Source of the DNA: Narcine bancroftii
Taxonomy: Eukaryota
Reading direction: 5' to 3'
NCBI RefSeq assembly: GCF_036971445.1
Contig: NC_091469.1
Span: 157,418,001 to 157,482,000 of the forward strand
DNA length: 64,000 bases
Part shown: piece by piece, positions 1 to 64,000 of the stretch
How positions within the stretch are numbered: position 1 is the stretch's first letter
How the letters are laid out: every line of letters starts with the position of its first letter
Position numbers and translations under genes: made by a program
The notes under the pieces: model-generated
What the model was told of the DNA's origin: nothing
The model's input: the letters and a program-made list of their open reading frames with translations, nothing else
Database searches by the model: none

Positions 1-3000
1 TGGCCGACTGTGTACCAAAAATAGTAAAACTAGATCAAGCTGGATTTATTAAGAAAAGACGAACAACGGACAATATCTGTAAGTTCATTAACTTAATCCA
101 TGCAGTACAAGGAAACAAGACGCTGTCTTGCGTAAACTTATACCTCTCATTTTGTTCGTTTTAGATTGATTACAGTGTTTGAGCTACCGAAAGAAAATAG
201 ACACACACACCGAGAGCAGTTCAGTTTATACAAATATTTATTGGAAAATCAAAAGCTGATTTCACACTACAATATGCAAGCCCTTCCCAACTATACTTAT
301 CAACCCTTGGACTGGTCCCAACTGCCGAAGCGAGGCAACGACTGCACACTTGTAGTAGGTTGTCAGGGCGCCGGTAGCAGCTTCTCCACCTCACCTGACC
401 GGGACGTTGGCTGGACTCTAGAAGTTCTTCTTCTTACTGAGAGATGTTGCCACCTCTCGGAGAGTCTCAGACTTCAGCAGTGGGACCATGGCTTATATTA
501 CCCAAAAACTGCTTACCCAAGCACCTATTCCCAGCACAGCAAGAAAGATAAGCAAGCAAGCTAGCATGCTAGGCTTCTATCAAATAACATAATTTTCAGC
601 TTATCACTTTGAATACAATGGTTTATTTTGCATCAAGGCTAGGCCTCTGACAGTCTGTGACCAAAACAAGCAGGAAGATTAAATGTTTTGGTACACAGAA
701 GTCCTTTCTTCAGATAACTGCATCTCTGGCCCCTTGGTGGAATTTAGCTTATGTTTGCTGATTCTAAAAACAAGCAGGTTCTCAGCCTTGCAGAAGCAAA
801 GGCTGCAAAAGTAAAAAACAACACAGTTAGAATCTTCCATTACAGATGCCAACAGTGGTGGTTACCTTAGATGTAGAGAAAGTCTTTGACAGAGTAGAAT
901 GGAATTATTTATTCAAAGTACTATAGAGGTTCAACCTACCAGAGAAATATATTAATTGGATTAATATATAAGGGACCATTGGTGAAGGTGACAGTAAATG
1001 GATATATATCAAACCAATTTAAATTAAGCAGGTCAACTAGGCAGGGATGTCCACTATCTCCTTCACTGTTCACATTAGCTATAGAACCCTTGGCAGAACT
1101 GATAAGAACAGAAAATAAAATAAAAGAGAAGGAATACTATTTGCAGATGACATCATAGTATACTTAACAGAACCAGAATTATCAATAAAAGAATTACATA
1201 AGAAATTGAAGAAATATGGAGAAGTGTCGGGTTACAAGATCAACGCAAATAAAAGTGAAGCCATGCCAATGAATGATGCGGATTTCACAAAGTTTAAGAA
1301 AGAATCACCATTTAGATGGCAAACACAAGCAATTCGATACCTAGGTATACAACTAAATAATAATCTAGGCCATCTATACAAACTAAATTATCAGCCATTA
1401 ATTAAGAAATTACAAGATGACTTAGAACATTGGAAAGATTTACCACTAACACTAATAGGAAGGGTAAATTGCATTAAAATGAATATCTTCCCAAGGATAC
1501 AATACCTATTTCAATCATTACCAATTCACCGAACAGAGAAACTCTTCAAGGAGCTAAAGAAAATAATTTTAAAAATCTTATGGAAAGGGGGTAAACTGAG
1601 GGTAGCGCTAGATAAATTAACAGATTGGCACAAACAAGGGGGCTTACAGCTACCAAACTTTAAGAATTATTATAGAGCAGCACAATTGAGATACCTATCA
1701 GATTTTTATCAAACAAGGGAAAAACCAAATTGGACCAGATTAGAGCTAGATAAAATAGGGGAGAAGGTACCTGAACATATACTATATAAGTGGATGAAAA
1801 GCTGGTGCAACATAGGAGTTCACCAGTACTGCACCATCTGCTCAACATTTGGAACAAGATTCATGTAGAAAGGAAAAAAACAAATTACCCACTATCAAAA
1901 TTAATATTGACGCAAAATCAACTAATCCCTTTCACAATAGATAACCTTTCCTTTAGAAAATGGGAGAGAAAAGGGATCAAAAGAATAGAAAATTGTTTTT
2001 TGGGAAATAAATTATTATCTTTTGAAGAAATGAAGTACAAATATGGAATAACTCACGGTACAATGTTTGCATACCACCAACTGAAAATCTAAAAGGACAA
2101 ATTGGGAAGAAGGCTGAGGTTACCAGAAGGAAGCAGTTTTGAATATGTGATAATTAAAAGATTTATAACGAACACGTACATCAAACTGCAAGAGAAAGAA
2201 AACGAGGAAACAAGCTGTAAACCCAAATAAAAGTGGGAACAAGGTCTAAACATAAAGATAAAGAATGAAACATGGGAAAAGCTATGCTCCGGAACTATGA
2301 GAAATACAATAAACACGAGGTTACATATGATACAATATAATTGGTTACACCATGCCCCAAAAATTAAATAAATGGGACCCAACAGTGTCAGACAGATGTT
2401 TTCGCTGTAAGAAGGAAACAGGAACAACAGTACATGCAATTTGGGCATGTGAGAAAGTGAAAAGGTTTTGGGAAGATCTAAATCTGGTATTAAATAAAAT
2501 CACAAAAAGCATCCCAAAAAATCCAGAGATCTTTCTTCTAAGTAATATAAGAAGTAAAGAACTTGGCCTCGATTTGGTTGAAGCACAAAAAAGATTTATT
2601 ATGATAGCCTTAGTTGTAGCAAAAAAATGTATAATGTCAACCTGGAAATCAGAAGAGAGCCTGAGAATACAGCAATGGTACATGGAAATGAATAAATGTA
2701 TTCCATTGGAAAAAATAACATATAATTTAAAAAATAACGTCACAGTATTCGAACAAATTTGGGAACCGTACATGGAACACAACAGAGAGGACCTATCGCG
2801 GACCTCCATCCCCTAAAATAATAGAATGAGAAGAAGACGAAATGAACTGACCCAGAGTGTAAAAGTAGATGACACAAATCTCTTGTTTATTCTCATTGTG
2901 TGATGACATTGTCTAATGGGTTTAATGTATTGTATATATTGAACGTTTAGTGGGTAGGGAGGGGGTGGGGAGGAGGGAGGGAAGGGAGGGGGGGAAAGGG

Positions 3001-3102
3001 GAGAAAATGACACTGTGTATATTCAAGAAGGAAATGTTTATGTGTAATTTGGTTAATATGGTTCATAGTGTGAAAAATAAAAAAATTAAAAATAAAAAAA
3101 AA
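1..3102 (+). mobile_element. L1-clade LINE, 3' part (RT C-terminus, Cys-rich domain, G-rich 3'UTR, poly-A tail), decayed
   Basis: ORF pieces GYKINANKSE, GGLQLPNF and CFRCKKETGTTVHAIWAC; same family as 23649-31596; A-rich tail ends near 3102. Confidence 0.93.
124..844. mobile_element. Solo LTR inserted in the L1 RT region
   Basis: TG...CA ends; 5-bp TSD GACGC (119-123) / GATGC (845-849); the L1 sequence is continuous across it; AATAAA on the minus strand near 240. Confidence 0.78.
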
Positions 3103-3226
3103 TATATATATAGCCGAATGCTTTGTTTATCCATTGTTATGAAAATCTTGATGCAAACGTATGCAAATATTTATCCATTTATATCAACAAATTAAAGCTA
3201 TTTACAGCTGCATCGACAGAGTTTGA

Positions 3227-3232
3227 TTTATT
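3227..3232 (-). promoter_or_regulatory. Candidate poly(A) signal of the Siglec-like gene
   Basis: AATAAA on the minus strand about 205 nt after the stop codon, just before the converging L1 tail. Confidence 0.5.
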
Positions 3233-3437
3233 GGAGATAAGATGGTCATTCGGAATATCGCCGCTTACGTTTCTTTGAAGATGACGTTTTGAAATTGGGA
3301 AATACTAGATATTGGAAAGTGTCATCCACACTGCTCCCTGTATGTGTCTCGAGGTTCCAATCCAGCTGATGATCAGAACTCCTTCAATGTTGTCCAGGGA
3401 GGTGTGTAGTGCACAGGAGACTTGATCTTCTTTCACA

Positions 3438-3478
3438 TCATTGTTTATTTGAGTTAACAACTGTTGCGTAAATCTCAG
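3438..3478 (-). CDS. Siglec-15-like receptor, terminal coding exon (AEIYATVVNSNKQ*) with distal ITIM-like motif
   Basis: Acceptor ttgttcctgtttcag|CT. A phase-1 join to the previous exon gives A-E-I-Y-A-T-V and a TGA at 3440-3438, followed by unique 3'UTR-like sequence with AATAAA. Confidence 0.75.
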
Positions 3479-4529
3479 CTGAAACAGGAACAACTCCATT
3501 TTAGAATTTCATTCTATGTATAGAGCTGAACTTTTCAGAAACATACTAAACACAAAATGGAACGAGATAGTACAGGAACAAACCTTTTGGCAGGCATTGT
3601 CTGTCCTTGACACAATGCCACTCAAACTAAATCACTTCTGCCCATACGATAAATATCTCTTTCTACAAGTGTCCATCTAGAAGCCGCTTAAACACAATTA
3701 TATCACTGAAGGCACAGGAGAGACTGCAGTAGCTGGAATCAGAAGCTAATCTGGAATCTGGAGTTCATCCAGATATTTTCGTAATCTCAGAAAAATCTTC
3801 TTCATTCTACCATACCATTTGTTGTTTTGTTTTAAACTGTAGATTTAATTACTTTAAGTTCGACTGTCTTCGCTGCTACATCAGGATTTCAACCCACGCG
3901 ATTAATGATCTGAGACTTTGGTGTTAGGAAATGAACCATGGCGTTATTGTACAGCCGATGAGATGCCCTTGGGCCAACCATTCTCAACCTCATTTGAACT
4001 GTGGCCCTTCTAGGACTCTGCTCAACGTTTTTGGCCCCCTCCCCGTAAAGCAGCCAAACTGGTTTCTTCCATGCTTCTCTCCCCTGACATCATTAAAAAA
4101 AACACATAAAATGTATGTTTAAAGAATTTCTTGCATGTAGCGTTATGACAATAATGGAACATTTACCTTTTTTTATGTGGGGTGGAAAGAAAACAAAAGC
4201 TTTCACTTAAATGTGGTGTGGCCCCTGGAGGGGGTGAGGGGTTGACATAGGGCTGCTCAGGGTCAGTCACTAGAGAGCAACAGCTCACAGGCCGATGTGT
4301 CAGAACCGGGAGAACTGATCAGAGATAGGGTATTAACATACTCACACTCATTGATACGATTTGCAGTCTGATCATTTCAGGGTTTCAGTTCAGGTTAACA
4401 ATGGAGATTACAGACTTTAGCATGTAAACAAACAGGATTTTCCTGCCATAAAAAAACCCACTGGAACTTGATCCTTGCAATTCCCTCCAAATCATGCCCT
4501 GACAGACCACAGGCTATTATTTGGATAGG

Positions 4530-4895
4530 ATAGAAGAATGAGGGAAGATTATGAGGGGGATTTACAGAGTAAATGTGAGTAGGTTTCTTCCACTGAGGAT
4601 AGGTGAGATACAAACCAGAGGGCCTGGGATAATGGTGAAAGGGGGAATGTTTAGGGGGGAACCTCTTCACACAGAGAGTGGTGGGAGTGTGGAAAGATCT
4701 GCCAGCAGAAGCGATGAATGCGGGCTCAATTTTAACATTTAAGAAGAATTTGGACAGGTACATGGATGGAAGAGGTATGGAGGGCTATGGACTGGTTGCA
4801 GAACAGTGGAATTAGACAAAAAAAAATGGTTTGGCACAGACTAGAAGGGCCAAAGGAGCCTGTTTCTGTGCTGTAATGTTCTCTGGTTCTCTATG
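4530..4895 (+). mobile_element. CR1 LINE 3' fragment
   Basis: Decayed FPLR.GE..TRG / FTQRVV motifs and the CR1 3' tail ctgtgctgtaatgttct. Confidence 0.8.
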
Positions 4896-6340
4896 GGGAG
4901 GTCATTCAAAGTTTGGAGGTGCAAAGGGACTTGGGAATCCTCGTGCAGGATATCCAAAAGGTTAATGTCAAGACTGAGTCAGTGGTGGAGAAGGCAAATG
5001 CGATGTTGGTATTCAGATTTCAAATTTTTTGTCAGAGAACATACATGACATCACATACAACCCTGAGATTCCTTTTTCCTGGGGACAAGGCAGAATTTCC
5101 ACTAATTGGTAGTGCAATAAATAAACAGTACGCAGCGTAAACATGTAAATCAGTGGTCTCAAACTTTTTCTTTCCACTCACTCCCACTTTAAGTATTCCC
5201 TATGCCATCGGGGCTCTGTGATTAGTAAGGGATTGCTTAAGGTGGTCTGTGAGTGGGAAGGGAAGGTTGAGAATCACTGCTCTAGACCCAATTGTTACTG
5301 GAATATTTTGCTCGAGAAAAATTGTCATTGTCCCATTTCCTTTGGAGTTATGAAACCGTGCACATAACGAGTCAATGAAGTACGATGAAAACAGTGATTT
5401 TCAAACTTTTTCTTTCCATCCACATACCACCTTAAGCAATCCCTTACTAATCATAGAGCTCTGATGGCATAGGGAATACTTGAAGTATGTAAATGGAAAG
5501 AAAAAGGTTGAGAACCACTGATGTAAACAAATAAAGAACTGTAAACAAATATTGAATGTAAACAAATTGACTGCAAAACAGAGAGAACAAAAATGAAAAT
5601 CAATAAAGTGCACAAGCAAGAGTCGTTAAATAAGTCCCTGATTGAGTTTGACGTTGAGGAGTCTGATGGTGGAGGGGGAGCAGCTGTTCCTGAACCTGGT
5701 GGTGCGAGTCTTGTGGCCCCGAGACCTCTTTCCTGATGGCAGAAGTGCTGGGTGGTTCATATTTAGAGGAATAGTATATAAGAGCAGGGATGTGATGCTG
5801 AGGTTTTGTAAGGTACTGGTAGAACCACACTTGGAATTTTGGGTACAGTTTTGGGCTCCTTATTTAAGGCAGGTTGTGCTGGCATTGGAAATGTTTCAGA
5901 GAAGATTCCTGGAATTAAGGGATTAGCATATGAGGAAAGTTTGACGGCTCTTGAAGTGAATTCCTTGGAGTTCAGAATAATGAGCATTTGGATGTTGAAA
6001 GGCCTGGTAAGAGTAGATGTGACAAAGTAGTTTCCCATGGTAGAGGAGTCTTGGGCAAGAGGGCACAACTTCAGGATTGGAAACAGAGATGCGGAGGGAT
6101 TTCTTTAGCCAGAGAAGGGTGAACCTCTGGAATTTACTGCCACAGGCTGCTGTGGAGGCCAGGCCATTGGGTACATTTAAGGCAGAGATTGGCAGTATCT
6201 GAATAGTCAAGGTATCAAGGGTTATGGGGAGCAGGTAGGGAAGTGAGGCTGAGTGGGAGAATGGATCCTCTCATGTTGGAATGGTGGAGCAGGCTCAAGG
6301 GGTTGAATAGCCTACTTCTGCTCCTGTATTTTGTGGTCTT
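4896..6340 (+). mobile_element. CR1 LINE 3' fragment, interrupted by a Rex/L2-like 3' end (about 5013-5745, minus strand) that contains a MITE
   Basis: VQRDLGILV..KANAML resumes as ..RGIVYKSRDVMLR..PHLEFWVQFW after the insert. Confidence 0.75.
5151..5520. mobile_element. hAT-type composite MITE (two ~129-bp TIR-bounded units plus a spacer)
   Basis: Ends CAGTGGTCTCAAAC...GGTTGAGAACCACTG; 8-bp TSD ATGTAAAT/ATGTAAAC. Confidence 0.85.
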
Positions 6341-7229
6341 GTGAAGGTCACTCCAGGTGCTGTGCTCTCCAGAGTTCCAGACTCAGTGGGAAACCCGATG
6401 CATGTGGTAGCATGGATAACTGTTCTGTGTGCTGTGGTGTAAGTAACCTCTGTGATCAGTGCTACCTTTACATCAGGGAACACAAACTCCCAAGGGAATC
6501 GTGTTATTCCTTCAGTGGCCTTGCCATTGGCGATCATGTCTCTCTGTCCATCACGATCTCTGACCCTCCGAATTGTAGTTGTTGCCTCCCCTGTTCTCCT
6601 TCGGTGAAGGCTCCGTCTTTGAGCTGAGACTGTAGTCGATGTTGAGGTCATGATTATACAAGGGGTAGAATAATGAAGTGGTTTCCCATTGCCTTCTTCA
6701 GTTGCAGGGTCCACACTGGACGGGTAATCCTGGCCATTGATCAGTAGATTCATCTGCCCAGTGTTTTTAGTTGTACAACCATAAATTCCAATTTGTAGAA
6801 TCTGCTTGTAAAAACCATCCACCACCTGCAACCCATAGCTTCACGTGACCCTGACTGGGAGGCTAAACAGGTAACTACACCTTGCCCAAGGGTGACCTGT
6901 ACCTATCAGAGAAAAGGAGATTGCAGAACACTAACACCGACGGAATCCATGTAGATGCTGGAATTTCCTGTTCACTGCCACCCAAATTCCTTACCTGTCT
7001 CTTCCTTGGCTCTGGGGGCACTTTGGACATTGCTGTAGAGGGACAAACCTGGAGACTTCTGTGGATCTGGAAATCACAGAGATACTTATTGAAACCCCCT
7101 CATCCTCTCCCCACTTCATTCTTTCATTAAAACAACCATCTCCACAACTCTGACAGCCCCGCACCTTCCTGTCCTGATAACCCCATCCACCCTCTCCTGC
7201 CCTTTTTGCCCTTCTTCCCTCGCGATCCA

Positions 7230-7330
7230 CAGACGTGCTGGAGAAACTCAGCAGGTTACGCAGCAGCCATCAGAACTTTACCTTACCCGACGGGTGCTGC
7301 GTGACCTACTGAGTTTTTCCAGCATGTTTG
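7230..7330. repeat. Hairpin (Penelope-end-related) mini element
   Basis: Inverted arms of about 36 bp, ..gctggagaaactcagcagg.. / ..cctactgagtttttccagc..; the same motif flanks 20604-23272. Confidence 0.65.
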
Positions 7331-8389
7331 CGGGCTGCACTCGACCCCAGACTTACATTTTTAACATCCTTCTTCCCTTATTCTCCAAAATCTGGGAGAA
7401 CCTGAACTCCAATTGGAGTCTGCCTCTTCTCCCTGTAGCCGCTTTCCTCTGGGTTCTCCACATCCCAAAGAAAAGCGGGTTGGTAGGTCAATTGGTAAGT
7501 ATGTCCCTTAAATTGTAATGTCCTGCCCCAAAAGGCAGTTGGTTGCTCCTCTTCTCTCTGCATGCCCCTCTCCCCACCCAAATGCCCCTTTCATCTGCTT
7601 GTCACACTCAAATCTTTTGGCCGGCATTGTCTGTGCCTTGAGTGCACGTTCACTGCTCTTAATCTGACAGCAACTTTGTCCCCTCTACCAAAATTCACAC
7701 CTCACACTTACCCATAGAGTCTCTTTCTCCTACTCTAGCCCATTTGCATTTCCTGCTTCTTGCCTGCCTTGTGGGAAGCAGAAGACGACACCCCTGTGTT
7801 GAGATGTAATTACACCACTAGGAGACCAGGAGTCATCCACCGCGATGACCTTGTATATGAAGCAGTCCAGAGATACAATCTAGCTTTCCAGGTTCGTCTT
7901 GCAGAGAGACAAGACCTCTTAGTGTACATATTAGTTTATTAAAGCTGTCTTATACTCACACTGCTGGTGTGGTTATTGGCAGTATAACCAGCAAGGTCTT
8001 TGGGCCTGTCACACCTTGGGCCTTGCCGCTGCTTCCACCATGAGGGGCTTTACCCACACCCTCCCTCTCAAAGTCAGGATGTCAGACACCAAGCCCACCA
8101 AGCAGGGCTAGGTGGGATCCCCGGTGTGTGCTCTCAGCCCAAATGCCTGCTCCCTGACCTACCAGCTGGGAACAGGAATTCCCAGATGGTGTTCACACCA
8201 CTGCTGGTGTTGGGCTGCACAACCTGATGGCTCCACTCTTTACCTGTTTTTGCTTCCACTTCAGAACGTCTTCGAATGTGAACAGTGCTGTAAATAACAG
8301 CATCTGAAGAATCTGGAAAGGACACAGATTTACTGCCTTAGCTCCAAAATCCCACTTTTTAGTTCTTTTTTTGTTACATTTTTGGTGGT

Positions 8390-9210
8390 AAATCTGGACC
8401 AGCTGGAAAAATGGACTGAAAAATGGCAAATGAAATGACAAGTGTGAGGTGTTGCATTTTGGAAGGACAAACCAAGAAAGGACGTACACGGTAATTGGTC
8501 GGGCACTGAGGAGTGGGGTAGAACAGAGGGATCTGGAAACACAGATACATAATTCCCTGAAAGTGGCATCACAGGTGGATAGAGTTGTAAAGAGAGCTTT
8601 TGGCATCTTGACCTTCATAAATCCAAGTATTGAGTGTAAGAGTTGAGATGTTATGGTAAAGTTCTATAAGACATTGGTGAGGTCCAATTGGAGAATTGGA
8701 TGCAGTTTTGGTCACCTAACTACAGGAAAAGATATCAATAAGATTGAAAGAATGTAGAGATTTACTGGGATGTTGTCTGGATTTCAGGAACTGAGTTACA
8801 GGGAAAGGTTAAACAGGTTTGATTTTATTCCCAGGAGCGTAGAAGAATAAGGGGAGATTTGATAGAAGTATTTAAAATTATGAGGGGGTTAAAGTAAATG
8901 TAGACAGATTTTTCCACTGAGGTTAAATGAGAAACAAACCATAGGGTGAAATGGAAACATTTTAGGTGAACATTAGAGGAAAACTTCTTCAGACAGAGAG
9001 TGGTGGGTGTATGGAACGAGCTGCCAGTTGATGAATGTGGACTCAATTTTAACATTTAAGAAGAATTTGGACAGGTACATGGATGGGAGAGGTATGGAGG
9101 GTGATGGACATGGTGCAGGTCAGTGGGACTGGGCAAAAAAAAATGGTTCGGCACAAAGAACCTAGAAGGGTCGAAGGGGCCTTTTTCTGTGCTGTAATGT
9201 ACTATGGTTC
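8390..9210 (+). mobile_element. CR1 LINE 3' fragment
   Basis: LHFGRTNQ..EQRDL..VDRVVKRAFG motifs and a CR1 tail. Confidence 0.85.
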
Positions 9211-10119
9211 AAATTCAATACAATTACTGCATTAATCTGCAATTCAAACTATTCACACAAAACACAATTTACAAATTAAAACATGAACATCTCTGTCGAT
9301 ACTGTCAAACCCTTGGGGAGCCATCTGTTCAGGGAGACCCTCCAAGCTGCCCGTGAGCACTGAGTGCTCCTTTTCCAGGGATACACGGCACACAGGGGTC
9401 CTCACCTTCTTGCCTGTTAGCCCTTGGACCTTCACTTCTTCATTCCTTTGATCAGCCCACGATGCCTGCCCTGACAGCCTCTCCCAACACTCCTCCTGCT
9501 CCAAGCCCATCCCTCAATCTCTGAATCCCCTCTTCACCTTGCCAGCGATGGCCCTTCCTTGATTGGCTTCATCTCTTGCCAACCCTACCCCAGCCATTAT
9601 AGCTCATTCTCCCTGCGTACAGAGAGCCTTCTCTTCCACTTGCCTGGTCCCTGTTACAAAACCAACAGATGGAAAATAAACAGATAAGAAAATCATGGAA
9701 AAGGAGGATTTCTGCAGGCTCCCTGTGGTTTTGCTGCTTGCCAAGTTTTCATTGCTCCTTAACCATCTCCATCTCCTTTAGCAGTCAGTAAAAACTTGGA
9801 GGGCAGCCTGTCACTCCTGCCTCTTCAATGGAGATCACAATGTATTTAACTTCGGCTGCAAGTCTCTATCCAACCTCTGCATGATAAATTTCACCCACCC
9901 CCACCCCGTGTACATCAAGTATGTGATGAAAATTCTGATGAAGGTTTTTCAAACTCTAACCACTGTTTTTCACTTTAAGGGTTGTGTGGTTTGCTAAATG
10001 TTTCTTCTTTTAAAATCGAAACCAGCTCTTCCTCAAAAATATTCAAGATTCTGCTTCTGCCTTTTTGGTGAAGGAAAATCATCTGAAAAAAAAATGACCT
10101 CAGCTCTGAGAAAATAATA

Positions 10120-10590
10120 AGTTGAGATGATATAGTAAAGTTGTACTAGGCACTGGTGAGGCCAAATTGAAGTATTGTGTCCAATTTTCGGCACCTAAGT
10201 CCAGGAAAGATCATAGTAAGATAGAAAGAGTGCAGAGATTTACTAGGATGTTGCCCGGACTTCAGGAGCTGAGTTACAGGGAAAGATTAAACAGGTTAGG
10301 ACTTTATTCCCTGAAGCGCAGAAGAATGAAGGGAAATTTCATAGAGGCACATAAAAATTATAATGGGTGTAGACAAAGTAAATGCGAGCAGACTTTTTCC
10401 ACTGGGGGTTGGTGAGATATGGGGTAAGGGTGAAAGGTAAAATGTTGAAAGGGCACATTCGGAAGAGTGGTGGGAGTGTGGAAGAAGCTGCCAGCTGAAG
10501 TGAGGAATGCAGGCCGATTTTGGCATTTACCAAACATTTGGACTACAACGTGGGTGGGAGTGGTATGGTATGGGTACAGGCCAATGGGAC
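10120..10590 (+). mobile_element. CR1 LINE 3' fragment
   Basis: YCVQFSAP..ERVQRFTRMLPGL..LGLYSL motifs. Confidence 0.8.
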
Positions 10591-10591
10591 T

Positions 10592-10800
10592 AGGCTCAGT
10601 TAGTGTAGCAGTTAGCACAACGAGATCACATCCAATGCTGTCTATAAGGTGTTTGTACGTTTTCCCAATATGTGCATGGGTTTCCTCCCACTGCCCAAAA
10701 TGTATAGGGTTGAAGGTTAATTGGATGTAACTGGGGGGCTCGTCGGCACACACTAGATGGGCTGAAGGGCCTGTTTCAGTGCGGTAGTGTTCGATGGTTT
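10592..10800 (+). mobile_element. tRNA-derived V-SINE-like element
   Basis: Core gtttgtacgttttccc..tgcatgggtttcc shared with other copies in the window; CR1-like tail. Confidence 0.65.
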
Positions 10801-13260
10801 TATCCATCTTTTCTGGAGCTTAATGCAGTCTTCTCCCACGTTACAGTCTATTACCCCCATCCATAATAGTCCCTGTTCCCACGCCATTCATTTCACATCT
10901 GCCATTGAAGCAAATGCCCCAATTATTTCTCCAGCCCAGTCACCTCTTAGCTGGGCTTAACTCCTGTTATCCAAAATGGTACCAGTTCAGCAAAGCAAAA
11001 AAATCTCTTTTGTTCTCATCCATAATCTGACCCAACTCCATATTCCTGAGATCTTTGCCATTTTACTGTAGTAATAGAGTGCTACCACTAGTAGGAGTCG
11101 GAGACAAGTTTGTGGAATCTTGGGAATTCAAGATAGATGCCTCCACATGAGGTCTTAGTCCTGTGTGCTTTAGTTAAGAAGGAATAGTTGTTTAAAAAAA
11201 AACCCAAGTTTCTTTATTGAAATAAAAGAAACAAAGAAACATCACATGTTACTAGGAGTGGCAGAAGCTGGACCAGGCTGAAAGAAAACACCACAGTGTG
11301 AAGAGTGAGTATCAGTCAATAGCAGTAGAGACATGGAAAGTGTAAAGGCTCCTGATGCCGTAAATTGGACTGGAAATGTCGACATCAAGTGGAAGCTATT
11401 TAAACAAATATTCAGGCTTTACCTGCAGGCCATTGGAATCGAGAGCAAACCTGATACACAGAAGATTCTACTACTTGTTACCGTGGTGGGGTCTCAAGCT
11501 CTAGAGGTTTTCAACACATTTGTTTTTGCCAAGGGATGTATTATAGACCACCTAATGGAGAATGAGGACTAGAGGAGCAAATCTATAGAGAGACAGCAGA
11601 TATTTGTAATAAGCACAGGGTTGTGATTTCCAAATATAGATTGGGAAACCGATTCTGTGATAGGGTTGGGTGGATTGGAGTTTGTAAAATGTGGTGGCAG
11701 TGTTGGATCTACTGTTGCGGAATGTGATAGGTCAGATGATGGAGGTAGGTGTTGGGAGTACTTTGGGTCCAGTGATCATGGTGCCATTCGCTTCAATCTA
11801 ATTATGGAAAGGGATAGATCAGGGCCTAGGGTTGAGGTTTTCGAGTGGGGAAAATCTAGATTTGAGGAATGCAAAAATTTACAAGGAGTGGATTGGGACA
11901 ATTTGTCTTATGGGCAGCATGTAGTAGAGAAATGGAGGTCCTTTAAAGGAAAGATTTTCAGGGTACAAAATCTTTATGTTCCTGTTAGGTTCAAAGGCAA
12001 AGTCAAAAGTTTGAGAGATCCATGGCTTTCAAAAGATATAGGAAATTTGGTTCGAAAATAGAGGGAGACTTACAATAAATGTAAGAAACAAGGAATAAAG
12101 GAGATGTTTGGAGAATACATTAAATGTAAAAAGAACCTTAAGAAAGAAATTAGAAAAGCTAAAAGCTATAGCAAGCAGGGTGAAAATAAATCCAAAGGGT
12201 TTCTACAAATATGTTAATAGCAAAAGGGGAGAGAGGGATAAAATCAGTCCCCAAGAGAATCACAGTGGACAACTGTGTGTGGAGCCAAAAGAGATGGGGG
12301 TAGATCTTGAACAATTTCTTTTCTTCAGTATTCACTAAGGAGAAAGATATTGAATCGTGCAGGGTAAAGGAATCAAAGAGGGTAATTATGGAGACTCTAG
12401 AAATTAAAAAAGAGGAAGTACTGGAGCTTTGAAGCAGATAAATGTGGATAAGTCTCCAGGTCCCGATGGGATTTTCCCCAGGACCTTGAGAGAAGTTTGT
12501 GAGGAAATAGCGGAGGCTCTGACAGTGGTTTTTCAAATGTCATTAGAGACGGGTATCGTGCCAGACGGTTGGGGTATTGCACGTATGGTTCCATTGTTTA
12601 AAAAGGGTTCGAGGAGCAAGCCTAGCAATTATCGTTCTGCAAGTTTTTATCTTTGTGGTAGGTAAATTGATGGAAAGTGGTCTTAGAGACTGTGTGTATA
12701 TGTAAGTATCTGGAGAGAAGAGGTCAGATCAGGAATATTCAACATGGATTTGTGCGTGGAAAGTCACGTTTGATCAATCTTGTTGAATTTTTGAAGAGAT
12801 GACTAGGAATGTTGATGAGGGTAGAGCAGTGGATGTTGTCTATATGGACCAGTAAGGTCTTCGATAAGGTTCCGCATGGAAGGTTATTCAGGAAGGTTCA
12901 GTCGTTAGGTATTAATTTTGAGATAGTCATATGGATTCACCAGTGGCTGGAAGGGAGATGCCATAGAGTTAGAGTGGATAACTGTTTGTCTGGCTGGAAG
13001 CTGGTGACAAGCTGATCTGGATTGGGACCTTTGTTGTTTGTCTTATACATCAATGATCTGGATGATGGGGCGGTAAACTGGATTAGTAAATAGGCAGATG
13101 GTATTACAATAGGTGGAATTGTGGATATTTTTAAAGTTTGTAGAAGAGTTTGGACTGCTTAGGAGAGTGGGCTGAAAGATGGCAGATGGAGTTTAATACT
13201 GAGAAGTGTGAAGTGCTCCATTTTGGAAGAAATAATCAAAACAGGGTGTACGTAGTAAAT

Positions 13261-16200
13261 AAACATAGAAACATAAACATAGAAGATAGGAGCAGGAGTA
13301 GGTCATTCGGCCCTTCGAGCCTGCTCCACCATTCAGTGAGATCATGGCTGACAATAGACAATAGACAATAGACAATAGGAGCTGGAGTAGGCCCTTCGGC
13401 CCTTCGAGCCAGCACCGCCATTTTCCAGATCATGGCTGATCACTACCATCAGTACCCCTTTCCAGCCTTATCCCCATAACCCTTAACTCCTTTGCCCACT
13501 AGAGTCTTATCTAACTCTCTTTTGAACATAATCAGCGAATCTGCCTCTACCACCCTCTGTGGCAGAGCATTCCACAGATTCACACTTCTCTGGGTCAAAA
13601 AATGTTTTCTCATCTCCGTCGTAAAGGGCCTACCCTGTATTCTTAAACTATGCCCTCTAGTCCTCGTCTCCCCCATCATTGGGAACAAGTATTCCGACTT
13701 CATCCTGTCTATCCCCCTGATGATTTTGTATACCTCAATCATGTCCCCCCTCATCCTTCTAAACTCCATCAGATACAAGTCCAGTTTTTCTAGCCTTTCA
13801 GCATATGTCAACCCCGCCATCCCTGGAACTAACCTTGTAAATCTGCGCTGCACACCCTCTATAGCTAGTATGTCCTTCCTCAAAATTGGAGACCAGAACT
13901 GGACGCAATACTCCAGGTGGGGTCTCACCAGGGCCCTGTACAACTGCAGAAGGGCGTCTCTGTTCCTACACTCCAATCCCCTCTTTATGAAAGCCAACAT
14001 GCCATTTGCCTTCTTCACAGCTTTCTGAACCTGCATGCTAGTCTTCAGTGACCGGTAAACAAGTACTCCCAGTTCAATTTGCTCCTCCCCACTCTCTAGC
14101 TTGTCTCCATTTAAATAATACTCAGCTTTCCTATTATTGCCCCCAAAATGGATAACCTCACATTTGCTTACATTGAACGTCATCTTCCATTCAGCAGCCC
14201 ACTCCCCCAACCTGTCCAAGTCCCTCTGCATTTTCCTGACATCCTCCTCACACCCCACACCGCCACCCAGTTTCGTGTCATCTGCAAATTTGCTCAAGTT
14301 ATTAATAATCCCCTCATCCAAATCATTTACATAAATTACAAACAACTGAGGACCCAATACCGATCCCTGCGGCACTCCACTCGTCACATTCTGCCATCCT
14401 GAAAAAGACCCGCTTACCCCAACCCTTTGTTTCCTATTTCTTAACCAATTTCCTATCCATGTCAGCACCTTACCTCCAATACCATGCTCCCTGATCTTGC
14501 CCACTAGTCTCCCGTGCGGTACCTTATCAAAGGCCTTCTGGAAGTCCAAATACACCACATCCACTGGCTCTCCCGAGTCCACCCTCTTTGTCACATCCTC
14601 AAAAAATTCCAGAAGGTTAGTCAAGCATGACTTACCCTTAAGGAATCCATGCTGACTAGCCCTTATACTATTATTTCTGCCTAAGTGTTCTGCTATTACT
14701 CCTTTTATGATGGACTCCAATATCTTCCCCACCACCGACGTCAGGCTGACCGGTCTATAATTTCCCGTTTTCTCCCTCCCTCCCTTCTTAAAAATCGGCA
14801 CCACATCAGCCACTCTCCAATCCTCAGGGACCTCCCCCGAATCTATGGACTTTGGAAAATGTCGACCAGTGCCTCCACAATTTCCATAGCAACTTCTTTA
14901 AGCACCCTGGGATGCAGCCCATCAGGCCCTGGGGTTTTATCAGCCCTCAGTCCCAACAATTTACTCACAACCTCCTGCTTCTAGATCTGGATATCCATTA
15001 GATCCCCTACTTCCCCAGGAAAGTTCCCCAAGTCTCTTGATACCGCATGACCACTACCCCCTAACTGACCATAACCTATATCCTCCTTGGTGAAGACAGT
15101 TGCAAAGTATTTGTTAAATTCTTCAGCCATCTCCTTGTTTCCGGTAATAATTTCACCCTTTTCCATTCATAATGGACCAATTTTAGACTGAACCAATTTC
15201 TTCCTCTTCACATATTTAAAAAAGCTTTTGCTATCCTCCATTATATTATTTGCTAATTTCCTCTCGTACTTCATTTTCCCCTCTCTTATGACTTTCTTAG
15301 TTACCCTCTGATGTTCTTTGAAGGTTTCCCAATCCTCTAACTTCCCACTCCACTTTGCTATCTTATACTTACTCCCTTTGGATTTGATATTACACTTGAT
15401 TTCATTAGTTAGCCACGACTGCCATTTGCATCTCCTCGAGCCTTTCCTCCACTTTGGAATAAATTTGTCCTGAAACCTGTGAAAAATGTCCAAAAATACC
15501 TGCCATTTTTCCCCAGTTGTCCTCCCAGCTAGAGTATCTTTCCATTTTATTTTGGCTAGCTCCTCCCTCATAGCTGCATAATCCCCTTTATTTAACTGCA
15601 GCACAGATGCTTCCAACTTCCTTTCTTTTTCCCTTTCTAATTGCAGCTCAAAAGTAACCATACCATGGTTCCCCTACATCGAGGTCACTTATTAACTCTG
15701 CATCACTGCACAGCACCAAGTCGAGAATCGACTTCCCCCTGGTAGGTTCCTCCACCAGCTGCTCCAAGAAAGTATCTCGTAGACATTCAATAAACTCAGT
15801 CTCTTCTGCTCCTGCCCCCGTCTGATTATCCCAGTCCACCTTCATGTTAAAGTCCCCCATAACTACTGTATTGCTACCACTTTGACATGCCACTCTTAAT
15901 TCCTGATTTATACTTCTACTGATATCTAAGCTACTTTTCGGAGGCCTGTAAATGACCCCCATTATGGTCCTCATGCCTTTACAATTTCTTAATTCTATCC
16001 AAACAGTCTCTACCCCACCTGTTTCAATGTCTTTCCTTTCAAACGCCTGAATTTCATTTCTTACCAACAGAGCTACCCCACCTCCTCTTCCTAACTTTCT
16101 GTCTTTTCTATAGGACGTGTACCCTGGAACATTTATTTCCCAATCTTGCCCTTCCCGCAGCCATGACTCCGTTACTCCGACAATATCATAACCTCCCATT

Positions 16201-18918
16201 GCCATTTGTGCCTCAAGCTCATCCATTTTATTCCTTACACTCCGTGCATTCATACACAATACCTTGATACCATATCTCCTTTCTCCCTCCACCTTTGTTC
16301 TCGATGCACTTGCCCCTACTCTCCTATTCTTTTTAGTTCCATTTTTCCTTATTGTATAACGGAAACGCCCCTATATTCACTCTCCTATCTGCTTCCCTAT
16401 CAGTCCTGTTCCCTTCCCCATGCCAAATTAGTTTAAATCAAATCTGACAGCATTTTTAAACCTAACTGCCAGTATATTGGCCCCCATTGCATTCAGGTGT
16501 AAACCATCCCTCCTGTAGAGGCCTTGTCTTCCCCAGAAGAGATCCCAATGGTCAATGAACCTGAATACCTGCACTCTGCACCATTCCTCCAGCCACATTC
16601 CTCCCGCCTTCTCTCCATAACCCCTAATTCCCTTATACTGAAGAAATATATCTAATTCCTCTTAAATATATTAAATGAACCTGCCTCTACTGTTCTCTGT
16701 GGCAATGAATTCCACAGATTTACCCTCTGGGTAAAGAAATTCCTCCTCATCTCGGTTCTAAATGGTTTGCCTATTACCCTCGAACCATGGCCCCGGGTTT
16801 TGGACTCCCCTAACATTGGAGACATCCCTTCCGCATCCATTCTGTCCAGTCCTGCCAGAATTTTATATGTCTCTATGAGATCCCCTCTCAATCTTCTAAA
16901 CTCCAGCGAGTACAATCCCAAATTGTGCAATCTTTCCTCCTAAGTCATTTCTGCCATTCCAGGTATCAGCCTGGTGAATCGCCTCTGCACTCCCTCCATT
17001 GCAAGAACATCCTTCCTTAGATAAGGTGACCAAAACTGCACACAATACTCCAGGTGGGGTCTCACCAAGGCCCTGTACAGCTGCAGTAAGGTATCCTTGT
17101 TCCTATACTCAAACCCTCTTGATATGAAGGCCAACCTACCATTTGCCTTTTTAACCACCTGCTGTACCTGCATGCTCGCCTTCAGAGACTGGTGTACAAG
17201 TACCCCTAGGTCTCTCTGCACTTCCCCATCTCTTAATCCATTGCCATTCAAATAGTAATCTGTCCTCCGGATTGTATTACCAAAGTGGATAACCTCACAT
17301 TGATCCACATTGTAGTGCATTTGCCATGTATCTCCCCAGACCCCCAATTTATCCAAATCACACTGGAGCTTCCTGACCCCCTCTTCCGTGCACACAACCC
17401 CTCCCAGTTAAGTGTCGTCTGCAAATTTGGAGATATTCCATCCAATCCCCTCATCCAGATCATTAATGTAAATTGTGAACAGCTGGGGTCCCAGTACAGA
17501 TCCCTGTGGCACCCCACTGGTCACCGCCTGCCACTCAGAAAACGAGCCGTTTATCCCAACTCTCTGTCTTCTACCTGCCAGCCAGTTCTCAATCCACATC
17601 AATACTTTGCCCCCAATCCCATGAGCCTTGATTTTGGAAGCCAGTCGTTTATGCGGACCTTATCGAAGGCCTTTTGGAAGTCCAGATACACCACATCCAC
17701 TGGCTCTCCCCCATCTATTTTACCTGTCACCATCTCAAAGAATTCCAATAGATTTGTCAAGCACAATTTACCTTTTGTAAATCCATGTTGACTCCATTCG
17801 ATCCCTTCTCTGCTCGTCATATGCTCTGCTATTACATCCTTAATAATGGATTCCATCATTTTGCCCACTACTGATGTAAGGCTCACCGGCCGATAATTCC
17901 CCGCTTTTTCTCTACCCCCTTTTTAAATAATGGGGTAACATTAGCTACCCTCCAATCCATGGGTAATGATCCTGAGTCTATCCAGTTCTGGAAAATAATT
18001 CTTAAAGCATCTGCTATCTGAATGGCCACTTCCTTGAGTACCCTAGGATGTAGATTATCAGGCCCTTGGGATTTATCTGCCTTCAATCCCATCAATTTCC
18101 CCAAGACCATGTCCTTAGAGATACTGATTTCTTTCAGTTCCTCCCTTCCATTAGTCTCTATGTTTCCCAACATCCTTGGGAGGTTATTTGTATCCTCTCT
18201 TGTAAAAACTGAACTAAAGTAAGAATTTAATTGGTCTGCCATTTCCTTATTCCCCATTATATATTCCCCTGATTCCGACTGCAAGGGACCTACTCTGGAT
18301 TTCACCAATCTTTTCCTCTTGACATATTTATAAAAGCTTTTGCAGTCGGTTTTTATATTTGCCGCAAGCTTACTTTCGTAATTTATTTTTGCTCTCTTGA
18401 TTAATCCCTTTGTCCTCCTTTGCTACATCTTGAACTGTTCCCAGTCTTCGGTTGTGGTACTTTTTTTGGCCAATTGATATGCTCTCTCTTTGGACCTAAT
18501 GCTGTCTCTAATTTCCCTTGTTATCCACGGTTGAGTCACCTTTTTTCGTTTATTTTTATGCCAAACTGGTATAAACGATTTCTGCAATTTTTCCATTAGA
18601 TCTGTGAATGCTTTCCATTGTCTATCCACAGTCAACTCCCCCATAAACATCACCCAATCCATCTTACTCAACTCCCATCTCATACCATCATAATTCCCTT
18701 TATTTAAATTCAGGACCTTAGTCTCGGTTTTAATTTCATCACTCTCCATGTCGAGTGAGAATTCGATCATTTTGTGATCGCTCCTACCCAAAGGGCCTTG
18801 TACAACAAGATTGCTGATTAGCCCCTTATCATTGCATAATACCCAGTCTAAAATGGCCTGCTCCCGAGTTGGTTCCTCGACATATTGGTCTAGATAACCG
18901 TCCCGTAAACATTCAAGG
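13261..18918 (-). mobile_element. CR1 LINE (5'-truncated), whose 3'UTR is interrupted by another CR1
   Basis: Tail (AAACATAG)n at 13261; ORF2 fragments at 16652-18791 ([26 protein letters not shown]). Confidence 0.88.
13351..16596 (-). mobile_element. Young CR1 LINE: ORF1 esterase end plus nearly complete ORF2
   Basis: Tail (CAATAGA)n; APE-type ORF 15648-16292 (CMNARS, VTESWL, YRPP, GDFN); 454-aa open RT ORF 13449-14813; SGNH-like DGLHLN motif near 16490-16520. Confidence 0.92.
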
Positions 18919-21150
18919 AATGGGAGGGCATTGAGGAATGCAGTGGAGCAGAAAGATCTAGGAATAACGGTTCATCGTTCCCTGAAGGTAGAATCTCATG
19001 TGAAGAAGGGTTTTGGTATGTTGACCTTTATAAATCAATGCATAGAATACAGGAGTTGGGAGGTAATGTTAAGACTGTTCAAGGCATTGGTGAGGCCAAA
19101 TTTAGATACTGTGTGCAGTCTGGTCACCGAATTATAGGAAGGATATCAACAAGGTAGAGAGAGTGCAGAGAAGATTTGTGTAAATGTTACCTGGGTTTCA
19201 GAATCTAGATTATAAAGAAAGATTGAGAAGATTAGGTCTTTATTATTTGGACTGTAGAAGGTTGAGAGGGGATTTGATAGAGGTATTTAAGATTATGAGG
19301 GAAATAGATAGAGTTGATGTGGATTGGCTTTTTCCCTTGAAGGTAGGAGAGATTGAAACAAGAGGTCATGAGTTAAGAGTTAAGGGGTAAAAGTTTAGAA
19401 GTAACATAATGGGAAACTTCTTCACTCAGAGAGTGGTGGCTGAGTGGAATGAGCTTCCGGGAGAAATAATGGGGGAAGGGGAAGGGGAAGGGTCCATTTT
19501 GTCATTTAAGGAAAAAGAGGTTAGGATGGGAGGGGAATGGAGGGTTATGGGCACGGTGCAGGTAGGTGGAAGTAGAGGAGAGGACTTGGTTCGGTGCAGA
19601 CTAGAAGGGCCGAGATGTCCTGTTTCTGTGCTGTAATCGTTATATGGTTATATAATAGAAGGCATAAATGGGGTACGTGTACATGGATGACAAGATCCTC
19701 TGGGAATGGACATAACAACACAACAAGAGGTTCATCAAAGTGCTACAACGCATCCAGATGTATGGATTAAAGTTAAACAGAGAAAAGTGTCAGTTTGGTG
19801 TGAAGGAAATCACCTTTCTGGGAGATAAACTGTCAGAAGCAGGTGTGGAGCCTGACAAGAGCAAGGTGAAAGCCATTTTAGAGATGCCCAGACCCACTGA
19901 CAAAAAAGACATATTGGGAGTGCTGGGAATTGGTGTATTACCACACATTGGTAAATTCATACCAAACCCCTCTTCCAAAGCAATGTACCTAAGGAAGATG
20001 ATACAGGACAAATGTGAATTCAAGTGGACAGACAACTGCGACGAAGAATGGGGACAACTGAAGGCCACTCTAACTACAGAACTAGTACTTTTGACTTTCT
20101 TTGATGCATCCAGAAGGACAAAAATATCCACGAATGCTTCAAAAGATGGAATAGGTGCCATACTCCAGGCTGTGGGAGAAGATTGGAGGCCAGTAGCAGA
20201 TGCATCAAGGACGATGACAACATTTGGATGTCGATATGCACAGATCGAGAAAGAGAGTCTTGGTCTGATCTATGGACTCGATAAATTCCACAGTTATGTG
20301 TATGGTCAACCAACATTCATGGCAGAAATAATCAAGAGAAATCTCAGTGAAATGTCGCTACAAATCCAAAGATTGATGATGAAGCTACAGAGTTATGACT
20401 GAATTGGTGTACACACCGGGGAAACTTATTGTGTTAGCTGATGCGTTATCCAGGGAAATGATGCAGAGTGAAGCACACATTGAGAGTTCCACAGAGACGG
20501 ATGTGAATCTCCACATGAACCTGATCACTGAATCTCTTCCCGAATCTGCCATAAAATCCAAGCAGATCTCAGCTGAAACAGAAAAGGGCACAGTTCTACA
20601 GAATTAAAACTCAAAAATCTGTAGACACTGTGGTTGAAGTAAAAACACAAAATGTTGCAGAAACTCAGCAGGTCAAACAATGTCCTTTATGTAGCAAAAG
20701 TAAAAATACATAACTGTGGCCTTCTCTACATCAGGGAGACACGTCACAGATTGGGCAATCACTTGCTCAGCACCTCTACTACGTCTGCCACAGCAGAGAC
20801 CTCCCAGTAGCCAACAATTTCATTTCTGAATCACTATCCCACACTCATATGTCTGTCCGTGGCCTTGTGTACTACCCCACCCTGACCACCCGCAGAATGG
20901 AAGAACAACACCTTATTTTCCATCTGGGCACCCTCCAGCCAGATGACATTAACAGTGACTTCTCTGCATCCTGCTAAACTTGCTTTTCTTTTATTTCCCT
21001 TCCCCTTTCCAATCCTCCCCTTGCTTTCCCCTCCACCCTCCCAGCCATCCCTCCTCCCCCCTGATTGCTACTCTCCCCTCCCTCCCTTCTCCACCTATCA
21101 TCTCCTGCCTTTGCCATTTCCACCCCACCCCCTAACCTTTTTGTTCAAAT

Positions 21151-23148
21151 TATTACGGAATAAGTTAATACAATTATGGAATAACATATATCTTAAGGTG
21201 TAAGGTTAGGTTGTGGGTGTTTAGGTATTAGTTTGGGTACACTTCACAGACATCTCAATAACATTTCACAAAAGACATCTCATTTGAAATGTAAAAGTTA
21301 TGCCTAAGCATAGACTTCATGTTTGCCAGTGTCTTTACAGAAACCATGATGAGTGCCTATGAAGACTTCACAAGTAGTTGTTAATGGGTCTGATGTGGTA
21401 GAAGTGAAATAGACCATTGTCTTTAAAGGAACAGATGTCCAGGCTCAGAAACTGATTAATCATTTATTGCTAAACTGGTGCCAGCTGGAAGGTTGCTATT
21501 CTAAGAGGGGTCATGTGGTTTTGCAAATAGAGAGAGAGAGAGAGTTTTACTGTAGTCGGTTCGTGGTGAAGGCTGAAAAATTGGGAGACTTGGTAAAGGT
21601 CCCATTTGAAGATGGGTTTTGAGTTCTGAATTCAGCCCATTCTTATCCCTTGTAGTCAATTATAAGAGGATGGGGCTGGTTAATGTATTTCTCCGGAAAT
21701 AGGGGGAAAAGAAGAACTCTTTGTGGTAACCATATATAACCAGAAAACCATTACAACAATTTACAGTACGGAAAACAGGTCATATCTAGTCCGCACCAAT
21801 TTACATGAAACTCCATTAGTTCCACCTACCCATTCCCATGACCCTCCAACCCCCTATCAACCAGGTACTCATCTAACCTCCTCTTAAATGACAGAATTAA
21901 TCCTGCCGCAACTACCTCCTCCGGTAGATCCTTCCACCCAGCCACCACTCTCTGAGTGAGGAAGCATCCTCTTATATTACTCCTAACATTTTTCCCCCCA
22001 ATCCTTAACTTATGACCCCTTGTGCCAATCTGCCCTCAGTAGATTCGCATCTATTCTATCTATTCCCTTCATAATTTTAAACACCTCCATCAAATCCCCT
22101 CTCAACCTTCTACACTCCATTGAATAAAGTCCCAGTCTACTCAATATTTCTCCGTATTCAAAATACTGCAACCCGGGCAACATTTTCGTAAACCTTCTTT
22201 GCACCCTCTCTAACTTATTTATATCCTTCCTATAATTTGGAGACCAGAATTGCACACAATACTCCAAACTTGGCCTCACCAATGCCTTAAACAGTCTCAA
22301 CAGCACCTCCCAGCTCCTATATTCTATGCTATGATTTATAAAGGCCAGGATACCAAAACCCTTCTTGGGAATCCACATTCGAGGAATGCTGAACCGTTAT
22401 TCCAAGATCCCTCTGTTCCTCAGCATTTCTCAATCCCCTCCCCTTCACTGCATACGTCATATTTTGGTTATTCCTCCCAAAATGAAGCACCTCACACTTA
22501 TCTACATTAAACTCCATCGGCCACCTTTCAGCCCACTTTTCCTTCTGCAGTCCATAAAAACCCTCTTCACTGTCCACAACTCCCCCTATTTTTGCATCAT
22601 CCACATATTTGCTCACCCAATTTACCACCCTGACATCCAAATCATTAATATAAATGACGAACAACAAAGGACCCAACTCCAATCCCTGGAACCTGGAAGA
22701 AGAGGTTATCTTTTGGAAAAACTCATGAGGGGGCAAGTTTCTTTGGCAAGACACTGAAGTGGCTGATTGAAGGAAATCAGTTTGTGTGTGTCCAATGAAC
22801 AATGAATATCTCTCACTGAAACCACAAAGATCTTCCTGAGCAGTAACAATTTAAGTTAAAGCACCAGTGCCTGGTGAAGACTATAAATGTTAAATTCTGT
22901 GCACAGTATGAAAATTACCTGATACCAGTGAAGTATGAGAAGAGAAAAGTGAATGATTGGACAGTGAAGCAAAGAACTTTCCTGAACATATGCACATTAT
23001 ATACATGTGTGCTTAGAATTAACTTAATACAAACAAGTTAAATATTGACTTTATGTATGAAGAGAATTAAAAGTATTTTTGTTTCGTAACCATTGTCTTG
23101 GTGTATTTCTGTGGTTGCTGGTTCTTTGAGTACTCTGAGCTTGTAACA
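21151..23148. mobile_element. Solo LTR (about 1 kb net) nested in the Penelope-like element
   Basis: T(A)TTAC...GTAACA termini; the host sequence resumes after it; TSD degenerate. Confidence 0.6.
21731..22688 (-). mobile_element. CR1 LINE 3' fragment nested in the solo LTR
   Basis: LGPLLFVIYINDLD and RPSLEYCVQFWSP ORFs; tail at 21731. Confidence 0.88.
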
Positions 23149-23782
23149 GGATGCCTGCCAACACTCTTTCATACCTTGATGTCAAGTCCCAAACGTTGGT
23201 TCTGTATCTTTACCTTTGCTACATAAAGGACCCTGTTTAACCTGCTGAGTTTCTCCAGCATTTTGTGTTTTTACAGTTCTACAGAAGGTCATCAAGAATC
23301 TAAATGCAGGATGGCCTGAAGGTGAATGTCATCAGAGCTGAGCTGAGTATTGTCAATGAGCTTCTACTCAGACGGAGCAGAATTATCATTCCCCAATCAC
23401 TGTGACAAGAGATGTTGAAAAGGGTGCACGAAAAATGCAAGAGGAGGGCCAGAACTGCTGTTTATTGGCCAAGGATAAATGCTGACCTTGGCAGGATGGT
23501 TTCAATCTGATTGAAACATCACACAAAGCAGGCAAAGGAACCCATTACCTACCAGCAGAACCAAGGCAGAAAGTTGGGACTGATCTGTTCCACATGGGTG
23601 GAAAAAATGACTTGTTGGTTATTCACTATCTATCGAACTATCCAGAGAGGAGGAGTCACGTGAGGGAGTAGTGGCCGGTCAGGGAATTCCAGCCCTCTCC
23701 CGAAAAGTTTAAAAAAAACACACAAAGCACAATGGTTCAAGATTGAAATTTATAATAAAGTAAAAATAAAGGTGAGAAGAAA

Positions 23783-24999
23783 ATGGCAGCGAAGAGAGAA
23801 AAGTCGAAAACAACGGGAAGAAAAGAGGAAGAAAGAATGTCGGAAGAAGAAGGTGAAGGCCTTACCTGTCCGAAGAGGCCCGCCGCGGAGAGAGAAGTTC
23901 GCTCCCGCAGGTCAGTGGAAGTCCCGGGCTCGGGACTACAAAAATGGCTCGCGGAGCCGAGTAAAAGTGCGCAACCGCGCATGAAAAAAAACACACTGAC
24001 GGGAGGGGGGAACAGCTGCGGAGTCGATCTCCACAGCTGAGAGAGACACCTGCAGCACAGCAGCAGGTGCAGAACACAGACAATAACGACAACAAGAAAG
24101 AAGAGGGTCAAAAGAAAACAAGGAAACAACAGATGGTCAACCCAGAGGAAGAAGAAGAAGAAGAACAGAAAGAAATGGAAGAAGAAGAGAAAGGCAAGAC
24201 AATGGATGTATCTTTTTTTAAAGAATATATGGAATCAGTGAAAGAATGGCAATTACAAGAATTTAATGAGATAAAAAGAAGAATTAAGAATGCAGAAGAA
24301 AAAATGAATAAAATGGAAATGGCCATGTCAGAATTGGCAAAAAGAGTTGAAAATATTGAAGAATGAGAAATAATCGTAGAAATGGAAGTAGAGGACTTAA
24401 AAGAGAAATTAGAAGAATCTAATAAAAAAGTTAAAGAGACACAAGAGCTGTTAGCTCAGAAGATAGATATAATAGAAAACTATAATAGAAGAAATAATAT
24501 AAAGATAGTGGGCCTTAAGGCAGATGAAGAAGGCAAGAATATGAGAGAATTTATAAAAGATTGGATCCCCAGGGTCCTAGGAAGACCAGAATTACAGGAA
24601 GAAATGGAAATAGAGAGGGCACATAGAACTTTAGCCCCAAAACCACAACCGCAGCAAAAACCAAGATCCATTTTAGTAAAATTCTTAAGATATACAACAA
24701 GAGAAAATATATTGGAGAAAGCAATGAAGAAAGTAAGAGAAGACAAAAAGGCACTGGAATATAAAGGTCAAAAAAAATTTTTCTATCCAGACATAAGTTT
24801 TGAACTCCTGAAGAAGAGGAAGGAGTTCAATATAGCAAAAATGATCTTATGGATAAAAGAATATAAATTTATGTTAAAGTACCCAGCGGTACTTAAAATA
24901 GTTATTCCAGGGCAACAAAACAGACTATTCTCGGATCCAGAGGAAGCACGAAAATTTGCAGAACAACTACAAAACAAGCAGAGAGATGAAGACATGTAA
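23783..24999 (+). pseudogene. L1 ORF1 (coiled-coil/RRM RNA-binding protein), disrupted
   Basis: ORF pieces 23783-24040, 24067-24366 and 24382-24999; in-frame TGA at 24364; the true start is uncertain. Confidence 0.75.
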
Positions 25000-25484
25000 T
25001 GAGAGTAAAAATGACCATGAACTATATGTATGTGTGTATATATATAGTGTGTATACATGAATGTATCCGTATTTAGAGGAAAATATATAGAGTATAGACA
25101 AGAATTAATAAGGGAGGGAAAGGGAATAGAGGGAATAAGGAGGGAATTAAAAGAGTGACCTTTGTTACATATGAAAATTGAAATCTATTCTGGGGGGGGC
25201 TGGGTGGGGAGGAGTTATGGTCACTGCAAAATCAGTTGACATTTGCGAGTGAATTCGCAAATCCAAATGGAGAGGGGAGATGTGGTTGCCCGACAAGGGA
25301 TAAAGGGCAACTCAGGAGGGGGAGGGGAGAATGGGGTTAAAGAAGTTTTAATTAGGAGAATAAGGAAAATGTTTGGTGTTTTAGAAATGTTGTCTTATAA
25401 AGTGTTCAAAACAAGAAAGCAGAAATGGATAAGAAGGAAAGGTGATGATGGAGAAACGGAAAGGAAAGATAAACAAAGTATGAA

Positions 25485-28400
25485 ATGGCTACGTTGAACT
25501 ATATGACTTTAAATATTAATAGAATACATAACCAAATTAAAAGGAAGAAACTGCTAAATTTACTGAAAAAAGAAAAAATTGATATAGCATTTGTGCAAGA
25601 AACACATTTAACTGAATTGGAGCACAAGAAATTAAAGAGGGTTTGGGTAGGACATGTAACAGCAGCTTCATATAATTCAAAAGCTAGAGGAGTAGCTATA
25701 TTAATTAGTAAAAATGTGCCAATTAAAATAAAAGAGGAAATAATAGATCCAGCAGGGAGATATGTAATGATAAAATGTCAGATATATTCAGAGTTTTGGA
25801 ATCTACTCAATGTATATTCACCTAACGAAGAAGATCAAAAGTTTATGCAAGATATTTTTTTGAAGATAGCAGATACGCAAGGGAACATATTAATAGGAGG
25901 GGATTTCAACCTGAATTTGGATTCAAATATGGACAAAACTGGGAAAAAAATTAACAGAAAGAACAAAATAACCAAATTTTTAATTAAATCGATGAAAGAA
26001 ATGAAACTTTTGGATATATGGAGGAAACAACACCCAAATGAAAAGGAATATTCATATTACTCGGCTAGACATAAAACATTCTCAAGAATAGACCTATTTT
26101 TGTTATCAGCTCGTGTGCAAGATAGAGTAAGAAAAACAGAATATAAAGCTAGAATATTATCGGACCATTCACCCTTGATTTTAACAATAGAGTTAGAGGA
26201 CATCCCTCCAAGAATGTATAGATGGAGATTAAACTCCATACTACTTAAAAGGCAGGATTTTAGAGAATTCATTGAAAGACAAATTAAAATGTATTTTGAA
26301 ATAAATACGGAATCAGTGAAAGATAAGTTTATATTATGGGATGCAATGAAAGCGTTCATTAGAGGGCAAATAATAAGTTATGTAACCAAGATGAAGAAGG
26401 ACTATAATCAGGAAACAGAGCAGTTGGAAAGGGAAATAGTAAATATAGAAAAAGAATTAGCAATGAAGGAAGATACAACTAAAAGAAGAGAATTGGCAGA
26501 TAAAAAAATAAAATATGAAACACTACAAACATATAAGGTGGAGAAGAATATAATGAAGACAAAACAGAAATATTATGAACTAGGAGAAAAAACGGACAAA
26601 ATTCTAGCATGGCAGCTTAAGACAGAACAAGCTAAGAAAATGGTATTGGCATCAAGGAAAAAAGACAAACAAATCACATATAATCCAAAGGAGATTAATG
26701 AAAACTTCAGAGAATTCTACGAACAATTATACCAAACTGAAAACGAAGGGAAAGAAGGGAAAATAGATGAATTTTTAACTAAAATTGAACTACCAAAATT
26801 ACAAATAGAGGAACAAAATAAATTAACAGAACCATTTGAAATAGTAGAAATACAAGAGATAATAAAAAAAATTACCAAATAATAAAACACCAGGAGAGGA
26901 TGGATTCCCAATAGAATTCTATAAAACATTTAAAGATTTATTAATTCATCCCCTCCTGGAAGTAATCAACCAGATTGATAAAACACAAAGCTTACCAGAT
27001 TTATGTAAAACAGCAATAATTACAGTAATACTAAAGCAAGGGAAAGATCCACTCGCACCAGCGTCATATAGACCAATATCATTACTTAACACAGATTATA
27101 AGATAATAGCTAAACTATTAGCAAACAGATTAGCAGAGTATGTACCTAAAATGGTAAATCTAGACCAAACTGGATTTATTAAAAAAAGACGCACAACAGA
27201 CAATATTTGTAAATTTATTAACTTAATTCATGCAGTAGAAGGGAGTAAAGCGCCAACAGTAGCAGTTTCTTTAGACGCAGAGAAGGCCTTTGACAGAGTA
27301 GAATGGAATTATTTATTCAAAGTATTACAAAAATTCAGTTTACCAGAGAAGTATATTAATTGGATTAAAGCATTATATAAGGGGCCATTGGCGAAAGTGA
27401 CAGTAAATGGATATATATCAAAGCAATTTAACTTAAGCAGGTCAACACGGCAGGGATGCCCATTATCACCCTTATTGTTCGCGTTAGCTATAGAACCACT
27501 AGCAGAATTGATAAGAACAGAAAATAATATAAAAGGGATAAAAATAAAAGACAAGGAATATAAAATCAGTTTATTTGCGGATGATGTTATAGTATACTTA
27601 ACAGAACCAGAACTATCAATAAAAGAATTATATAAGAAATTGAAGGAATATGGAGAAGTGTTGGGTTACAAGATTAACGTAAATAAAAATGAAGCAATGC
27701 CAATGAATAATGCGGATTTCTCAAAATTTAAGAAGGAATCACCATTCAGATGGCAAATGCAAGCAATAAGATACCTAGGTATACAAATAAATAAAAATCT
27801 CAATTATTATCCACTAATGAAAAAATTACAGGACGATTTAGAGCATTGGAAAGATTTACCATTAACACTAATAGGAAGGATAAACTATTTCAGGCATTGC
27901 CAATACACTTGACAGAGAAATTCTTCAAGGAGTTAAAGAAAATAATAAGGAAATTTTTATGGAAAGGGGGGGAAACCGAGGATAGCACTAGATAAATTAA
28001 CAGGATGGTATAAACAAGGAGGCTTACAACTGCCAAATTTTAAAAATTATTATAGAGCCGCACAATTACGATACCTATCAGATTTTTATCAAACAAGGGA
28101 AAAGCCAAATTGGACTAGATTAGAATTAGATAAAATAGGGGAAAAGATACCTGAACACATATTATATAAATGGGATGAAAAATTGGTACAACGTAGGAGT
28201 TCTCCAGTATTACATCATCTACTCAATATTTGGAAAAAGATTCATGTAGAAAGGAATAAAACAAATTACCAATTACCAAAACTAATATTGATGCAAAATA
28301 AGTTACTCCCTTTTACAATAGATAACCTTTCCTTTAGAGAGATGGAAGTCTTTTAAAGATCAGATTTTGAGAGTGCAAAAGCCTTATGTTCCTGTTAGGT

Positions 28401-31334
28401 TAAAAGGAGGGGCAAAAGGTTTGAGAGAGCCGTGGTTTTAAAGGAATATTGGAAACTTGGTTCGAAGAGAAAGGGAGGCGTACATTAGATATAAGAAGCA
28501 TGGAGTTAAGGAGATGTTTGAAAGATACATTGAATGTAAGAGGAATCTTAAGAGAGGAATTAGGAAAGCTAAAAGAAGGTACGAGAAAACTATGGCAAGC
28601 AGGGTGAAAACTAATCCAAAAGAGTTCTACAAATATGTTAATGGTAAGAGGAAAGCTAGAGACAAAATTGGTCCCTTAGAAAATCAGAGCGGAAAACTGT
28701 GTGTGGAGCCTAGAGAAATGGGGGAGATATTGAACAGTTTCTTTTCTTTGGTATTCACTAAGGAGAAGAATATTGGCAGATGTGAGATAAAAAAAGCAAA
28801 TTGGTTAAATATGGGGAATATAGAGATTACAAAAGGTGTAGTTTTAAGGCTTTTGAAGAATATAAAGGTGGATAAGTCTCCGGGACCAGACAGGATCTTC
28901 CCCAGGACATTGAGAGAGGTGAAGGAGGAAATAGCAGAGGCTCTGGCGGTAATTTTCCAAATGTCATTAGATATGGGGATAGTGCCGGAGGATTGGCGCA
29001 TTGCGCATGTGGTTCCGTTATTTAAAAAGGGTTCAAGGAGGAAGCCTGGCAACTATCGGCCTGTAAGTTTGACGTCTGTGGTAGGTAACTTAATGGAGAA
29101 AATTCTTAGAGATAGTACTTATAAACATCTGGATAGACAGGGTCTGATCAGGAGCACTCAACATGGATTTGTGGGAGGAAGGTCATGTTTGACCAATCTG
29201 ATTGAATTTTTTGAAGAGGTGACTAGGAATGTGGATGAGGGTAGCGCAGTGGATGTTGTCTATATGGACTTCAGTAAGGCCTTCGATAAGGTACCACATG
29301 GAAGGTTAGTTAGGAAGGTGCAGTCTTTAGGTATAAATTTTGAGATAGTCAAATGGATTCAACATTGGCTGAAAGGGAGAGGCCAGAGAGTGGTAGTGGA
29401 TAATTATCTGTCAGGTTGGAGGCCGGTGACCAGTGGTGTGCCTCAAGGATCTGTATTGGGCCCATAGTTGTTCGTTATATACATTAATGATCTAGATGAT
29501 GGGGTGGTGAATTGGATTAGTAAATATGCAGACGATACTAAGATAGGTGGAATAGTGGATAATGAAGAAGGTTTTCAAGGATTGCAGAGGGATTTGGGCT
29601 GCTTAGAAAAGTGGGCTGAAAAATGGCAGATGGAATTTAATGCTGATAAGTGTGAGGTGCTTCATTTTGGTAAGAAGAATCAGAATAGGACATACGTGGT
29701 AAATGGGAGAGCATTGATGAATACAGAAGACCAGAAAGATTTAGGAGTAACGGTACATTGTTCCCTGAAGGTAGAAACTCATTTGAATAGGGTGGTGAAG
29801 AAGGCTTTTAGTATGCTGGCCTTTATCAATCATTACATGGAATATAGGAGTTGGGAGGTGATGTTGAGATTGTATAAGACGTTGGTGCGGCCTAATTTGG
29901 AGTTCTGTGTGCAGTTCTGGTCGCCTAATTATAGGAAGGATATAAACAGAGTGGAGAGAGTGCAGAGAAGGTTTACCAGAATGTTACCTGGGTTTAAGCA
30001 TCTAGAGTATAGGGAGAGATTGGACAGATTAGGTCTTTATTCTTTGGAGCGTAGAAGGTTGAGAGGGGATTTGATAGAAGTATTTAAGATTATGAAAGGG
30101 ATAGACAGAGTGGATGTGGATAGACTATTTCCGTTAAGAGGAGGAAAGATTAAAACAAGAGGACATGAGTTAAGAATTAAGGGGCAGAGGTTTAGAGGTA
30201 ACATGAGGGGGAACTTCTTTACTCAGAGAGTGGTAGCCGTGTGGAATGATCTTCCGGGAGAAATAGTGGCGGCGGAGACAATTGTATTATTTAAGAAAAG
30301 GTTGGACAGGTATATGGATGAGAAGAAGATGGAGGGTTATGGGCATTGTGCAGGGAGGTGGGACTAGAAAGAGGTGTTTGGTTCGGTGCGGACTAGAAGG
30401 GCCTAATGGCCTGTTTCCGTACTGTAATTGTTATGTTATGTTAGAATGGGAGAAAAAAGGGATCAAAAGAATAGAAAATTGTTTTTCAGGAAATAGATTA
30501 TTATCCTTTGAACAAATGAAAGATAAATACAATATAACTCAAGATACAGTGCTGGCATATTACCAACTGAGATCCTACTTGAAGGACAAATTAGGAAGCA
30601 GTCTGAGGTTACCAGAGGGAAGTAACTTTGAATATGTGATTACAGATACAATGACAATCAAAAGATTTATAACAAATATGTATATTAAACTGCAAGAAAA
30701 GGAGAATGAGGAAACAAATGGTAAAACTGAACAAAAATGGGAACAAGATTTAAATATAAAGATAAAAAAGGAAACATGGGAGAAGTTATGTTCTGGAACG
30801 ATGAGAAATACAATAAATATGTGGTTACGTATGATACAATATAACTGGATACACAGGCTATACATTACACCTCAAAAGTTAAATAAATGGGACCCAACAG
30901 TATCTGACAGATGTTTTCGTTGTAAAAAAGAAATGGGAACAACAATTCATGCAATCTGGACGTGTGAGAAAGTAGAAAAATTTTGGGAAGATCTAAACCA
31001 AATATTAAATAAAATTACAGAAAACAATATACCAAAAAATCCAGAGATCTTCCTCCTAAGTAACATAAAAAACAAAGAATTTGGACTCGATTTGGATGGT
31101 GCACAAAAAAGATTTGTTAAGATAGCTCTAGCCGTAGCAAAAAAATGTATTATGTCAACCTGGAAATTGGAAGATAATTTGAAAATACAACAATGGTATA
31201 TAGAAATGAATAAATGTATTCCATTAGAAAAAATAACATATAGTTTAAGAAATAATATTGAAATATTTGAACAAATATGGGAGCCTTACATGAAACACAA
31301 TAGAGAAAACCTACCGGGGACATTCACTACCTAA
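25485..31334 (+). pseudogene. L1 ORF2 (APE endonuclease, RT, Cys-rich domain), frameshifted and interrupted by a CR1
   Basis: ORFs 25485-26882, 27151-27912 and the C-terminal part of 30282-31334; frameshift in the A-run near 26870. Confidence 0.9.
28341..30442 (+). mobile_element. Young 5'-truncated CR1 inserted in L1 ORF2
   Basis: 28457-30367 is one frame with a single TAG (29465-29467); (GTTAT)n tail; the L1 reads ..cctttagaga|atgggag across the insert. Confidence 0.93.
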
Positions 31335-32068
31335 ATTAACGAAAGGAGAAGGAAATGAAAAGAATTGACTCAGTAGAATTTCTTGTTTATTTTTATTGAA
31401 TGACAACATTGTTTGACTTGTTTAAAGTATCTTAGATTTTGTACTTTAAATGGATGGGGGGGGGAGGTAGGGAGGGTGGGATGGGAGGAGGGAGGGGGAG
31501 AAAATGGCACTGTATATATTTGAAAAGGAAAATGTATGTATCATGGTCAATGTGGTTTATGGTGTGAAAAATAAAAAATGTAATAGAAAAAAAAACCTAT
31601 CCAGAGATTGTGCTGCTTCCCAACATGTCTGCTGCTTGAGTGATCAAATGTAAGAAATCGATTTTTGCAAGACATGGAATTCCTCAAGTTGTCAACAGTG
31701 ACAATGGACCATGCTATAGTTGTGGAGAATTCCAGAACTTGGAAGAAGGATAACTTTCAACATGACTTCAAGTCCTCTGCATCCACAGTCAAATGGTAAA
31801 GCAGAGAAAGGAGTTCACATCATCAAACAGTTGCTCAAGAAAGCACTAGACAGTGACGCAGATCCGTATCTCGCTCTACTGAGTTACAGGCTTTGCCATT
31901 TTAACATGACATGTCACCCACTGAGCTTCTGATGGGACAGAGACTACACACCACACTTCCCTACTCTGCAGACCCAAAAAAGAATGGAGATGTCAAAAAT
32001 GTGGACCGGAAACAAAAGCATTTGCAATGAAGACAAAAAGCAAACTATGGCCAGTCAGCAAGAAGTTT

Positions 32069-32194
32069 AAGGCCACTGGCACGACATGACACAGTGAGAC
32101 TCAGAGATTCCAATACTTGGGACAAAAAGGCCACTGGCACAACATGACACAGTGAGACTCAGAGATTCCAATACTTGGGACAAAAAGGCCACTG
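32069..32194 (+). repeat. 58-bp tandem duplication in the Gypsy integrase C-terminus
   Basis: AAGGCCACTG recurs at 32069, 32127 and 32185; the units are near-identical. Confidence 0.9.
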
Positions 32195-32481
32195 TTCTGA
32201 GGAAGTCAATCCAAGATCCTACACAGTCAGACAGAAGATGGTCAAATACAGAGGAGGAATCAAAAGAGCCTGCTGAAAATGCAAGAGATACTGTGGGAAC
32301 AGACAAATGCAGAGGATCCAGCCTGCACAGAAACAGAGGAAACACCACCAGTGCTGGACAGTAGTGGAGCAGCGGAGCCGACACAAGCAACTGTGTTAAG
32401 AAGATCCACACACGTTATTGAAGCTCCTGGCAGACTGAATCTCTAAAAGAAAAAGAAATGTGCACTTAAAAGCTTGTGTTG

Positions 32482-33365
32482 CTCTTTTTGTGGATAGTGA
32501 GGAAGGTTTTCATGGACTGCAGAAGGATTTGGACTGCTGAGAAGAGTGGGCTGAAAGGTGGCAGATGGGGTTTAATGAGGATAAGTGTGAAATGCTTCAT
32601 TTTGGGAGGAATAACCAAAACAGGACACATGCAGTGAAGGGGAGGGGATTGAGGAATGCAGAGGAACAGAGTATTGGAGTAACGGTTCATCGTTCCTTGA
32701 AAGTGGATTCACATATAGATAGGGTGGTGAAGAAGGCTTTTGATATGCTGTTCTTTATAAATCATAGCATAGAATATAGGAGCTGGGAGGTGATGTTGAG
32801 ACAGTTCAAGGTATTGGTCAGGCCAAGTTTGGAATATTCTGTGCAATTCTGGTCTCCAAATTATAGGAAGGATATCAATAAGGTGGAGAGGGTGCAGAGA
32901 AGATTTACTAAAATGTGCCTATATTGCAGTATATAGAAAACGGAGAAAGATTGGGTAGATTGGGTCTTTATTCATTGGAATATAGAAGATTGAGGGGGGA
33001 TTTGATAGAGGTATATAAAATTATAAGGGGGATAGATAGAGTAGATGTGAATAGGCTCTTCCCCTTGAGGGTAGGGGAGATTGGAACAAGGGGTCATAAG
33101 TTAAAGATTAGGGGGCAAAACTTTAAAAGTAACATAAGATGAAGCTTCTTCACTCAGAGAGTGGTGGCTGAATGGAATGACCTTCTGGAAGAGGTGGTTG
33201 CAGTAAGGTCAATTTTGTCATTTAAGTGGAGGTTGGATGTGATGAGGTTGGAGGGTTATGGACAGAGAGCAGGTAGGTGGAACTAGAGGAGTTCACTTAA
33301 ATCAGTGCGGACTAGAGGGGCCGAGTTGGCCTGATTCCATACTGTAATTTTTATATGATTTTTAT
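32482..33365 (+). mobile_element. CR1 LINE 3' fragment in the Gypsy 3'UTR
   Basis: KCEMLHFGRNN..RPSLEYSVQFWSP ORFs and a CR1 tail. Confidence 0.88.
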
Positions 33366-33612
33366 ATCTTTTGTATTGAACTTAAAATTGACAGAATACT
33401 GTATTAGTGTGTCATGTTGCTAAATTAAATATGTCAAGGAAAGGGGATATAGTGATAGGGTGTTAACACTAGGAGGAGTCAGAGATTAGTTTGTAGCATC
33501 TTGGTAATTCAAGTTAGCATGAGGTCTTAGTGCTGTGTGCTTTAGTTAATGAAGAATAGTTGTTTTAAAAGAACCCGTTTCCTTATTGTAATAAAAAAAT
33601 CATCACACTTAC

Positions 33613-33867
33613 CTTCAGAAACATCCCCTGTTTTAACCTCTTTGGCATTGGTGGCCATGCATCCAGCTGCTGGATCATGAAGGCTGGAATTTCCAGCCTG
33701 AATCTCTCCATTCTCGACACTGTTCTGTGCATAACGATCTATAATGGCCATGCACACATCATCATGGCTGTCCATTGTTCCTGGTGTTGGAGCTGCCTGG
33801 TTTATATTTTCCGCTGTTGTCTTAATAGTGGAGTAAATAATAACTTCTTTTTCTAACCCCTGTAAAA
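33613..33867 (-). CDS. Siglec-15-like receptor, cytoplasmic exon with ITIM (IIYSTI)
   Basis: Acceptor tttctgtgtctttgacag|TT, donor GAAG|gtaagt, 255 nt, phase 1/1; encodes VLQGLEKEVIIYSTIKTT...GDVSE. Confidence 0.82.
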
Positions 33868-34182
33868 CTGTCAAAGACACAGAAATGTCAGAAAACATGG
33901 CAGGAAAATCACAGCTCCGACACGACTCTCTCCCAGGACTGAAACTGTCAATGGGAATATGAGGGAATCCTGGATCAATTATCACAAAATAGGGAGCTTT
34001 CCAATGTGGCCTTTGGCCAGGATCATGGGAGATGATGTCGCTGCTCTATTCCCAGCTCCAGGGTTGGGAAGAATAATTCAGGCTGACATTCCAGGTGTAG
34101 CACTGTTGGGGAGCCGCACTTTCATCTGAGGATTGCGGATGAGGTATTAAATAGAGACCTTTTCCACCTTTTCAGTGAGATC

Positions 34183-35315
34183 TAAGGGGTGGTTAGCGTA
34201 GCGATTAACGTGATGCTATTACAGCGCCAGTTACCCAGGTTCAAATCCAACGCTGTCTGCAAGAAGTTTGTACATTCTGTGTTGGAGGACCCCCCCCCCC
34301 ACCAAGCTTGGGATTTGAACCCTGGTCCTGATGGCTGGCGCTGTAACTGCATTGCGCTAGCAGCTATGCTATCCATGTCACCCTAAGTTTGTATGTTCTC
34401 CCCGTGACTGCGTGGGTTTCCACTGGGTGCTCCGGTTTCCTCCCACCGTTCAAAAAGTACTGGGGCTGTAGGTCAATTGGGTATGTTACAGAGTCTAGAG
34501 GACCCCAAAAACCAGCAGTAATAGATATTCACCACAACACAGGGTTTCTTAAACAAAAGTAGTTTTTAATTATATTTGAACAAGAAAACAGAATTAAACT
34601 TTAACTTATTACTTAACCTACTTAACTAATCTACCTAACTACTCAATCCCCTCTCTAACACTAAGCGCAGGTGTGTGTAATGTCAATTTAAGATTAGAAA
34701 AGTTCTTTGGATCACAGTCCAATCTCACTAGTTGCAGGCAATTCTTGTTCTGTGCACAGAAGTTAGCATTAACTAAGTTCACCAGGCTTTGGTGCTTAAC
34801 AGGCAAATGGTTACCACTCAGGAGGTTTCTTCCTGGTTTTCAGAGAGAGATTCCTTTTCCAGGACATCCACAACTGATTGCTTCTCAATCAGTCTTGCTG
34901 ACAAAACTTGGCCCCTTCAGAGTTCTCCAGATGATCCTCTTTCTTTCAGGTCACCTTTCACACCACCAGCCTTCACCTTTGACCAAAGTTTGCCAGCTTT
35001 GTCCTTCTGGAACTGATTTCAGTCTCCTCTCTCTCTGTGTTTCACACCTTCCCTCCCTGAGAGCAAAATTGTTCTCCTCTGCCTGCAAAGATCACATGCT
35101 CTCCCAGGCAACCTGCTGTCCATGCTTTGTTGCCTCCTGCAAAAAGCATTCTGCAAAAGTTCTGCAAATATTCCGTTTTGAAATGTGTGAGTGAGAAAGC
35201 TGCTCTAACAATTCCTCCCAAACCACCTCTAAATACTCTGTTACAGGTGAACTTGGATGGCACAGACTCATGGGCCAGAAGGGTCTGTTACCATGCTCTA
35301 TCTCTAATTTTTTAA
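34183..35315 (+). mobile_element. V-SINE-like element interrupted by an inverted SINE head (about 34290-34385) and a solo LTR
   Basis: A/B-box-like head ggttagcgtagcg..ggttcaaatcc; core gttctccccgtgactgcgtgggttt; the tail resumes at 35246. Confidence 0.7.
34484..35245. mobile_element. Solo LTR (762 bp)
   Basis: TGTTAC...GTTACA ends; 4-bp TSD GGTA/GGTG; the SINE is continuous across it. Confidence 0.75.
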
Positions 35316-35634
35316 AAATTTTCATAAGGAAGAATGAGAGGTGCCCAATTGAAATGTACAAAATACTCTTATTGGGTTTGACAATTTAGTAACATGAAGG
35401 ATATTTTCCATGACTGAGGAGTCTAGAACCAAGGCAAATGTTAGGCAAGTCTTTTGGATGTTAGTCTTCCATCTTACCCACACAACTGAATCAGCCAAGC
35501 TCAGAGAGACCATCTTTGGCAAGGCTTGGATGATACTGGAAAAACTCGTTATAAGATTCAAGTCTAATCGCAGCCTTGCTTTTCAAAGAACATTCTCAAT
35601 GTGAATGAGGTGTTTTGGAAGATTGCCCCATTAC

Positions 35635-35706
35635 CTGGCTCCGCTCCTTCTGATTTCAGATCATTTGCCACATTGGGATCAACAGAGCTTTGACCCTTAT
35701 GGGAAT
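35635..35706 (-). CDS. Siglec-15-like receptor, short cytoplasmic exon (DSHKGQSSVDPNVANDLKSEGAEP)
   Basis: Acceptor ttttatttgacag|AT, donor CCAG|gtaatg, 72 nt, phase 1/1, frame-compatible with both neighbours, non-repetitive sequence. Confidence 0.75.
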
Positions 35707-35736
35707 CTGTCAAATAAAAACCACAAAGGTAAGAAA

Positions 35737-35928
35737 GTATTTCCAGGGAGATGAACACTGAGGAGTGGATCAGGACCAGGGTTCGAATCCCATGCTGTCT
35801 GTATTTCCAGGGAGATGAACACTGAGGGGTGGATCAGGACCAGGGTTTGAATCCCATGCTGTCTGTATTTCCAGGGAGTTGAACACTGAGGGGTGGATCA
35901 GGACCAGGGTTCAAATCCCATGCTGTCT
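35737..35928 (+). repeat. 3 x 64-bp tandem repeat containing a SINE B-box, followed by SINE body to about 36105
   Basis: Units start at 35737, 35801 and 35865; each has GGTTCGAATCC or a one-base variant. Confidence 0.92.
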
Positions 35929-36142
35929 GTAAGGACTTTGTATGCTCTCCCTGTGTCTGCGTGGGTTTTCCCCTGGGGCTTCGGTTTCCAGTCACTATTC
36001 AAAAATGTACCGGGATGTAGGTTAATTGGGTGTAAATTGGGTGGCACAGACTCATGGGCTGAAATGGCCTGTTACAATGCTGTATGTCTAAAATCCAAAA
36101 AGATCTAAGTAACAAAGCTACCAAAGCCCTATACATTCAGAG

Positions 36143-36274
36143 CAGTGGTTTTCAACCTTTTTTCTTCCCACTCACATCCCACCTTAAGCAATCACTTACT
36201 AATCACCGAGCACCGATGTCATAGGGATTACATAAAGTGGAATGTGAGTTTGGGGCACAATTTGAAAACCACTG
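36143..36274. mobile_element. hAT-type MITE, single unit
   Basis: CAGTGGTTTTCAA...TTGAAAACCACTG; 8-bp TSD ATTCAGAG/ATTTAGAG. Confidence 0.85.
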
Positions 36275-36399
36275 ATTTAGAGCAAGAAATCTTAACTGTT
36301 GCAGTCATAATGTCTTGCATTAAAGTTCTACGTAATATTTGTCTTCACCTGCATGTCAGTTTATCTTGACTTGTGCACAAAGATATTTTCAGAGAACAG

Positions 36400-37398
36400 A
36401 GATCATTCCTGCTCATGATGCTGTGCCAACCTTTGTAAACCTACTCCACAACCACCTCACCCTTCCCTACCTCACGCCCAGAGCCCTCCATTTTCTGTCT
36501 AAGAGTCTTTCAAAATGTCCCTGTTGTACCAGCCTCTACCACCTGGCAATGCATTCCAGACACCTGCCGCTCTTTGACATGTCCCCAAAACTTTCCTCCA
36601 CTCACTTTAAACGGATGTGTTCTGGTATTTGCTGTTGTCATCACAGGAAAAAGGTGGTAGCTGTCCATCCTATCTATGCCCTTCATATACCTCTATTATC
36701 TATCCTCTCATCCTCAGTTGCTCCGGAGAGAAAAGCCCTAGCCTTTGCTTCACATGACATGTTCTCCAATCCAGGCAACATCCTGGTAAATCTCCTCTGC
36801 ATCGTCTCTAGAGCATCTACATCTTTCCTGAACAGAACTGAAGACAACCCTCCATGCTTGGTCTAACCAGAGGTTTCTTAGTGTTGCAACATCTAAATTA
36901 CTCCTGGTGCCATGAACTAGGGAGGATCAGAATGGGAAGATAGCGCAGACAAATGAGCGGTGGATGTGATGGTGCAGGGGGCAGGGTTTCAAAATCTTTG
37001 AATCAATAGAACTTTTTTCTGGGGAAAGGGTGGCCTGTACAAGTGGGACAGGTTGCACATGAACTTGAGGGGAGCTAATATCCTGGCAGGGAGGTTTGCT
37101 CATGCTGTTTGGGGGGATGGGGGGTGGGAAATGGTTTTAAAACTAGATTAACGGGGAAGTAAGGGGTGGGAACCAAGAGGTGGAGGATGCAGCGATTGGC
37201 TCCTGAGCACAGGCAGATGGGGAAAAATTGAAGCCATGGGAAGAGCTGCAATGCCACAAAAACAGAGTTTTAAAAAAAAACAAGTACTGGGCTAAAGGTT
37301 TTGTATTTAAATTCATGCAGGAAAATAAATAAAATGGATGACCTTCTCATACAGCTGGAGATTAACAAGTTGTGGTCATCAAAGAGTTGAGGCTAACC
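36400..37398. mobile_element. Decayed CR1 fragments (minus-strand 3' end to about 36890; plus-strand ORF1 esterase/ORF2 start after it)
   Basis: CR1 tail motifs; WCRGQGF..LYKWDRLHMN..GANILA remnant. Confidence 0.65.
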
Positions 37399-37743
37399 CA
37401 GTGGTCCTCAACCTTTTTCTTTCCACTCACATCCCACTTTAAGTGATCCCTCTGCCTTGGTGGGATTGCTTAAGGTGGCATGTGGATGAGAAGAAAAAGT
37501 TTGGAAACCTCTTTTTTAATCGTCCCTAACATTATGTGGACGGTTTCCAAAGGAAGTGGGCCAATGACAATTTTTCTCAAGCAAAATATTTCAGTAACAA
37601 TTGGGTCTAGAGCAGTGATTCTCAACCGTCCCTTCCCACTCATATACCACCTAAAGCAATCCCTTACTAATCACAGAGCACTGATGGCAGACGGATTACT
37701 TAAAGTGGTATGTAAGTGGAAATAAAAAGGTTGAGAATCACTG
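37399..37743. mobile_element. Second copy of the composite hAT MITE, inverted relative to 5151-5520
   Basis: Same TIRs; the spacer is the reverse complement of 5280-5391; no matching TSD. Confidence 0.8.
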
Positions 37744-37767
37744 CTCTAAGGGTTTTAGGTTCTAAAA

Positions 37768-38660
37768 CTAGATCAAATAGCAAGGGTCTAAAGAGACATC
37801 CCTGTCTAGTTCCCCTAAACAGGAGGATGTGTTATTATTAGTAACCACCATAGGTAAGGGAGTACTATAAATCAATTTAATCCATGATATAAAGCCCTTA
37901 CCAAAATTAAATCTCCTTAATGTTTCAAATAAATAGTTCCACTCCACTCTGTCAAAAGCCTTTTCAGCATCTAGAGAAATTACACATTCAGGAATTAAAA
38001 CCAAAGGGGAATAAGTAATATTCAATGATCTATGGATGTTAAAATTTGAATAAATCCAGTCTGATCTTTAGATATAACAGAGGGAAGGATATTTTCCAAT
38101 CAACCAGCCAAAATCTTAGCGAGAACCTTAAAATCTACATTCAGCAAAGAAATTGGCCTAGAGGAAGTACATTCAGCCAGATCTTTATTCTTTTTAGGAA
38201 TCAATGAAATTGACGCTTTTTTAAAAGTTGGCAGTAAGGTCCTAGAAAAAATGGAATTTTCAAATACTTTAGATAGTTGAAGGGCAAGTAAATTAGTAAA
38301 TGATTTAAAAAATTCCACCATAAAGCCATCCAGACCAGGAGCCTTGTCAGATTGAAGAGAATAAATAGCTTGGGAAACTTCAAAGTCTGAAATTGAAAGC
38401 TTCCAACAAGTTTTGATCTTCCAGTGATATTTTGGGGAAATCCAATTGTTGCAAAAATCTATCCATTGACATAGAATTATCAGGAAATTCAGATTTGTAT
38501 AGATCTGAACAGAATTCTTGAAACATTTAATTAATTTCAGAATGGTCAAAAGTAAAATTTCCATCCTTCTTGTAATTTGTCTTTTAGATGCCGCTGCCTT
38601 CAGTTGACTAGCTAACAGGTTACCTGATTTCTCTCCATGTACATAAAATTGAGATCCCTA
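37768..38660 (-). mobile_element. Old L1-clade RT fragment (different family)
   Basis: KAPGLDGF.VEFFK, RPISLLNVDFK and SLDAEKAFDRVEW. Confidence 0.85.
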
Positions 38661-38815
38661 AGTCTTCTGCTCCTCCTTTGCTTCAGTCGCATTTGAAAAT
38701 GGTTCTAAGCATCCCCACTCAATCCTGGGCCACTTTGCTGCTCTTGTTAAACTGAGTGGGGATATGATGGTGTTGGGTGTTCAGAAAGAGTTGAAGAGGA
38801 TATATCCTTTGATAT

Positions 38816-39860
38816 TCAGATACATATCAATATCTGCCTTAAATACCCCCAATGATCTTGCATCCATAGCAAATTCCAGAGGTTCACCACTCTCTGGTTA
38901 AAGAAATTGCTCCACATCTCTGTTTGAAATGGGCGCCCTGCAATCCCGAAGTTGTGCCCTCTTGTCCTCGACTCCCCTCCCATGGAAAGCAACTTTGCCA
39001 CATCTACTCTATCTAGGCCTTTCAACACTCAAAATGCTTCTGTGAGGTCCCCCGTCCTCCTTCTGAACTCTAAGGAGTATAGTCCAAGAGCCGTCAAATG
39101 TTCCTCACATGCTATTCCCTTCATTCCAGGAATCTTTTCTGAACTCTCTCCAATGCCAGCACATCCTTTCTTAAATAAGGACCCCACAACTGTACCCCAT
39201 TCTCCAAGTGAAGCCTCACCAGTGCCTTGAAAACCCCCAACATCTTTTCCATTCAAATATTTCTTATTTTTTGGAATATACCCTCCTTATTTCTTCCAGA
39301 AATTCCAGCCATTGCTCATCTGCTGTCCTCCCTGCTCCTGTGCCTTTCCAATCAACTTTTGCCAGTTCATCTCTTATATCTCTGTAGTTCCCTTTATTCC
39401 ACTGGTATACGGACACATCTGATTTTAGTTTCTCCCTCCCAAACTGCAGGGTGAATTCTATCGTATTATGATCATTCGCTCCTAAAGGTTCCCTTACCTA
39501 CAGTTCCCTTATCAACTCTGGTTCATTGTACAATATCCAATCCAGAATGATCCCGGTCAGCTCAACCACATGTAGTTCTAAGAAGCCATCTCATAGGCAT
39601 TCTACAAATGTTCTCTCTTGAGATCCCATCCAACCTGGTTTCCCCAATCCACTTGCATGTTAAAATATAACTTTGCCCTTCTGACATGCCTTTTCTATTT
39701 GCTGTTGAATCCTTCCTGTAATGCAGTAACCAGATTAGACACAGTTGTCCAAGTGTGGCCACAACCAGTTTTTTCAGTGGCAACGAGATTTGGTAACTTT
39801 TATACTCAGTTCCTCAGGCAATGAAGGCAAGTATGCTGAATGCCTTCTTTACCACCTTAC
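38816..39860 (-). mobile_element. Decayed CR1 fragments
   Basis: LGLYSLEFRR, TRGHN and NQRVVNLWN remnants. Confidence 0.7.
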
Positions 39861-39864
39861 TAGT

Positions 39865-42800
39865 TGTGTGGCTGGAGATGGAAGGGTTAAATGTTGGTGG
39901 AAAACATGTTTAGATATATATAAAACAACTATTGAGGACAGCTGAGTGTGGTGAAACCACTTATATATGTAAATACCCTTGACCTTATATGCTCAACCCT
40001 GCTCGCACTGGCCGGCTTGTGACTCCTTCCCTTTATTCCCCATAAAGGCTGTCATGCCACAGCCCTGCCCCCAGTTTGAGTCCGGGTCAGTGTGAGGCAC
40101 AAACTCAAGGGATGCTGTCCATCTCCAGCTAATAAAAGCCTTCAATTCCAGTACTTCAGTCTCTTGGTTAATTAACTGTGTATCAATTTTATTAGTTAGA
40201 TTTTTGCTTCTTCGGAACATGGACAAGTTTCTGAAACTTGATCGCCTAGAAATCAACCCACGAGAACCCAATGGCCAAGGGATTCGCTCTCTGGCATCGC
40301 TATTTCAAAAGATTCCTTGCACCCTCTGCAGGCACGATTTAGGATAAGTACCATCTACTGCTCTCATATATTGGGCATCAGGTCTACCAGATGGTCCGGG
40401 ACTGCTGAACCCATGGAGAAGCCATGGACATTCTAAAAGACCAGTATAAGGTCCAGGTGAATGAGGTCTATACGTGGCACGTGCTCCACTCACGCAGGCA
40501 GAGACCCAGAGAGACATTCAATGACTTTGTCAGGGCCCCACAAGAGCTTGTAAGGGACTGTAACTGCCAAGCTGGTGAGTACTGAGCAACATGCGCAGCT
40601 ACTGATGAGAGATGCCTGTGTGGCGGGCGCCTGCCCTGACTACGTGAGGTGAAGGCTGCTCAAACAGAAACAATTGAGCCTACCTCAAACCATTGAGCTG
40701 GTGAATACCCTAGAATGGGCCATCCACAACGCTGAATCATTCTCCAGCGAGCACGCGGCCACCTCATGGGGGACTCGGGCGTCACCATCTTGGGGAGGCG
40801 GGATCATAAACCTCCCACTCTGACCTGACATCCACCGCTATCAGTGACCTCCCGATGTGCTATTTCTGCAGGCAGGGCAAGCACCCGAGGAAACGTTGCC
40901 CTGCCAAAGACGCCACCTGCGCCAATTGCGGGTAAAAGGGACACTTTACGAAGGTATGTAAGTCAAAGCAGAGCCCTTAACCCAGCAGCGCCGCATGCGA
41001 ACAGGGACCACCACCTCTGGGGAACAGGGATGCCCACGGAAGTGTGCTACAGAGACCAAGAACTGCTATGGTGTCACTTCCGTCTTCTCCCACGTCACTT
41101 CCAGTAATGACGCCACGTCACTTTCTCCTTCTCTTCTGGTGAGTGACGATGGAGCCACTTGCGAGCCATGGGGGCTGCCATCACAACCGCCATCTTGTCA
41201 GACGATTGGAAGACAATGGAACCCCTTGGACAACGAGATGACGCTGGCATAAGTAACCCTGGATCAATGCCGACCACATCAACTCTCCATGGCCATGATG
41301 AGCATCCAGGTAAAAAGCCACCCCATCTTGTGCCTATTTGACAGTGGAAGGACTGAGAGCTTCATTCACCCTTACACAGCATGGCAGTACTCCATGGACA
41401 TGCAGCCCATAAAATTCAGCGTCTCCCTAGCCTCACAGGCCAAATCGGCAAAGGTTCGAGAGGGAGCTGCACAGTAACCCTGATGGTCCAAGGCATTGTA
41501 TACACCAACTTTACGCGACTTGTCCTGCCACAGCTTTGTGCGCCCGTCATCCCGGGGTTGGACTTCCAATGTAACTTAAAGAATGTCACTATAGAGTATG
41601 ACGGGCCCCACCCTCCCCTCACGGCCTGTAATGAGCAATTCATGAACTAGGCGCTGCCCCCCTTCTCACAATGCTGACCAGCAGCCCCAGGCCATGCCAC
41701 CATGCTCTGGATCCACCCCTCCCCCTACTCCTGTTCACCAATCTCACCCCTGATGGTAAGCCTATTGGCAATACAGCGCCGAGGACAGGGCACTCATTAG
41801 GTCAGACACCTCCTCACTGAAGGGGTGATAGAACAAAGTACAAGCACCTGAAGAGCCCAAGTGGTAGTAGTCAAGAGCGGGGAGAAACACCAGGTAGTCA
41901 TAGATTACTTCCAGACCATCAACAGGTTCACACAGCTAGACACCTACCCTTTACCTGGCTTTGCTGACATGATGAATCAGATCACACAATACAGGGTCTT
42001 TTCCACCATCAACCTCAAGTCGGCATACCACCAACTCCACATTTGCCCTGAGGACCGCCAGTACACCACCTTTGAGGCGGATGGCTGACTGTACTATTTT
42101 CCTAGAGTCCCTTTTGGGGTCACAAATGGAGTGTCTGTCTTCCAAGGGAGATGGATCAGATGGTGGATGAACATGGGATGTGGGCCACCTTCCCATACCT
42201 TGACAACATGACTATCTGCAGCCATGACCAGCAGGTCACAACAGGAACCTCCAGAAATTCCTACACACCGTGAAGTGCCTTAACCTGACATATAATACAG
42301 GGAAGTGTGTCTTCAGCACATATCGCCTGACCATACTAGGCTGCGTGGTGAATAATGGAGTCATCACCCCCGCCCCTGACTGCATGTGCCCATTATTAGA
42401 ACTCCCCCTCCCGCACTGCCTCAAGGCCCTGAAAAGGTGCCTGGGCTTTTTCTCTTACTATTCTCATTTGGTCCCCAACTACACAGAGAAGGCCAGTCCC
42501 CTCAACAAAGCCACCATTTTCCCCCACGGCAGAAGTCCGCGAGGCATTTGACTGAATCACAGCCAACTTTTCTCTGGCCGCCACACTACACCAGGTGGGC
42601 AGGCCTGTTGCATTTTTTTTCACACACCCTCCAGGGCCCTGAGATCTTGGCACTCTTCCATCGAGAAAGAGGCACAGGCAATCGTTGAAGCAAAAAGGCA
42701 CTGGAGGCATTACCTTGCCGGAAAGCATTTTACCCTCCTGACTGACCAACAGGCAGCCGCCTTCATGTTTAACAACCAGCAGTGGGGTAAAGCAATAAAA

Positions 42801-44060
42801 TCCTGAGGTGGAGAATCGAGCTCTCCACCTACAATTATGACATATTGTACCAGCCTGGAAAGCTCAACGAGCCTCCTGTCGCCCTGTCTCGGGAGAAATG
42901 TGCCAGTGCGCAGACATTTCGGCTGCAGTCGCTGCACGATGGCCTCTGCCACCCCGGGACCACCCGCTTTTTTTTCATTTCATTACCTCCCCTGCTCCAT
43001 TCACCACGTCCCAGGATGCTGACCAAAAATTGCTGGGTTGTGTTTCCACCAGCCTGACAAGTCACACCTGATCACATGCCCCTTTAAACGTCTAAGTGTA
43101 GACTTCAAGGGTCCCCTATCCTCCATGAACCACACTTCATCACCATCATCGATGAGTACTCGCGGTTCCCCTTCACCATCGCTGCCCAGACATGACCACA
43201 GCCACCGTCATAAAGGCTCTGAGCAACCTGTTTACCATTTTCAGATACCCCTGCTACGTCCACAATGTTAGAGATTCATCCTTCATGAGCAACGAGCTGC
43301 ACCAATTCCTACAGTCTAATGGCATTACCTCTAGTGGGACCACCAGGAATGGCCAGGTGGAGCTGGTGAACGGTCTGGAAGTCAGACCTTAAAGTCCAAG
43401 GGCCTTCCCATCTCCACGCTATCTGGTCCCTCCTGTGTACAGCCACCAATGTGACACCTCATGAGAGACTCGTTACATTCCCCAGGAGATTGGGATCAGA
43501 AATGACCCTACTTACCTGGCTGATGTCCCCAGGACCAGCACTCCTGCAAAAACATGTAAGGACCCATAAGTCTAACCCAAATTGAGAGGATCCAGCTGCT
43601 CCACGCCAACCCACAGTGCGCCTAAGTGGCATTCCCAGATGGATGTGAGGACACAGTATTCATCCGGGATCTGGCACGTGCGGGAGGATCTGGACCCCCC
43701 CCCCCCCCCCACCTCTAGCCAACAGTCGGGTACCCCTCTCCCAGCTCTCCAGGGCTTCAGATTCCCACACCCACCCCCTCGACCTACCAGCCACCTAGTA
43801 CACTTGCATCCACACCCCCCACCCCCTCAGCTCAGCCAAACACCCCGGCCAAGCTGACTGAGAACGAACAGTCACAACCGATGGGGGGCACCACACCACC
43901 GGAGATGCACCGGTCAAAGGAAGCCACCGGACGGACTGAACATATGAGGGCACCTGACTGGACCACAACAAACCCCCCAACCCCGGGAATTCTTTTTAAA
44001 AAGAGGGGGTGAATGTGCTGGAAGGTAAATAACTTTGACCTTATATGTTCGACCCTGCTG
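39865..44060 (+). mobile_element. Decayed Gypsy LTR retrotransposon (element A)
   Basis: 5' LTR about 39865-40185; gag from 40219; protease LFDSG; RT YPLP..LKSAYHQ; RNaseH and integrase (DFKGP); PPT aagagggggtgaa; truncated 3' LTR from 44014. Confidence 0.88.
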
Positions 44061-44092
44061 GTGTGTTGAAGAATAATTGGGAAGGAAGGAAT

Positions 44093-44123
<31 letters not shown>

Positions 44124-44369
44124 TGAGGATAGTGAATTCCTCTAATGCAGACTTCCGAACACAGCAGCAAGCAGTGGTGGAGAGAAGGAGGTGAAGAGCC
44201 TCAAGCCCGAAACGTCGGTTATGGATTTCTATTGTTGCTATATAAATTGGACTGTTTGACCGGCTGAGTTTCTCCAGCATTGAGTTTAACTTAAAATCAA
44301 TGCAAGTGACTTTAGATCAGTCAGGACAACTGACGCCATGTTGGGAAGCTCTCAATTTAATTTAGTTTA

Positions 44370-44600
44370 AATTAATTTAGACGTACAACAGGACCTTTCA
44401 GCCCACAGGCCAGTGCGCCCAATTACACCCAATTAACCGGCATCTCCAAGATTGTTGTGAAGACTGGAAGTAAACTCGAGCCTCCGGAGAAACCCCACGC
44501 AGACACGGGGATAACGCACAAACCTCTTACAGAGAGTGCGAGGTTTTAACCCAGTCCCGAGCACTGACACTGTGACAGCGTAGCACTAACCTTGCCACCC
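44370..44600 (-). mobile_element. V-SINE-like element
   Basis: Reverse complement of the SINE core (aaaccccacgcagacacgggga). Confidence 0.7.
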
Positions 44601-44989
44601 TTACTGAAGGCAGATGGGAGTCTGTGCAAACTGAGAAACTGTGATCGATGGATATTTCCACGGGTTGATATATTTGTGCTGGGGACCAGGAGAGTGACAG
44701 GAGTTTTAAAGGCTATCAGCCATGATCCAGGTGATATGGTGGAACGGGGTTGAGGGGCTGAAGGTCATCCAGTGCCTATCTCCCTCTGTGAAATGTAATA
44801 AAGCCATCAAACCCAGGAACATTCCCACCAAATGCTACGCAGTGCACCGTTTCAATTTACATTTAGACATACAGCACGGTAACCGGCCATTTTGGCCTAT
44901 GAGCCCATTCTGCCTAATTACACCCCATTGACCTACAACCTCCCCTCCCGGTACATCTTTGAACAATGGGAGTTTACTTAGAGACTCAC

Positions 44990-45352
44990 CTTTTTTCACA
45001 AAGCAGAGAGCAAAACCAGCCAAAAGCAGGATAACAGCTGCACTGGATATTCCAATAGAGAGAGCCAGCTTGAATGCATTAATTCCCCCCGTGGGTGAGA
45101 GGAACTCGCGGCTGTCTCTCCCATATTGGTTCTTGGCCACACAGTGGTAGCTCCCTGTCAGGCTGGGTTGAAGCAGCTCTACCGTGATTTGATCTCTCTC
45201 TGGACCTCGTCTGACTCTCGTCCCGCTGCTGTTCATGGCCAGCGTGTTGTTCCCAGGGCTGATCCACGTGATGTCTACAGGAGGCACCCCTTCAGCTGTG
45301 CACGAGAGTGTGTCTCCAGCCACAATTCGCAGCTGCAGGATGGCCGCTGGGA
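44990..45352 (-). CDS. Siglec-15-like receptor, exon encoding C2-set Ig domain plus transmembrane helix
   Basis: Acceptor tttcctctccaag|TC, donor AAAG|gtgagt, phase 1/1. Contains LSCTAEGVPPVDITW..GSYHCVAKNQYG, then hydrophobic LALSIGISSAAVILLLAGFALCFV and a KK stop-transfer. Confidence 0.92.
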
Positions 45353-45804
45353 CTTGGAGAGGAAAGAAAGTCGAGTTAATCTCCACTGGACGGGGTGTGG
45401 CGAAGGAATCCGCGTGAGGTGACGCGCAGGAGATTGGAGGAAAATATTCAACGAGGAAACGGGCCATTGTGATTGCTCTCGCGTTGGTGTGGATGCTGGA
45501 GACAGGATTCAACGTCCCCAGTCGGCGTATGCATCTTCACAACACAGGGTCTGGAAATTTAGCAGCTCAGTGGGATCCTGAACCTCCAACCTTGTCACTG
45601 GAAGTGTCAGCTGATCAGGGTCAGAATTGGCAGAGGAGATAGGGGCAGCGTTGAGTAAGGAAGTTGAGCCCAAAAGCAAGAAAGGGACCCTCAAAGGATC
45701 GGGCCAATCTGGCTCCAGCTCCTCAGCAGGAGCTCCTGAACCTCCTATTCATGTTCAATGTGTTTTTATTGTTAACACAACAATATTGACAGATTTTTCC
45801 TTAC

Positions 45805-46170
45805 CCACAACCTCCAGCTTTATTTCATCCTGAATCACTAGTTTCGGTCCTTCATTCCAGATCCAAATGTGACTGAAGTAGAAGCTGGTGTCGTTCAGTC
45901 TGAGGTCCGTCACCCTGATGGAGGCGTTTCCTTGCTCTGGCCTTCCCACCAGCTCGTATTGACCTCCTTTATTTACAGTGACATTGCAGGGAAGGGCCGC
46001 AGAGAAGGAACAGGTGCAATTAAAGACAGTAAACTCTTCCTGTAGATTCCCCTTCGTCCAGACGATAATGATGGAGCTGCCATTCTTTCTCTTGGGTTTG
46101 TAAGTCAATGGCAGCAATATGGCAGAACCACCCCTTTTCCCAATCACTGGTGAGGCTCCGGTGCCAGGAT
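45805..46170 (-). CDS. Siglec-15-like receptor, exon encoding atypical V-set Ig domain 2
   Basis: Acceptor ttctccttccaag|AT, donor GTGG|gtaagg, phase 1/1, 366 nt, open. V-set pattern GGSAILLPLTY..IVW..GQYELVGRPEQGNASIRVTDLRLNDTSFYFS; the canonical Cys pair is absent. Confidence 0.85.
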
Positions 46171-46339
46171 CTTGGAAGGAGAAAGATTTTAAAGCATAAA
46201 TATTATTTATTTGTTGCATAGATTTGTTGTATTTTCTTTATCAATACTTCATCCAAGACCCTGATTTTGATTTGGAGCAGCAGCAAACCCATACGGCCCG
46301 TTTCAACCTCCTACCCAAGATCCGCAAACCTAATTGTCC

Positions 46340-48300
46340 CAGCAGATCCATTGTATCCTCCTGCTCTTAACCCTCTGAACTGGTGTCCTCATACCTCGAC
46401 TCCACTTTGTCCACCTTGGTCTAGTCCCTCCCCACTAACATCTACGACACTTAACACGCCCTCCATCACTTCAACAACTTCCATTTTCCTGAACTCAGTC
46501 TTATTATCCTTACTGTGGATATCCAGTCACTATACCCCTCCATCCCCCATACCAAAGGTTGCAAAGTTCTTTGTTCCATTCTCAACAAACCAGTCCCAAC
46601 CAGTCCCCCTCCACCACTGCCCTCCTCCGGCTGGTAGAATCTCTCTTCACCTTCAATAACTTCTCCTTTGACTCATCCCACTTTCTCCAAGTCAAAGGGG
46701 TAGCTTTGGGTATCCTCAAGGGACCCAGCTAGGCCTACCTTTTTGCTGGCTATGTGGAGCAATCCATGCTATAAGCCTAAACAGGCAAGGCCCCACCACT
46801 CTTCTTCTGCTACATCAACAACTACTTTGGTGCTGCCTCATGTACACATGATGAGTTTGTCAACCTTATCCACTTTGCTGCCAACTTCCACCCTGACCTC
46901 AAATTCACTTGGTCCATCTCTAGCAACACTCTCCCTTTCCTCGATCTCTCTGTCTCCATCTCGGGAGACAAACTCTCGACATATACCTACTATAAACCTA
47001 CCAGCTCCCACAACTACCTCGACCTCACCTCTTCACACCCTGTCCACTGTAAGGATTCTATTCCTTTCCCTCAATTCCTCCATCTCCGTCGCATCTGCTT
47101 CCAGGATGGTCTTTTGTATGAGATCATCAGAGATGACTTCCTTCTTCATACAAAGGGGTTGCCTTGGGTACCCACCACCACCAATAACTCGGTGCTCAGC
47201 CCCATATCCTCCGCTGCTCATGCATCTTCCCTGGCCCCCTCCGCACCTGTACCAGCACTGATTTACCACAGCGTACAAAACAAATGAAGAATGCACTCAC
47301 TCGTTTCTTCCAGCACACCATGAAGTCAACTTTCTTTAATTATCCACTAGACACAACATTGCATTCTTCAACTCCTCAAACCCTACCCAACTAAACCTCT
47401 CTGACCTTCACTGCCACACGGATGATGCTGGCACTCTCACTCCCCTCCTCCTGCATCTGAGATTCACCACCCATATACTGATGCTCAACACACATGCGCG
47501 CTATTACTCCCCATGCATCGCATCGCTTATGTCATCAGCAATGACTAGCACTGCTCCCATTGAAGATAAGTATGTGACTGCCACACCTTTACATTTAACA
47601 AGGAGAGGATTCCACTTGTCCTCACCTACCTCGTATTCAGCATATCATTCTCTGCCATTTCTGCCACCTCCTACCTGATCCCACCACAAGTCACTCCTTC
47701 CCTCTCCAGCTTTTGGAGTGACCACTCCATCCACCACACACTCGTCAGCTCCTCCATTCCCACCAATCTCCTCCTTGGCACCTACTCCTGTGACCGCAGG
47801 AGATGCTCCACTTGCGTCCACACCTCCTCCTTCACCACCAATCAGAGCCCCAAACAGCCCTTCCAAGTGAAACAACATCTCTCTTGTGAATCTGCAGGGG
47901 TCATCTACTGCATCCAATTCTCCCGCTGTGGTCTCCTCGACATCGGAGAGACTGAACGCCGACTGGGAGATATTGCTTCGCTGATAGTGTGGATCTCCCA
48001 GTGGCCATCCATTTAACTTCCCAACCCCACTCCCTTGCTGACATGTCTGTCCATGGTCTCATGAATTGCCAGATTGAGACCACCCACAAATTGAAGGAAC
48101 AACACCTCATATTCTATCTTGGCACCCCCCAACTGCTTGGCATTAATATCAACTTCTCCAGTTTCCCCTGGCCACGGCACCCCACCCATGTCTCCTTTCT
48201 TGTTGCGCGCTCTCTCACTCTCTCTCACTCTCTCTCCTTCAGTTCAGCTCTGCATTCACTGAACCAAACCCTCCCCCTATCAATTCTCACCTTTCCTATC
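46340..48300 (+). mobile_element. Decayed Penelope-like element (RT + GIY-YIG)
   Basis: DIQSLY.SIP, QVKGVA.G and YI(D)D-region remnants; GVIYCI..CGLL.IGET near 47900-47950. Confidence 0.82.
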
Positions 48301-48619
48301 TGGTCTTCCTATACATATCTCTGGTTCCCTCCCACCCTCCTAAAACATGGGGTCTGTAGGTTAATTGGTGCCTTTGCGTGGCATGAGCTCATGGGCAGGA
48401 AGGGCAGTATCTCTAAATATAATTATTTTATTTTAAATTTTAAAATATCAACCTCCAATTTGCAGAAATGCCCTTCCTCTGTCTTCCTGCTCTCTCTCAT
48501 CCCTCAGTCGTGCCCACAAAAATCACATCAACATGATGGAGTCATTAAACACCTTTAATGACCAAAAGCTTGAGCATTTCTGATACGCTACCTGGCCAGG
48601 TTCCAGGTACAGGAGCAAG

Positions 48620-49020
48620 AGGGGGCAAATCCGTGCATGCCTGTCTTTACTGGGAAATCCAGGGAGGAACCAGGGGAAGGGTTAGGGAAGGTCAGGGAGG
48701 TTTGTATTGGCCAGTCCATACATCTATGCAAATGCCTTTCACTGCACCCTCTGCTTCCCTTCCTCCAGCCCCTCCTATCTCCTATCAGGGAGCAGCATTC
48801 TGCCACCCTCTCCCCATCACCTTTCAGCTCCTTTATCTTCTTCTCCCTCCCGCCTGCCTCCAGCCTGCCAGCCCCCCTTCCCCACCACCTCCTTTTCCGG
48901 CACACCTGAAGAAGGGCTCGGGCACGAAACATCGGCAGCTGATTGCTTTCCACGGACCTCGTCACTTCCTCCTCCACTTTTGCGCATTGTACAGCCCGAT
49001 TTTCTCCTGTGTTTTCTGTT
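48620..49020 (+). mobile_element. Penelope-type terminal repeat with hammerhead-like core
   Basis: Pyrimidine-rich tract followed by CTGAAGA-agggctcgggcac-GAAAC at 48906-48930. Confidence 0.55.
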
Positions 49021-49356
49021 TTTATGGCCACATGGTTGCCCTTATTTTAGACTCAATAATTTCATTCATGAGCCCCAGGAACTCTCACCCTACTAAACCA
49101 GCCTCGGAATATACTGCGCCCTTGTCATGTGAAATAAACAAAAAAGCTGTAGATTCTGGACACTGAAATGACAGGAGTTGGGGCAACTCGGTGGGCCATG
49201 CAGCATCCGCTCATTGAAATGTCTGGTCAATGTTTTGGTTGGAAACCTTTGTCCAGATTGGTCCCAAATCCAGGAATGCCACCGGCATAAGCTTTTGATG
49301 AAACCATTTGGTTGATGGATAAGGAGGGAAACTGGAGAGAAAAAAAAAGCTGTTGG

Positions 49357-49471
49357 AAATGCCCAGCAGATCATGTGGTGTCCGTGGAGAGCAGAGTCAG
49401 TATCGCAGATGGGTCACTTCCAGTAAAACTGTCCTGCTCTTCACGGACACCACATGATCTGCTGGGCATTT
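49357..49471. repeat. 38-bp inverted repeat (37/38 match), 39-nt loop
   Basis: Arms at 49357-49394 and 49434-49471. Confidence 0.9.
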
Positions 49472-49712
49472 TGGGCAGCACAGTCGGTGCCACGCTGTTA
49501 CAGCGCCAGTGGCCGGTACGGGGGTGCGAATTCCGCGCTGTCTGCAAGGAGTTTGTAGGTTCTCTTCGTGTCTGCATGGGTTTCCTCTGGAGGCTCTGTT
49601 TGCCTCCCACCCTTCAAAACCATAGTGAGGGTTGTGGGTCATTTGTGTGTAATTGGGCTTTTGGGCCAAAAGGGCCTGTTACCGTGCTGCATGTCTTAAA
49701 TTTTAAATTCTA
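49472..49712 (+). mobile_element. V-SINE-like element
   Basis: ctgttacagcgccag..gctgtctgcaaggagtttgta core shared with the copy at 34183. Confidence 0.7.
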
Positions 49713-50324
49713 ATGAAGTAGGGAAAGCGGGTTAGGTGGTCAGCATGGCTTTATTGAGGAGCAGGCTGTGCATCTCTAGCCCAAATGAGTTTTTCGAGGA
49801 GGTGACAAACAAATTGAAGTTAGGGCAGTAGACGTGGATTTTGATGAGGTGCTTGATGAGGTCCCCCATTCAGTAAGTCATAAGGCATGGTATCCAAGGA
49901 ACTTTGTCTGTTTTGGTTCAGAATTGTCTTGCCTGCAAATAGCAAAGGGTGGTAATAGATGGATTATACTCTGCCTGGAAGTCCATGATTAGTGGCTTTC
50001 GGGAGGGATCTCTTGTGGGACCTTTTATCTTTGATGAATGAATTGGTGGAAAATGTAGAGAGGCAGGTCAGTAAATTTGCAGATGTGAATAGCATAGAAC
50101 ATTGTCATAGGTTACAATGGGATATAGATTGAATGTTGAAGTTTTACAGACTGCACTTGGGGTACTGTGAACACTTTTGGGCTCCTTATCTAAGGGTGTG
50201 TTGGCATTGCAGACAGTCCAGATGAGGTTGACGAGAATGATCCCTGGAATGAAAGGGTTTTCTTATGAGGACTGTACCTATTGGACCTTAGAAGAATGGG
50301 TGGGGATCTCTGAAACCTATCTAA

Positions 50325-50709
50325 AGGCACTTTCAGGTGGTCAATTGCCCCGCATGTAAAGCCGCAGGTTTAGGCAACATGCGGCTGTTTTGAGGCCACT
50401 TGATTGTGCAGAAGGAGCTCTTGAGGCGAGCTACATAACCCTCCTCCGAGAGGGATAATCAGCTCAGCTCAGTGGTTCCCCCAGCCACCTGAATGCAGCT
50501 GGCTGAAAGTGGATGTTAAAACGATCAAGCTGCTGATCACAGCTGACACTGGGCAGGAGCCCGAGTGCGCTCAGAGCCACGTCCTGTGCAGCCGTGTCCT
50601 TCAGGTGGCCAGCGTTGCGCTTTAAACGCTGCCACCTGAATGGCAATTTAAAGGGCTGCTTCTGCTTCTTCAGGCACATTCTTAGCGTAGAATACACCTG
50701 AAAAAGCCT
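50325..50709. mobile_element. Probable MITE inside a decayed CR1
   Basis: 15-bp imperfect TIR AGGCACTTTCAGGTG / CACCTGAAAAAGCCT with TAA-like flanks; superfamily uncertain. Confidence 0.55.
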
Positions 50710-52963
50710 AAAGGCTCATTTAGGTAGTAAAAAGGGATTGAATGCAAGGAGGCCTTGCTGTGTGGTTACAGAATGCAGAGGTTGGTTGTCAATGGAGGTG
50801 AATGGTGTTCCACAGGGATCTCATCTCACCTGGGACCCCTCCTGTATGTGTTTTTTATAAATGTCCTGGATGCGATGATCCTAACCCGAAACTAAGCTAC
50901 TCCATCACCACCAAAAGATCTGCCTGTAGTAATGAAAAACCACCATTTACTCACACGAAATGCAATGTGAACACTGTGGAGTGTTTCCAGCACTTTTGTG
51001 TATTTGCACGGCCAATCAACTACCTTCAATTTCATGTAAGTTATTTGTTTGTAGGACACACAAAGACACAATGCTAATCCCTTCAGATTTCTCTTCAGAA
51101 AACACCCCTTAACCACGACCCTCAGACTTCCATCATCAAGCAAATTTTGGATTGTTTGCCAACAATCACGTGCTTGTACCTTCGACATCTGCCTATCACT
51201 TGGGATTTTGTCAAAGGTCCATGTGAACCATGACCACCATGCCGTCCCAATTGATTTCCAGAGTTAACTCTTAACAACTTTTTCCCCCAAGCCACCAGGC
51301 TCTTGAATTCCCAGAACATATGTAGTACCATGGACTTTTACTGTATATGTCTTAATATTTTAATATTTCATTGTGTTTAACTTCTATTCTAATTTACATT
51401 TATTTATATCTACTCCGTGGCCCTGGAGAAACGCTAGCTGTCTTCACTAAAGAAGCATGGGATGAGTGTCAAATAAAGGTGACTTGACTGGACTTGAAAA
51501 ACTAATTTGTGAGGTAGTATTTTCCCTGCAGAAGAACATTGTGACTTCATCTAATTAGTCCCTACATTTCCAAGAGAGCAGAAATCCTGTCTCAGTGCTT
51601 TTTCCAACAATTTCCCTGTCATTGATAGAGCTCCCTGGGCTCTACTTCCTGGCCTATCCTTTCTGATCTGTGGTTCACACCAATCCAAAACATGTCTATT
51701 TGAGCCCCACCAATCTCCTCCCTTCCTTCTCATAGCACTGTGGGATAGATCCTCTCAATCCCTGGGGATTTATCCATCTTGATGCCAATATGTCCGATAA
51801 TACTTCCTCGACCAGATGTGTTCCAGAGTATCAGCGTACCCCTCCTTGAACTTTCCATCCTACATGTCCTTCCTGGTGAATGCCGCGATCCTGTTCATGT
51901 TCCCTGGTTGATATCCACTTTCAGGACTAACGCATTCCCCCGTAACCTCTTCCTTTGAATGGACTAATAGAGAATTTTTGGATTCTCCTCCATCCTATTT
52001 ATCAGGGGCTCTGTTGCTCTCTTTTTGTCCTCATAACGTGGCAAAGAAAAAGACCCTTTGGCCCCAGTTCCTTCTGCACATCCTGGTCAAATGCACACGA
52101 TAGATATTCCTCTATTCCTCATAACCAAGCATATCGTGCAGTCTCTTAAATGCTGCTCTCATATCTGCTTCTTCCATTTTCCCCGGCAGTCCATTCCAGG
52201 AACCAAGCACTGGGTAAAAATACCTCGCACTGCACATCTCCTTTAAACCCCCTCCCCTCACCTCCAAATGCATAATTGGACACGGTTACACCGGGAGAAA
52301 GGTTCTATCTACCTGATCTGTGCCTCTTCTAATTATATAAACATTTATCAGAGCATCTCTCAACATCTGACACTCCAGAGAAAACCGCCTGTTTGTCCAA
52401 TCTGTTCCCATCCCCCCGATCCAGGTTGCACTCTGGTAAAGGAGTGAAACACGCAAGTCTGCAGACGCTGCGCTTGTAGTGAAAATACACATAAATTCTG
52501 GAGGATGTCCTGTAGATCCTTCGTGACCGGCCGAGTTCCTCCAACGTTCTGTGTTAGCACTCTGGTAAATCTCCTCTGCACCCTTTCGAAAGCCATCCCA
52601 TCCTTCCTGCAGTTGGCGAACGGAATTTCATGCAATTCTCAAAACGCAGCCTCACCAAATGTTATATTGTTGCAACATGACTTGCATCCAAACCAAGACT
52701 TTTATTAGCAAAAGACAGGAGCTCTTCACAGATGGCCGACCAGTCCGGAATGATCCGACCTGGCTAGGGACACAACCCTTTAAGGCCCAGACAATAGTCG
52801 TGGCTTAGCTCTCAGCCAATCGCTGTAAGCACAGTCTAGATACTGTAACTATATACACTATATACATTGGTGATAGATCTGTACTATCACATTCACCCCT
52901 TCTTGGAGAATTGGCCCTGGGAAAAAAAAACAAAAACGAGGGAGAATGAAAGGAAGGGGTAGG

Positions 52964-55692
52964 TCAAGGACTGTAGCGGTCAGGGGGTCTGACCATCCGG
53001 CGTGACCGCCGTGGTGCCGGGATTGGGGTCGCTGGAGTGGTGTCGCCAGTGGGCTCGTCGGGTGCGACTGCTCCGTCGCTCAATTCCCCAGTCGTGTTGT
53101 CGGCAGGGTGGCCCGGGTCATTGGGGTGCTGTTGGTCTTTCTGTTGCGGCACGGGGCCTGGAGAATAAGGAGTTGGGGGGTTTGCTGGGTCTACCGCGTC
53201 CTGAGCTAGGTCCCGCACCGAAACAGTGTCCTCCCGCCCGTCTGGGAACTCAACGTAGGCGTAATGTGGGTTTGCGTGGAGTAGAGTCACTCGGTCGACC
53301 AAGGGGTCGTTCTTTGAGTGCCGGACGTTGCGTCGCAAAAGGACGGGGCCAGGGACGGTGAGCCATGCCGGTACAGTGGTTCCTGATTCGGATTTCCTCG
53401 GGAAAAGGAACATCCTTTCGTGGGGGGTGGCATTTCTTGCAGTACATAGGAGGGAGCGGATGGAGTGTAAAGCACTAGTGAGAACCTCCTGCCAGTGAGA
53501 GGTGGGGAGACCTTTAGACCGGAGAGCCAGTGTAACCGCTCTCCATATGGTGGCATTCTCCCTCTCGACCTGGCCGTTACCGCGTGGGTTATAGCTGGTG
53601 GTCCTGCTTGAAGCAATACCACACTCCAGAAGGTACTGTTGCAGCTCTGCACTCATGAATGAGGACCCCCTATCACTGTGGATGGAATTGGGGTACCCGA
53701 AGATTGTGAAAATACTGTGAAGGGCCTGTATCACTGAGGTGGCAGTGGTGTCTGGGCAGGCCACAGCGAATGGGAAGAGGGAGTACTCGTCGATGGCCGT
53801 AAGGATGTAGGTATTACGGTTGGTCGACGGTAGGGGCCCCTTAAAGTCTACGCTAAGATGCTCGAAGGGGCGGGTGCCTTTGATAACGTGGGATTCAGCG
53901 CACACCGAACAGGCTCGGGTCATGGAGCGGATCTCCTCGACTGTGTAGGGTAAGTTGCGCGCCTTGACAAAGTGAGCAAACCTAGTGACCCCTGGATGAC
54001 AGAGCGCCTCATGGAGTTTCCGTAGTCTGTCCATCTGTATGCTGGCGCACGTCCCCCTGGAGAGCGCGTCAGGCGGGTCGTTGAGCTTACCAGGCCGGTA
54101 CAGGATGTCATAGTTAAAGGTGGAGAGTTCGATTCTCCATCTGGCGATTTTGTCGTTTTTTATCTTACCACGCTGGGTGTTGCTGAACATGAAGGAGACC
54201 GCGCGTTGATCAGTCAACAGTGTAAAGCGCCTCCCAGCAAGGTAATGTCTCCAACGACACACTGCTTCAACTATGGCCTGGGCCTCCTTCTTGATCGAGG
54301 AGTGTCTACTCTCCGGACCCTGGAAGGTTCTGGAGAAGAAGGCTACAGCCCGACCGGCCTGGTTCAAGGTGGCTGCCAGGGCGAAGTCGGATGCATCGCT
54401 CTCGACTTGTAATGGGACAGACTCATCAATCGCGTGCAGCGTCGCAGCAGCGATGTCAGATTTGATTCGATCGAAAGCCGCTGTGGCTTCGGTCGAGAGG
54501 GGAAAAGAGGTGGTCTTGATAAGAGGACGCGCCTTGTCGGTGTAGTGTGGAACCCATTGGGCGTAATACGAGAAAAGGCCCAGGCAACGTTTGAGTCCAT
54601 TAGGGGACGCATGCGGTCAGGATCTGGCATGACTATCCCGTTCTCCACCACACAACCTAGAATAGCGAGTCATGTGGTCCGGAAGATACACTTGTCCAAA
54701 TTGTAAGTCAGGTTTAGCTGACGGGCAGTTTGAAGAAATTTGTCTAGGTTGGCGTCGTGGTCCTGCACGTCATGGCCTCAGATGGTGATATTGTCAAGAT
54801 ACGGGAAGGTAGCGGTTAGCCCGTTCTGGTCCACCATCCTGTCCATTTCCCGCTGGAAGACTGCGACATCATTCGTGACCCCGAATGGTACCCTGAGAAA
54901 TTAATATAGCCGCCCATTCGCTTCAAAGGCCGTGAATGGTCGGTCCTCGCAGCGGATCGGAAACTGGTGGTAGGCCGAACGTAGGTCAATAGTGGAGAAA
55001 ATGCGGTATTGGGCGATCTGGTTCACCACATCCGTGATGCGTGGCAGGGGGTACGCATCCAGGAGCGTGAAGCGGTTAATGGTCTGGCTATACTCGACCA
55101 CCATCCGTAGTTTTTCCCCATTCTTGACAACCACCACCTGGGCTCTCCAGGGGCTTGAACTGGGTTCGATGATGCCCTCATCCAGCAATCTACGCACCTC
55201 ACTCCTAATGAATTGCCTGTTTTCGTAACTATATTGCCGACTTTTGGTGACCACAGGCTTCCAGCCAGGGGTGAGGTTTGCGAAGAGTGCTGGCGGGGCA
55301 ATCCGGAGTGTGGAAAGGCCGCAGGATTGGCCCCGGGGCATGGGGGCAGGTTGCTCGGGTGCTTCGGGAGTGGGGCGATGGCAGACCGAGAGGGGGGCGT
55401 GGGGTCCCCCAAAGTGGAGGGACACCATTTGGAACTGACACTGGAAGTCTAATCCCAGCAACACTGGGGCGCACAATTGGGGAAGGACGAATAATTTGAA
55501 GTGGGTGACCGTCACGCCCTGTACTTCCAGCGTGGCGATGCAATACCCCTTTATCCCAGTCGAGTGCGACCTCGTAGTGGGGATAATGTCAAGTCCCCAA
55601 CGGAGGGCCAGATCTGGCTGGATAAAACTGTCAGTTGACCCAGAGTCAAATAAGCAATTGGTGTAGTGTCCATACACTTTAATCAGTTCCAT
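52964..55692 (-). pseudogene. Gypsy pol (PR-RT-RNaseH-IN), broken by stops and frameshifts
   Basis: LFDSGS, YPLP, DLRSAYHQ, LLTDQ, DALSR, DFKGP, HSDRG and GNGQVER across ORFs 54901-55692, 54364-54651 and 52964-54367. Confidence 0.9.
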
Positions 55693-55743
55693 TGCTCTGG
55701 TGAGGGGATGAGAGCATTGCTGGTTTAGTGTTATTGAAGCAGT

Positions 55744-57054
55744 TTACAGGGGAGTTTTGCGCGATGACGTCACGCACTGAGATGACGTCACGCAACGGGA
55801 TGACGTCACGTAACGGGATGCCGTAGTCAACGCTTGAGGAGCAGGTTGGAGGACCTCCCGGAAGTGCTGTTGTGGCGGCGTTGGCGGGTGAATGGTAAGT
55901 AGTGGGGTTTGTAGTTGCTCGCGATTGGCGGTGGGTAGGTCGTTGATCGCGGCGGTCGGGCCCTGGCGGTCGTCAGCGATGGACGCTAGGGTGAGCATCT
56001 GGTTGGCCGCGGGGTTGGCTGTGGCGGCGGCAGCAGCGGCGGTAGCGTCGGCCCCGGGAGTGGCTGTGGCGGCGGCAGCAGCGGCGGTAGTGTCGAGTGT
56101 TCCGCATGGGGGCGAGAGGCGGGCCATCACCATGGTTGCGAGGGTGGGTTGCCCCTTCCGGGTTTGGCGTCTCCGTGACGTCAGGCGTTGCCGTGCAGGG
56201 GAGCCCTCGCTCTCATTGGACGAGAGCTCTGGGGAAGAAGAGTTTGAATGGGATAGTGGCGATTGGGCTTCACACGAGGCACTGTGTTTGCCGGCGGCCA
56301 TTTTAGACCTGCAGACTGCAGCAAAGTGGCCTTTTTTAAGGCACTTCTGGCACTTGGCTTTTCTTGCTGGGCACTGGGACCTGCTGTGCTTGTCCCTCCC
56401 GCAGAAATAACATTTTGGGTTCGCACGGGTCAGTGTAGCAGCAGCCAACAGGCCGTCAGTATCTCGGGGGGTGGTAGGGTAGAAGGGCACTCTATTCACA
56501 TCAGAACGTGGGTTCCAGTCCCTCGAGAACTCAGTGGACTTTAAGGCTGCATCCTCCATTGTGATTGCAATCCGGGCCACGTCCTCTAGTTTTTCTACCC
56601 CTTGCTCGAGCAAGAGCAGCCTCACTTCGTTCGATCGGAGCCCGGCCACATAGGCATCCCGGACGAGATCGTTTGTGATCTCGGCAGCAGTTTTGTCCAC
56701 ACAGTTACAGTCCTTGCCCAATGCCTTTAATACTTGTAAATATGCCCTGCTGGACTCGCTGGGCTGTTGCTTCCTCGAAGCAAGCACGAGCCGGGCATTA
56801 ACTCTGTTCACCGGTTGATTATACAGTCCTTTCAGTACCTTTATGGCTGCGGTGTAAGTGGTCTCATCCTGGATGTTCTCGTAGACTCTCAAGGACACCA
56901 TAGACAGCAATGCTGTTAGACGCTGGTTATCCTCCTCTACCTGAATGAATCTCAGGAAGTTTTCAAAGTTCAGCAGCCAGAAGTTAAAGGCTTTGAAGGC
57001 TGTAGCTGACTGTGGGTCGATATCAAGTTTTTCTGACCGAGTCAAACGCTCCAT
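55744..57054 (-). CDS. Gypsy gag (two CCHC zinc knuckles, Ala-rich C-terminus)
   Basis: MERLTRSEKLDIDP..; CYFCGRDKHSRSQC and CQKCLKKGHFAAVC; ATG at 57054 just after the LTR. Confidence 0.85.
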   Translation of the reverse strand: MERLTRSEKLDIDPQSATAFKAFNFWLLNFENFLRFIQVEEDNQRLTALLSMVSLRVYENIQDETTYTAAIKVLKGLYNQPVNRVNARLVLASRKQQPSESSRAYLQVLKALGKDCNCVDKTAAEITNDLVRDAYVAGLRSNEVRLLLLEQGVEKLEDVARIAITMEDAALKSTEFSRDWNPRSDVNRVPFYPTTPRDTDGLLAAATLTRANPKCYFCGRDKHSRSQCPARKAKCQKCLKKGHFAAVCRSKMAAGKHSASCEAQSPLSHSNSSSPELSSNESEGSPARQRLTSRRRQTRKGQPTLATMVMARLSPPCGTLDTTAAAAAATATPGADATAAAAAATANPAANQMLTLASIADDRQGPTAAINDLPTANREQLQTPLLTIHPPTPPQQHFREVLQPAPQALTTASRYVTSSRCVTSSQCVTSSRKTPL

Positions 57055-57729
57055 CCCTTCCAAAAAAAATTCTTTTGCTAATAAAATTGTAGAGCTCGTC
57101 GAAAGAATCAAACACTTGTTGATCCAAACCAAGGCTTTTATTAGCAAAAGACAAGAGCTCTTCACAGGTGGCCGACCAGTCTGGAATGATCCAACCTGGC
57201 TAGGGACACAACTCTTTACGGTCCAGACAGTAGGTGTGGCTTAGCTCTCAGCCAATCGCTGCAAGCACAGTCTAGATACAGTAACTATATACACTATGTA
57301 CATTGGTGATAGATCTGTACGATCACAATGCCCACTTTCAAGGAGCTAAAAATCAGGACCCCCCGTTCCTTCTGCACATCAATGTTTATAAGAATCCTGT
57401 CGTTGTACTTTCCCCTGACCTTTAACCTTCCAAAGAGCTGCATCTTACTCTTGCCCCGATTAAATTCCGTCTGTCTTTAACGGATCTATTTTAGAATTCT
57501 TTGATAGCTCTCTGCACTGCTCACAAGTTCACATTTTGTGTCATCTGCAAACTTTCCTAATCCACCTACCTCCTTCTTAATCCAATCATTTCTCTACATT
57601 ACCAACAATAGGCGTCTACTGAACGTTTACATTTTGTTTCACAGATGGGACTCAGTTCTCACCTTCTATTCTTCTCTGATGTACACAGGCATGGACAAAT
57701 CTCCTGCGTCTGCTTGGATATACCCGATG

Positions 57730-60700
57730 ACATTGTGGGAAAGATTTTTGGATCCAGTGATCATAATGCGATTCGTTTCAAGTTAATTAATGGGTAAGAA
57801 GATTCTGAACTGGACAAAAGCCAATTTTCAGGATCTGGAAAGGATCTGGATTGGGATGTTATTTTCTGGCAAGGATGCATCAGGTACTTGGATGCCTTCA
57901 AAGGCGAAATTTTTAGAGTACAGAGTTTGTATGTTCCTGTCAGGATTAAAGGCATATTGAACCTTGGTTTTCAGGGGATATTGGGATTTGGTTAAGAAGA
58001 AGAGGGAGGTGGGCAGCAGGTATCGGCAACAAGGAACAAGCAAGGTACTTGAGGAGTATAAAAATATCAAGAAAAAGCTCAAGAAGGAAATGATGAGGGT
58101 TAAAAGAAGAAATGAGGTTGCCTTGGGAGACAATGTGAAGGAAAATTTGAAGAGTTTCGACAGATGTTTTAAGAACAAAAGGATAGTCAGGGACAAAACT
58201 GGACCTCTTGAAGATATGATTGGTCGACTATAATCTTAAATGGAATTCTTTGCATCAGTATTCATTCAGGAAATGGGCATAGAGTCATGGGAAGTAAGGA
58301 AAACGAGCAGTGAGGTCATGGAACTTATACAGATTAAAGAGGAGGAGGTGCTTAAAACAAATGAGGTTGGATAAATCCCCAGGATCTGGCAAGATATTCC
58401 GTCGGACCTTTGGGGAGGCTAGTGTAGAAATTGCAGGGGTTCTGGGAGAAATATTTAAAGTGTTCTTAGCCATGGGTGTGGTACCGGAGAATTGGAGAGT
58501 GGCTCAGAGAACTATAGAACGCTACCGCATGGAAAACAGGCCCCTCTAGTCTTGCAACCGTCATCTCCCTAGTCCCACTGACCTGCACCCATTCCATCAA
58601 CCTCCAGGCTTCTCCTATCTGTATGCTTATCCAATTTATTCTTAAAACACAAGATCGAGTCCACATTCACCACATCGGATGGCAGCTTGTTCCGCAATCC
58701 CACCACTGTCTGAGTGAAGAACTTACCCCTAATGTTCCCCTTAAACCTTTAAAATGATGACCTGTCATATTTATCTCCTCAAATCTAAGTGGGAAAAGCC
58801 AATTCGCATCCACTCTGTCTATACTGCTCAAACTCTTGTAAACCACTATCAAATTTTCCCTCATTCTTCTTCACTCCAAGGAGTAAAGTCCTAATCTCTT
58901 TAATATTTCTCGGTAACACAACTCCTGAAGACCCAGCAACATCCTAGTAAATCTTCTCTGCTCTTTCAATCTTATGACATCTTTCCTCTAGTTAAGTGAC
59001 CAGAACTGCACACAATATTCCAAATTTGACTTCACCAATGTCTTAAACAACTCAATATAACATCCCAACTCCTACACTCAAGACTTTGATTTATAATGGC
59101 TGAGATGCCAAAAGTCTTTTTACAACCCTGTCCACATACGATGCCACTTTCAGGGGACAATGTATTGTTTCCCAGATCTCTTTCTCCTCTGCACTCCTCA
59201 GTGCCCTATCGTTTACTGTTTATGTCTTACCTGGGTTTCCCCTTCCAAAATGCATCACCTTGCACTTATAACCATTTACGGAGCGGAAACAGGCCATGTC
59301 GGCCTTTCGAGTCTGCACCAATTCACTAGAACAACTCCACTAGCTCAAATCTCCCACTCTCCACCAATACCCTCCAACCCCTTCACCTCCATGTAGACAT
59401 CCAACCTTCTCTTAAATGACAGAAGGGACCCTGCTGCAACTATCTAATTCGGAAGATCATTCCATTATGCCACCACTCGCTGAGTGAAAAACCACCTCTA
59501 ATATTTCTCCTAAAGTGTTGCCCCCTTACCCTTAACTCATGGCCTCTTGTTCCAACCTCTCCTGCCCTCAGGGGAAAGAGTCTGTTTATGTCTAGTCTAT
59601 CTATTCCTTTCATAATTTTAAATACCTCTATCAAGTCCCCTCTCAGTCATCTACATTCCAATGAATAAATTTCCAGTCTCCTTAATATCTCCCTGTAATT
59701 CAGATGCTTTAAGCCAGGCATCATCCTTGTAAACCTTCTCTGCACTCTCCACCTTATCTATATCCTTGCCTCCATTAAACTCCATTTTCCATTTTTTGGC
59801 CCATTCTCCTAACTGGTCCAGACCCCTCTGCAAGCTTTGATAACCCTCCTCGCTGTCCACGAAGCCTCCTGTCCTTGTATCGTCAGCGAAATTGCTGATC
59901 CAATTTAACACATTATCATCCAGATCATTGATATAAATAAATAAACAACGATGGTCCCAACACAGACCCCTGAGGCCCACCACTAGTCATAGGCCTCCAA
60001 TCTGAGAAGCAACCATCAACTACCACTCTCTGTTTCTCCCACACAGCCAATTTCAAATCCAGTTTACCACCTCTCCTTGAACACCCAGCATGATAACCTT
60101 CTGAGCTAACCTCCCATATGGGACCTCGTCAAAGGCTTTACTAAAGTCCACGTAGACAACATCCACAGCCTTTCCTTCATCCACCTTCCTGGAAACCTCG
60201 AAAAATTCTACAAGATTTGTTGAACATGACCTACCACACACAAAGCCATGCTGACTCTCTTTCATCAGCCCATGACTATCCAAATACCTATATATCCTGT
60301 CTCTCGGAACTCCTTCCAATTACTTACCCACTACTGACATCAGGCTCACCAGCCATAATTACCCAGATTATTTTTGGAGCCTTTTTAAACAATGGGACCT
60401 CATGAGCTACTTTCCAATCCTCCAGCACCTTACACATGGCCAAGGATCATTGGGCCAGGGCCCCTGAAACTGTGCTGGGACCATTGTTGTTTGTCATCTA
60501 TATCAATGATCTGGATGATAGTGTGGTAAATCAGATTAGCAAGTTTGTAAATGACCCAAAAATTGGAGGCGTTGTGGACAGTGAGGATGGTTTTCAGTCT
60601 TGCAGAGGGATCTGGACCAACTGGAAAAATGGGCTGAAAAATGGCAGATGGAATTTAATGCAGACAAGTGTAAGGTGTTGGATTTTGGTAAGAAAAACCA

Positions 60701-61430
60701 AGGTAGCACATACACGGTAAATGGTCGGGCACTGAGGAGTGTGATAAAACAGAGGGATCTGGGAATATAGATAAATAATTCCCTGAAAGTGGTGTCACAA
60801 GTGGATAGGGTTGTAAAGAGAACTTTTGATATATTGGCCTTCATAAATCAAAGTATTGAGTACAGGAGCTGGGATATTATTGTAAAGTTGTATTGGACAT
60901 TGGTGGAAGCCAAATTTAGAGTATTGTATGCAGTTGTGGTCACCAAAATACAGAAAAGATAATAATAAGCTTGAAAGAGTATAGATTGTAGATAGAAAGA
61001 TTGAATGAGGATGTTGCCCAGACTTCAGGAACCGAATTACAGGGAAAAGTTAAGCAGGCTAGGTCTTTATTCCCTGGAGCGGAGAAGAATGAGGGGAGAT
61101 TTGATAGCTATAGAAAAATTCAAGTAAGTATTCTTCACTGAGGTTTAGATGAGATACAACAGAGGATATGGGTTAAGGATTAAAGGGGAAAAATTTAGGG
61201 GGAACATGAAGGAGATAGTGGAAGTGTGGAATGGGCTGCCAGCTGAGGTGGTGAATGTGGACTAAATATTAGCATTTAAGTAGAATTTGGACAGGTACAT
61301 GGATGAGAGAAGTATAGAGGGCTTTGGACTGGGTGCAGGTCAGTGGCAATAGACCGAATTATAGTTTGGCACAGACTAGAGGGCTGAAGGGCCTGCTTTC
61401 TCTGCACTGTAATGTTCTATGGTTCAATGG
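57730..61430. mobile_element. Cluster of CR1 fragments in both orientations (+ 57730-58505; - 58505-60460; + 60460-61430)
   Basis: Repeated CR1 ORF2 motifs (KSPG, QHGF, AFD.VP, FADD, VLGPLLF) and tails. Confidence 0.8.
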
Positions 61431-61449
61431 TTAATTTGTTTTTAAATAT

Positions 61450-61690
61450 TTTTTTTTAATTTAGACATACAGCTCGGTAACATACCATTTTGACCCACAA
61501 TCCCGTGCCGGCCAATTTACACTCAATTAACCTACACCCCCCAGTATACTATTTGAACAGTGCGAGGAAACCAGAGCCCCCAGGGTAAACACACGCAGAC
61601 ACGGGAAGAACGTACAAACTCCTTACAGACACCCCAGTCCCAATCGCTGATGCTGTAACGAAGTTGCGCTAACTGCTACGCAAGCTGAGC
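61450..61690 (-). mobile_element. V-SINE-like element
   Basis: cacgcagacacgggaagaacgtacaaactccttacagac core. Confidence 0.72.
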
Positions 61691-61699
61691 CCCCAAACC

Positions 61700-62960
61700 A
61701 TTCTAAGGTGAGATGCCAGAAGAGTAGAAGGTGGTAAATGTTGTGTCTCTATTCTGGAATCGCTGCGGGGAAAACTCTGGCAGCGACAGGCCAGTGAGTC
61801 TCACATCTGTGGCTGGTAACTGACGAGAGTACCCTGAAGATGAAGGTAGACATATACTTGGATGGATATTAAGGAGCATGGTTTTGGAAGTGGAAGGTCC
61901 TGTCTCACAAATTTGTCTGAGTTCTTTGAAGATACGATCATGAAGGGCAGATCTGTATTTCATCAAGGCATTCGATTTGGTTCCGCCCAGTAGGCTGTTC
62001 CGGAAGGTTGGATCACATGGGATCCAAGGTGAGATAGCAGAATGGCTATAAAACTGGTTTCATGGAGGAAGTAGAAGGTGATGGTGGGAGGTTGTCTTTT
62101 GGACTGGAGACCTGTGACTAGTTGTGAGCTACAAGGTTTGGTGATGTGCCCTTTGTTTGTCATCTACGTTGTTAAGTGTCTGATATTGTAGATGGTGAAG
62201 ATTGTTGCCAAAGGTTGCAACAGGGTCCTGCTAGGTTGGGAAGGGGTACAGAGGAATGGTTGAGGGAGTTTAATACAGAGAAAAATGCATTTTGGGAGAT
62301 CTAATGTGGGTAGGACCCACACAGTGAATGGTGGGGAGCAAAAGGCACAGGTACATAGTTCCTTGAAAGTGGCATCACAGGTAGACAGGGAGGTCAAAAA
62401 ATCCTCTGACACATTGACCTACATATTGAGCATTGAAGTTGGGAGGTCATGTTTCAGTTGATGTTGATGAAGACCCATTTGGAGTTTTGTGTTCATTTTT
62501 ATTCACCGTGGTGCAGGAAAGATGTCAAACTGGAGAAGGTTTACAAAGATATTGGCAGGATTCACGGGCCTGAGCTACAGGGAGAGGTTGAGCCGGCTGG
62601 AGCTTTGTTCCTTAGAGTGTGGGTTGACAATGTGTGGTGTCACAGAAGTTTCCAATATAATGAGAGGAATGCGGAGAGTCTTTAGCCCAGAGTCGGGCAA
62701 ATCAATTTAAATTGTGGAAAGATTGAACAGGAACCTGAGGGGTAACATTTTTGCACAGAAGATGGTGGGTATATGGAATGGGCTGCCAGAGGAGGTGGTT
62801 AAGGCAGGTTTGATAAAGATTTGGATGGATACACAGATAGGTTGGGTTTAGAGGAATATGGGCCAAATGCAGTCACATGGGTGTGGGTGTGGGTGGGACA
62901 TTTTGGTCGTCATGGGTAAGCTGGGCCGAAGGGCCCGTTTCCATGCTGTGTGACTCGATG
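61700..62960 (+). mobile_element. Highly decayed CR1
   Basis: RPVSLTSV, THLEFCVHF and LSYRERL remnants; CR1 tail. Confidence 0.7.
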
Positions 62961-62968
62961 ACAACCAC

Positions 62969-63215
62969 TGCTAGTGACACGGAGATCCCAGGAAGCAGGA
63001 AGGAAGACACTGCGGTAAACCACTGCTGTATGTATTTGTCTGGTCAGGCACACCCATTGGCCCCTCCCACAGGCATCTGTATAAAGGTGACTGTTCCACG
63101 CCCCCCCCCCCCTCAGTGCAGGACAGTCGAGCTGTGTGGATATGACTTTGTTTTTTTAGTGAATAAAAACCTTTGGTTTCTCAACCTCAGTCTTTGAGTA
63201 ATTGATGGTGCCTCA
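62969..63215 (+). mobile_element. Probable solo LTR related to element A
   Basis: TATAAAGG..AATAAAA..ctcagtctttgagtaattgatggtgcctCA resembles the LTR end at 40131-40185; 5' boundary uncertain. Confidence 0.6.
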
Positions 63216-63303
63216 AAAACATGAGTGTAATCGTATTACTTTACTACCTAATAGAGCAGTGTTATGCAGTTATAAAAATATTTCAGTCTCTATTACTTTT
63301 TAC

Positions 63304-63684
63304 CTTTTATAATGAGAGTCCCATGTTCCAGTTCAAATTTATCCTTTGGCTTCTCTTTGAGATCGACACGACACTTGATCTTCTTATCTTTGTCCTTCAG
63401 CATCAGCTTTTGAATGAGTATGGAGGCATCGTTCCTCCGTGGGTTCCCTCTTGCTTTGTAGCGACTTTCCTCATTCACCTCGATCTCATTCTTAAACTTA
63501 CTTCCTATTTGATAATTTGTGTAATTGAAAAACTGATGGACATTCGTGTTTTTCCAGGCAATGCTGATGTTGCCACGATAGTCAGGGTGAGGGTGAATGA
63601 ACTTGCAAAATAGAATCAGACGCTTCCCTTCTCGCCCCACCACCTTGTCTGGGGTCTCCATACTCCATCCGTTGCCAGAATGGC
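63304..63684 (-). CDS. Siglec-15-like receptor, exon encoding V-set Ig domain 1 (sialic-acid-binding type)
   Basis: Acceptor tttctttgtcctcaag|GC, donor AAAG|gtaaaa, phase 1/1, 381 nt. The translation WSMETP..LFCKFIHPHPDYRG..W..GNPRRNDASI..IKCRVD..DKFELEHG matches Siglec-15 V-set motifs recalled from memory (WSM, CTFTHPH, GNPRRND, YFCRVE, HG). Confidence 0.9.
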
Positions 63685-63719
63685 CTTGAGGACAAAGAAA
63701 CATGATGTTAACGTGATGC

Positions 63720-64000
63720 CAGAAGTTTGTGGAGGTTTGGTACGACACCAGAAACCCTGGCACAATTTCTATAGATGTGCGGTGGAAAGTGTGCTGGCTG
63801 GCTGCATCACAGTCTGGTATGGGGACACCAATACCCCCCACCCCCCCAAGCGCAATGCTCTCCAAAAGGTAGTGCACACAGCCCAGGACACCATCGAGAA
63901 CATCTCCAAGGAATGCTACTGTCGGAGAGCAACAACAATCATCAAGGATCCACACCACCCAGCACATGCTCTGTTCTGGCATCAGGAAAGAGGTATCGGT
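63720..64000 (+). mobile_element. Rex1/L2-like LINE C-terminal fragment
   Basis: Translates NFYRCAVESVLAGCITVWYG..LQKVVHTAQ..IIKDPHHPAH. Confidence 0.75.

What the first reader, a model, noticed from the sequence alone, without database searches (positions are those of the whole stretch)
3438..63684. Siglec-15-like receptor with a V-V-C2 ectodomain and an inhibitory tail, hidden in 60 kb of repeats
Seen: six phase-1 exons splice into one open frame of about 492 aa (V1, V2, C2, TM, then a tail with IIYSTI and EIYATV). The only Lys near the TM is at its outer edge (AFKLALSIG...). Established: canonical Siglec-15 is V-C2, has a mid-TM Lys that recruits DAP12, and lacks a tandem ITIM tail. Inference: this is a lineage-specific inhibitory paralog with an extra domain, possibly one half of a paired-receptor family built on the Siglec-15 scaffold rather than the CD33 scaffold.
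Basis: partly seen in the sequence, partly recalled or inferred. Interest (0 to 1): 0.85.

Follow-up and report, generated by a model that had tools for sequence, protein, structure and literature searches.

The report
Electric-ray Siglec-15-like inhibitory receptor gene
This is a real, transcribed gene of the electric ray Narcine bancroftii for a Siglec-15-related cell-surface receptor that has two V domains and a tail with three canonical inhibitory (ITIM) tyrosine motifs plus a fourth conserved one. It is the likely inhibitory counterpart of the activating Siglec-15-type receptors found across sharks and rays.

Summary
Spliced transcript contigs from four public runs (one study) confirm junctions 63304/46170, 45805/45352 and 44990/35706.

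RefSeq isoform X1 (555 aa, "uncharacterized protein", Narcine bancroftii) matches eight window exons exactly. Two of them, 8312-8244 and 7066-6995, were missed, and the signal-peptide exon lies outside the window. The tail therefore carries IIYSTI, VIYSTV and SLYSNV plus a conserved C-terminal EIYATV.

V1 is closest to human Siglec-15 and keeps Cys-Arg (R122), Trp and an aromatic residue at the sialic-acid site. V2 has lost the Arg and both canonical cysteines. There is no Lys in the membrane core.

The gene is not lineage-specific. V-V-C2 relatives occur in chimaera, sharks and rays, either with a mid-membrane Lys and no tail or with long Tyr-motif tails. The V1/V2 duplication predates the chimaera-elasmobranch split.

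The most likely function is an inhibitory sialoglycan receptor. A Narcine activating partner was not verified here. A second isoform skips the C2+TM exon.

The parts
63304..63684 (-). Exon encoding V1 (P0097 residues 17/18-143/144). It is a Siglec-15-type V-set with Trp23, Cys43, Cys121-Arg122 and Phe at the human Y154 position.
   Evidence: RNA contigs of 4 runs join its 3' end to 46170.
45805..46170 (-). Exon encoding V2, a degenerate Siglec-15-type V-set. Leu165 and Ser243 replace the two canonical Cys, and His244 replaces the Arg. Three Cys lie in the C'-C'' region.
   Evidence: Covered without mismatches by contigs of 4 runs. pLDDT is about 71-94.
44990..45352 (-). Exon encoding the I/C2-set domain plus the transmembrane helix (about residues 361-384). 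Lys360 is at the outer edge, Lys385-386 at the inner edge, and there is no charge in the core. This exon is skipped in isoform X2.
35635..35706 (-). Cytoplasmic exon 4 (DSHKGQSS...AEP).
   Evidence: The loose ends at 44990 and at 45805 read into its first 25-30 bases.
33613..33867 (-). Cytoplasmic exon 5, with ITIM IIYSTI (Tyr422).
8244..8312 (-). The motif and its context are conserved in Leucoraja and Mobula birostris.
6995..7066 (-).
3438..3478 (-). Coding part of the last exon: the conserved C-terminal motif EIYATV (Tyr546) and the TGA stop at 3440-3438. The 3' UTR continues below 3438, with an AATAAA at 3232-3227.
52964..57165 (-). LTR-type retroelement ORFs (protease, RT, RNase H, integrase) inside the V1-V2 intron. 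They are intron filler, not part of the gene product.
13449..31334 (.). Several LINE-type ORFs (endonuclease, reverse transcriptase) on both strands inside the 25-kb intron between exons 5 and 6.

Best explanation
The window holds nearly all of a Narcine bancroftii gene for a type I membrane receptor of the Siglec-15 family; only the signal-peptide exon is missing.

Shown:
- Eight phase-1 exons spread over 60 kb of retroelement-filled introns encode V1, V2, C2+TM and a 169-residue disordered tail.
- The gene is transcribed and spliced.
- One isoform skips the C2+TM exon in frame.

Inferred mechanism:
- The membrane-distal V1 binds sialylated glycans through Arg122, helped by Trp23 and Phe at the human Y154 position.
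- V2 is a spacer that no longer binds sialic acid.
- With no charged residue in its membrane core, the receptor does not pair with DAP12.
- After tyrosine phosphorylation, its three ITIMs (Tyr422, 503, 529) and the conserved C-terminal Tyr546 motif recruit SH2 phosphatases (SHP-1/2) and damp activation.
- It is the inhibitory counterpart of the Lys-TM, tail-less V-V-C2 'Siglec-15' receptors of cartilaginous fish.
- The exon-skipped isoform would be secreted and could act as a soluble decoy.
For: Exon structure, splice sites and phases were read directly. All eight exon translations and all junction codons match RefSeq isoform X1 (P0097) residue for residue.

Spliced contigs from four runs have no depth in the 452-bp intron. 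Their loose ends match the V1 and exon-4 edges. One contig joins V2 directly to exon 4, which is the structure of RefSeq isoform X2 (P0002).

Family placement:
- phmmer against PDB sequences gives Siglec-15 as the best match for V1 (1.9e-14) and V2 (1.2e-6).
- In 1.84 billion representatives, the named hits beyond cartilaginous fish are Siglec-15 of lungfish, coelacanth, sturgeon, bowfin, frog, turtle, birds and mammals.
- In the domain tree, V1 falls in a chondrichthyan clade (99/95) next to the bony-vertebrate Siglec-15 V clade.

Ligand site: R143, W44, Y154 and E155 of human Siglec-15 (PMC10264397) align with R, W, F and E in V1.

The four Tyr-motif positions are conserved between Narcine, Heptranchias and Mobula birostris. 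The AlphaFold model shows three confident Ig domains, a helix at 358-384 and a disordered tail. Lys-TM relatives in 14 species share a near-invariant membrane segment.
Against: - No binding or signalling experiment exists. Sialic-acid binding and SHP recruitment are inferred from motifs.
- Human Y87 is His in V1, and V1 lacks the C95-C104 disulfide that is characteristic of human Siglec-15.
- All four Tyr motifs also fit YxxPhi endocytosis signals.
- EIYATV is not a canonical ITIM or ITSM.
- Junctions exon5/6, 6/7 and 7/8 rest on the RefSeq models and on cross-species conservation, not on reads examined here.
- No Narcine Lys-TM partner was retrieved.
- The Pristis relative has lost its tail tyrosines, so the tail is not under constraint everywhere.
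Confidence: 0.7

Rival explanations
1. It is an endocytic or scavenger-type sialoglycan receptor. The tail tyrosines would act mainly as YxxPhi sorting signals for AP-2, as in CD22 and CD33 internalisation, rather than as phosphatase-recruiting ITIMs.
For: YSTI, YSTV, YSNV and YATV all fit YxxPhi. V1 keeps the sialic-acid Arg.
Against: Three motifs also carry the -2 I/V/S residue that defines an ITIM. Conservation extends to that position in several species. The two roles are not exclusive.
Confidence: 0.15
2. It is simply the Narcine orthologue of canonical activating Siglec-15, with a misread membrane segment or tail.
For: The best PDB and named database relatives are Siglec-15. NCBI names some relatives Siglec-15.
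Against: There is no Lys in the membrane core, and Lys360 is replaced by Thr in the closest relatives. The tail has 169 residues and three ITIMs. Other elasmobranchs have a separate gene with the conserved ...PLIKFLLLLITG... segment and no tail. The sequence is confirmed by RNA contigs without mismatches.
Confidence: 0.04
3. The main product is the secreted isoform that lacks C2+TM. The gene would then act chiefly as a soluble sialoglycan-binding decoy or opsonin, with the 'tail' as a functionless appendage.
For: A contig joining 45805 directly to exon 4 is present in run X2 at depth 8.8, against 12.5 for the inclusion form. RefSeq isoform X2 has the same structure.
Against: The inclusion form is seen in all four runs and the skip form in only one. 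Contig depths do not measure expression. The tail motifs are conserved across species in membrane-bound relatives.
Confidence: 0.08
4. It is a decaying gene copy that is transcribed but no longer functional. V2 has lost its disulfide and the gene is bloated by retroelements.
For: Narcine V2 is the only one of 24 V2 domains lacking both canonical Cys. The Pristis relative shows tail decay.
Against: The frame is intact over eight exons and 555 codons, with canonical splice sites. The Arg, Trp and four Tyr motifs are conserved. V2 is still modelled as an Ig fold with pLDDT about 71-94.
Confidence: 0.03

Closest known systems
Siglec-15 (human/mouse SIGLEC15, PDB 7ZOZ)
   Same: It is the best sequence relative of V1, V2 and the C2 exon among Siglecs. 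V1 shares the B-F disulfide with Arg directly after the F-strand Cys (C142-R143 in human), and also W44 and an aromatic residue at 154. Both are type I membrane proteins with a C2 domain next to the membrane.
   Different: Human Siglec-15 is V-C2. It has a mid-membrane Lys that pairs with DAP12/DAP10, a short tail without ITIM, and a C95-C104 disulfide in its V domain. The ray protein is V-V-C2 with no core Lys and three ITIMs plus a fourth Tyr motif. V1 lacks C95/C104, and Cys at similar positions occur in V2 instead.
Elasmobranch and chimaera Lys-TM 'Siglec-15' proteins (e.g. Mobula XP_062903801, Leucoraja, Pristis, Cetorhinus, Callorhinchus LOC103174418)
   Same: They have the same V1-V2-C2 ectodomain and fall in the same V1 and V2 clades, at 40-59% identity per domain to the Narcine protein.
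   Different: They carry a conserved ...PL[IV]KFLLLLITG... membrane segment with Lys and essentially no tail. In 9 of the 11 Lys-TM V1 domains examined, the sialic-acid Arg is replaced by Leu.
Long-tail relatives: Heptranchias 'Siglec-12 isoform X2/X3', Leucoraja LOC129695366, Mobula birostris XP_072113536, Callorhinchus LOC103188797
   Same: They share a V1 with Cys-Arg, one or more V2 domains, C2, an uncharged TM, and a tail with the same series of IYSxV-type motifs and the C-terminal AxIYAxV motif. These are the likely orthologues or co-orthologues.
   Different: The number of V2 (or V1) domains varies from 1 to 3. Narcine alone has lost both V2 cysteines. Narcine has a long insert between the first and second motifs.
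Teleost siglec15l (e.g. Conger conger XP_061119044)
   Same: It has a Siglec-15-type V domain with Cys-Arg, an uncharged TM and ITIMs (IIYADI, VCYAEV). It is therefore also an inhibitory-type Siglec-15 relative outside mammals.
   Different: Only a single Siglec-15-type V domain was detected. Its V domain groups with bony-vertebrate Siglec-15, not with the chondrichthyan clade. Common origin of the inhibitory forms is unresolved.
Mammalian paired Siglecs (Siglec-5/Siglec-14)
   Same: One ITIM receptor and one DAP12-coupled receptor have partly homogenised ectodomains.
   Different: In Siglec-5/14 the ligand-binding N-terminal domains are kept alike (own knowledge). In the ray and sawfish pairs the membrane-proximal V2 and C2 are 74-85% identical while V1 is only 46-48%. 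The scaffold is Siglec-15, not CD33-related.

Membership tests
Siglec-15 (orthologue of the mammalian gene) | V-set domain with the essential Arg (human R143) directly after the F-strand Cys | tested here: met
   V1 has KCRVD aligned to human FCRVE. V2 has FSHIW, so the feature is not met there. R143's role is taken from PMC7226832 and PMC10264397.
Siglec-15 (orthologue of the mammalian gene) | Other sialic-acid contacts (W44, Y87, Y154, E155) | tested here: inconclusive
   W, F and E are kept at positions 44, 154 and 155, and His replaces Y87, by the alignment.
Siglec-15 (orthologue of the mammalian gene) | Second disulfide C95-C104 in the V domain | tested here: not met
   V1 has no Cys at these columns. 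V2 has Cys at matching columns.
Siglec-15 (orthologue of the mammalian gene) | Ectodomain of one V-set plus one C2-set domain | tested here: not met
   Two V-set exons plus one I/C2 exon.
Siglec-15 (orthologue of the mammalian gene) | Lys in the membrane core for DAP12/DAP10 pairing | tested here: not met
   The core, residues 361-384, is uncharged. Lys360 is at the outer edge and is not conserved in relatives.
Siglec-15 (orthologue of the mammalian gene) | Short tail without ITIM | tested here: not met
   The tail has 169 residues with IIYSTI, VIYSTV and SLYSNV.
Siglec-15 family in the wide sense (homology) | Domains group with Siglec-15 rather than with other Ig families | tested here: met
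   The best PDB relative is Siglec-15 for V1 and V2. Named database hits are Siglec-15. The V1 clade lies beside the bony-vertebrate Siglec-15 V clade. No CD33, MAG or CD22 outgroup was included in the tree.
Siglecs (I-type lectins) | Binds sialic acid | not testable with these tools
   This needs a glycan-binding assay.
ITIM-bearing inhibitory receptors | At least one [I/V/L/S]xYxx[I/L/V] motif in the cytoplasmic tail of a receptor with an uncharged TM | tested here: met
   Three motifs, at Tyr422, 503 and 529. The consensus is as quoted in PMC7226832, which gives [L/V] at +3. IIYSTI needs the wider definition.
ITIM-bearing inhibitory receptors | Recruits SHP-1/SHP-2/SHIP when phosphorylated | not testable with these tools
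Paired activating/inhibitory receptors | A partner gene in the same genome with a similar ectodomain and a charged TM | tested here: inconclusive
   Such partners are present in Callorhinchus, Pristis, Leucoraja and Heptranchias. For Narcine none was retrieved. There is only an unchecked scan note about 514 kb away.

The most novel reading that the evidence does not exclude
Cartilaginous fish carry an old paired-receptor system built on the Siglec-15 scaffold; the activating/inhibitory split itself is traced here to before the shark-ray split. The inhibitory, ITIM-tailed member (this gene) keeps the sialic-acid Arg. The DAP12-type Lys-TM member has replaced it by Leu in most sharks and rays. 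Gene conversion homogenises the membrane-proximal V2-C2 rather than the ligand-binding tip, which is the reverse of mammalian Siglec-5/14. That would mean the 'uniquely conserved activating' Siglec-15 began as one half of a pair whose inhibitory half was lost in mammals.
Probability: 0.4. Interest if true: 0.7.

Novelty: new variant of a known kind. Interest (0 to 1): 0.55.

Why it matters
Siglec-15 is treated in the literature as a conserved, DAP12-coupled V-C2 receptor without an inhibitory counterpart. It is also a drug target in bone disease and cancer.

This gene and its relatives show three things:
- In the oldest living jawed-vertebrate lineage the scaffold is V-V-C2.
- It comes in both Lys-TM and ITIM-tailed forms.
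- The sialic-acid Arg is kept mainly in the inhibitory form.

This gives comparative immunologists a concrete, expressed gene with which to test how activating/inhibitory Siglec pairs arise and what the ancestral role of Siglec-15 was. I found no paper describing these chondrichthyan genes in the library searched. The proteins exist only as automatic annotations, mostly 'uncharacterized'.

Tried and rejected
- **Fold search.** The Foldseek search of the whole 555-aa model against the PDB returned only generic three-Ig chains (titin, IgLON, DIP). It gave no family information.
- **Choosing between tail models by contig length.** The 2166-nt contig has 839 nt downstream of the TM exon. Both predicted contig ends, about 3108 and about 2967, fall at low-complexity sequence, so this did not decide the matter.
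- **Upstream open frame.** The frame running upstream of V1 (63685-63982) has no signal peptide. It does not match the RefSeq N-terminus, which is not found anywhere in the window.
- **Narcine Lys-TM partner.** The search with the Mobula protein returned only the two isoforms of this gene for Narcine. A blank there proves nothing.
- **Literature.** Searches for chondrichthyan Siglec-15-like or paired Siglec-15 receptors found nothing specific.
- **Pfam on the tail exon.** Only a chance-level hit.
- **Joined model not searched.** Whole-protein steps used the database proteins P0097 and P0002.
Full report
**Observation**

Each is flanked by AG and GT, and each has a length divisible by three with the codon split 1/2. 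Translated by reference, they give:
- a V-set domain (63684-63304; Pfam V-set 1.3e-6);
- a second V-set domain (46170-45805; 3.1e-7);
- an I/C2-set domain followed by a hydrophobic span (45352-44990; I-set 1.1e-9);
- three cytoplasmic pieces.

The window has no N.

**Transcription**

Four public runs of one study hold about half of the sampled words of 44900-46250, which is the exon share of that stretch. Laid on it, their contigs cover the two exons with no mismatches and leave the 452-bp intron at zero depth. All four show the joint 45352/45805.

The loose ends beyond 46173 are the reverse complement of the last bases of the V1 exon, in four runs. Three bases are shared between the V1 exon end and the intron end, hence 46173 rather than 46170. 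The loose ends before 44990 are the reverse complement of the first bases of exon 4, in two runs.

V1, V2, C2+TM and exon 4 are therefore on one transcript, so "V1 belongs to a separate gene" is excluded. The runs are small (110-330 million letters) and one contig is 2166 nt at depth 21. This is RNA, not low-coverage genomic DNA.

One contig of run X2 joins 45805 directly to exon 4. It skips the C2+TM exon in frame.

**Corrected gene model**

A HMMER search of the V1 exon against 1.84 billion representatives found a 434-aa protein with identical V1 and V2. It is XP_069798446.1, "uncharacterized protein isoform X2" of Narcine bancroftii. A word-based search with that database protein found isoform X1, 555 aa (P0097).

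- 8312-8244, encoding DSSDAVIYSTVHIRRRSEVEAKT;
- 7066-6995, encoding DPQKSPGLSLYSNVQSAPRAKEET.

All eight window exons and all seven junction codons reproduce P0097 residues 18-555 exactly. The first 16 codons, the signal peptide, are not in the window and must lie beyond 64000.

Isoform X2 is the exon-skipped form seen in the RNA.

Exons were searched by reference, and whole-protein steps used the database proteins.

**What the domains are**

Among solved structures V1 matches human Siglec-15 at E 1.9e-14, and the next best, CD33, at 5e-4. V2 matches Siglec-15 at 1.2e-6, and the next best, TIM-3, at 0.046. The C2 exon is a generic I-set that also matches Siglec-15 through to the membrane.

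According to the crystal-structure paper (PMC10264397), human Siglec-15 has these features:
- a C64-C142 disulfide;
- a distinctive C95-C104 disulfide;
- the essential R143;
- contacts from W44, Y87, Y154 and E155.

By the alignment V1 keeps C64, C142, R143 (Arg122 of P0097) and W44. It has an aromatic Phe at 154 and keeps E155. It has His at 87 and lacks C95/C104.

V2 has Leu and Ser in place of the two canonical Cys and His in place of the Arg. It has three Cys at or near the C95/C104 columns. Among 24 chondrichthyan V2 domains, Narcine's is the only one without the canonical pair. AlphaFold still models it as an Ig domain with pLDDT about 71-94.

**Membrane span and tail**

The model gives a helix at 358-384 and a disordered tail. 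Lys360 lies at the outer edge and is Thr in the closest relatives. Lys385-386 are the usual inner stop-transfer residues. The core has no charge.

The tail holds three canonical ITIMs and a C-terminal motif:
- IIYSTI (Tyr422);
- VIYSTV (Tyr503);
- SLYSNV (Tyr529);
- a C-terminal EIYATV (Tyr546).

All four positions align with Tyr motifs in Heptranchias and Mobula birostris. Two align in Leucoraja and Callorhinchus, including flanking residues such as IYS-x-VHI-x-x-RS. That conservation independently supports the two added exons.

**The family**

Relatives fall into two kinds.

1. *Lys-TM proteins.* These are V1-V2-C2 proteins with a near-invariant membrane segment NFIIGMLCLIPL[IV]KFLLLLITGIILF and no tail. 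They occur in 13 shark and ray species, and there is a Lys-TM form in Callorhinchus. NCBI mostly names them Siglec-15.
2. *Long-tail proteins.* These are V1-(V2)n-C2 proteins with an uncharged span and long tails with Tyr motifs. Examples are the Narcine gene here, Heptranchias, Leucoraja, Amblyraja, Mobula birostris and Callorhinchus. Pristis and Hemitrygon have degenerate tails.

A maximum-likelihood tree of 57 V domains gives:
- a chondrichthyan V1 clade (99/95);
- a bony-vertebrate Siglec-15 V clade next to it (93/89);
- a separate chondrichthyan V2 clade (99/98) that includes Callorhinchus.

The V1/V2 duplication therefore predates the chimaera-elasmobranch split. The V-V forms of lungfish and salamander are independent duplications. 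I left five long or fragmentary models out of the tree (P0001, P0003, P0004, P0006, P0101), and no non-Siglec-15 outgroup was available.

Ray and shark Lys-TM V1 domains form one clade that excludes the ray long-tail V1 domains (97/91). The split between the two V1 types is thus older than the shark-ray divergence. V2 domains group by taxon, not by receptor type.

Identity between the two forms within a species:

| Species | V1 | V2 | C2 |
|---|---|---|---|
| Pristis | 48% | 80% | 85% |
| Leucoraja | 46% | 74% | 75% |
| Callorhinchus | 90% | 96% | 91% |

This pattern indicates sequence exchange in the membrane-proximal part.

The Arg after the F-strand Cys is kept in four of the five long-tail-type V1 domains examined (Narcine, Pristis, Leucoraja, Heptranchias; Hemitrygon has Gln). 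It is Leu in 9 of 11 Lys-TM V1 domains.

**How it most likely works**

*Shown:* it is an expressed type I receptor with the anatomy above.

*Inferred:*
- V1 binds sialoglycans.
- V2 acts as a spacer.
- The receptor does not couple to DAP12.
- When phosphorylated, its ITIMs recruit SH2 phosphatases and inhibit activation.
- The skipped isoform is secreted.

I put about 0.7 on this reading. The main alternative is an endocytic role for the same tyrosines, which is not exclusive of it.

**Comparison and membership**

It is a homologue of Siglec-15. It fails four defining features of the canonical gene: the V-C2 ectodomain, the TM Lys, the ITIM-free tail and the C95-C104 bond in the binding domain. 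It should be called Siglec-15-like, not Siglec-15. The Lys-TM genes are the better candidates for orthology.

Teleost siglec15l (Conger) is another ITIM-bearing relative. Only a single Siglec-15-type V domain was detected in it, and it sits in the bony-vertebrate clade.

**The pair in Narcine**

No Lys-TM protein of Narcine was retrieved. An unchecked note of this scan reports a [quoted passage not shown] about 514 kb beyond the window end. Further V-V genes are noted about 2.07 Mb away.

**Novelty**

The gene is automatically annotated but unnamed. I found no paper on chondrichthyan Siglec-15-like receptors or on inhibitory partners of Siglec-15. It is a new variant of a known kind. Its paired-receptor idea is supported in other species and remains open for Narcine.

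Noticed in passing
window 45805/35706 (exon 45352-44990 skipped): An in-frame transcript isoform without the C2+TM exon. One contig in run X2 shows it, and it is identical in structure to RefSeq isoform X2 (434 aa). It would be a secreted V1-V2 protein carrying the tail sequence.
   Followed up: partly
window 45805-46170 (V2 exon): Narcine V2 is the only one of 24 chondrichthyan V2 domains that has lost both canonical Ig cysteines (Leu165, Ser243). It is also the only one with three Cys in the C'-C'' region, at columns matching the C95-C104 bond of human Siglec-15. The sequence is confirmed by RNA contigs.
   Followed up: partly
proteins P0009, P0102-P0111 (other species): In 9 of 11 Lys-TM 'Siglec-15' proteins of sharks and rays the essential sialic-acid Arg of V1 is Leu (C-L-V). 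Most long-tail forms keep C-R-V. Within-species pairs are alike in V2 and C2 but not in V1.
   Followed up: partly
protein P0100 (Pristis pectinata): In the sawfish long-tail relative the first ITIM position reads IHNVV (Tyr replaced by His) and the tail ends soon after. The inhibitory tail seems to have decayed in that species.
   Followed up: no
window 35737-35931: Three copies of a 64-bp tandem unit lie directly upstream of exon 4. The unit contains GGTTCGAATCC, which resembles a tRNA T-arm, so it is possibly a tRNA-derived SINE fragment.
   Followed up: no
window 52964-57165 (-), 13449-16292 (-), 24382-31334 (+), 19740-20402 (+): The introns are filled with retroelement ORFs. There is one LTR-type element (protease, RT, RNase H, integrase) in the V1-V2 intron, and several LINE-type endonuclease/RT ORFs in the intron between exons 5 and 6.
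   Followed up: partly
window 63685-63982 (-): The open frame continues 100 codons upstream of the V1 acceptor but encodes no signal peptide. The true first exon (MLCILLCAVALGVSAK) is not in the window.
   Followed up: yes
same chromosome, about 514 kb and about 2.07 Mb beyond the window end: Scan notes report further Siglec-15-like V-V genes there, one described as activating and lacking the Arg. Together with this gene they suggest a cluster.
   Followed up: no

Follow-up and report, generated by a model that had tools for sequence, protein, structure and literature searches.

What is the role of the base pairing between the 5′ LTR's end and the leader behind it in the Gypsy elements of this locus? 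In two elements, A and B, of the 64-kb window (the whole stretch of DNA that was analysed) a segment near the LTR's 3′ end, arm 1, is complementary to a segment directly downstream of the LTR, arm 2. The pairing might arise by chance, protect a signal in the RNA, structure the leader or supply a primer for reverse transcription. These explanations were compared using the two elements and their relatives in other genomes.

Elements A and B in the window

The window is rich in repeats, and LINE fragments are numerous. The features of elements A and B and of a related solo LTR are compiled in Table 1. Membership in the Ty3/Gypsy class is evident from the PR-RT-RH-IN order, the TG...CA LTRs, the polypurine tract and target-site duplications in 8/9 relatives; the best solved match was Ty3 Gag-Pol. 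Two tandem CCHC motifs, i.e. a double zinc knuckle, were found as a pattern in the Gag of 100/120 homologues. No chromodomain was among the 19 Pfam families matched by 36 proteins of the lineage (0/36, E 0.01), and the integrase C-terminal tails are short and of low complexity. As a chromodomain match was missing in 36/36 proteins, the lineage was not filed under Tf1/sushi.

The pol region of element B shares 94% identity with a Narcine bancroftii record, and the next named matches come from sharks and rays, so that a cartilaginous fish is the probable host. Contigs of four public runs have loose ends at both ends of the element B LTR, at 57088 in three runs (10, 29 and 24 contigs) and at 57327 in four of four runs, which supports these two LTR boundaries. 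Among the displayed differences between element B and the run contigs (two rows were not displayed), those within the arms affect only the two outermost positions of arm 2. The summed contig depth over this LTR (57088-57327) greatly exceeds that of the internal part in all four runs; contig depth does not equal copy number, and the excess suggests that many solo LTRs exist. Between Gag and protease, element B contains an Ala/Thr-rich tandem repeat (56000-56100, minus strand), of which the closest protein record has more copies. The polypurine tract of element A (43998-44013) and those of related loci usually have GAA directly before the TG of the LTR, with AAA in the family of L001.

Other features of the window are a LINE-like A-rich element on the plus strand (24367-27912; endonuclease domain 25473-26879) with a similar stretch at 1138-1366, and part of another LTR element, the third and more distantly related (19674-20454, plus strand), whose RNase H domain shows 24% identity to a relative of B. 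Just downstream of element A, an open frame with an immunoglobulin I-set domain (44838-45536, minus strand) is probably a host gene exon. ARAGORN found no tRNA gene in the 64-kb window, and Rfam gave no match in 39800-40400.

Table 1. Positions of elements A and B, their predicted functional segments and the related solo LTR within the window.
Feature	Position	Strand	Remarks
Element A, whole	~39950 to 44059	+	Strongly decayed; 3′ LTR truncated
Element A, 5′ LTR	39950..40185	+	CA 40184-40185 exact; 5′ start approximate; homology to 3′ LTR remnant and solo LTR
Element A, TATA-like motif of the LTR	40041..40047	+	97 nt upstream of arm 1 end; putative function
Element A, arm 1 in the LTR	40124..40137	+	Predicted self-primer; AATAAA inside at 40131-40136
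Element A, GCCT	40138..40141	+	Immediately 3′ of arm 1
Element A, loop	40138..40186	+	49 nt; remainder of LTR plus one spacer base
Element A, arm 2	40187..40200	+	Primer-binding-site position, CA+1 nt; without TGG
Element A, gag-pol, decayed	40219..43679	+	Broken gag, protease, RT, RNase H, integrase (tblastn); ATG at 40219
Element A, polypurine tract and spacer	43998..44013	+	
Element A, 3′ LTR, truncated	44014..44059	+	
Element B, whole	57327 to 52686	-	
Element B, 5′ LTR	57088..57327	-	240 nt, TG...CA
Element B, arm 1	57136..57151	-	Predicted self-primer
Element B, arm 2	57071..57086	-	Primer-binding position; complementary to arm 1 at all 16 nt
Element B, gag-pol, interrupted	52964..57054	-	Protease, RT, RNase H, integrase; no chromodomain match
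Element B, 3′ LTR	52686..52891	-	Ends ~14 nt past arm 1 (cut off)
Related solo LTR	63014..63215	+	5′ start approximate; end of arm-like motif 63168; without arm 2

The stem in elements A and B

The stem of element A was found as originally predicted. It consists of 12 Watson-Crick pairs, one G-U pair and one C-A mismatch around a loop of 49 nt, and arm 2 starts 1 nt after the CA of the LTR. In element B, which is encoded on the minus strand, all 16 bp are perfect and the loop again measures 49 nt. The solo LTR has its terminal CA at 63214-63215, at 47 nt from the arm-like motif (in A the distance is 48), and lacks a complementary segment downstream, which also agrees with the prediction. The two elements had been regarded as independent, a view that had to be given up: they belong to one clade, the 3′ ends of their LTRs are homologous and their RT sequences share ~50% amino-acid identity, a value obtained by comparing the decayed element A with a close relative of B. 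The inner 10 bases of the LTR arm are identical in A and B, and 15 identical bases extend across the arm end. Covarying outer bases, another part of the prediction, exist at pairs 11 and 13, which are changed on both sides; no other compensatory pairs were seen.

The two elements could simply share an A/T-rich match that arose by chance and was kept by common ancestry. Element A by itself is modest evidence, its score being reached by 12/3000 shuffles of the upstream 160 nt and at 45/9207 CA+1 sites within the window. The score of element B occurred in 0/3000 shuffles. In a 240-nt context, folding of element A predicted the inner 11 pairs with probabilities of 0.56-0.74 and the outer three with values of at most 0.03. 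In both elements the region as a whole folds in an ordinary way, no better than after shuffling (z is 0.26 in A and -0.51 in B), and its folding energy is uninformative. The chance explanation was refuted by the stem counts in the wider clade, with a stem in 27/28 families, and we regard it as exceedingly improbable.

The stem is present throughout the clade

Relatives were gathered with 12 aligned Gag N-termini as query, in a search made purely at the protein level, in which the LTR played no part. This yielded 82 loci, 80 of them from metagenomes (the best 80 of 148 confirmed) and two from genome contigs; 75 had at least 59 nt of upstream DNA and were usable for the stem search. Two clade elements, L081 and L082, lie in contigs filed as bacterial MAGs, most likely as eukaryotic contamination, and no relatives were found in the viral contigs searched. 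Named homologues come from rays, sharks, corals, sea cucumber, crustaceans and nematodes.

A fixed rule that examines the LTR end alone located the junction in 56/75 loci; the stem, for which a score of 9 or more was required, was present in 51/75. A relaxed scan of the remaining 24 loci detected a stem in the same register in 10. Among the 14/75 stemless loci, one has a deletion of arm 2, and 13 show no recognisable LTR end or arm 1 and were judged by eye to be truncated. Two loci, L073 and L077, were mis-assigned by the junction rule, and both score 16 on other scans.

Clustering resulted in 38 families including A and B, 28 of which had a usable representative (the first by id). The stem score was at least 9 in 27/28 representatives and at least 12 in 22/28, with a median of 14; the families are related, and stem and pair counts were made without tree correction. 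When arms were swapped between families, the median dropped to 6, with at least 12 in 14/756 combinations and at least 9 in 105/756, a number made possible by the shared TAAA/TTTA core. Shuffled sequences reached a score of 9 in 1.7% of 5600 cases. The median Gag identity among representatives is 48%. The stem is thus a real feature, and the original claim of a selected RNA structure has to be divided: a conserved pairing between LTR and leader is strongly supported by the wider clade, but not by the A/B pair with its two compensatory pairs.

The identical loop of 49 nt, to which the prediction had also pointed, exists in A and B and is not conserved beyond them. Loops range from 27 to 87 nt (median 43) across 27 families and measure 49 nt in three, so that this length is not a clade property. 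The list of loop lengths includes L033, which was mis-registered by a bulge and dropped from the pair counts (leaving 26 families), and L062, whose loop includes a tandem duplication. In L062 (94-262) the LTR end together with arm 2 occurs twice in tandem before gag, which is either a real duplication or an assembly artefact.

Arm 2 lies at the position of the primer-binding site

Comparison of 5′ and 3′ LTRs fixed the LTR end in 9 long loci, and 5-bp target-site duplications flank 8/9 of them (in A and B both 3′ LTRs are cut, and the duplication is not measurable). In all nine, a single base separates the CA from arm 2. A primer-binding site starting with TGG was absent near the LTR in all loci with independently fixed ends; one base and a run of T were found instead. 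Arm 2 is positioned 16-42 nt ahead of the gag ATG and in some cases directly adjoins it; the leaders measure 16-42 nt. In the family of L001 the spacer base and arm 2 make up the entire 16-nt leader from CA to the gag ATG, which leaves no room for a tRNA site.

The closeness to the gag start would also suit a structure in the leader that serves packaging, dimerisation or the control of translation, with a tRNA or tRNA half priming at a site that is split or non-canonical; other LTR elements do use half-tRNA priming, as described in the available sections of PMC6317226. Under this explanation one would not expect arm 2 to track arm 1 from family to family, as it does, rather than a fixed host RNA, and the concerted change in one young family described below counts against it as well. 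We consider a leader structure combined with tRNA priming decidedly unlikely.

Strict Watson-Crick pairing and a sharp inner end

At the inner positions 1-12 of 26 families, 302/312 cells are Watson-Crick pairs, 1 is G-U and 9 are mismatches, a count inflated by keeping families at a score of at least 9, by scoring G-U as half, by forcing position 1 to pair, by the junction motif, which determines the first three bases of arm 2, and by the omission of L033. Three or four types of Watson-Crick pairs occur at each of positions 5-12, except for position 10 with two types. Pairing is kept in 23-26 of 26 families through position 13; for positions 14-17 the numbers of families are 19, 12, 12 and 8. 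In 26/26 families the nucleotide behind arm 1 is unpaired with the one behind the CA, which means that the inner end of the stem is sharp. Directly 3′ of arm 1, the motif RCCT is present in 20/26 families, and a helix of at least 4 bp starts right after arm 1 in 19/26 families compared with 4.5 expected; this hairpin is absent in A and B.

Position -10 of arm 1 is a G in 23/26 families, with pyrimidines just upstream at -12 to -15. This arrangement looks initiator-like and may indicate where transcription starts or where the RNA is cut. A transcription start lying exactly 11 nt upstream of the cut is one possibility, but pairs 12-13 covary as well. TATA-like motifs were identified 97 nt before the arm end in A, at -85 in the 3′ LTR of B and at -89 in the solo LTR. 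Over 26 families any TATA-like match was found in 7, at scattered distances, and none was consistent in invertebrate-type families. If the motif of the fish elements is functional, transcription would start ~50-65 nt before the predicted cut, placing the primer inside the transcript, unlike in Tf1.

A concerted change was found in L009, which belongs to a young family of 9 copies and differs by 1.1-1.6% from its 8 sisters. One substitution is present in arm 1 of both LTRs, and arm 2 carries its counterpart. A single copying step would account for this if the element rebuilds its primer site from the primer. Such recopying is not automatic in the Gypsy superfamily, since, according to the accessible text of PMC7472051, HIV and MLV remake the primer site from the tRNA primer and Ty1 and Ty3 do not copy it into the PBS. 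For Tf1, about half of the cDNA keeps a single-stranded PBS copy, as stated in the available part of PMC11042837. One-sided arm changes in L021, L054, L055 and L079 look like decay after insertion.

The change in L009 is a single event that could also be obtained by DNA template switching. More generally, switching at the inverted repeat, at the DNA level or by RT, might keep the arms matched without any role in priming, and would equally lead to strict Watson-Crick matches and concerted changes. It leaves unexplained the constant end of the repeat at CA+1, its persistence among families whose median Gag identity is 48%, and the way in which the element primes. We rate it as very unlikely.

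Overlap with the poly(A) signal

In HIV-1, a hairpin masks the 5′ poly(A) signal. Here, too, the 5′ poly(A) hexamer of A and B lies within the paired region, so the stem might hide the signal of the 5′ LTR, with something else serving as primer; arm 2 is absent after the 3′ LTR, and the arrangement is hence specific to the 5′ LTR. Arm 1 contains AATAAA or ATTAAA in 17/26 families, A and B included. In contrast to HIV-1, the partner strand is found beyond the LTR, at the position of the primer, and families that lack the hexamer keep the stem. No canonical hexamer is contained in arm 1 of 9/26 families (two have it in the loop only, seven in neither), which shows that masking is not the general purpose of the stem. 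In L013, L014, L041, L045 and L046, five members of the family of L010, the arm is non-canonical and AATAAA is placed in the unpaired loop. Masking as the sole function also leaves unexplained the CA+1 register, the lack of another primer site and the single G-U among 312 cells, and is in our judgement unlikely. As a second role of the stem it is plausible, if tentative; in A and B, masking of the 5′ signal is a possible side benefit.

A model for self-priming

Position, register, the near absence of G-U pairs and the concerted change point more specifically to a self-primer on its primer-binding site. Most of the observations would be accounted for if the stem is, as we consider probable from the sequences, a Tf1-like self-primer paired with the element's own primer-binding site in a chromodomain-less Gypsy lineage that uses no host tRNA. 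In this model, the arm 1 RNA of the LTR would anneal antiparallel to arm 2 at the primer-binding position. The RNA would be cut between arm 1 and the following hairpin, at the RCCT junction, presumably by RNase H as in Tf1, and from the new 3′ end, at the inner end of arm 1, synthesis would proceed through U5 and R. Minus-strand synthesis would thus be primed one base outside the CA, and the primer may be supplied by either the 5′ or the 3′ LTR copy. Plus-strand synthesis would recopy arm 1 into arm 2 in each cycle, so that the match between the arms would stay strictly Watson-Crick. The fixed register predicts the exact end of the primer.

If true, self-priming would be present in a second, widespread animal lineage without chromodomain, and tRNA-free priming would have originated, or been retained, more than once. 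The failure of tRNA-based annotation to find a primer site in these elements would also be explained. Furthermore, the elements would escape silencing by tRNA fragments that target primer sites, a topic of PMC7472051 according to its available text.

A more far-reaching version is possible but rather doubtful. Self-priming may have evolved separately in a non-chromoviral animal Gypsy lineage, with an internal LTR primer that overlaps the poly(A) signal in place of the capped 5′ end, is released at a conserved hairpin and possibly derives from the 3′ LTR copy or from short LTR transcripts acting in trans; a single duplex would then both mask premature polyadenylation and prime.

Comparison with known systems

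Mag elements are primed by tRNAs. The double CCHC knuckle and the basic C-terminal tail in the present lineage resemble, as we assume, those of Mag-type elements, and both groups have a wide metazoan range. The Mag lineage of metazoan Gypsy elements comprises, in the accessible descriptions, the A, B and C clades as well as MolGy3, MolGy11 and PolGy1. The available parts of the papers and supplements on mollusc and annelid Gypsy elements (including PMC6238403) contain no primer data and no matching or clade-labelled sequence. Other candidates for self-priming were dismissed on the basis of the accessible text of the respective reports: the tapeworm elements lennie and ta-TRIM have a tRNA-Leu site (PMC4558846), and Saci2-like elements use tRNAs (PMC12471100). 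No primer information was found in the parts of the Troyka paper that were searched.

Some Gypsy entries of Repbase reportedly mention self-priming. A search of titles and the beginnings of abstracts, which covered few subscription journals and no Repbase Reports, found no description of self-priming in a non-chromoviral animal Gypsy clade. In the available portions of the literature, Gypsy self-priming is tied to Tf1/sushi chromoviruses and their plant relatives (PMC6317226, bioRxiv 2022.12.06.519325). Neumann et al. require for a self-primer a complementarity of at least 10 bp that starts 0-5 bp after the LTR, as given in the accessible text of PMC6317226, and element B and most relatives show such a complementarity. 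The plant elements Tcn1 (Gypsy) and TAR (Copia) were predicted to be self-primers by the same sequence criterion; they differ from the lineage described here in belonging to other lineages and hosts, and Tcn1 is chromoviral (available sections of PMC6317226).

The closest parallel is provided by Tf1 and Tf2 of Schizosaccharomyces pombe and Tj1 of S. japonicus, which, as far as the available parts of the reports describe them, have the same geometry as the stem presented here (PMC4600332, PMC5341516, bioRxiv 2022.12.06.519325). They share with the present lineage the Ty3/Gypsy domain order, the lack of a tRNA site, a segment after the 5′ LTR that is complementary to an LTR segment, and an extra helix beside the primer duplex. 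Several differences were noted. Tf1 uses the 5′ end of its RNA as primer, whereas here arm 1 may be situated ~50 nt inside the transcript. Unlike in Tf1, arm 1 usually overlaps the poly(A) hexamer. The three-duplex 'pretzel' of Tf1 includes duplexes adjacent to the PBS, whereas the second helix of the present lineage is a local hairpin in the loop, seen in 19/26 families. Finally, Tf1/sushi chromoviruses have a chromodomain at the integrase C-terminus, for which the 36 proteins of the lineage described here gave no match, and the double zinc knuckle seen in 100/120 homologues of this lineage is a further difference.

What the first reader, a model, noticed from the sequence alone, without database searches (positions are those of the whole stretch)
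57071..57151. No tRNA PBS: a perfect 16-bp stem pairs the PBS position with the 5' LTR poly(A) signal
Seen: 1 nt after the 5' LTR of element B the RNA reads UUUUAUUAGCAAAAGA (57086-57071) instead of a UGG-type PBS. This is the exact complement of UCUUUUGCUAAUAAAA (57151-57136) in the LTR, which contains AAUAAA; the loop is 49 nt. The stem can form only at the 5' LTR. Established: Tf1/sushi-group elements self-prime by pairing the transcript 5' end to the PBS, and LTR elements must suppress polyadenylation in the 5' LTR. Inference: one helix serves as self-primer and/or poly(A) occluder. I cannot tell whether this is already described for this lineage.
Basis: partly seen in the sequence, partly recalled or inferred. 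Interest (0 to 1): 0.8.

Follow-up and report, generated by a model that had tools for sequence, protein, structure and literature searches.

The report
Self-priming site in ray Gypsy retrotransposon
An old, broken Gypsy-type jumping gene in this ray genome has no tRNA primer site; the 16 bases right after its left repeat pair perfectly with a stretch of that same repeat, and relatives in unknown metagenome hosts keep this pairing with different letters, so the lineage most likely primes its own reverse transcription as yeast Tf1 does.

Summary
A perfect 16-bp inverted repeat (57071-57086 / 57136-57151, 49 nt between the arms) joins the site 1 nt after the 5' LTR of minus-strand element B to an LTR segment that contains AATAAA.

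It is not chance. I compared 21 representative elements (about 14 distinct arm sequences): window elements A and B plus 19 from metagenome contigs, with integrase identity down to about 40%. The arms differ in sequence but stay complementary. Sixteen of 18 pairs change on both sides, and 0 of 500 shuffles reach the observed values.

No room is left for another primer site. The gag ATG follows the arm within about 45 nt, directly in several families, and the only TGG there is the start codon's.

[quoted passage not shown] The lineage is annotated K02A2.6-like and probably belongs to the Mag lineage.

Poly(A) occlusion is a possible extra role only. A canonical hexamer lies in the arm in 10 of 21 representatives.

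The transcription start, the cleavage step and the poly(A) site are all unshown.

This scan already noted the same feature on at least six other pieces of this genome, and two follow-ups reached the same reading. I found no paper describing it for this lineage, but key older papers were not available.

The parts
57088..57327 (-). 5' LTR of element B (240 bp, TGTGAT...CTCTACA)
   Evidence: Aligns with the 3' LTR at 91% over 216 nt. Family contigs diverge exactly at 57088 and, on the 3' LTR, at 52891, which corresponds to 57327 here.
57136..57151 (-). LTR arm TCTTTTGCTAATAAAA, the candidate self-primer; contains AATAAA at 57142-57137
   Evidence: The homologous arm in 20 other representative elements co-varies with the post-LTR arm.
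57087..57135 (-). 49-nt loop: the rest of R plus U5 and the 1-nt spacer A (57087). Has CA dinucleotides 16-20 nt after AATAAA and a GT-rich stretch (57115-57109), as at a vertebrate poly(A) site
   Evidence: Sequence. The poly(A) site is inferred from motif spacing, not shown.
57071..57086 (-). Post-LTR arm TTTTATTAGCAAAAGA, the primer-binding site (self-complementary type)
   Evidence: It begins 1 nt after the LTR's terminal CA and has no TGG. The gag ATG lies 16 nt further on.
55744..57054 (-). gag reading frame of B (ATG at 57054-57052), with two CCHC zinc knuckles; the distal part is degenerate
   Evidence: translation; no Pfam hit.
54901..55692 (-). Protease and the start of reverse transcriptase (broken frame)
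   Evidence: Pfam gag-asp_proteas 1.7e-07, RVT_1 4.8e-06.
52964..54367 (-). RNase H and integrase frame (467 aa); no chromodomain
   Evidence: Pfam RT_RNaseH 1e-18, rve 8.5e-18. 91% identity to a Narcine bancroftii protein and 60-73% to Hypanus sabinus proteins.
52892..52904 (-). Polypurine tract AAGAAGGGGTGAA
   Evidence: it directly abuts the 3' LTR start.
52686..52891 (-). 3' LTR of B, truncated at its 3' end. Carries the same arm at 52700-52715 but has no partner downstream
40124..40137 (+). LTR arm of the independent element A (TCCAGCTAATAAAA)
40187..40200 (+). Post-LTR arm of element A (TTTTATTAGTTAGA), 1 nt after the LTR's CA (40184-40185). 14 positions with 1 mismatch and 1 G-U; loop 49; gag ATG at 40219
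   Evidence: Two changes relative to B are compensatory (U-A to A-U, U-A to C-G). The reverse-transcriptase fragments of A and B are 64% identical.

Best explanation
The helix is the primer / primer-binding-site duplex of a self-primed LTR retrotransposon.

Proposed mechanism. In the genomic RNA, the LTR segment that ends in ..UAAA folds back over a 31-68 nt loop (49 nt in B; the loop is the rest of R plus U5). It pairs with the 13-19 nt that begin 1 nt after the LTR. [quoted passage not shown] The freed 3'-OH is extended across the spacer and U5/R to make minus-strand strong-stop DNA. That DNA transfers to the 3' copy of the short stretch between the cut and the poly(A) site. The plus strand later copies the primer back into the primer-binding site, which keeps the two arms matched.

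Shown: the position of the site, the absence of a tRNA-type site, and matched variation of both arms across the lineage.

Inferred: the cleavage, the extension, and that the arm lies at or near the 5' end of the transcript.

Secondary inference (about 0.35-0.4): where the arm holds AAUAAA/AUUAAA, as in A and B, the same helix also hides the poly(A) signal in the 5' LTR only.

Copy B itself is dead: its LTRs are 9% diverged, its frames are broken and its 3' LTR is truncated.
For: 1. Position. The arm starts 1 nt after the LTR's terminal CA. In every element whose LTR end could be read, the LTR ends in CA, almost always ..ACA or ..TCA. The LTR end in B is confirmed by 229 family contigs diverging at 57088.

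2. No other primer site. The gag ATG follows the arm by 16 nt in B and directly in several families. The only TGG there is that of the ATG, and the bases after it vary with the codons.

3. Covariation in alignment A3 (21 representatives). The helix has 18 pairs. 84.5% of cells are paired, against 64.5 +/- 1.7 in shuffles. 16 of 18 pairs change on both sides. 80 cells change on both sides, against 28.8 +/- 4.0 (0 of 500 shuffles). Slid controls give 18-30. Each representative's own arms pair at 11-13 of the inner 13 positions, against a mean of 8.7 for arms taken from different representatives.

4. Unbiased sampling. The loci were fetched by integrase homology, not by the motif. In 18 of 28 loci that contain the 5' region, a stem of at least 12 bp lies 1876-1949 nt (one at 2302 nt) upstream of the integrase anchor. 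The others have no detectable LTR pair, or are decayed or rearranged.

5. Only about 4 nt (TTTA/TTAA) are common to all the post-LTR arms, so a conserved host RNA cannot be the primer.

6. 20 of 21 minimum-free-energy folds contain the stem.

7. Precedent. Tf1/Tf2 pair the first 11 nt of the RNA with the primer-binding site, and RNase H cuts to release the primer (PMC7175516, PMC5341516).
Against: No RNA or cDNA evidence was obtained. All runs were Logan contigs, which cannot show starts or ends, so the transcription start, the cut and the poly(A) site are unknown.

The bases at the outer edge of the arm show no initiator-like pattern (my own reading of the table). TATA-like motifs in A and B lie about 100 nt or more upstream of the arm. 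If transcription starts that far upstream, the primer would need a second trimming step that Tf1 does not need.

Relatives in the broader Steamer-like group carry tRNA-Leu or tRNA-Asn sites (PMC8905726, PMC11046912), so the trait is not universal there.

The hosts of the metagenome contigs are unknown.
Confidence: 0.72

Rival explanations
1. The helix is only a regulatory RNA structure, and reverse transcription is primed by something else. Its role would be poly(A) signal occlusion in the 5' LTR, or control of packaging or translation.
For: AAUAAA/AUUAAA lies fully inside the helix in 10 of 21 representatives, and a one-base variant in 7 more. The partner exists only downstream of the 5' LTR. 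In HIV-1 a hairpin over AAUAAA represses 5' polyadenylation, and lengthening it blocks polyadenylation (PMC2645353).
Against: No alternative primer site exists between the LTR and gag. The LTR boundary itself demands priming 1 nt before this arm. Four representatives have no hexamer-like motif in the arm, and three carry a canonical hexamer in the loop. Pairing extends 8-12 nt beyond the hexamer in all of them.
Confidence: 0.1
2. The site pairs with the copy of the arm in the 3' LTR. That would be long-range cyclisation of the RNA, or pairing between two co-packaged RNAs, perhaps with the primer taken from the 3' end.
For: The same arm is present in the 3' LTR (52700-52715). It would be in the RNA even if transcription started downstream of the 5' arm. 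Covariation cannot tell the two copies apart.
Against: A local hairpin with a 31-68 nt loop is kinetically favoured. The loop length is constrained. In most invertebrate families a small hairpin abuts the arm, suggesting one compact local fold. A primer made of the whole 4-kb RNA gives no simple route to plus-strand transfer (inference).
Confidence: 0.1
3. A host RNA (a tRNA half, a tRNA fragment or another small RNA) is the primer, and the match to the LTR is incidental.
For: Copia-type elements use internal tRNA segments, so the lack of TGG does not by itself exclude a tRNA (PMC6317226). Related Steamer elements use tRNA-Leu (PMC8905726).
Against: The arms differ among families within one genome (A against B) and across the sample. 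Only about 4 nt are shared, while each LTR tracks its own site. The arms are A/U-rich, unlike tRNA stems. No tRNA gene lies in the window. Host tRNA sets could not be searched.
Confidence: 0.03
4. Chance inverted repeat without function.
For: The A/T-rich sequence raises the chance of short matches.
Against: Shuffles expect 0.08 matches against 3 observed. The same geometry recurs in 21 representative elements with compensatory changes.
Confidence: 0.01

Closest known systems
Tf1/Tf2 of Schizosaccharomyces pombe (self-primed reverse transcription)
   Same: There is no tRNA site. The site just downstream of the 5' LTR is complementary to a segment of the element's own LTR-derived RNA, forming a fold-back over R/U5. 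A further stem-loop lies next to the duplex (PMC7175516, PMC5341516).
   Different: The Tf1 duplex is 11 bp and uses the very first bases of the mRNA; here it is 13-19 bp and the transcription start is unknown. Here the arm usually ends in a poly(A)-signal-like hexamer. Tf1 is a fungal chromovirus, whereas this is an animal lineage without a chromodomain.
Vertebrate Tf1/sushi-group elements, Tcn1-like elements and plant TAR copia elements (predicted self-priming)
   Same: Self-priming was predicted for them from complementarity between the primer-binding site and the LTR, as it is here (PMC6317226).
   Different: Those are chromoviruses or copia elements. The papers available to me attribute self-priming only to these groups (PMC6317226, PMC3601003). 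Butler et al. 2001 could not be read.
Steamer, SURL and Steamer-like elements (Mag lineage, C-clade; often annotated K02A2.6-like)
   Same: Size is similar (about 4-5 kb). LTRs are short (about 125-250 bp here; 177-187 bp there). gag-pol is a single or overlapping frame. Both are widespread in aquatic animals. A Hydra member of the present family carries the K02A2.6-like name (PMC8905726).
   Different: Steamer has a tRNA-Leu site (TGGTGTCAGAAG) right after its LTR, and MchSLE1 a tRNA-Asn site (PMC8905726, PMC11046912). None of the elements sampled here has such a site in that position.
HIV-1 polyA hairpin
   Same: AAUAAA is sequestered in a stem that represses use of the 5' poly(A) site (PMC2645353).
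   Different: The HIV hairpin lies wholly inside R and forms at both ends of the RNA. Here one arm lies outside the LTR, so the local hairpin is specific to the 5' end. A role in polyadenylation is untested here.

Membership tests
Ty3/Gypsy (Metaviridae) LTR retrotransposon | LTRs with TG..CA ends, a polypurine tract, and domain order gag-PR-RT-RH-INT | tested here: met
   The intact relative in L003 has one 1238-aa frame with PR, RT, RNase H and integrase in that order.
Self-primed LTR retrotransposons (Tf1-type mechanism) | No tRNA-complementary site next to the 5' LTR | tested here: met
   No TGG-type site between the LTR end and the gag ATG in B, A or the sampled relatives.
Self-primed LTR retrotransposons (Tf1-type mechanism) | The site is complementary to the element's own LTR RNA, and this is maintained in relatives | tested here: met
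   16 of 16 bp in B. 16 of 18 pairs change on both sides across 21 representatives; 0 of 500 shuffles reach the observed values.
Self-primed LTR retrotransposons (Tf1-type mechanism) | The complementary segment is the 5' end of the transcript | not testable with these tools
Self-primed LTR retrotransposons (Tf1-type mechanism) | RNase H cleavage of the duplexed RNA releases the primer; strong-stop DNA carries it | not testable with these tools
   Needs cDNA or particle biochemistry.
Self-primed LTR retrotransposons (Tf1-type mechanism) | An additional stem-loop next to the primer duplex (U5-IR-like) | tested here: inconclusive
   A small (A/G)CCU...AGG hairpin abuts the LTR arm in most invertebrate families, but is weak or absent in A and B.
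Tf1/sushi group (chromoviruses) | Chromodomain at the integrase C-terminus | tested here: not met
   Pfam finds no chromodomain in B's integrase frame or in the intact relatives L003, L004, P0001 and P0004.
Tf1/sushi group (chromoviruses) | RT/INT groups with Tf1 and sushi-ichi in a tree | not tested
   No reference sequences could be obtained through the tools.
Mag lineage (C-clade / Steamer-like / K02A2.6-like) | RT/RH/INT groups with SURL, Steamer, Jule and Mag in a tree | not tested
   Indirect evidence only. A protein in the same 90% cluster as hit P0118 is named K02A2.6-like, and PMC8905726 links that name to the C-clade. B has two CCHC knuckles in gag, as is usual for Mag (PMC2577118).
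Steamer family proper | 12-nt tRNA-Leu site TGGTGTCAGAAG immediately after the 5' LTR | tested here: not met
   Absent after the LTRs of all sampled elements.

The most novel reading that the evidence does not exclude
A widespread animal Gypsy lineage without a chromodomain (Mag-related, K02A2.6-like; seen here in rays and in metagenome contigs of unknown hosts) gave up tRNA priming independently of the Tf1/sushi chromoviruses. It uses one compact helix for two jobs. The LTR arm would be both the reverse-transcription primer and the poly(A) signal. Pairing would hide the signal at the 5' end, while the unpaired 3' copy directs polyadenylation.
Probability: 0.3. Interest if true: 0.7.

Novelty: new variant of a known kind. 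Interest (0 to 1): 0.55.

Why it matters
In the papers I could search, self-priming is treated as a peculiarity of the Tf1/sushi chromoviruses and a few plant and fungal groups.

Finding its signature, with strong covariation, in a Gypsy lineage that lacks a chromodomain has three consequences:
- Independence from tRNA would have arisen more than once, or would be older than thought.
- Annotators get a simple rule for a very large class of elements that LTR-finding programs report as having no primer-binding site. In this genome more than 22,000 contigs of one run match this one copy, so the family is very abundant.
- These elements would escape host defences that target tRNA-type sites, such as 3' tRNA fragments (PMC7472051).

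The overlap with the poly(A) signal offers a testable answer to how very short LTRs tell the 5' poly(A) site from the 3' one.

Tried and rejected
The taxonomic breadth of the stem therefore rests on this window and on metagenome contigs of unknown hosts.
- A viral-contig scan found no relative.
- The sequencing runs were all Logan contigs, and the 'RNA?' label is a guess. They gave no starts, ends or poly(A) tails. They did give the LTR limits and the family's abundance.
- I looked by eye for an initiator or TATA motif at a fixed distance from the arm and found none that was consistent.
- B's 3' LTR stops 15 nt after AATAAA, which first suggested a link to the poly(A) site. I rejected this: the flanking LINE is also missing about 80 nt, so it is a later deletion.
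- A search of the loci for the Steamer tRNA-Leu site found it only in an unrelated neighbouring element (L063, about 8359).
- No tree with Tf1, sushi, Mag or Steamer references was built, because no reference sequences were reachable through the tools.
- Not held in the library: Volff 2001 (Jule), Michaille 1990 (mag), Levin 1995, Lin & Levin 1997 and 1998, Atwood-Moore 2006 and Esnault & Levin 2015. I did not attempt a look-up of Butler 2001 (no PMC id). Prior description in those papers cannot be excluded.

Full report
**What is there**

Element B lies on the minus strand. Its 5' LTR runs 57327-57088 and ends ...CTCTACA. One A follows (57087), then TTTTATTAGCAAAAGA (57086-57071). After 16 more bases comes the gag ATG (57054).

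The repeat finder reports that 57071-57086 and 57136-57151 are 16 nt long, 100% complementary and 49 nt apart. The LTR arm reads TCTTTTGCTAATAAAA and contains AATAAA (57142-57137).

The 16-mer, even with two mismatches allowed, occurs only three times in the window: the two arms and the 3' LTR copy at 52700-52715. Shuffles expect 0.08. The whole window has only 11 perfect stems of at least 10 bp with a loop of 28-90 nt. The minimum-free-energy fold of the leader RNA contains the helix.

**The element**

B has:
- gag with two CCHC knuckles;
- protease, the start of reverse transcriptase, RNase H and integrase, in the Ty3/Gypsy order;
- a polypurine tract at 52904-52892 that abuts the 3' LTR;
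- LTRs that are 91% identical.

Its frames are broken, and the 3' LTR is cut at 52686 by a deletion that also removed neighbouring LINE sequence. This copy is old and dead.

Laying the contigs of four public runs on B showed that the family is extremely abundant. In one DNA run 22,293 contigs were laid, and LTR depth was about seven times the internal depth. Family contigs break into unrelated sequence exactly at 57088 and at 52891, which fixes the LTR ends.

The integrase frame is 91% identical to a protein of Narcine bancroftii and 60-73% to proteins of Hypanus sabinus. It is 50-60% identical to proteins of insects, molluscs, cnidarians, a crinoid and flatworms. The host is therefore probably a batoid ray.

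**Is it more than one copy's accident?**

Element A (plus strand) is a different family: its RT fragment is 64% identical to B's. It has the same layout. Its LTR ends in CA at 40184-40185, a spacer A follows, and then a 14-nt arm pairs with 40124-40137 across a 49-nt loop. Two changes relative to B are compensatory.

I therefore fetched relatives by integrase homology, not by the motif, from metagenome contigs, which gave 80 loci.

Self-comparison found compact elements of about 4.0-4.3 kb with LTRs of 125-245 bp. In every locus whose LTR end could be read:
- the LTR ends in CA, almost always ..ACA or ..TCA;
- one base follows;
- the next 13-19 bases are the reverse complement of an LTR segment lying 31-68 nt upstream.

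In 18 of 28 loci that contain the 5' region, a stem of at least 12 bp lies at a nearly fixed distance from the integrase anchor: 1876-1949 nt, with one at 2302 nt. The remaining loci have no detectable LTR pair, or are decayed or rearranged.

On an alignment of 21 representatives (A3), the 18-pair helix gave the following:

| Measure | Observed | Control |
|---|---|---|
| Cells paired | 84.5% | 64.5 +/- 1.7 (shuffled) |
| Pairs changed on both sides | 16 of 18 | 11.5 +/- 1.2 (shuffled) |
| Cells changed on both sides | 80 | 28.8 +/- 4.0 (shuffled; 0 of 500 reach 80) |
| Same, partners slid by 1-3 columns | 80 | 18-30 |

Some representatives are close relatives, so these counts are of sequences, not events. 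About 14 distinct arm sequences are present. One representative (L023) is misaligned in A3, which lowers the observed pairing rather than raising it.

**What it does**

A retroelement's LTR boundary is set by where minus-strand synthesis starts, so the primer must anneal immediately downstream of U5. Three points follow:
- That place is occupied by this arm.
- There is no TGG-type site.
- gag starts within about 45 nt of the arm (directly after it in several families), and the bases after the ATG vary with the codons rather than being conserved as a tRNA site would be.

Only about four bases (TTTA/TTAA) are common to all the post-LTR arms, so no conserved host RNA can be the primer. The only RNA that tracks each family's site is the family's own LTR.

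This is the signature of self-priming as worked out for Tf1/Tf2. [quoted passage not shown] In that mechanism the plus strand copies the primer back into the site. This would explain why the match is perfect up to a sharp outer edge in young copies (inference).

Most invertebrate families also have a small (A/G)CCU...AGG hairpin abutting the arm. It is reminiscent of the extra stem-loop that Tf1 needs. It is weak in A and B.

**The poly(A) idea**

The arm ends in a poly(A)-signal-like hexamer in most representatives:

| Hexamer at the end of the arm | Representatives (of 21) |
|---|---|
| Canonical AAUAAA or AUUAAA (includes A and B) | 10 |
| One-base variant (GUUAAA, UUUAAA, CAUAAA) | 7 |
| Nothing comparable | 4 |

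Three representatives without a canonical hexamer in the arm carry one in the loop instead.

In B, CA dinucleotides and a GT-rich stretch follow the hexamer at the spacing expected of a vertebrate poly(A) site. Because one arm lies outside the LTR, the local hairpin can form only at the 5' end. A stem over AAUAAA is known to repress polyadenylation in HIV-1 (PMC2645353).

Occlusion is thus a reasonable second role in A, B and similar families. It cannot be the general reason for the helix, and it is untested.

**What is not known**

The transcription start is unknown.
- If it coincides with the outer edge of the arm, the system is Tf1-like in full, with R of about 30-40 nt.
- If it lies near the TATA-like motifs about 100 nt or more upstream in A and B, a second trimming of the primer would be needed.

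The runs available were contigs only and cannot decide this.

**Comparison with what is known**

Intact relatives have no chromodomain, so the lineage is not a member of the Tf1/sushi chromoviruses.

A Hydra protein in the same 90% cluster as hit P0118 is named K02A2.6-like. PMC8905726 links that annotation to Steamer-like elements of the Mag-lineage C-clade. Yet Steamer itself has a tRNA-Leu site and MchSLE1 a tRNA-Asn site (PMC8905726, PMC11046912). Both priming modes therefore seem to occur among related animal elements. I could not build a tree with references.

In the searchable library, self-priming is attributed only to Tf1/sushi, Tcn1 and plant TAR elements (PMC6317226, PMC3601003). 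No paper links it with Mag or the C-clade in a relevant way. Several key older papers were not held.

**Earlier notes of this scan**

The same complementarity between the primer-binding site and the LTR was noted on at least six other pieces of this genome. Two follow-up reports reached the self-priming reading. My analysis agrees with them. It adds the quantified covariation, the hexamer census that limits the poly(A) reading, the LTR limits from the contig data, the lack of a chromodomain, and the contrast with tRNA-primed Steamer elements.

**Verdict**

This is a real, conserved structural feature. It is most likely a self-primer duplex: a new variant of a known mechanism in a lineage where I found no prior description. 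Interest is moderate.

Noticed in passing
window 57338-57600 and 52360-52685 (minus strand): Element B sits inside a CR1/L2-like LINE reverse-transcriptase remnant (FADDTK upstream, ERVQRRFTR downstream). About 80 nt of the LINE and the last ~35-50 nt of B's 3' LTR are missing together, so a later deletion removed the junction and no target-site duplication can be read.
   Followed up: partly
window 49357-49386 / 49442-49471: A perfect 30-bp inverted repeat with a 55-nt loop, next to SINE-like sequence (49507-49698). Possibly a small hairpin-forming transposon.
   Followed up: no
window 34222-34482, 35737-36091, 49507-49698: tRNA-derived SINE-like repeats of the kind common in cartilaginous fishes (from my own knowledge), including three tandem 64-nt units at 35737-35931.
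   Followed up: no
L022 138-246: This element carries two tandem copies of the post-LTR arm (CACAA-TTTAACCAACT), 56 nt apart start to start. Both are complementary to the same LTR arm.
   Followed up: no
L013, L014, L022, L023, L058, L074: In these contigs the LTR downstream of the integrase runs straight into the primer-binding site and gag. They are circularly permuted. This is either an assembly effect of the repeated LTR, or one-LTR circles or tandem copies.
   Followed up: no
L063 8343-8470: A neighbouring, unrelated and degenerate LTR element ends ...ACGACA and is followed at once by TGGTGTTAGAAG. That is one base different from the published Steamer tRNA-Leu site.
   Followed up: partly
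alignment A3 columns 21-36 (for example L001 8055-8070, L053 8063-8076): A short (A/G)CCU...AGG hairpin directly abuts the LTR arm in most invertebrate families. It may be the short repeat used for strand transfer, or a counterpart of the Tf1 U5-IR-like stem.
   Followed up: partly
window 52600-57420, runs X6-X9: Four small runs guessed to be RNA hold 36-40% of the words of this dead copy, and two of them (X7, X9), when laid, match the family at high depth. The family may be transcribed, or the runs may be DNA.
   Followed up: partly
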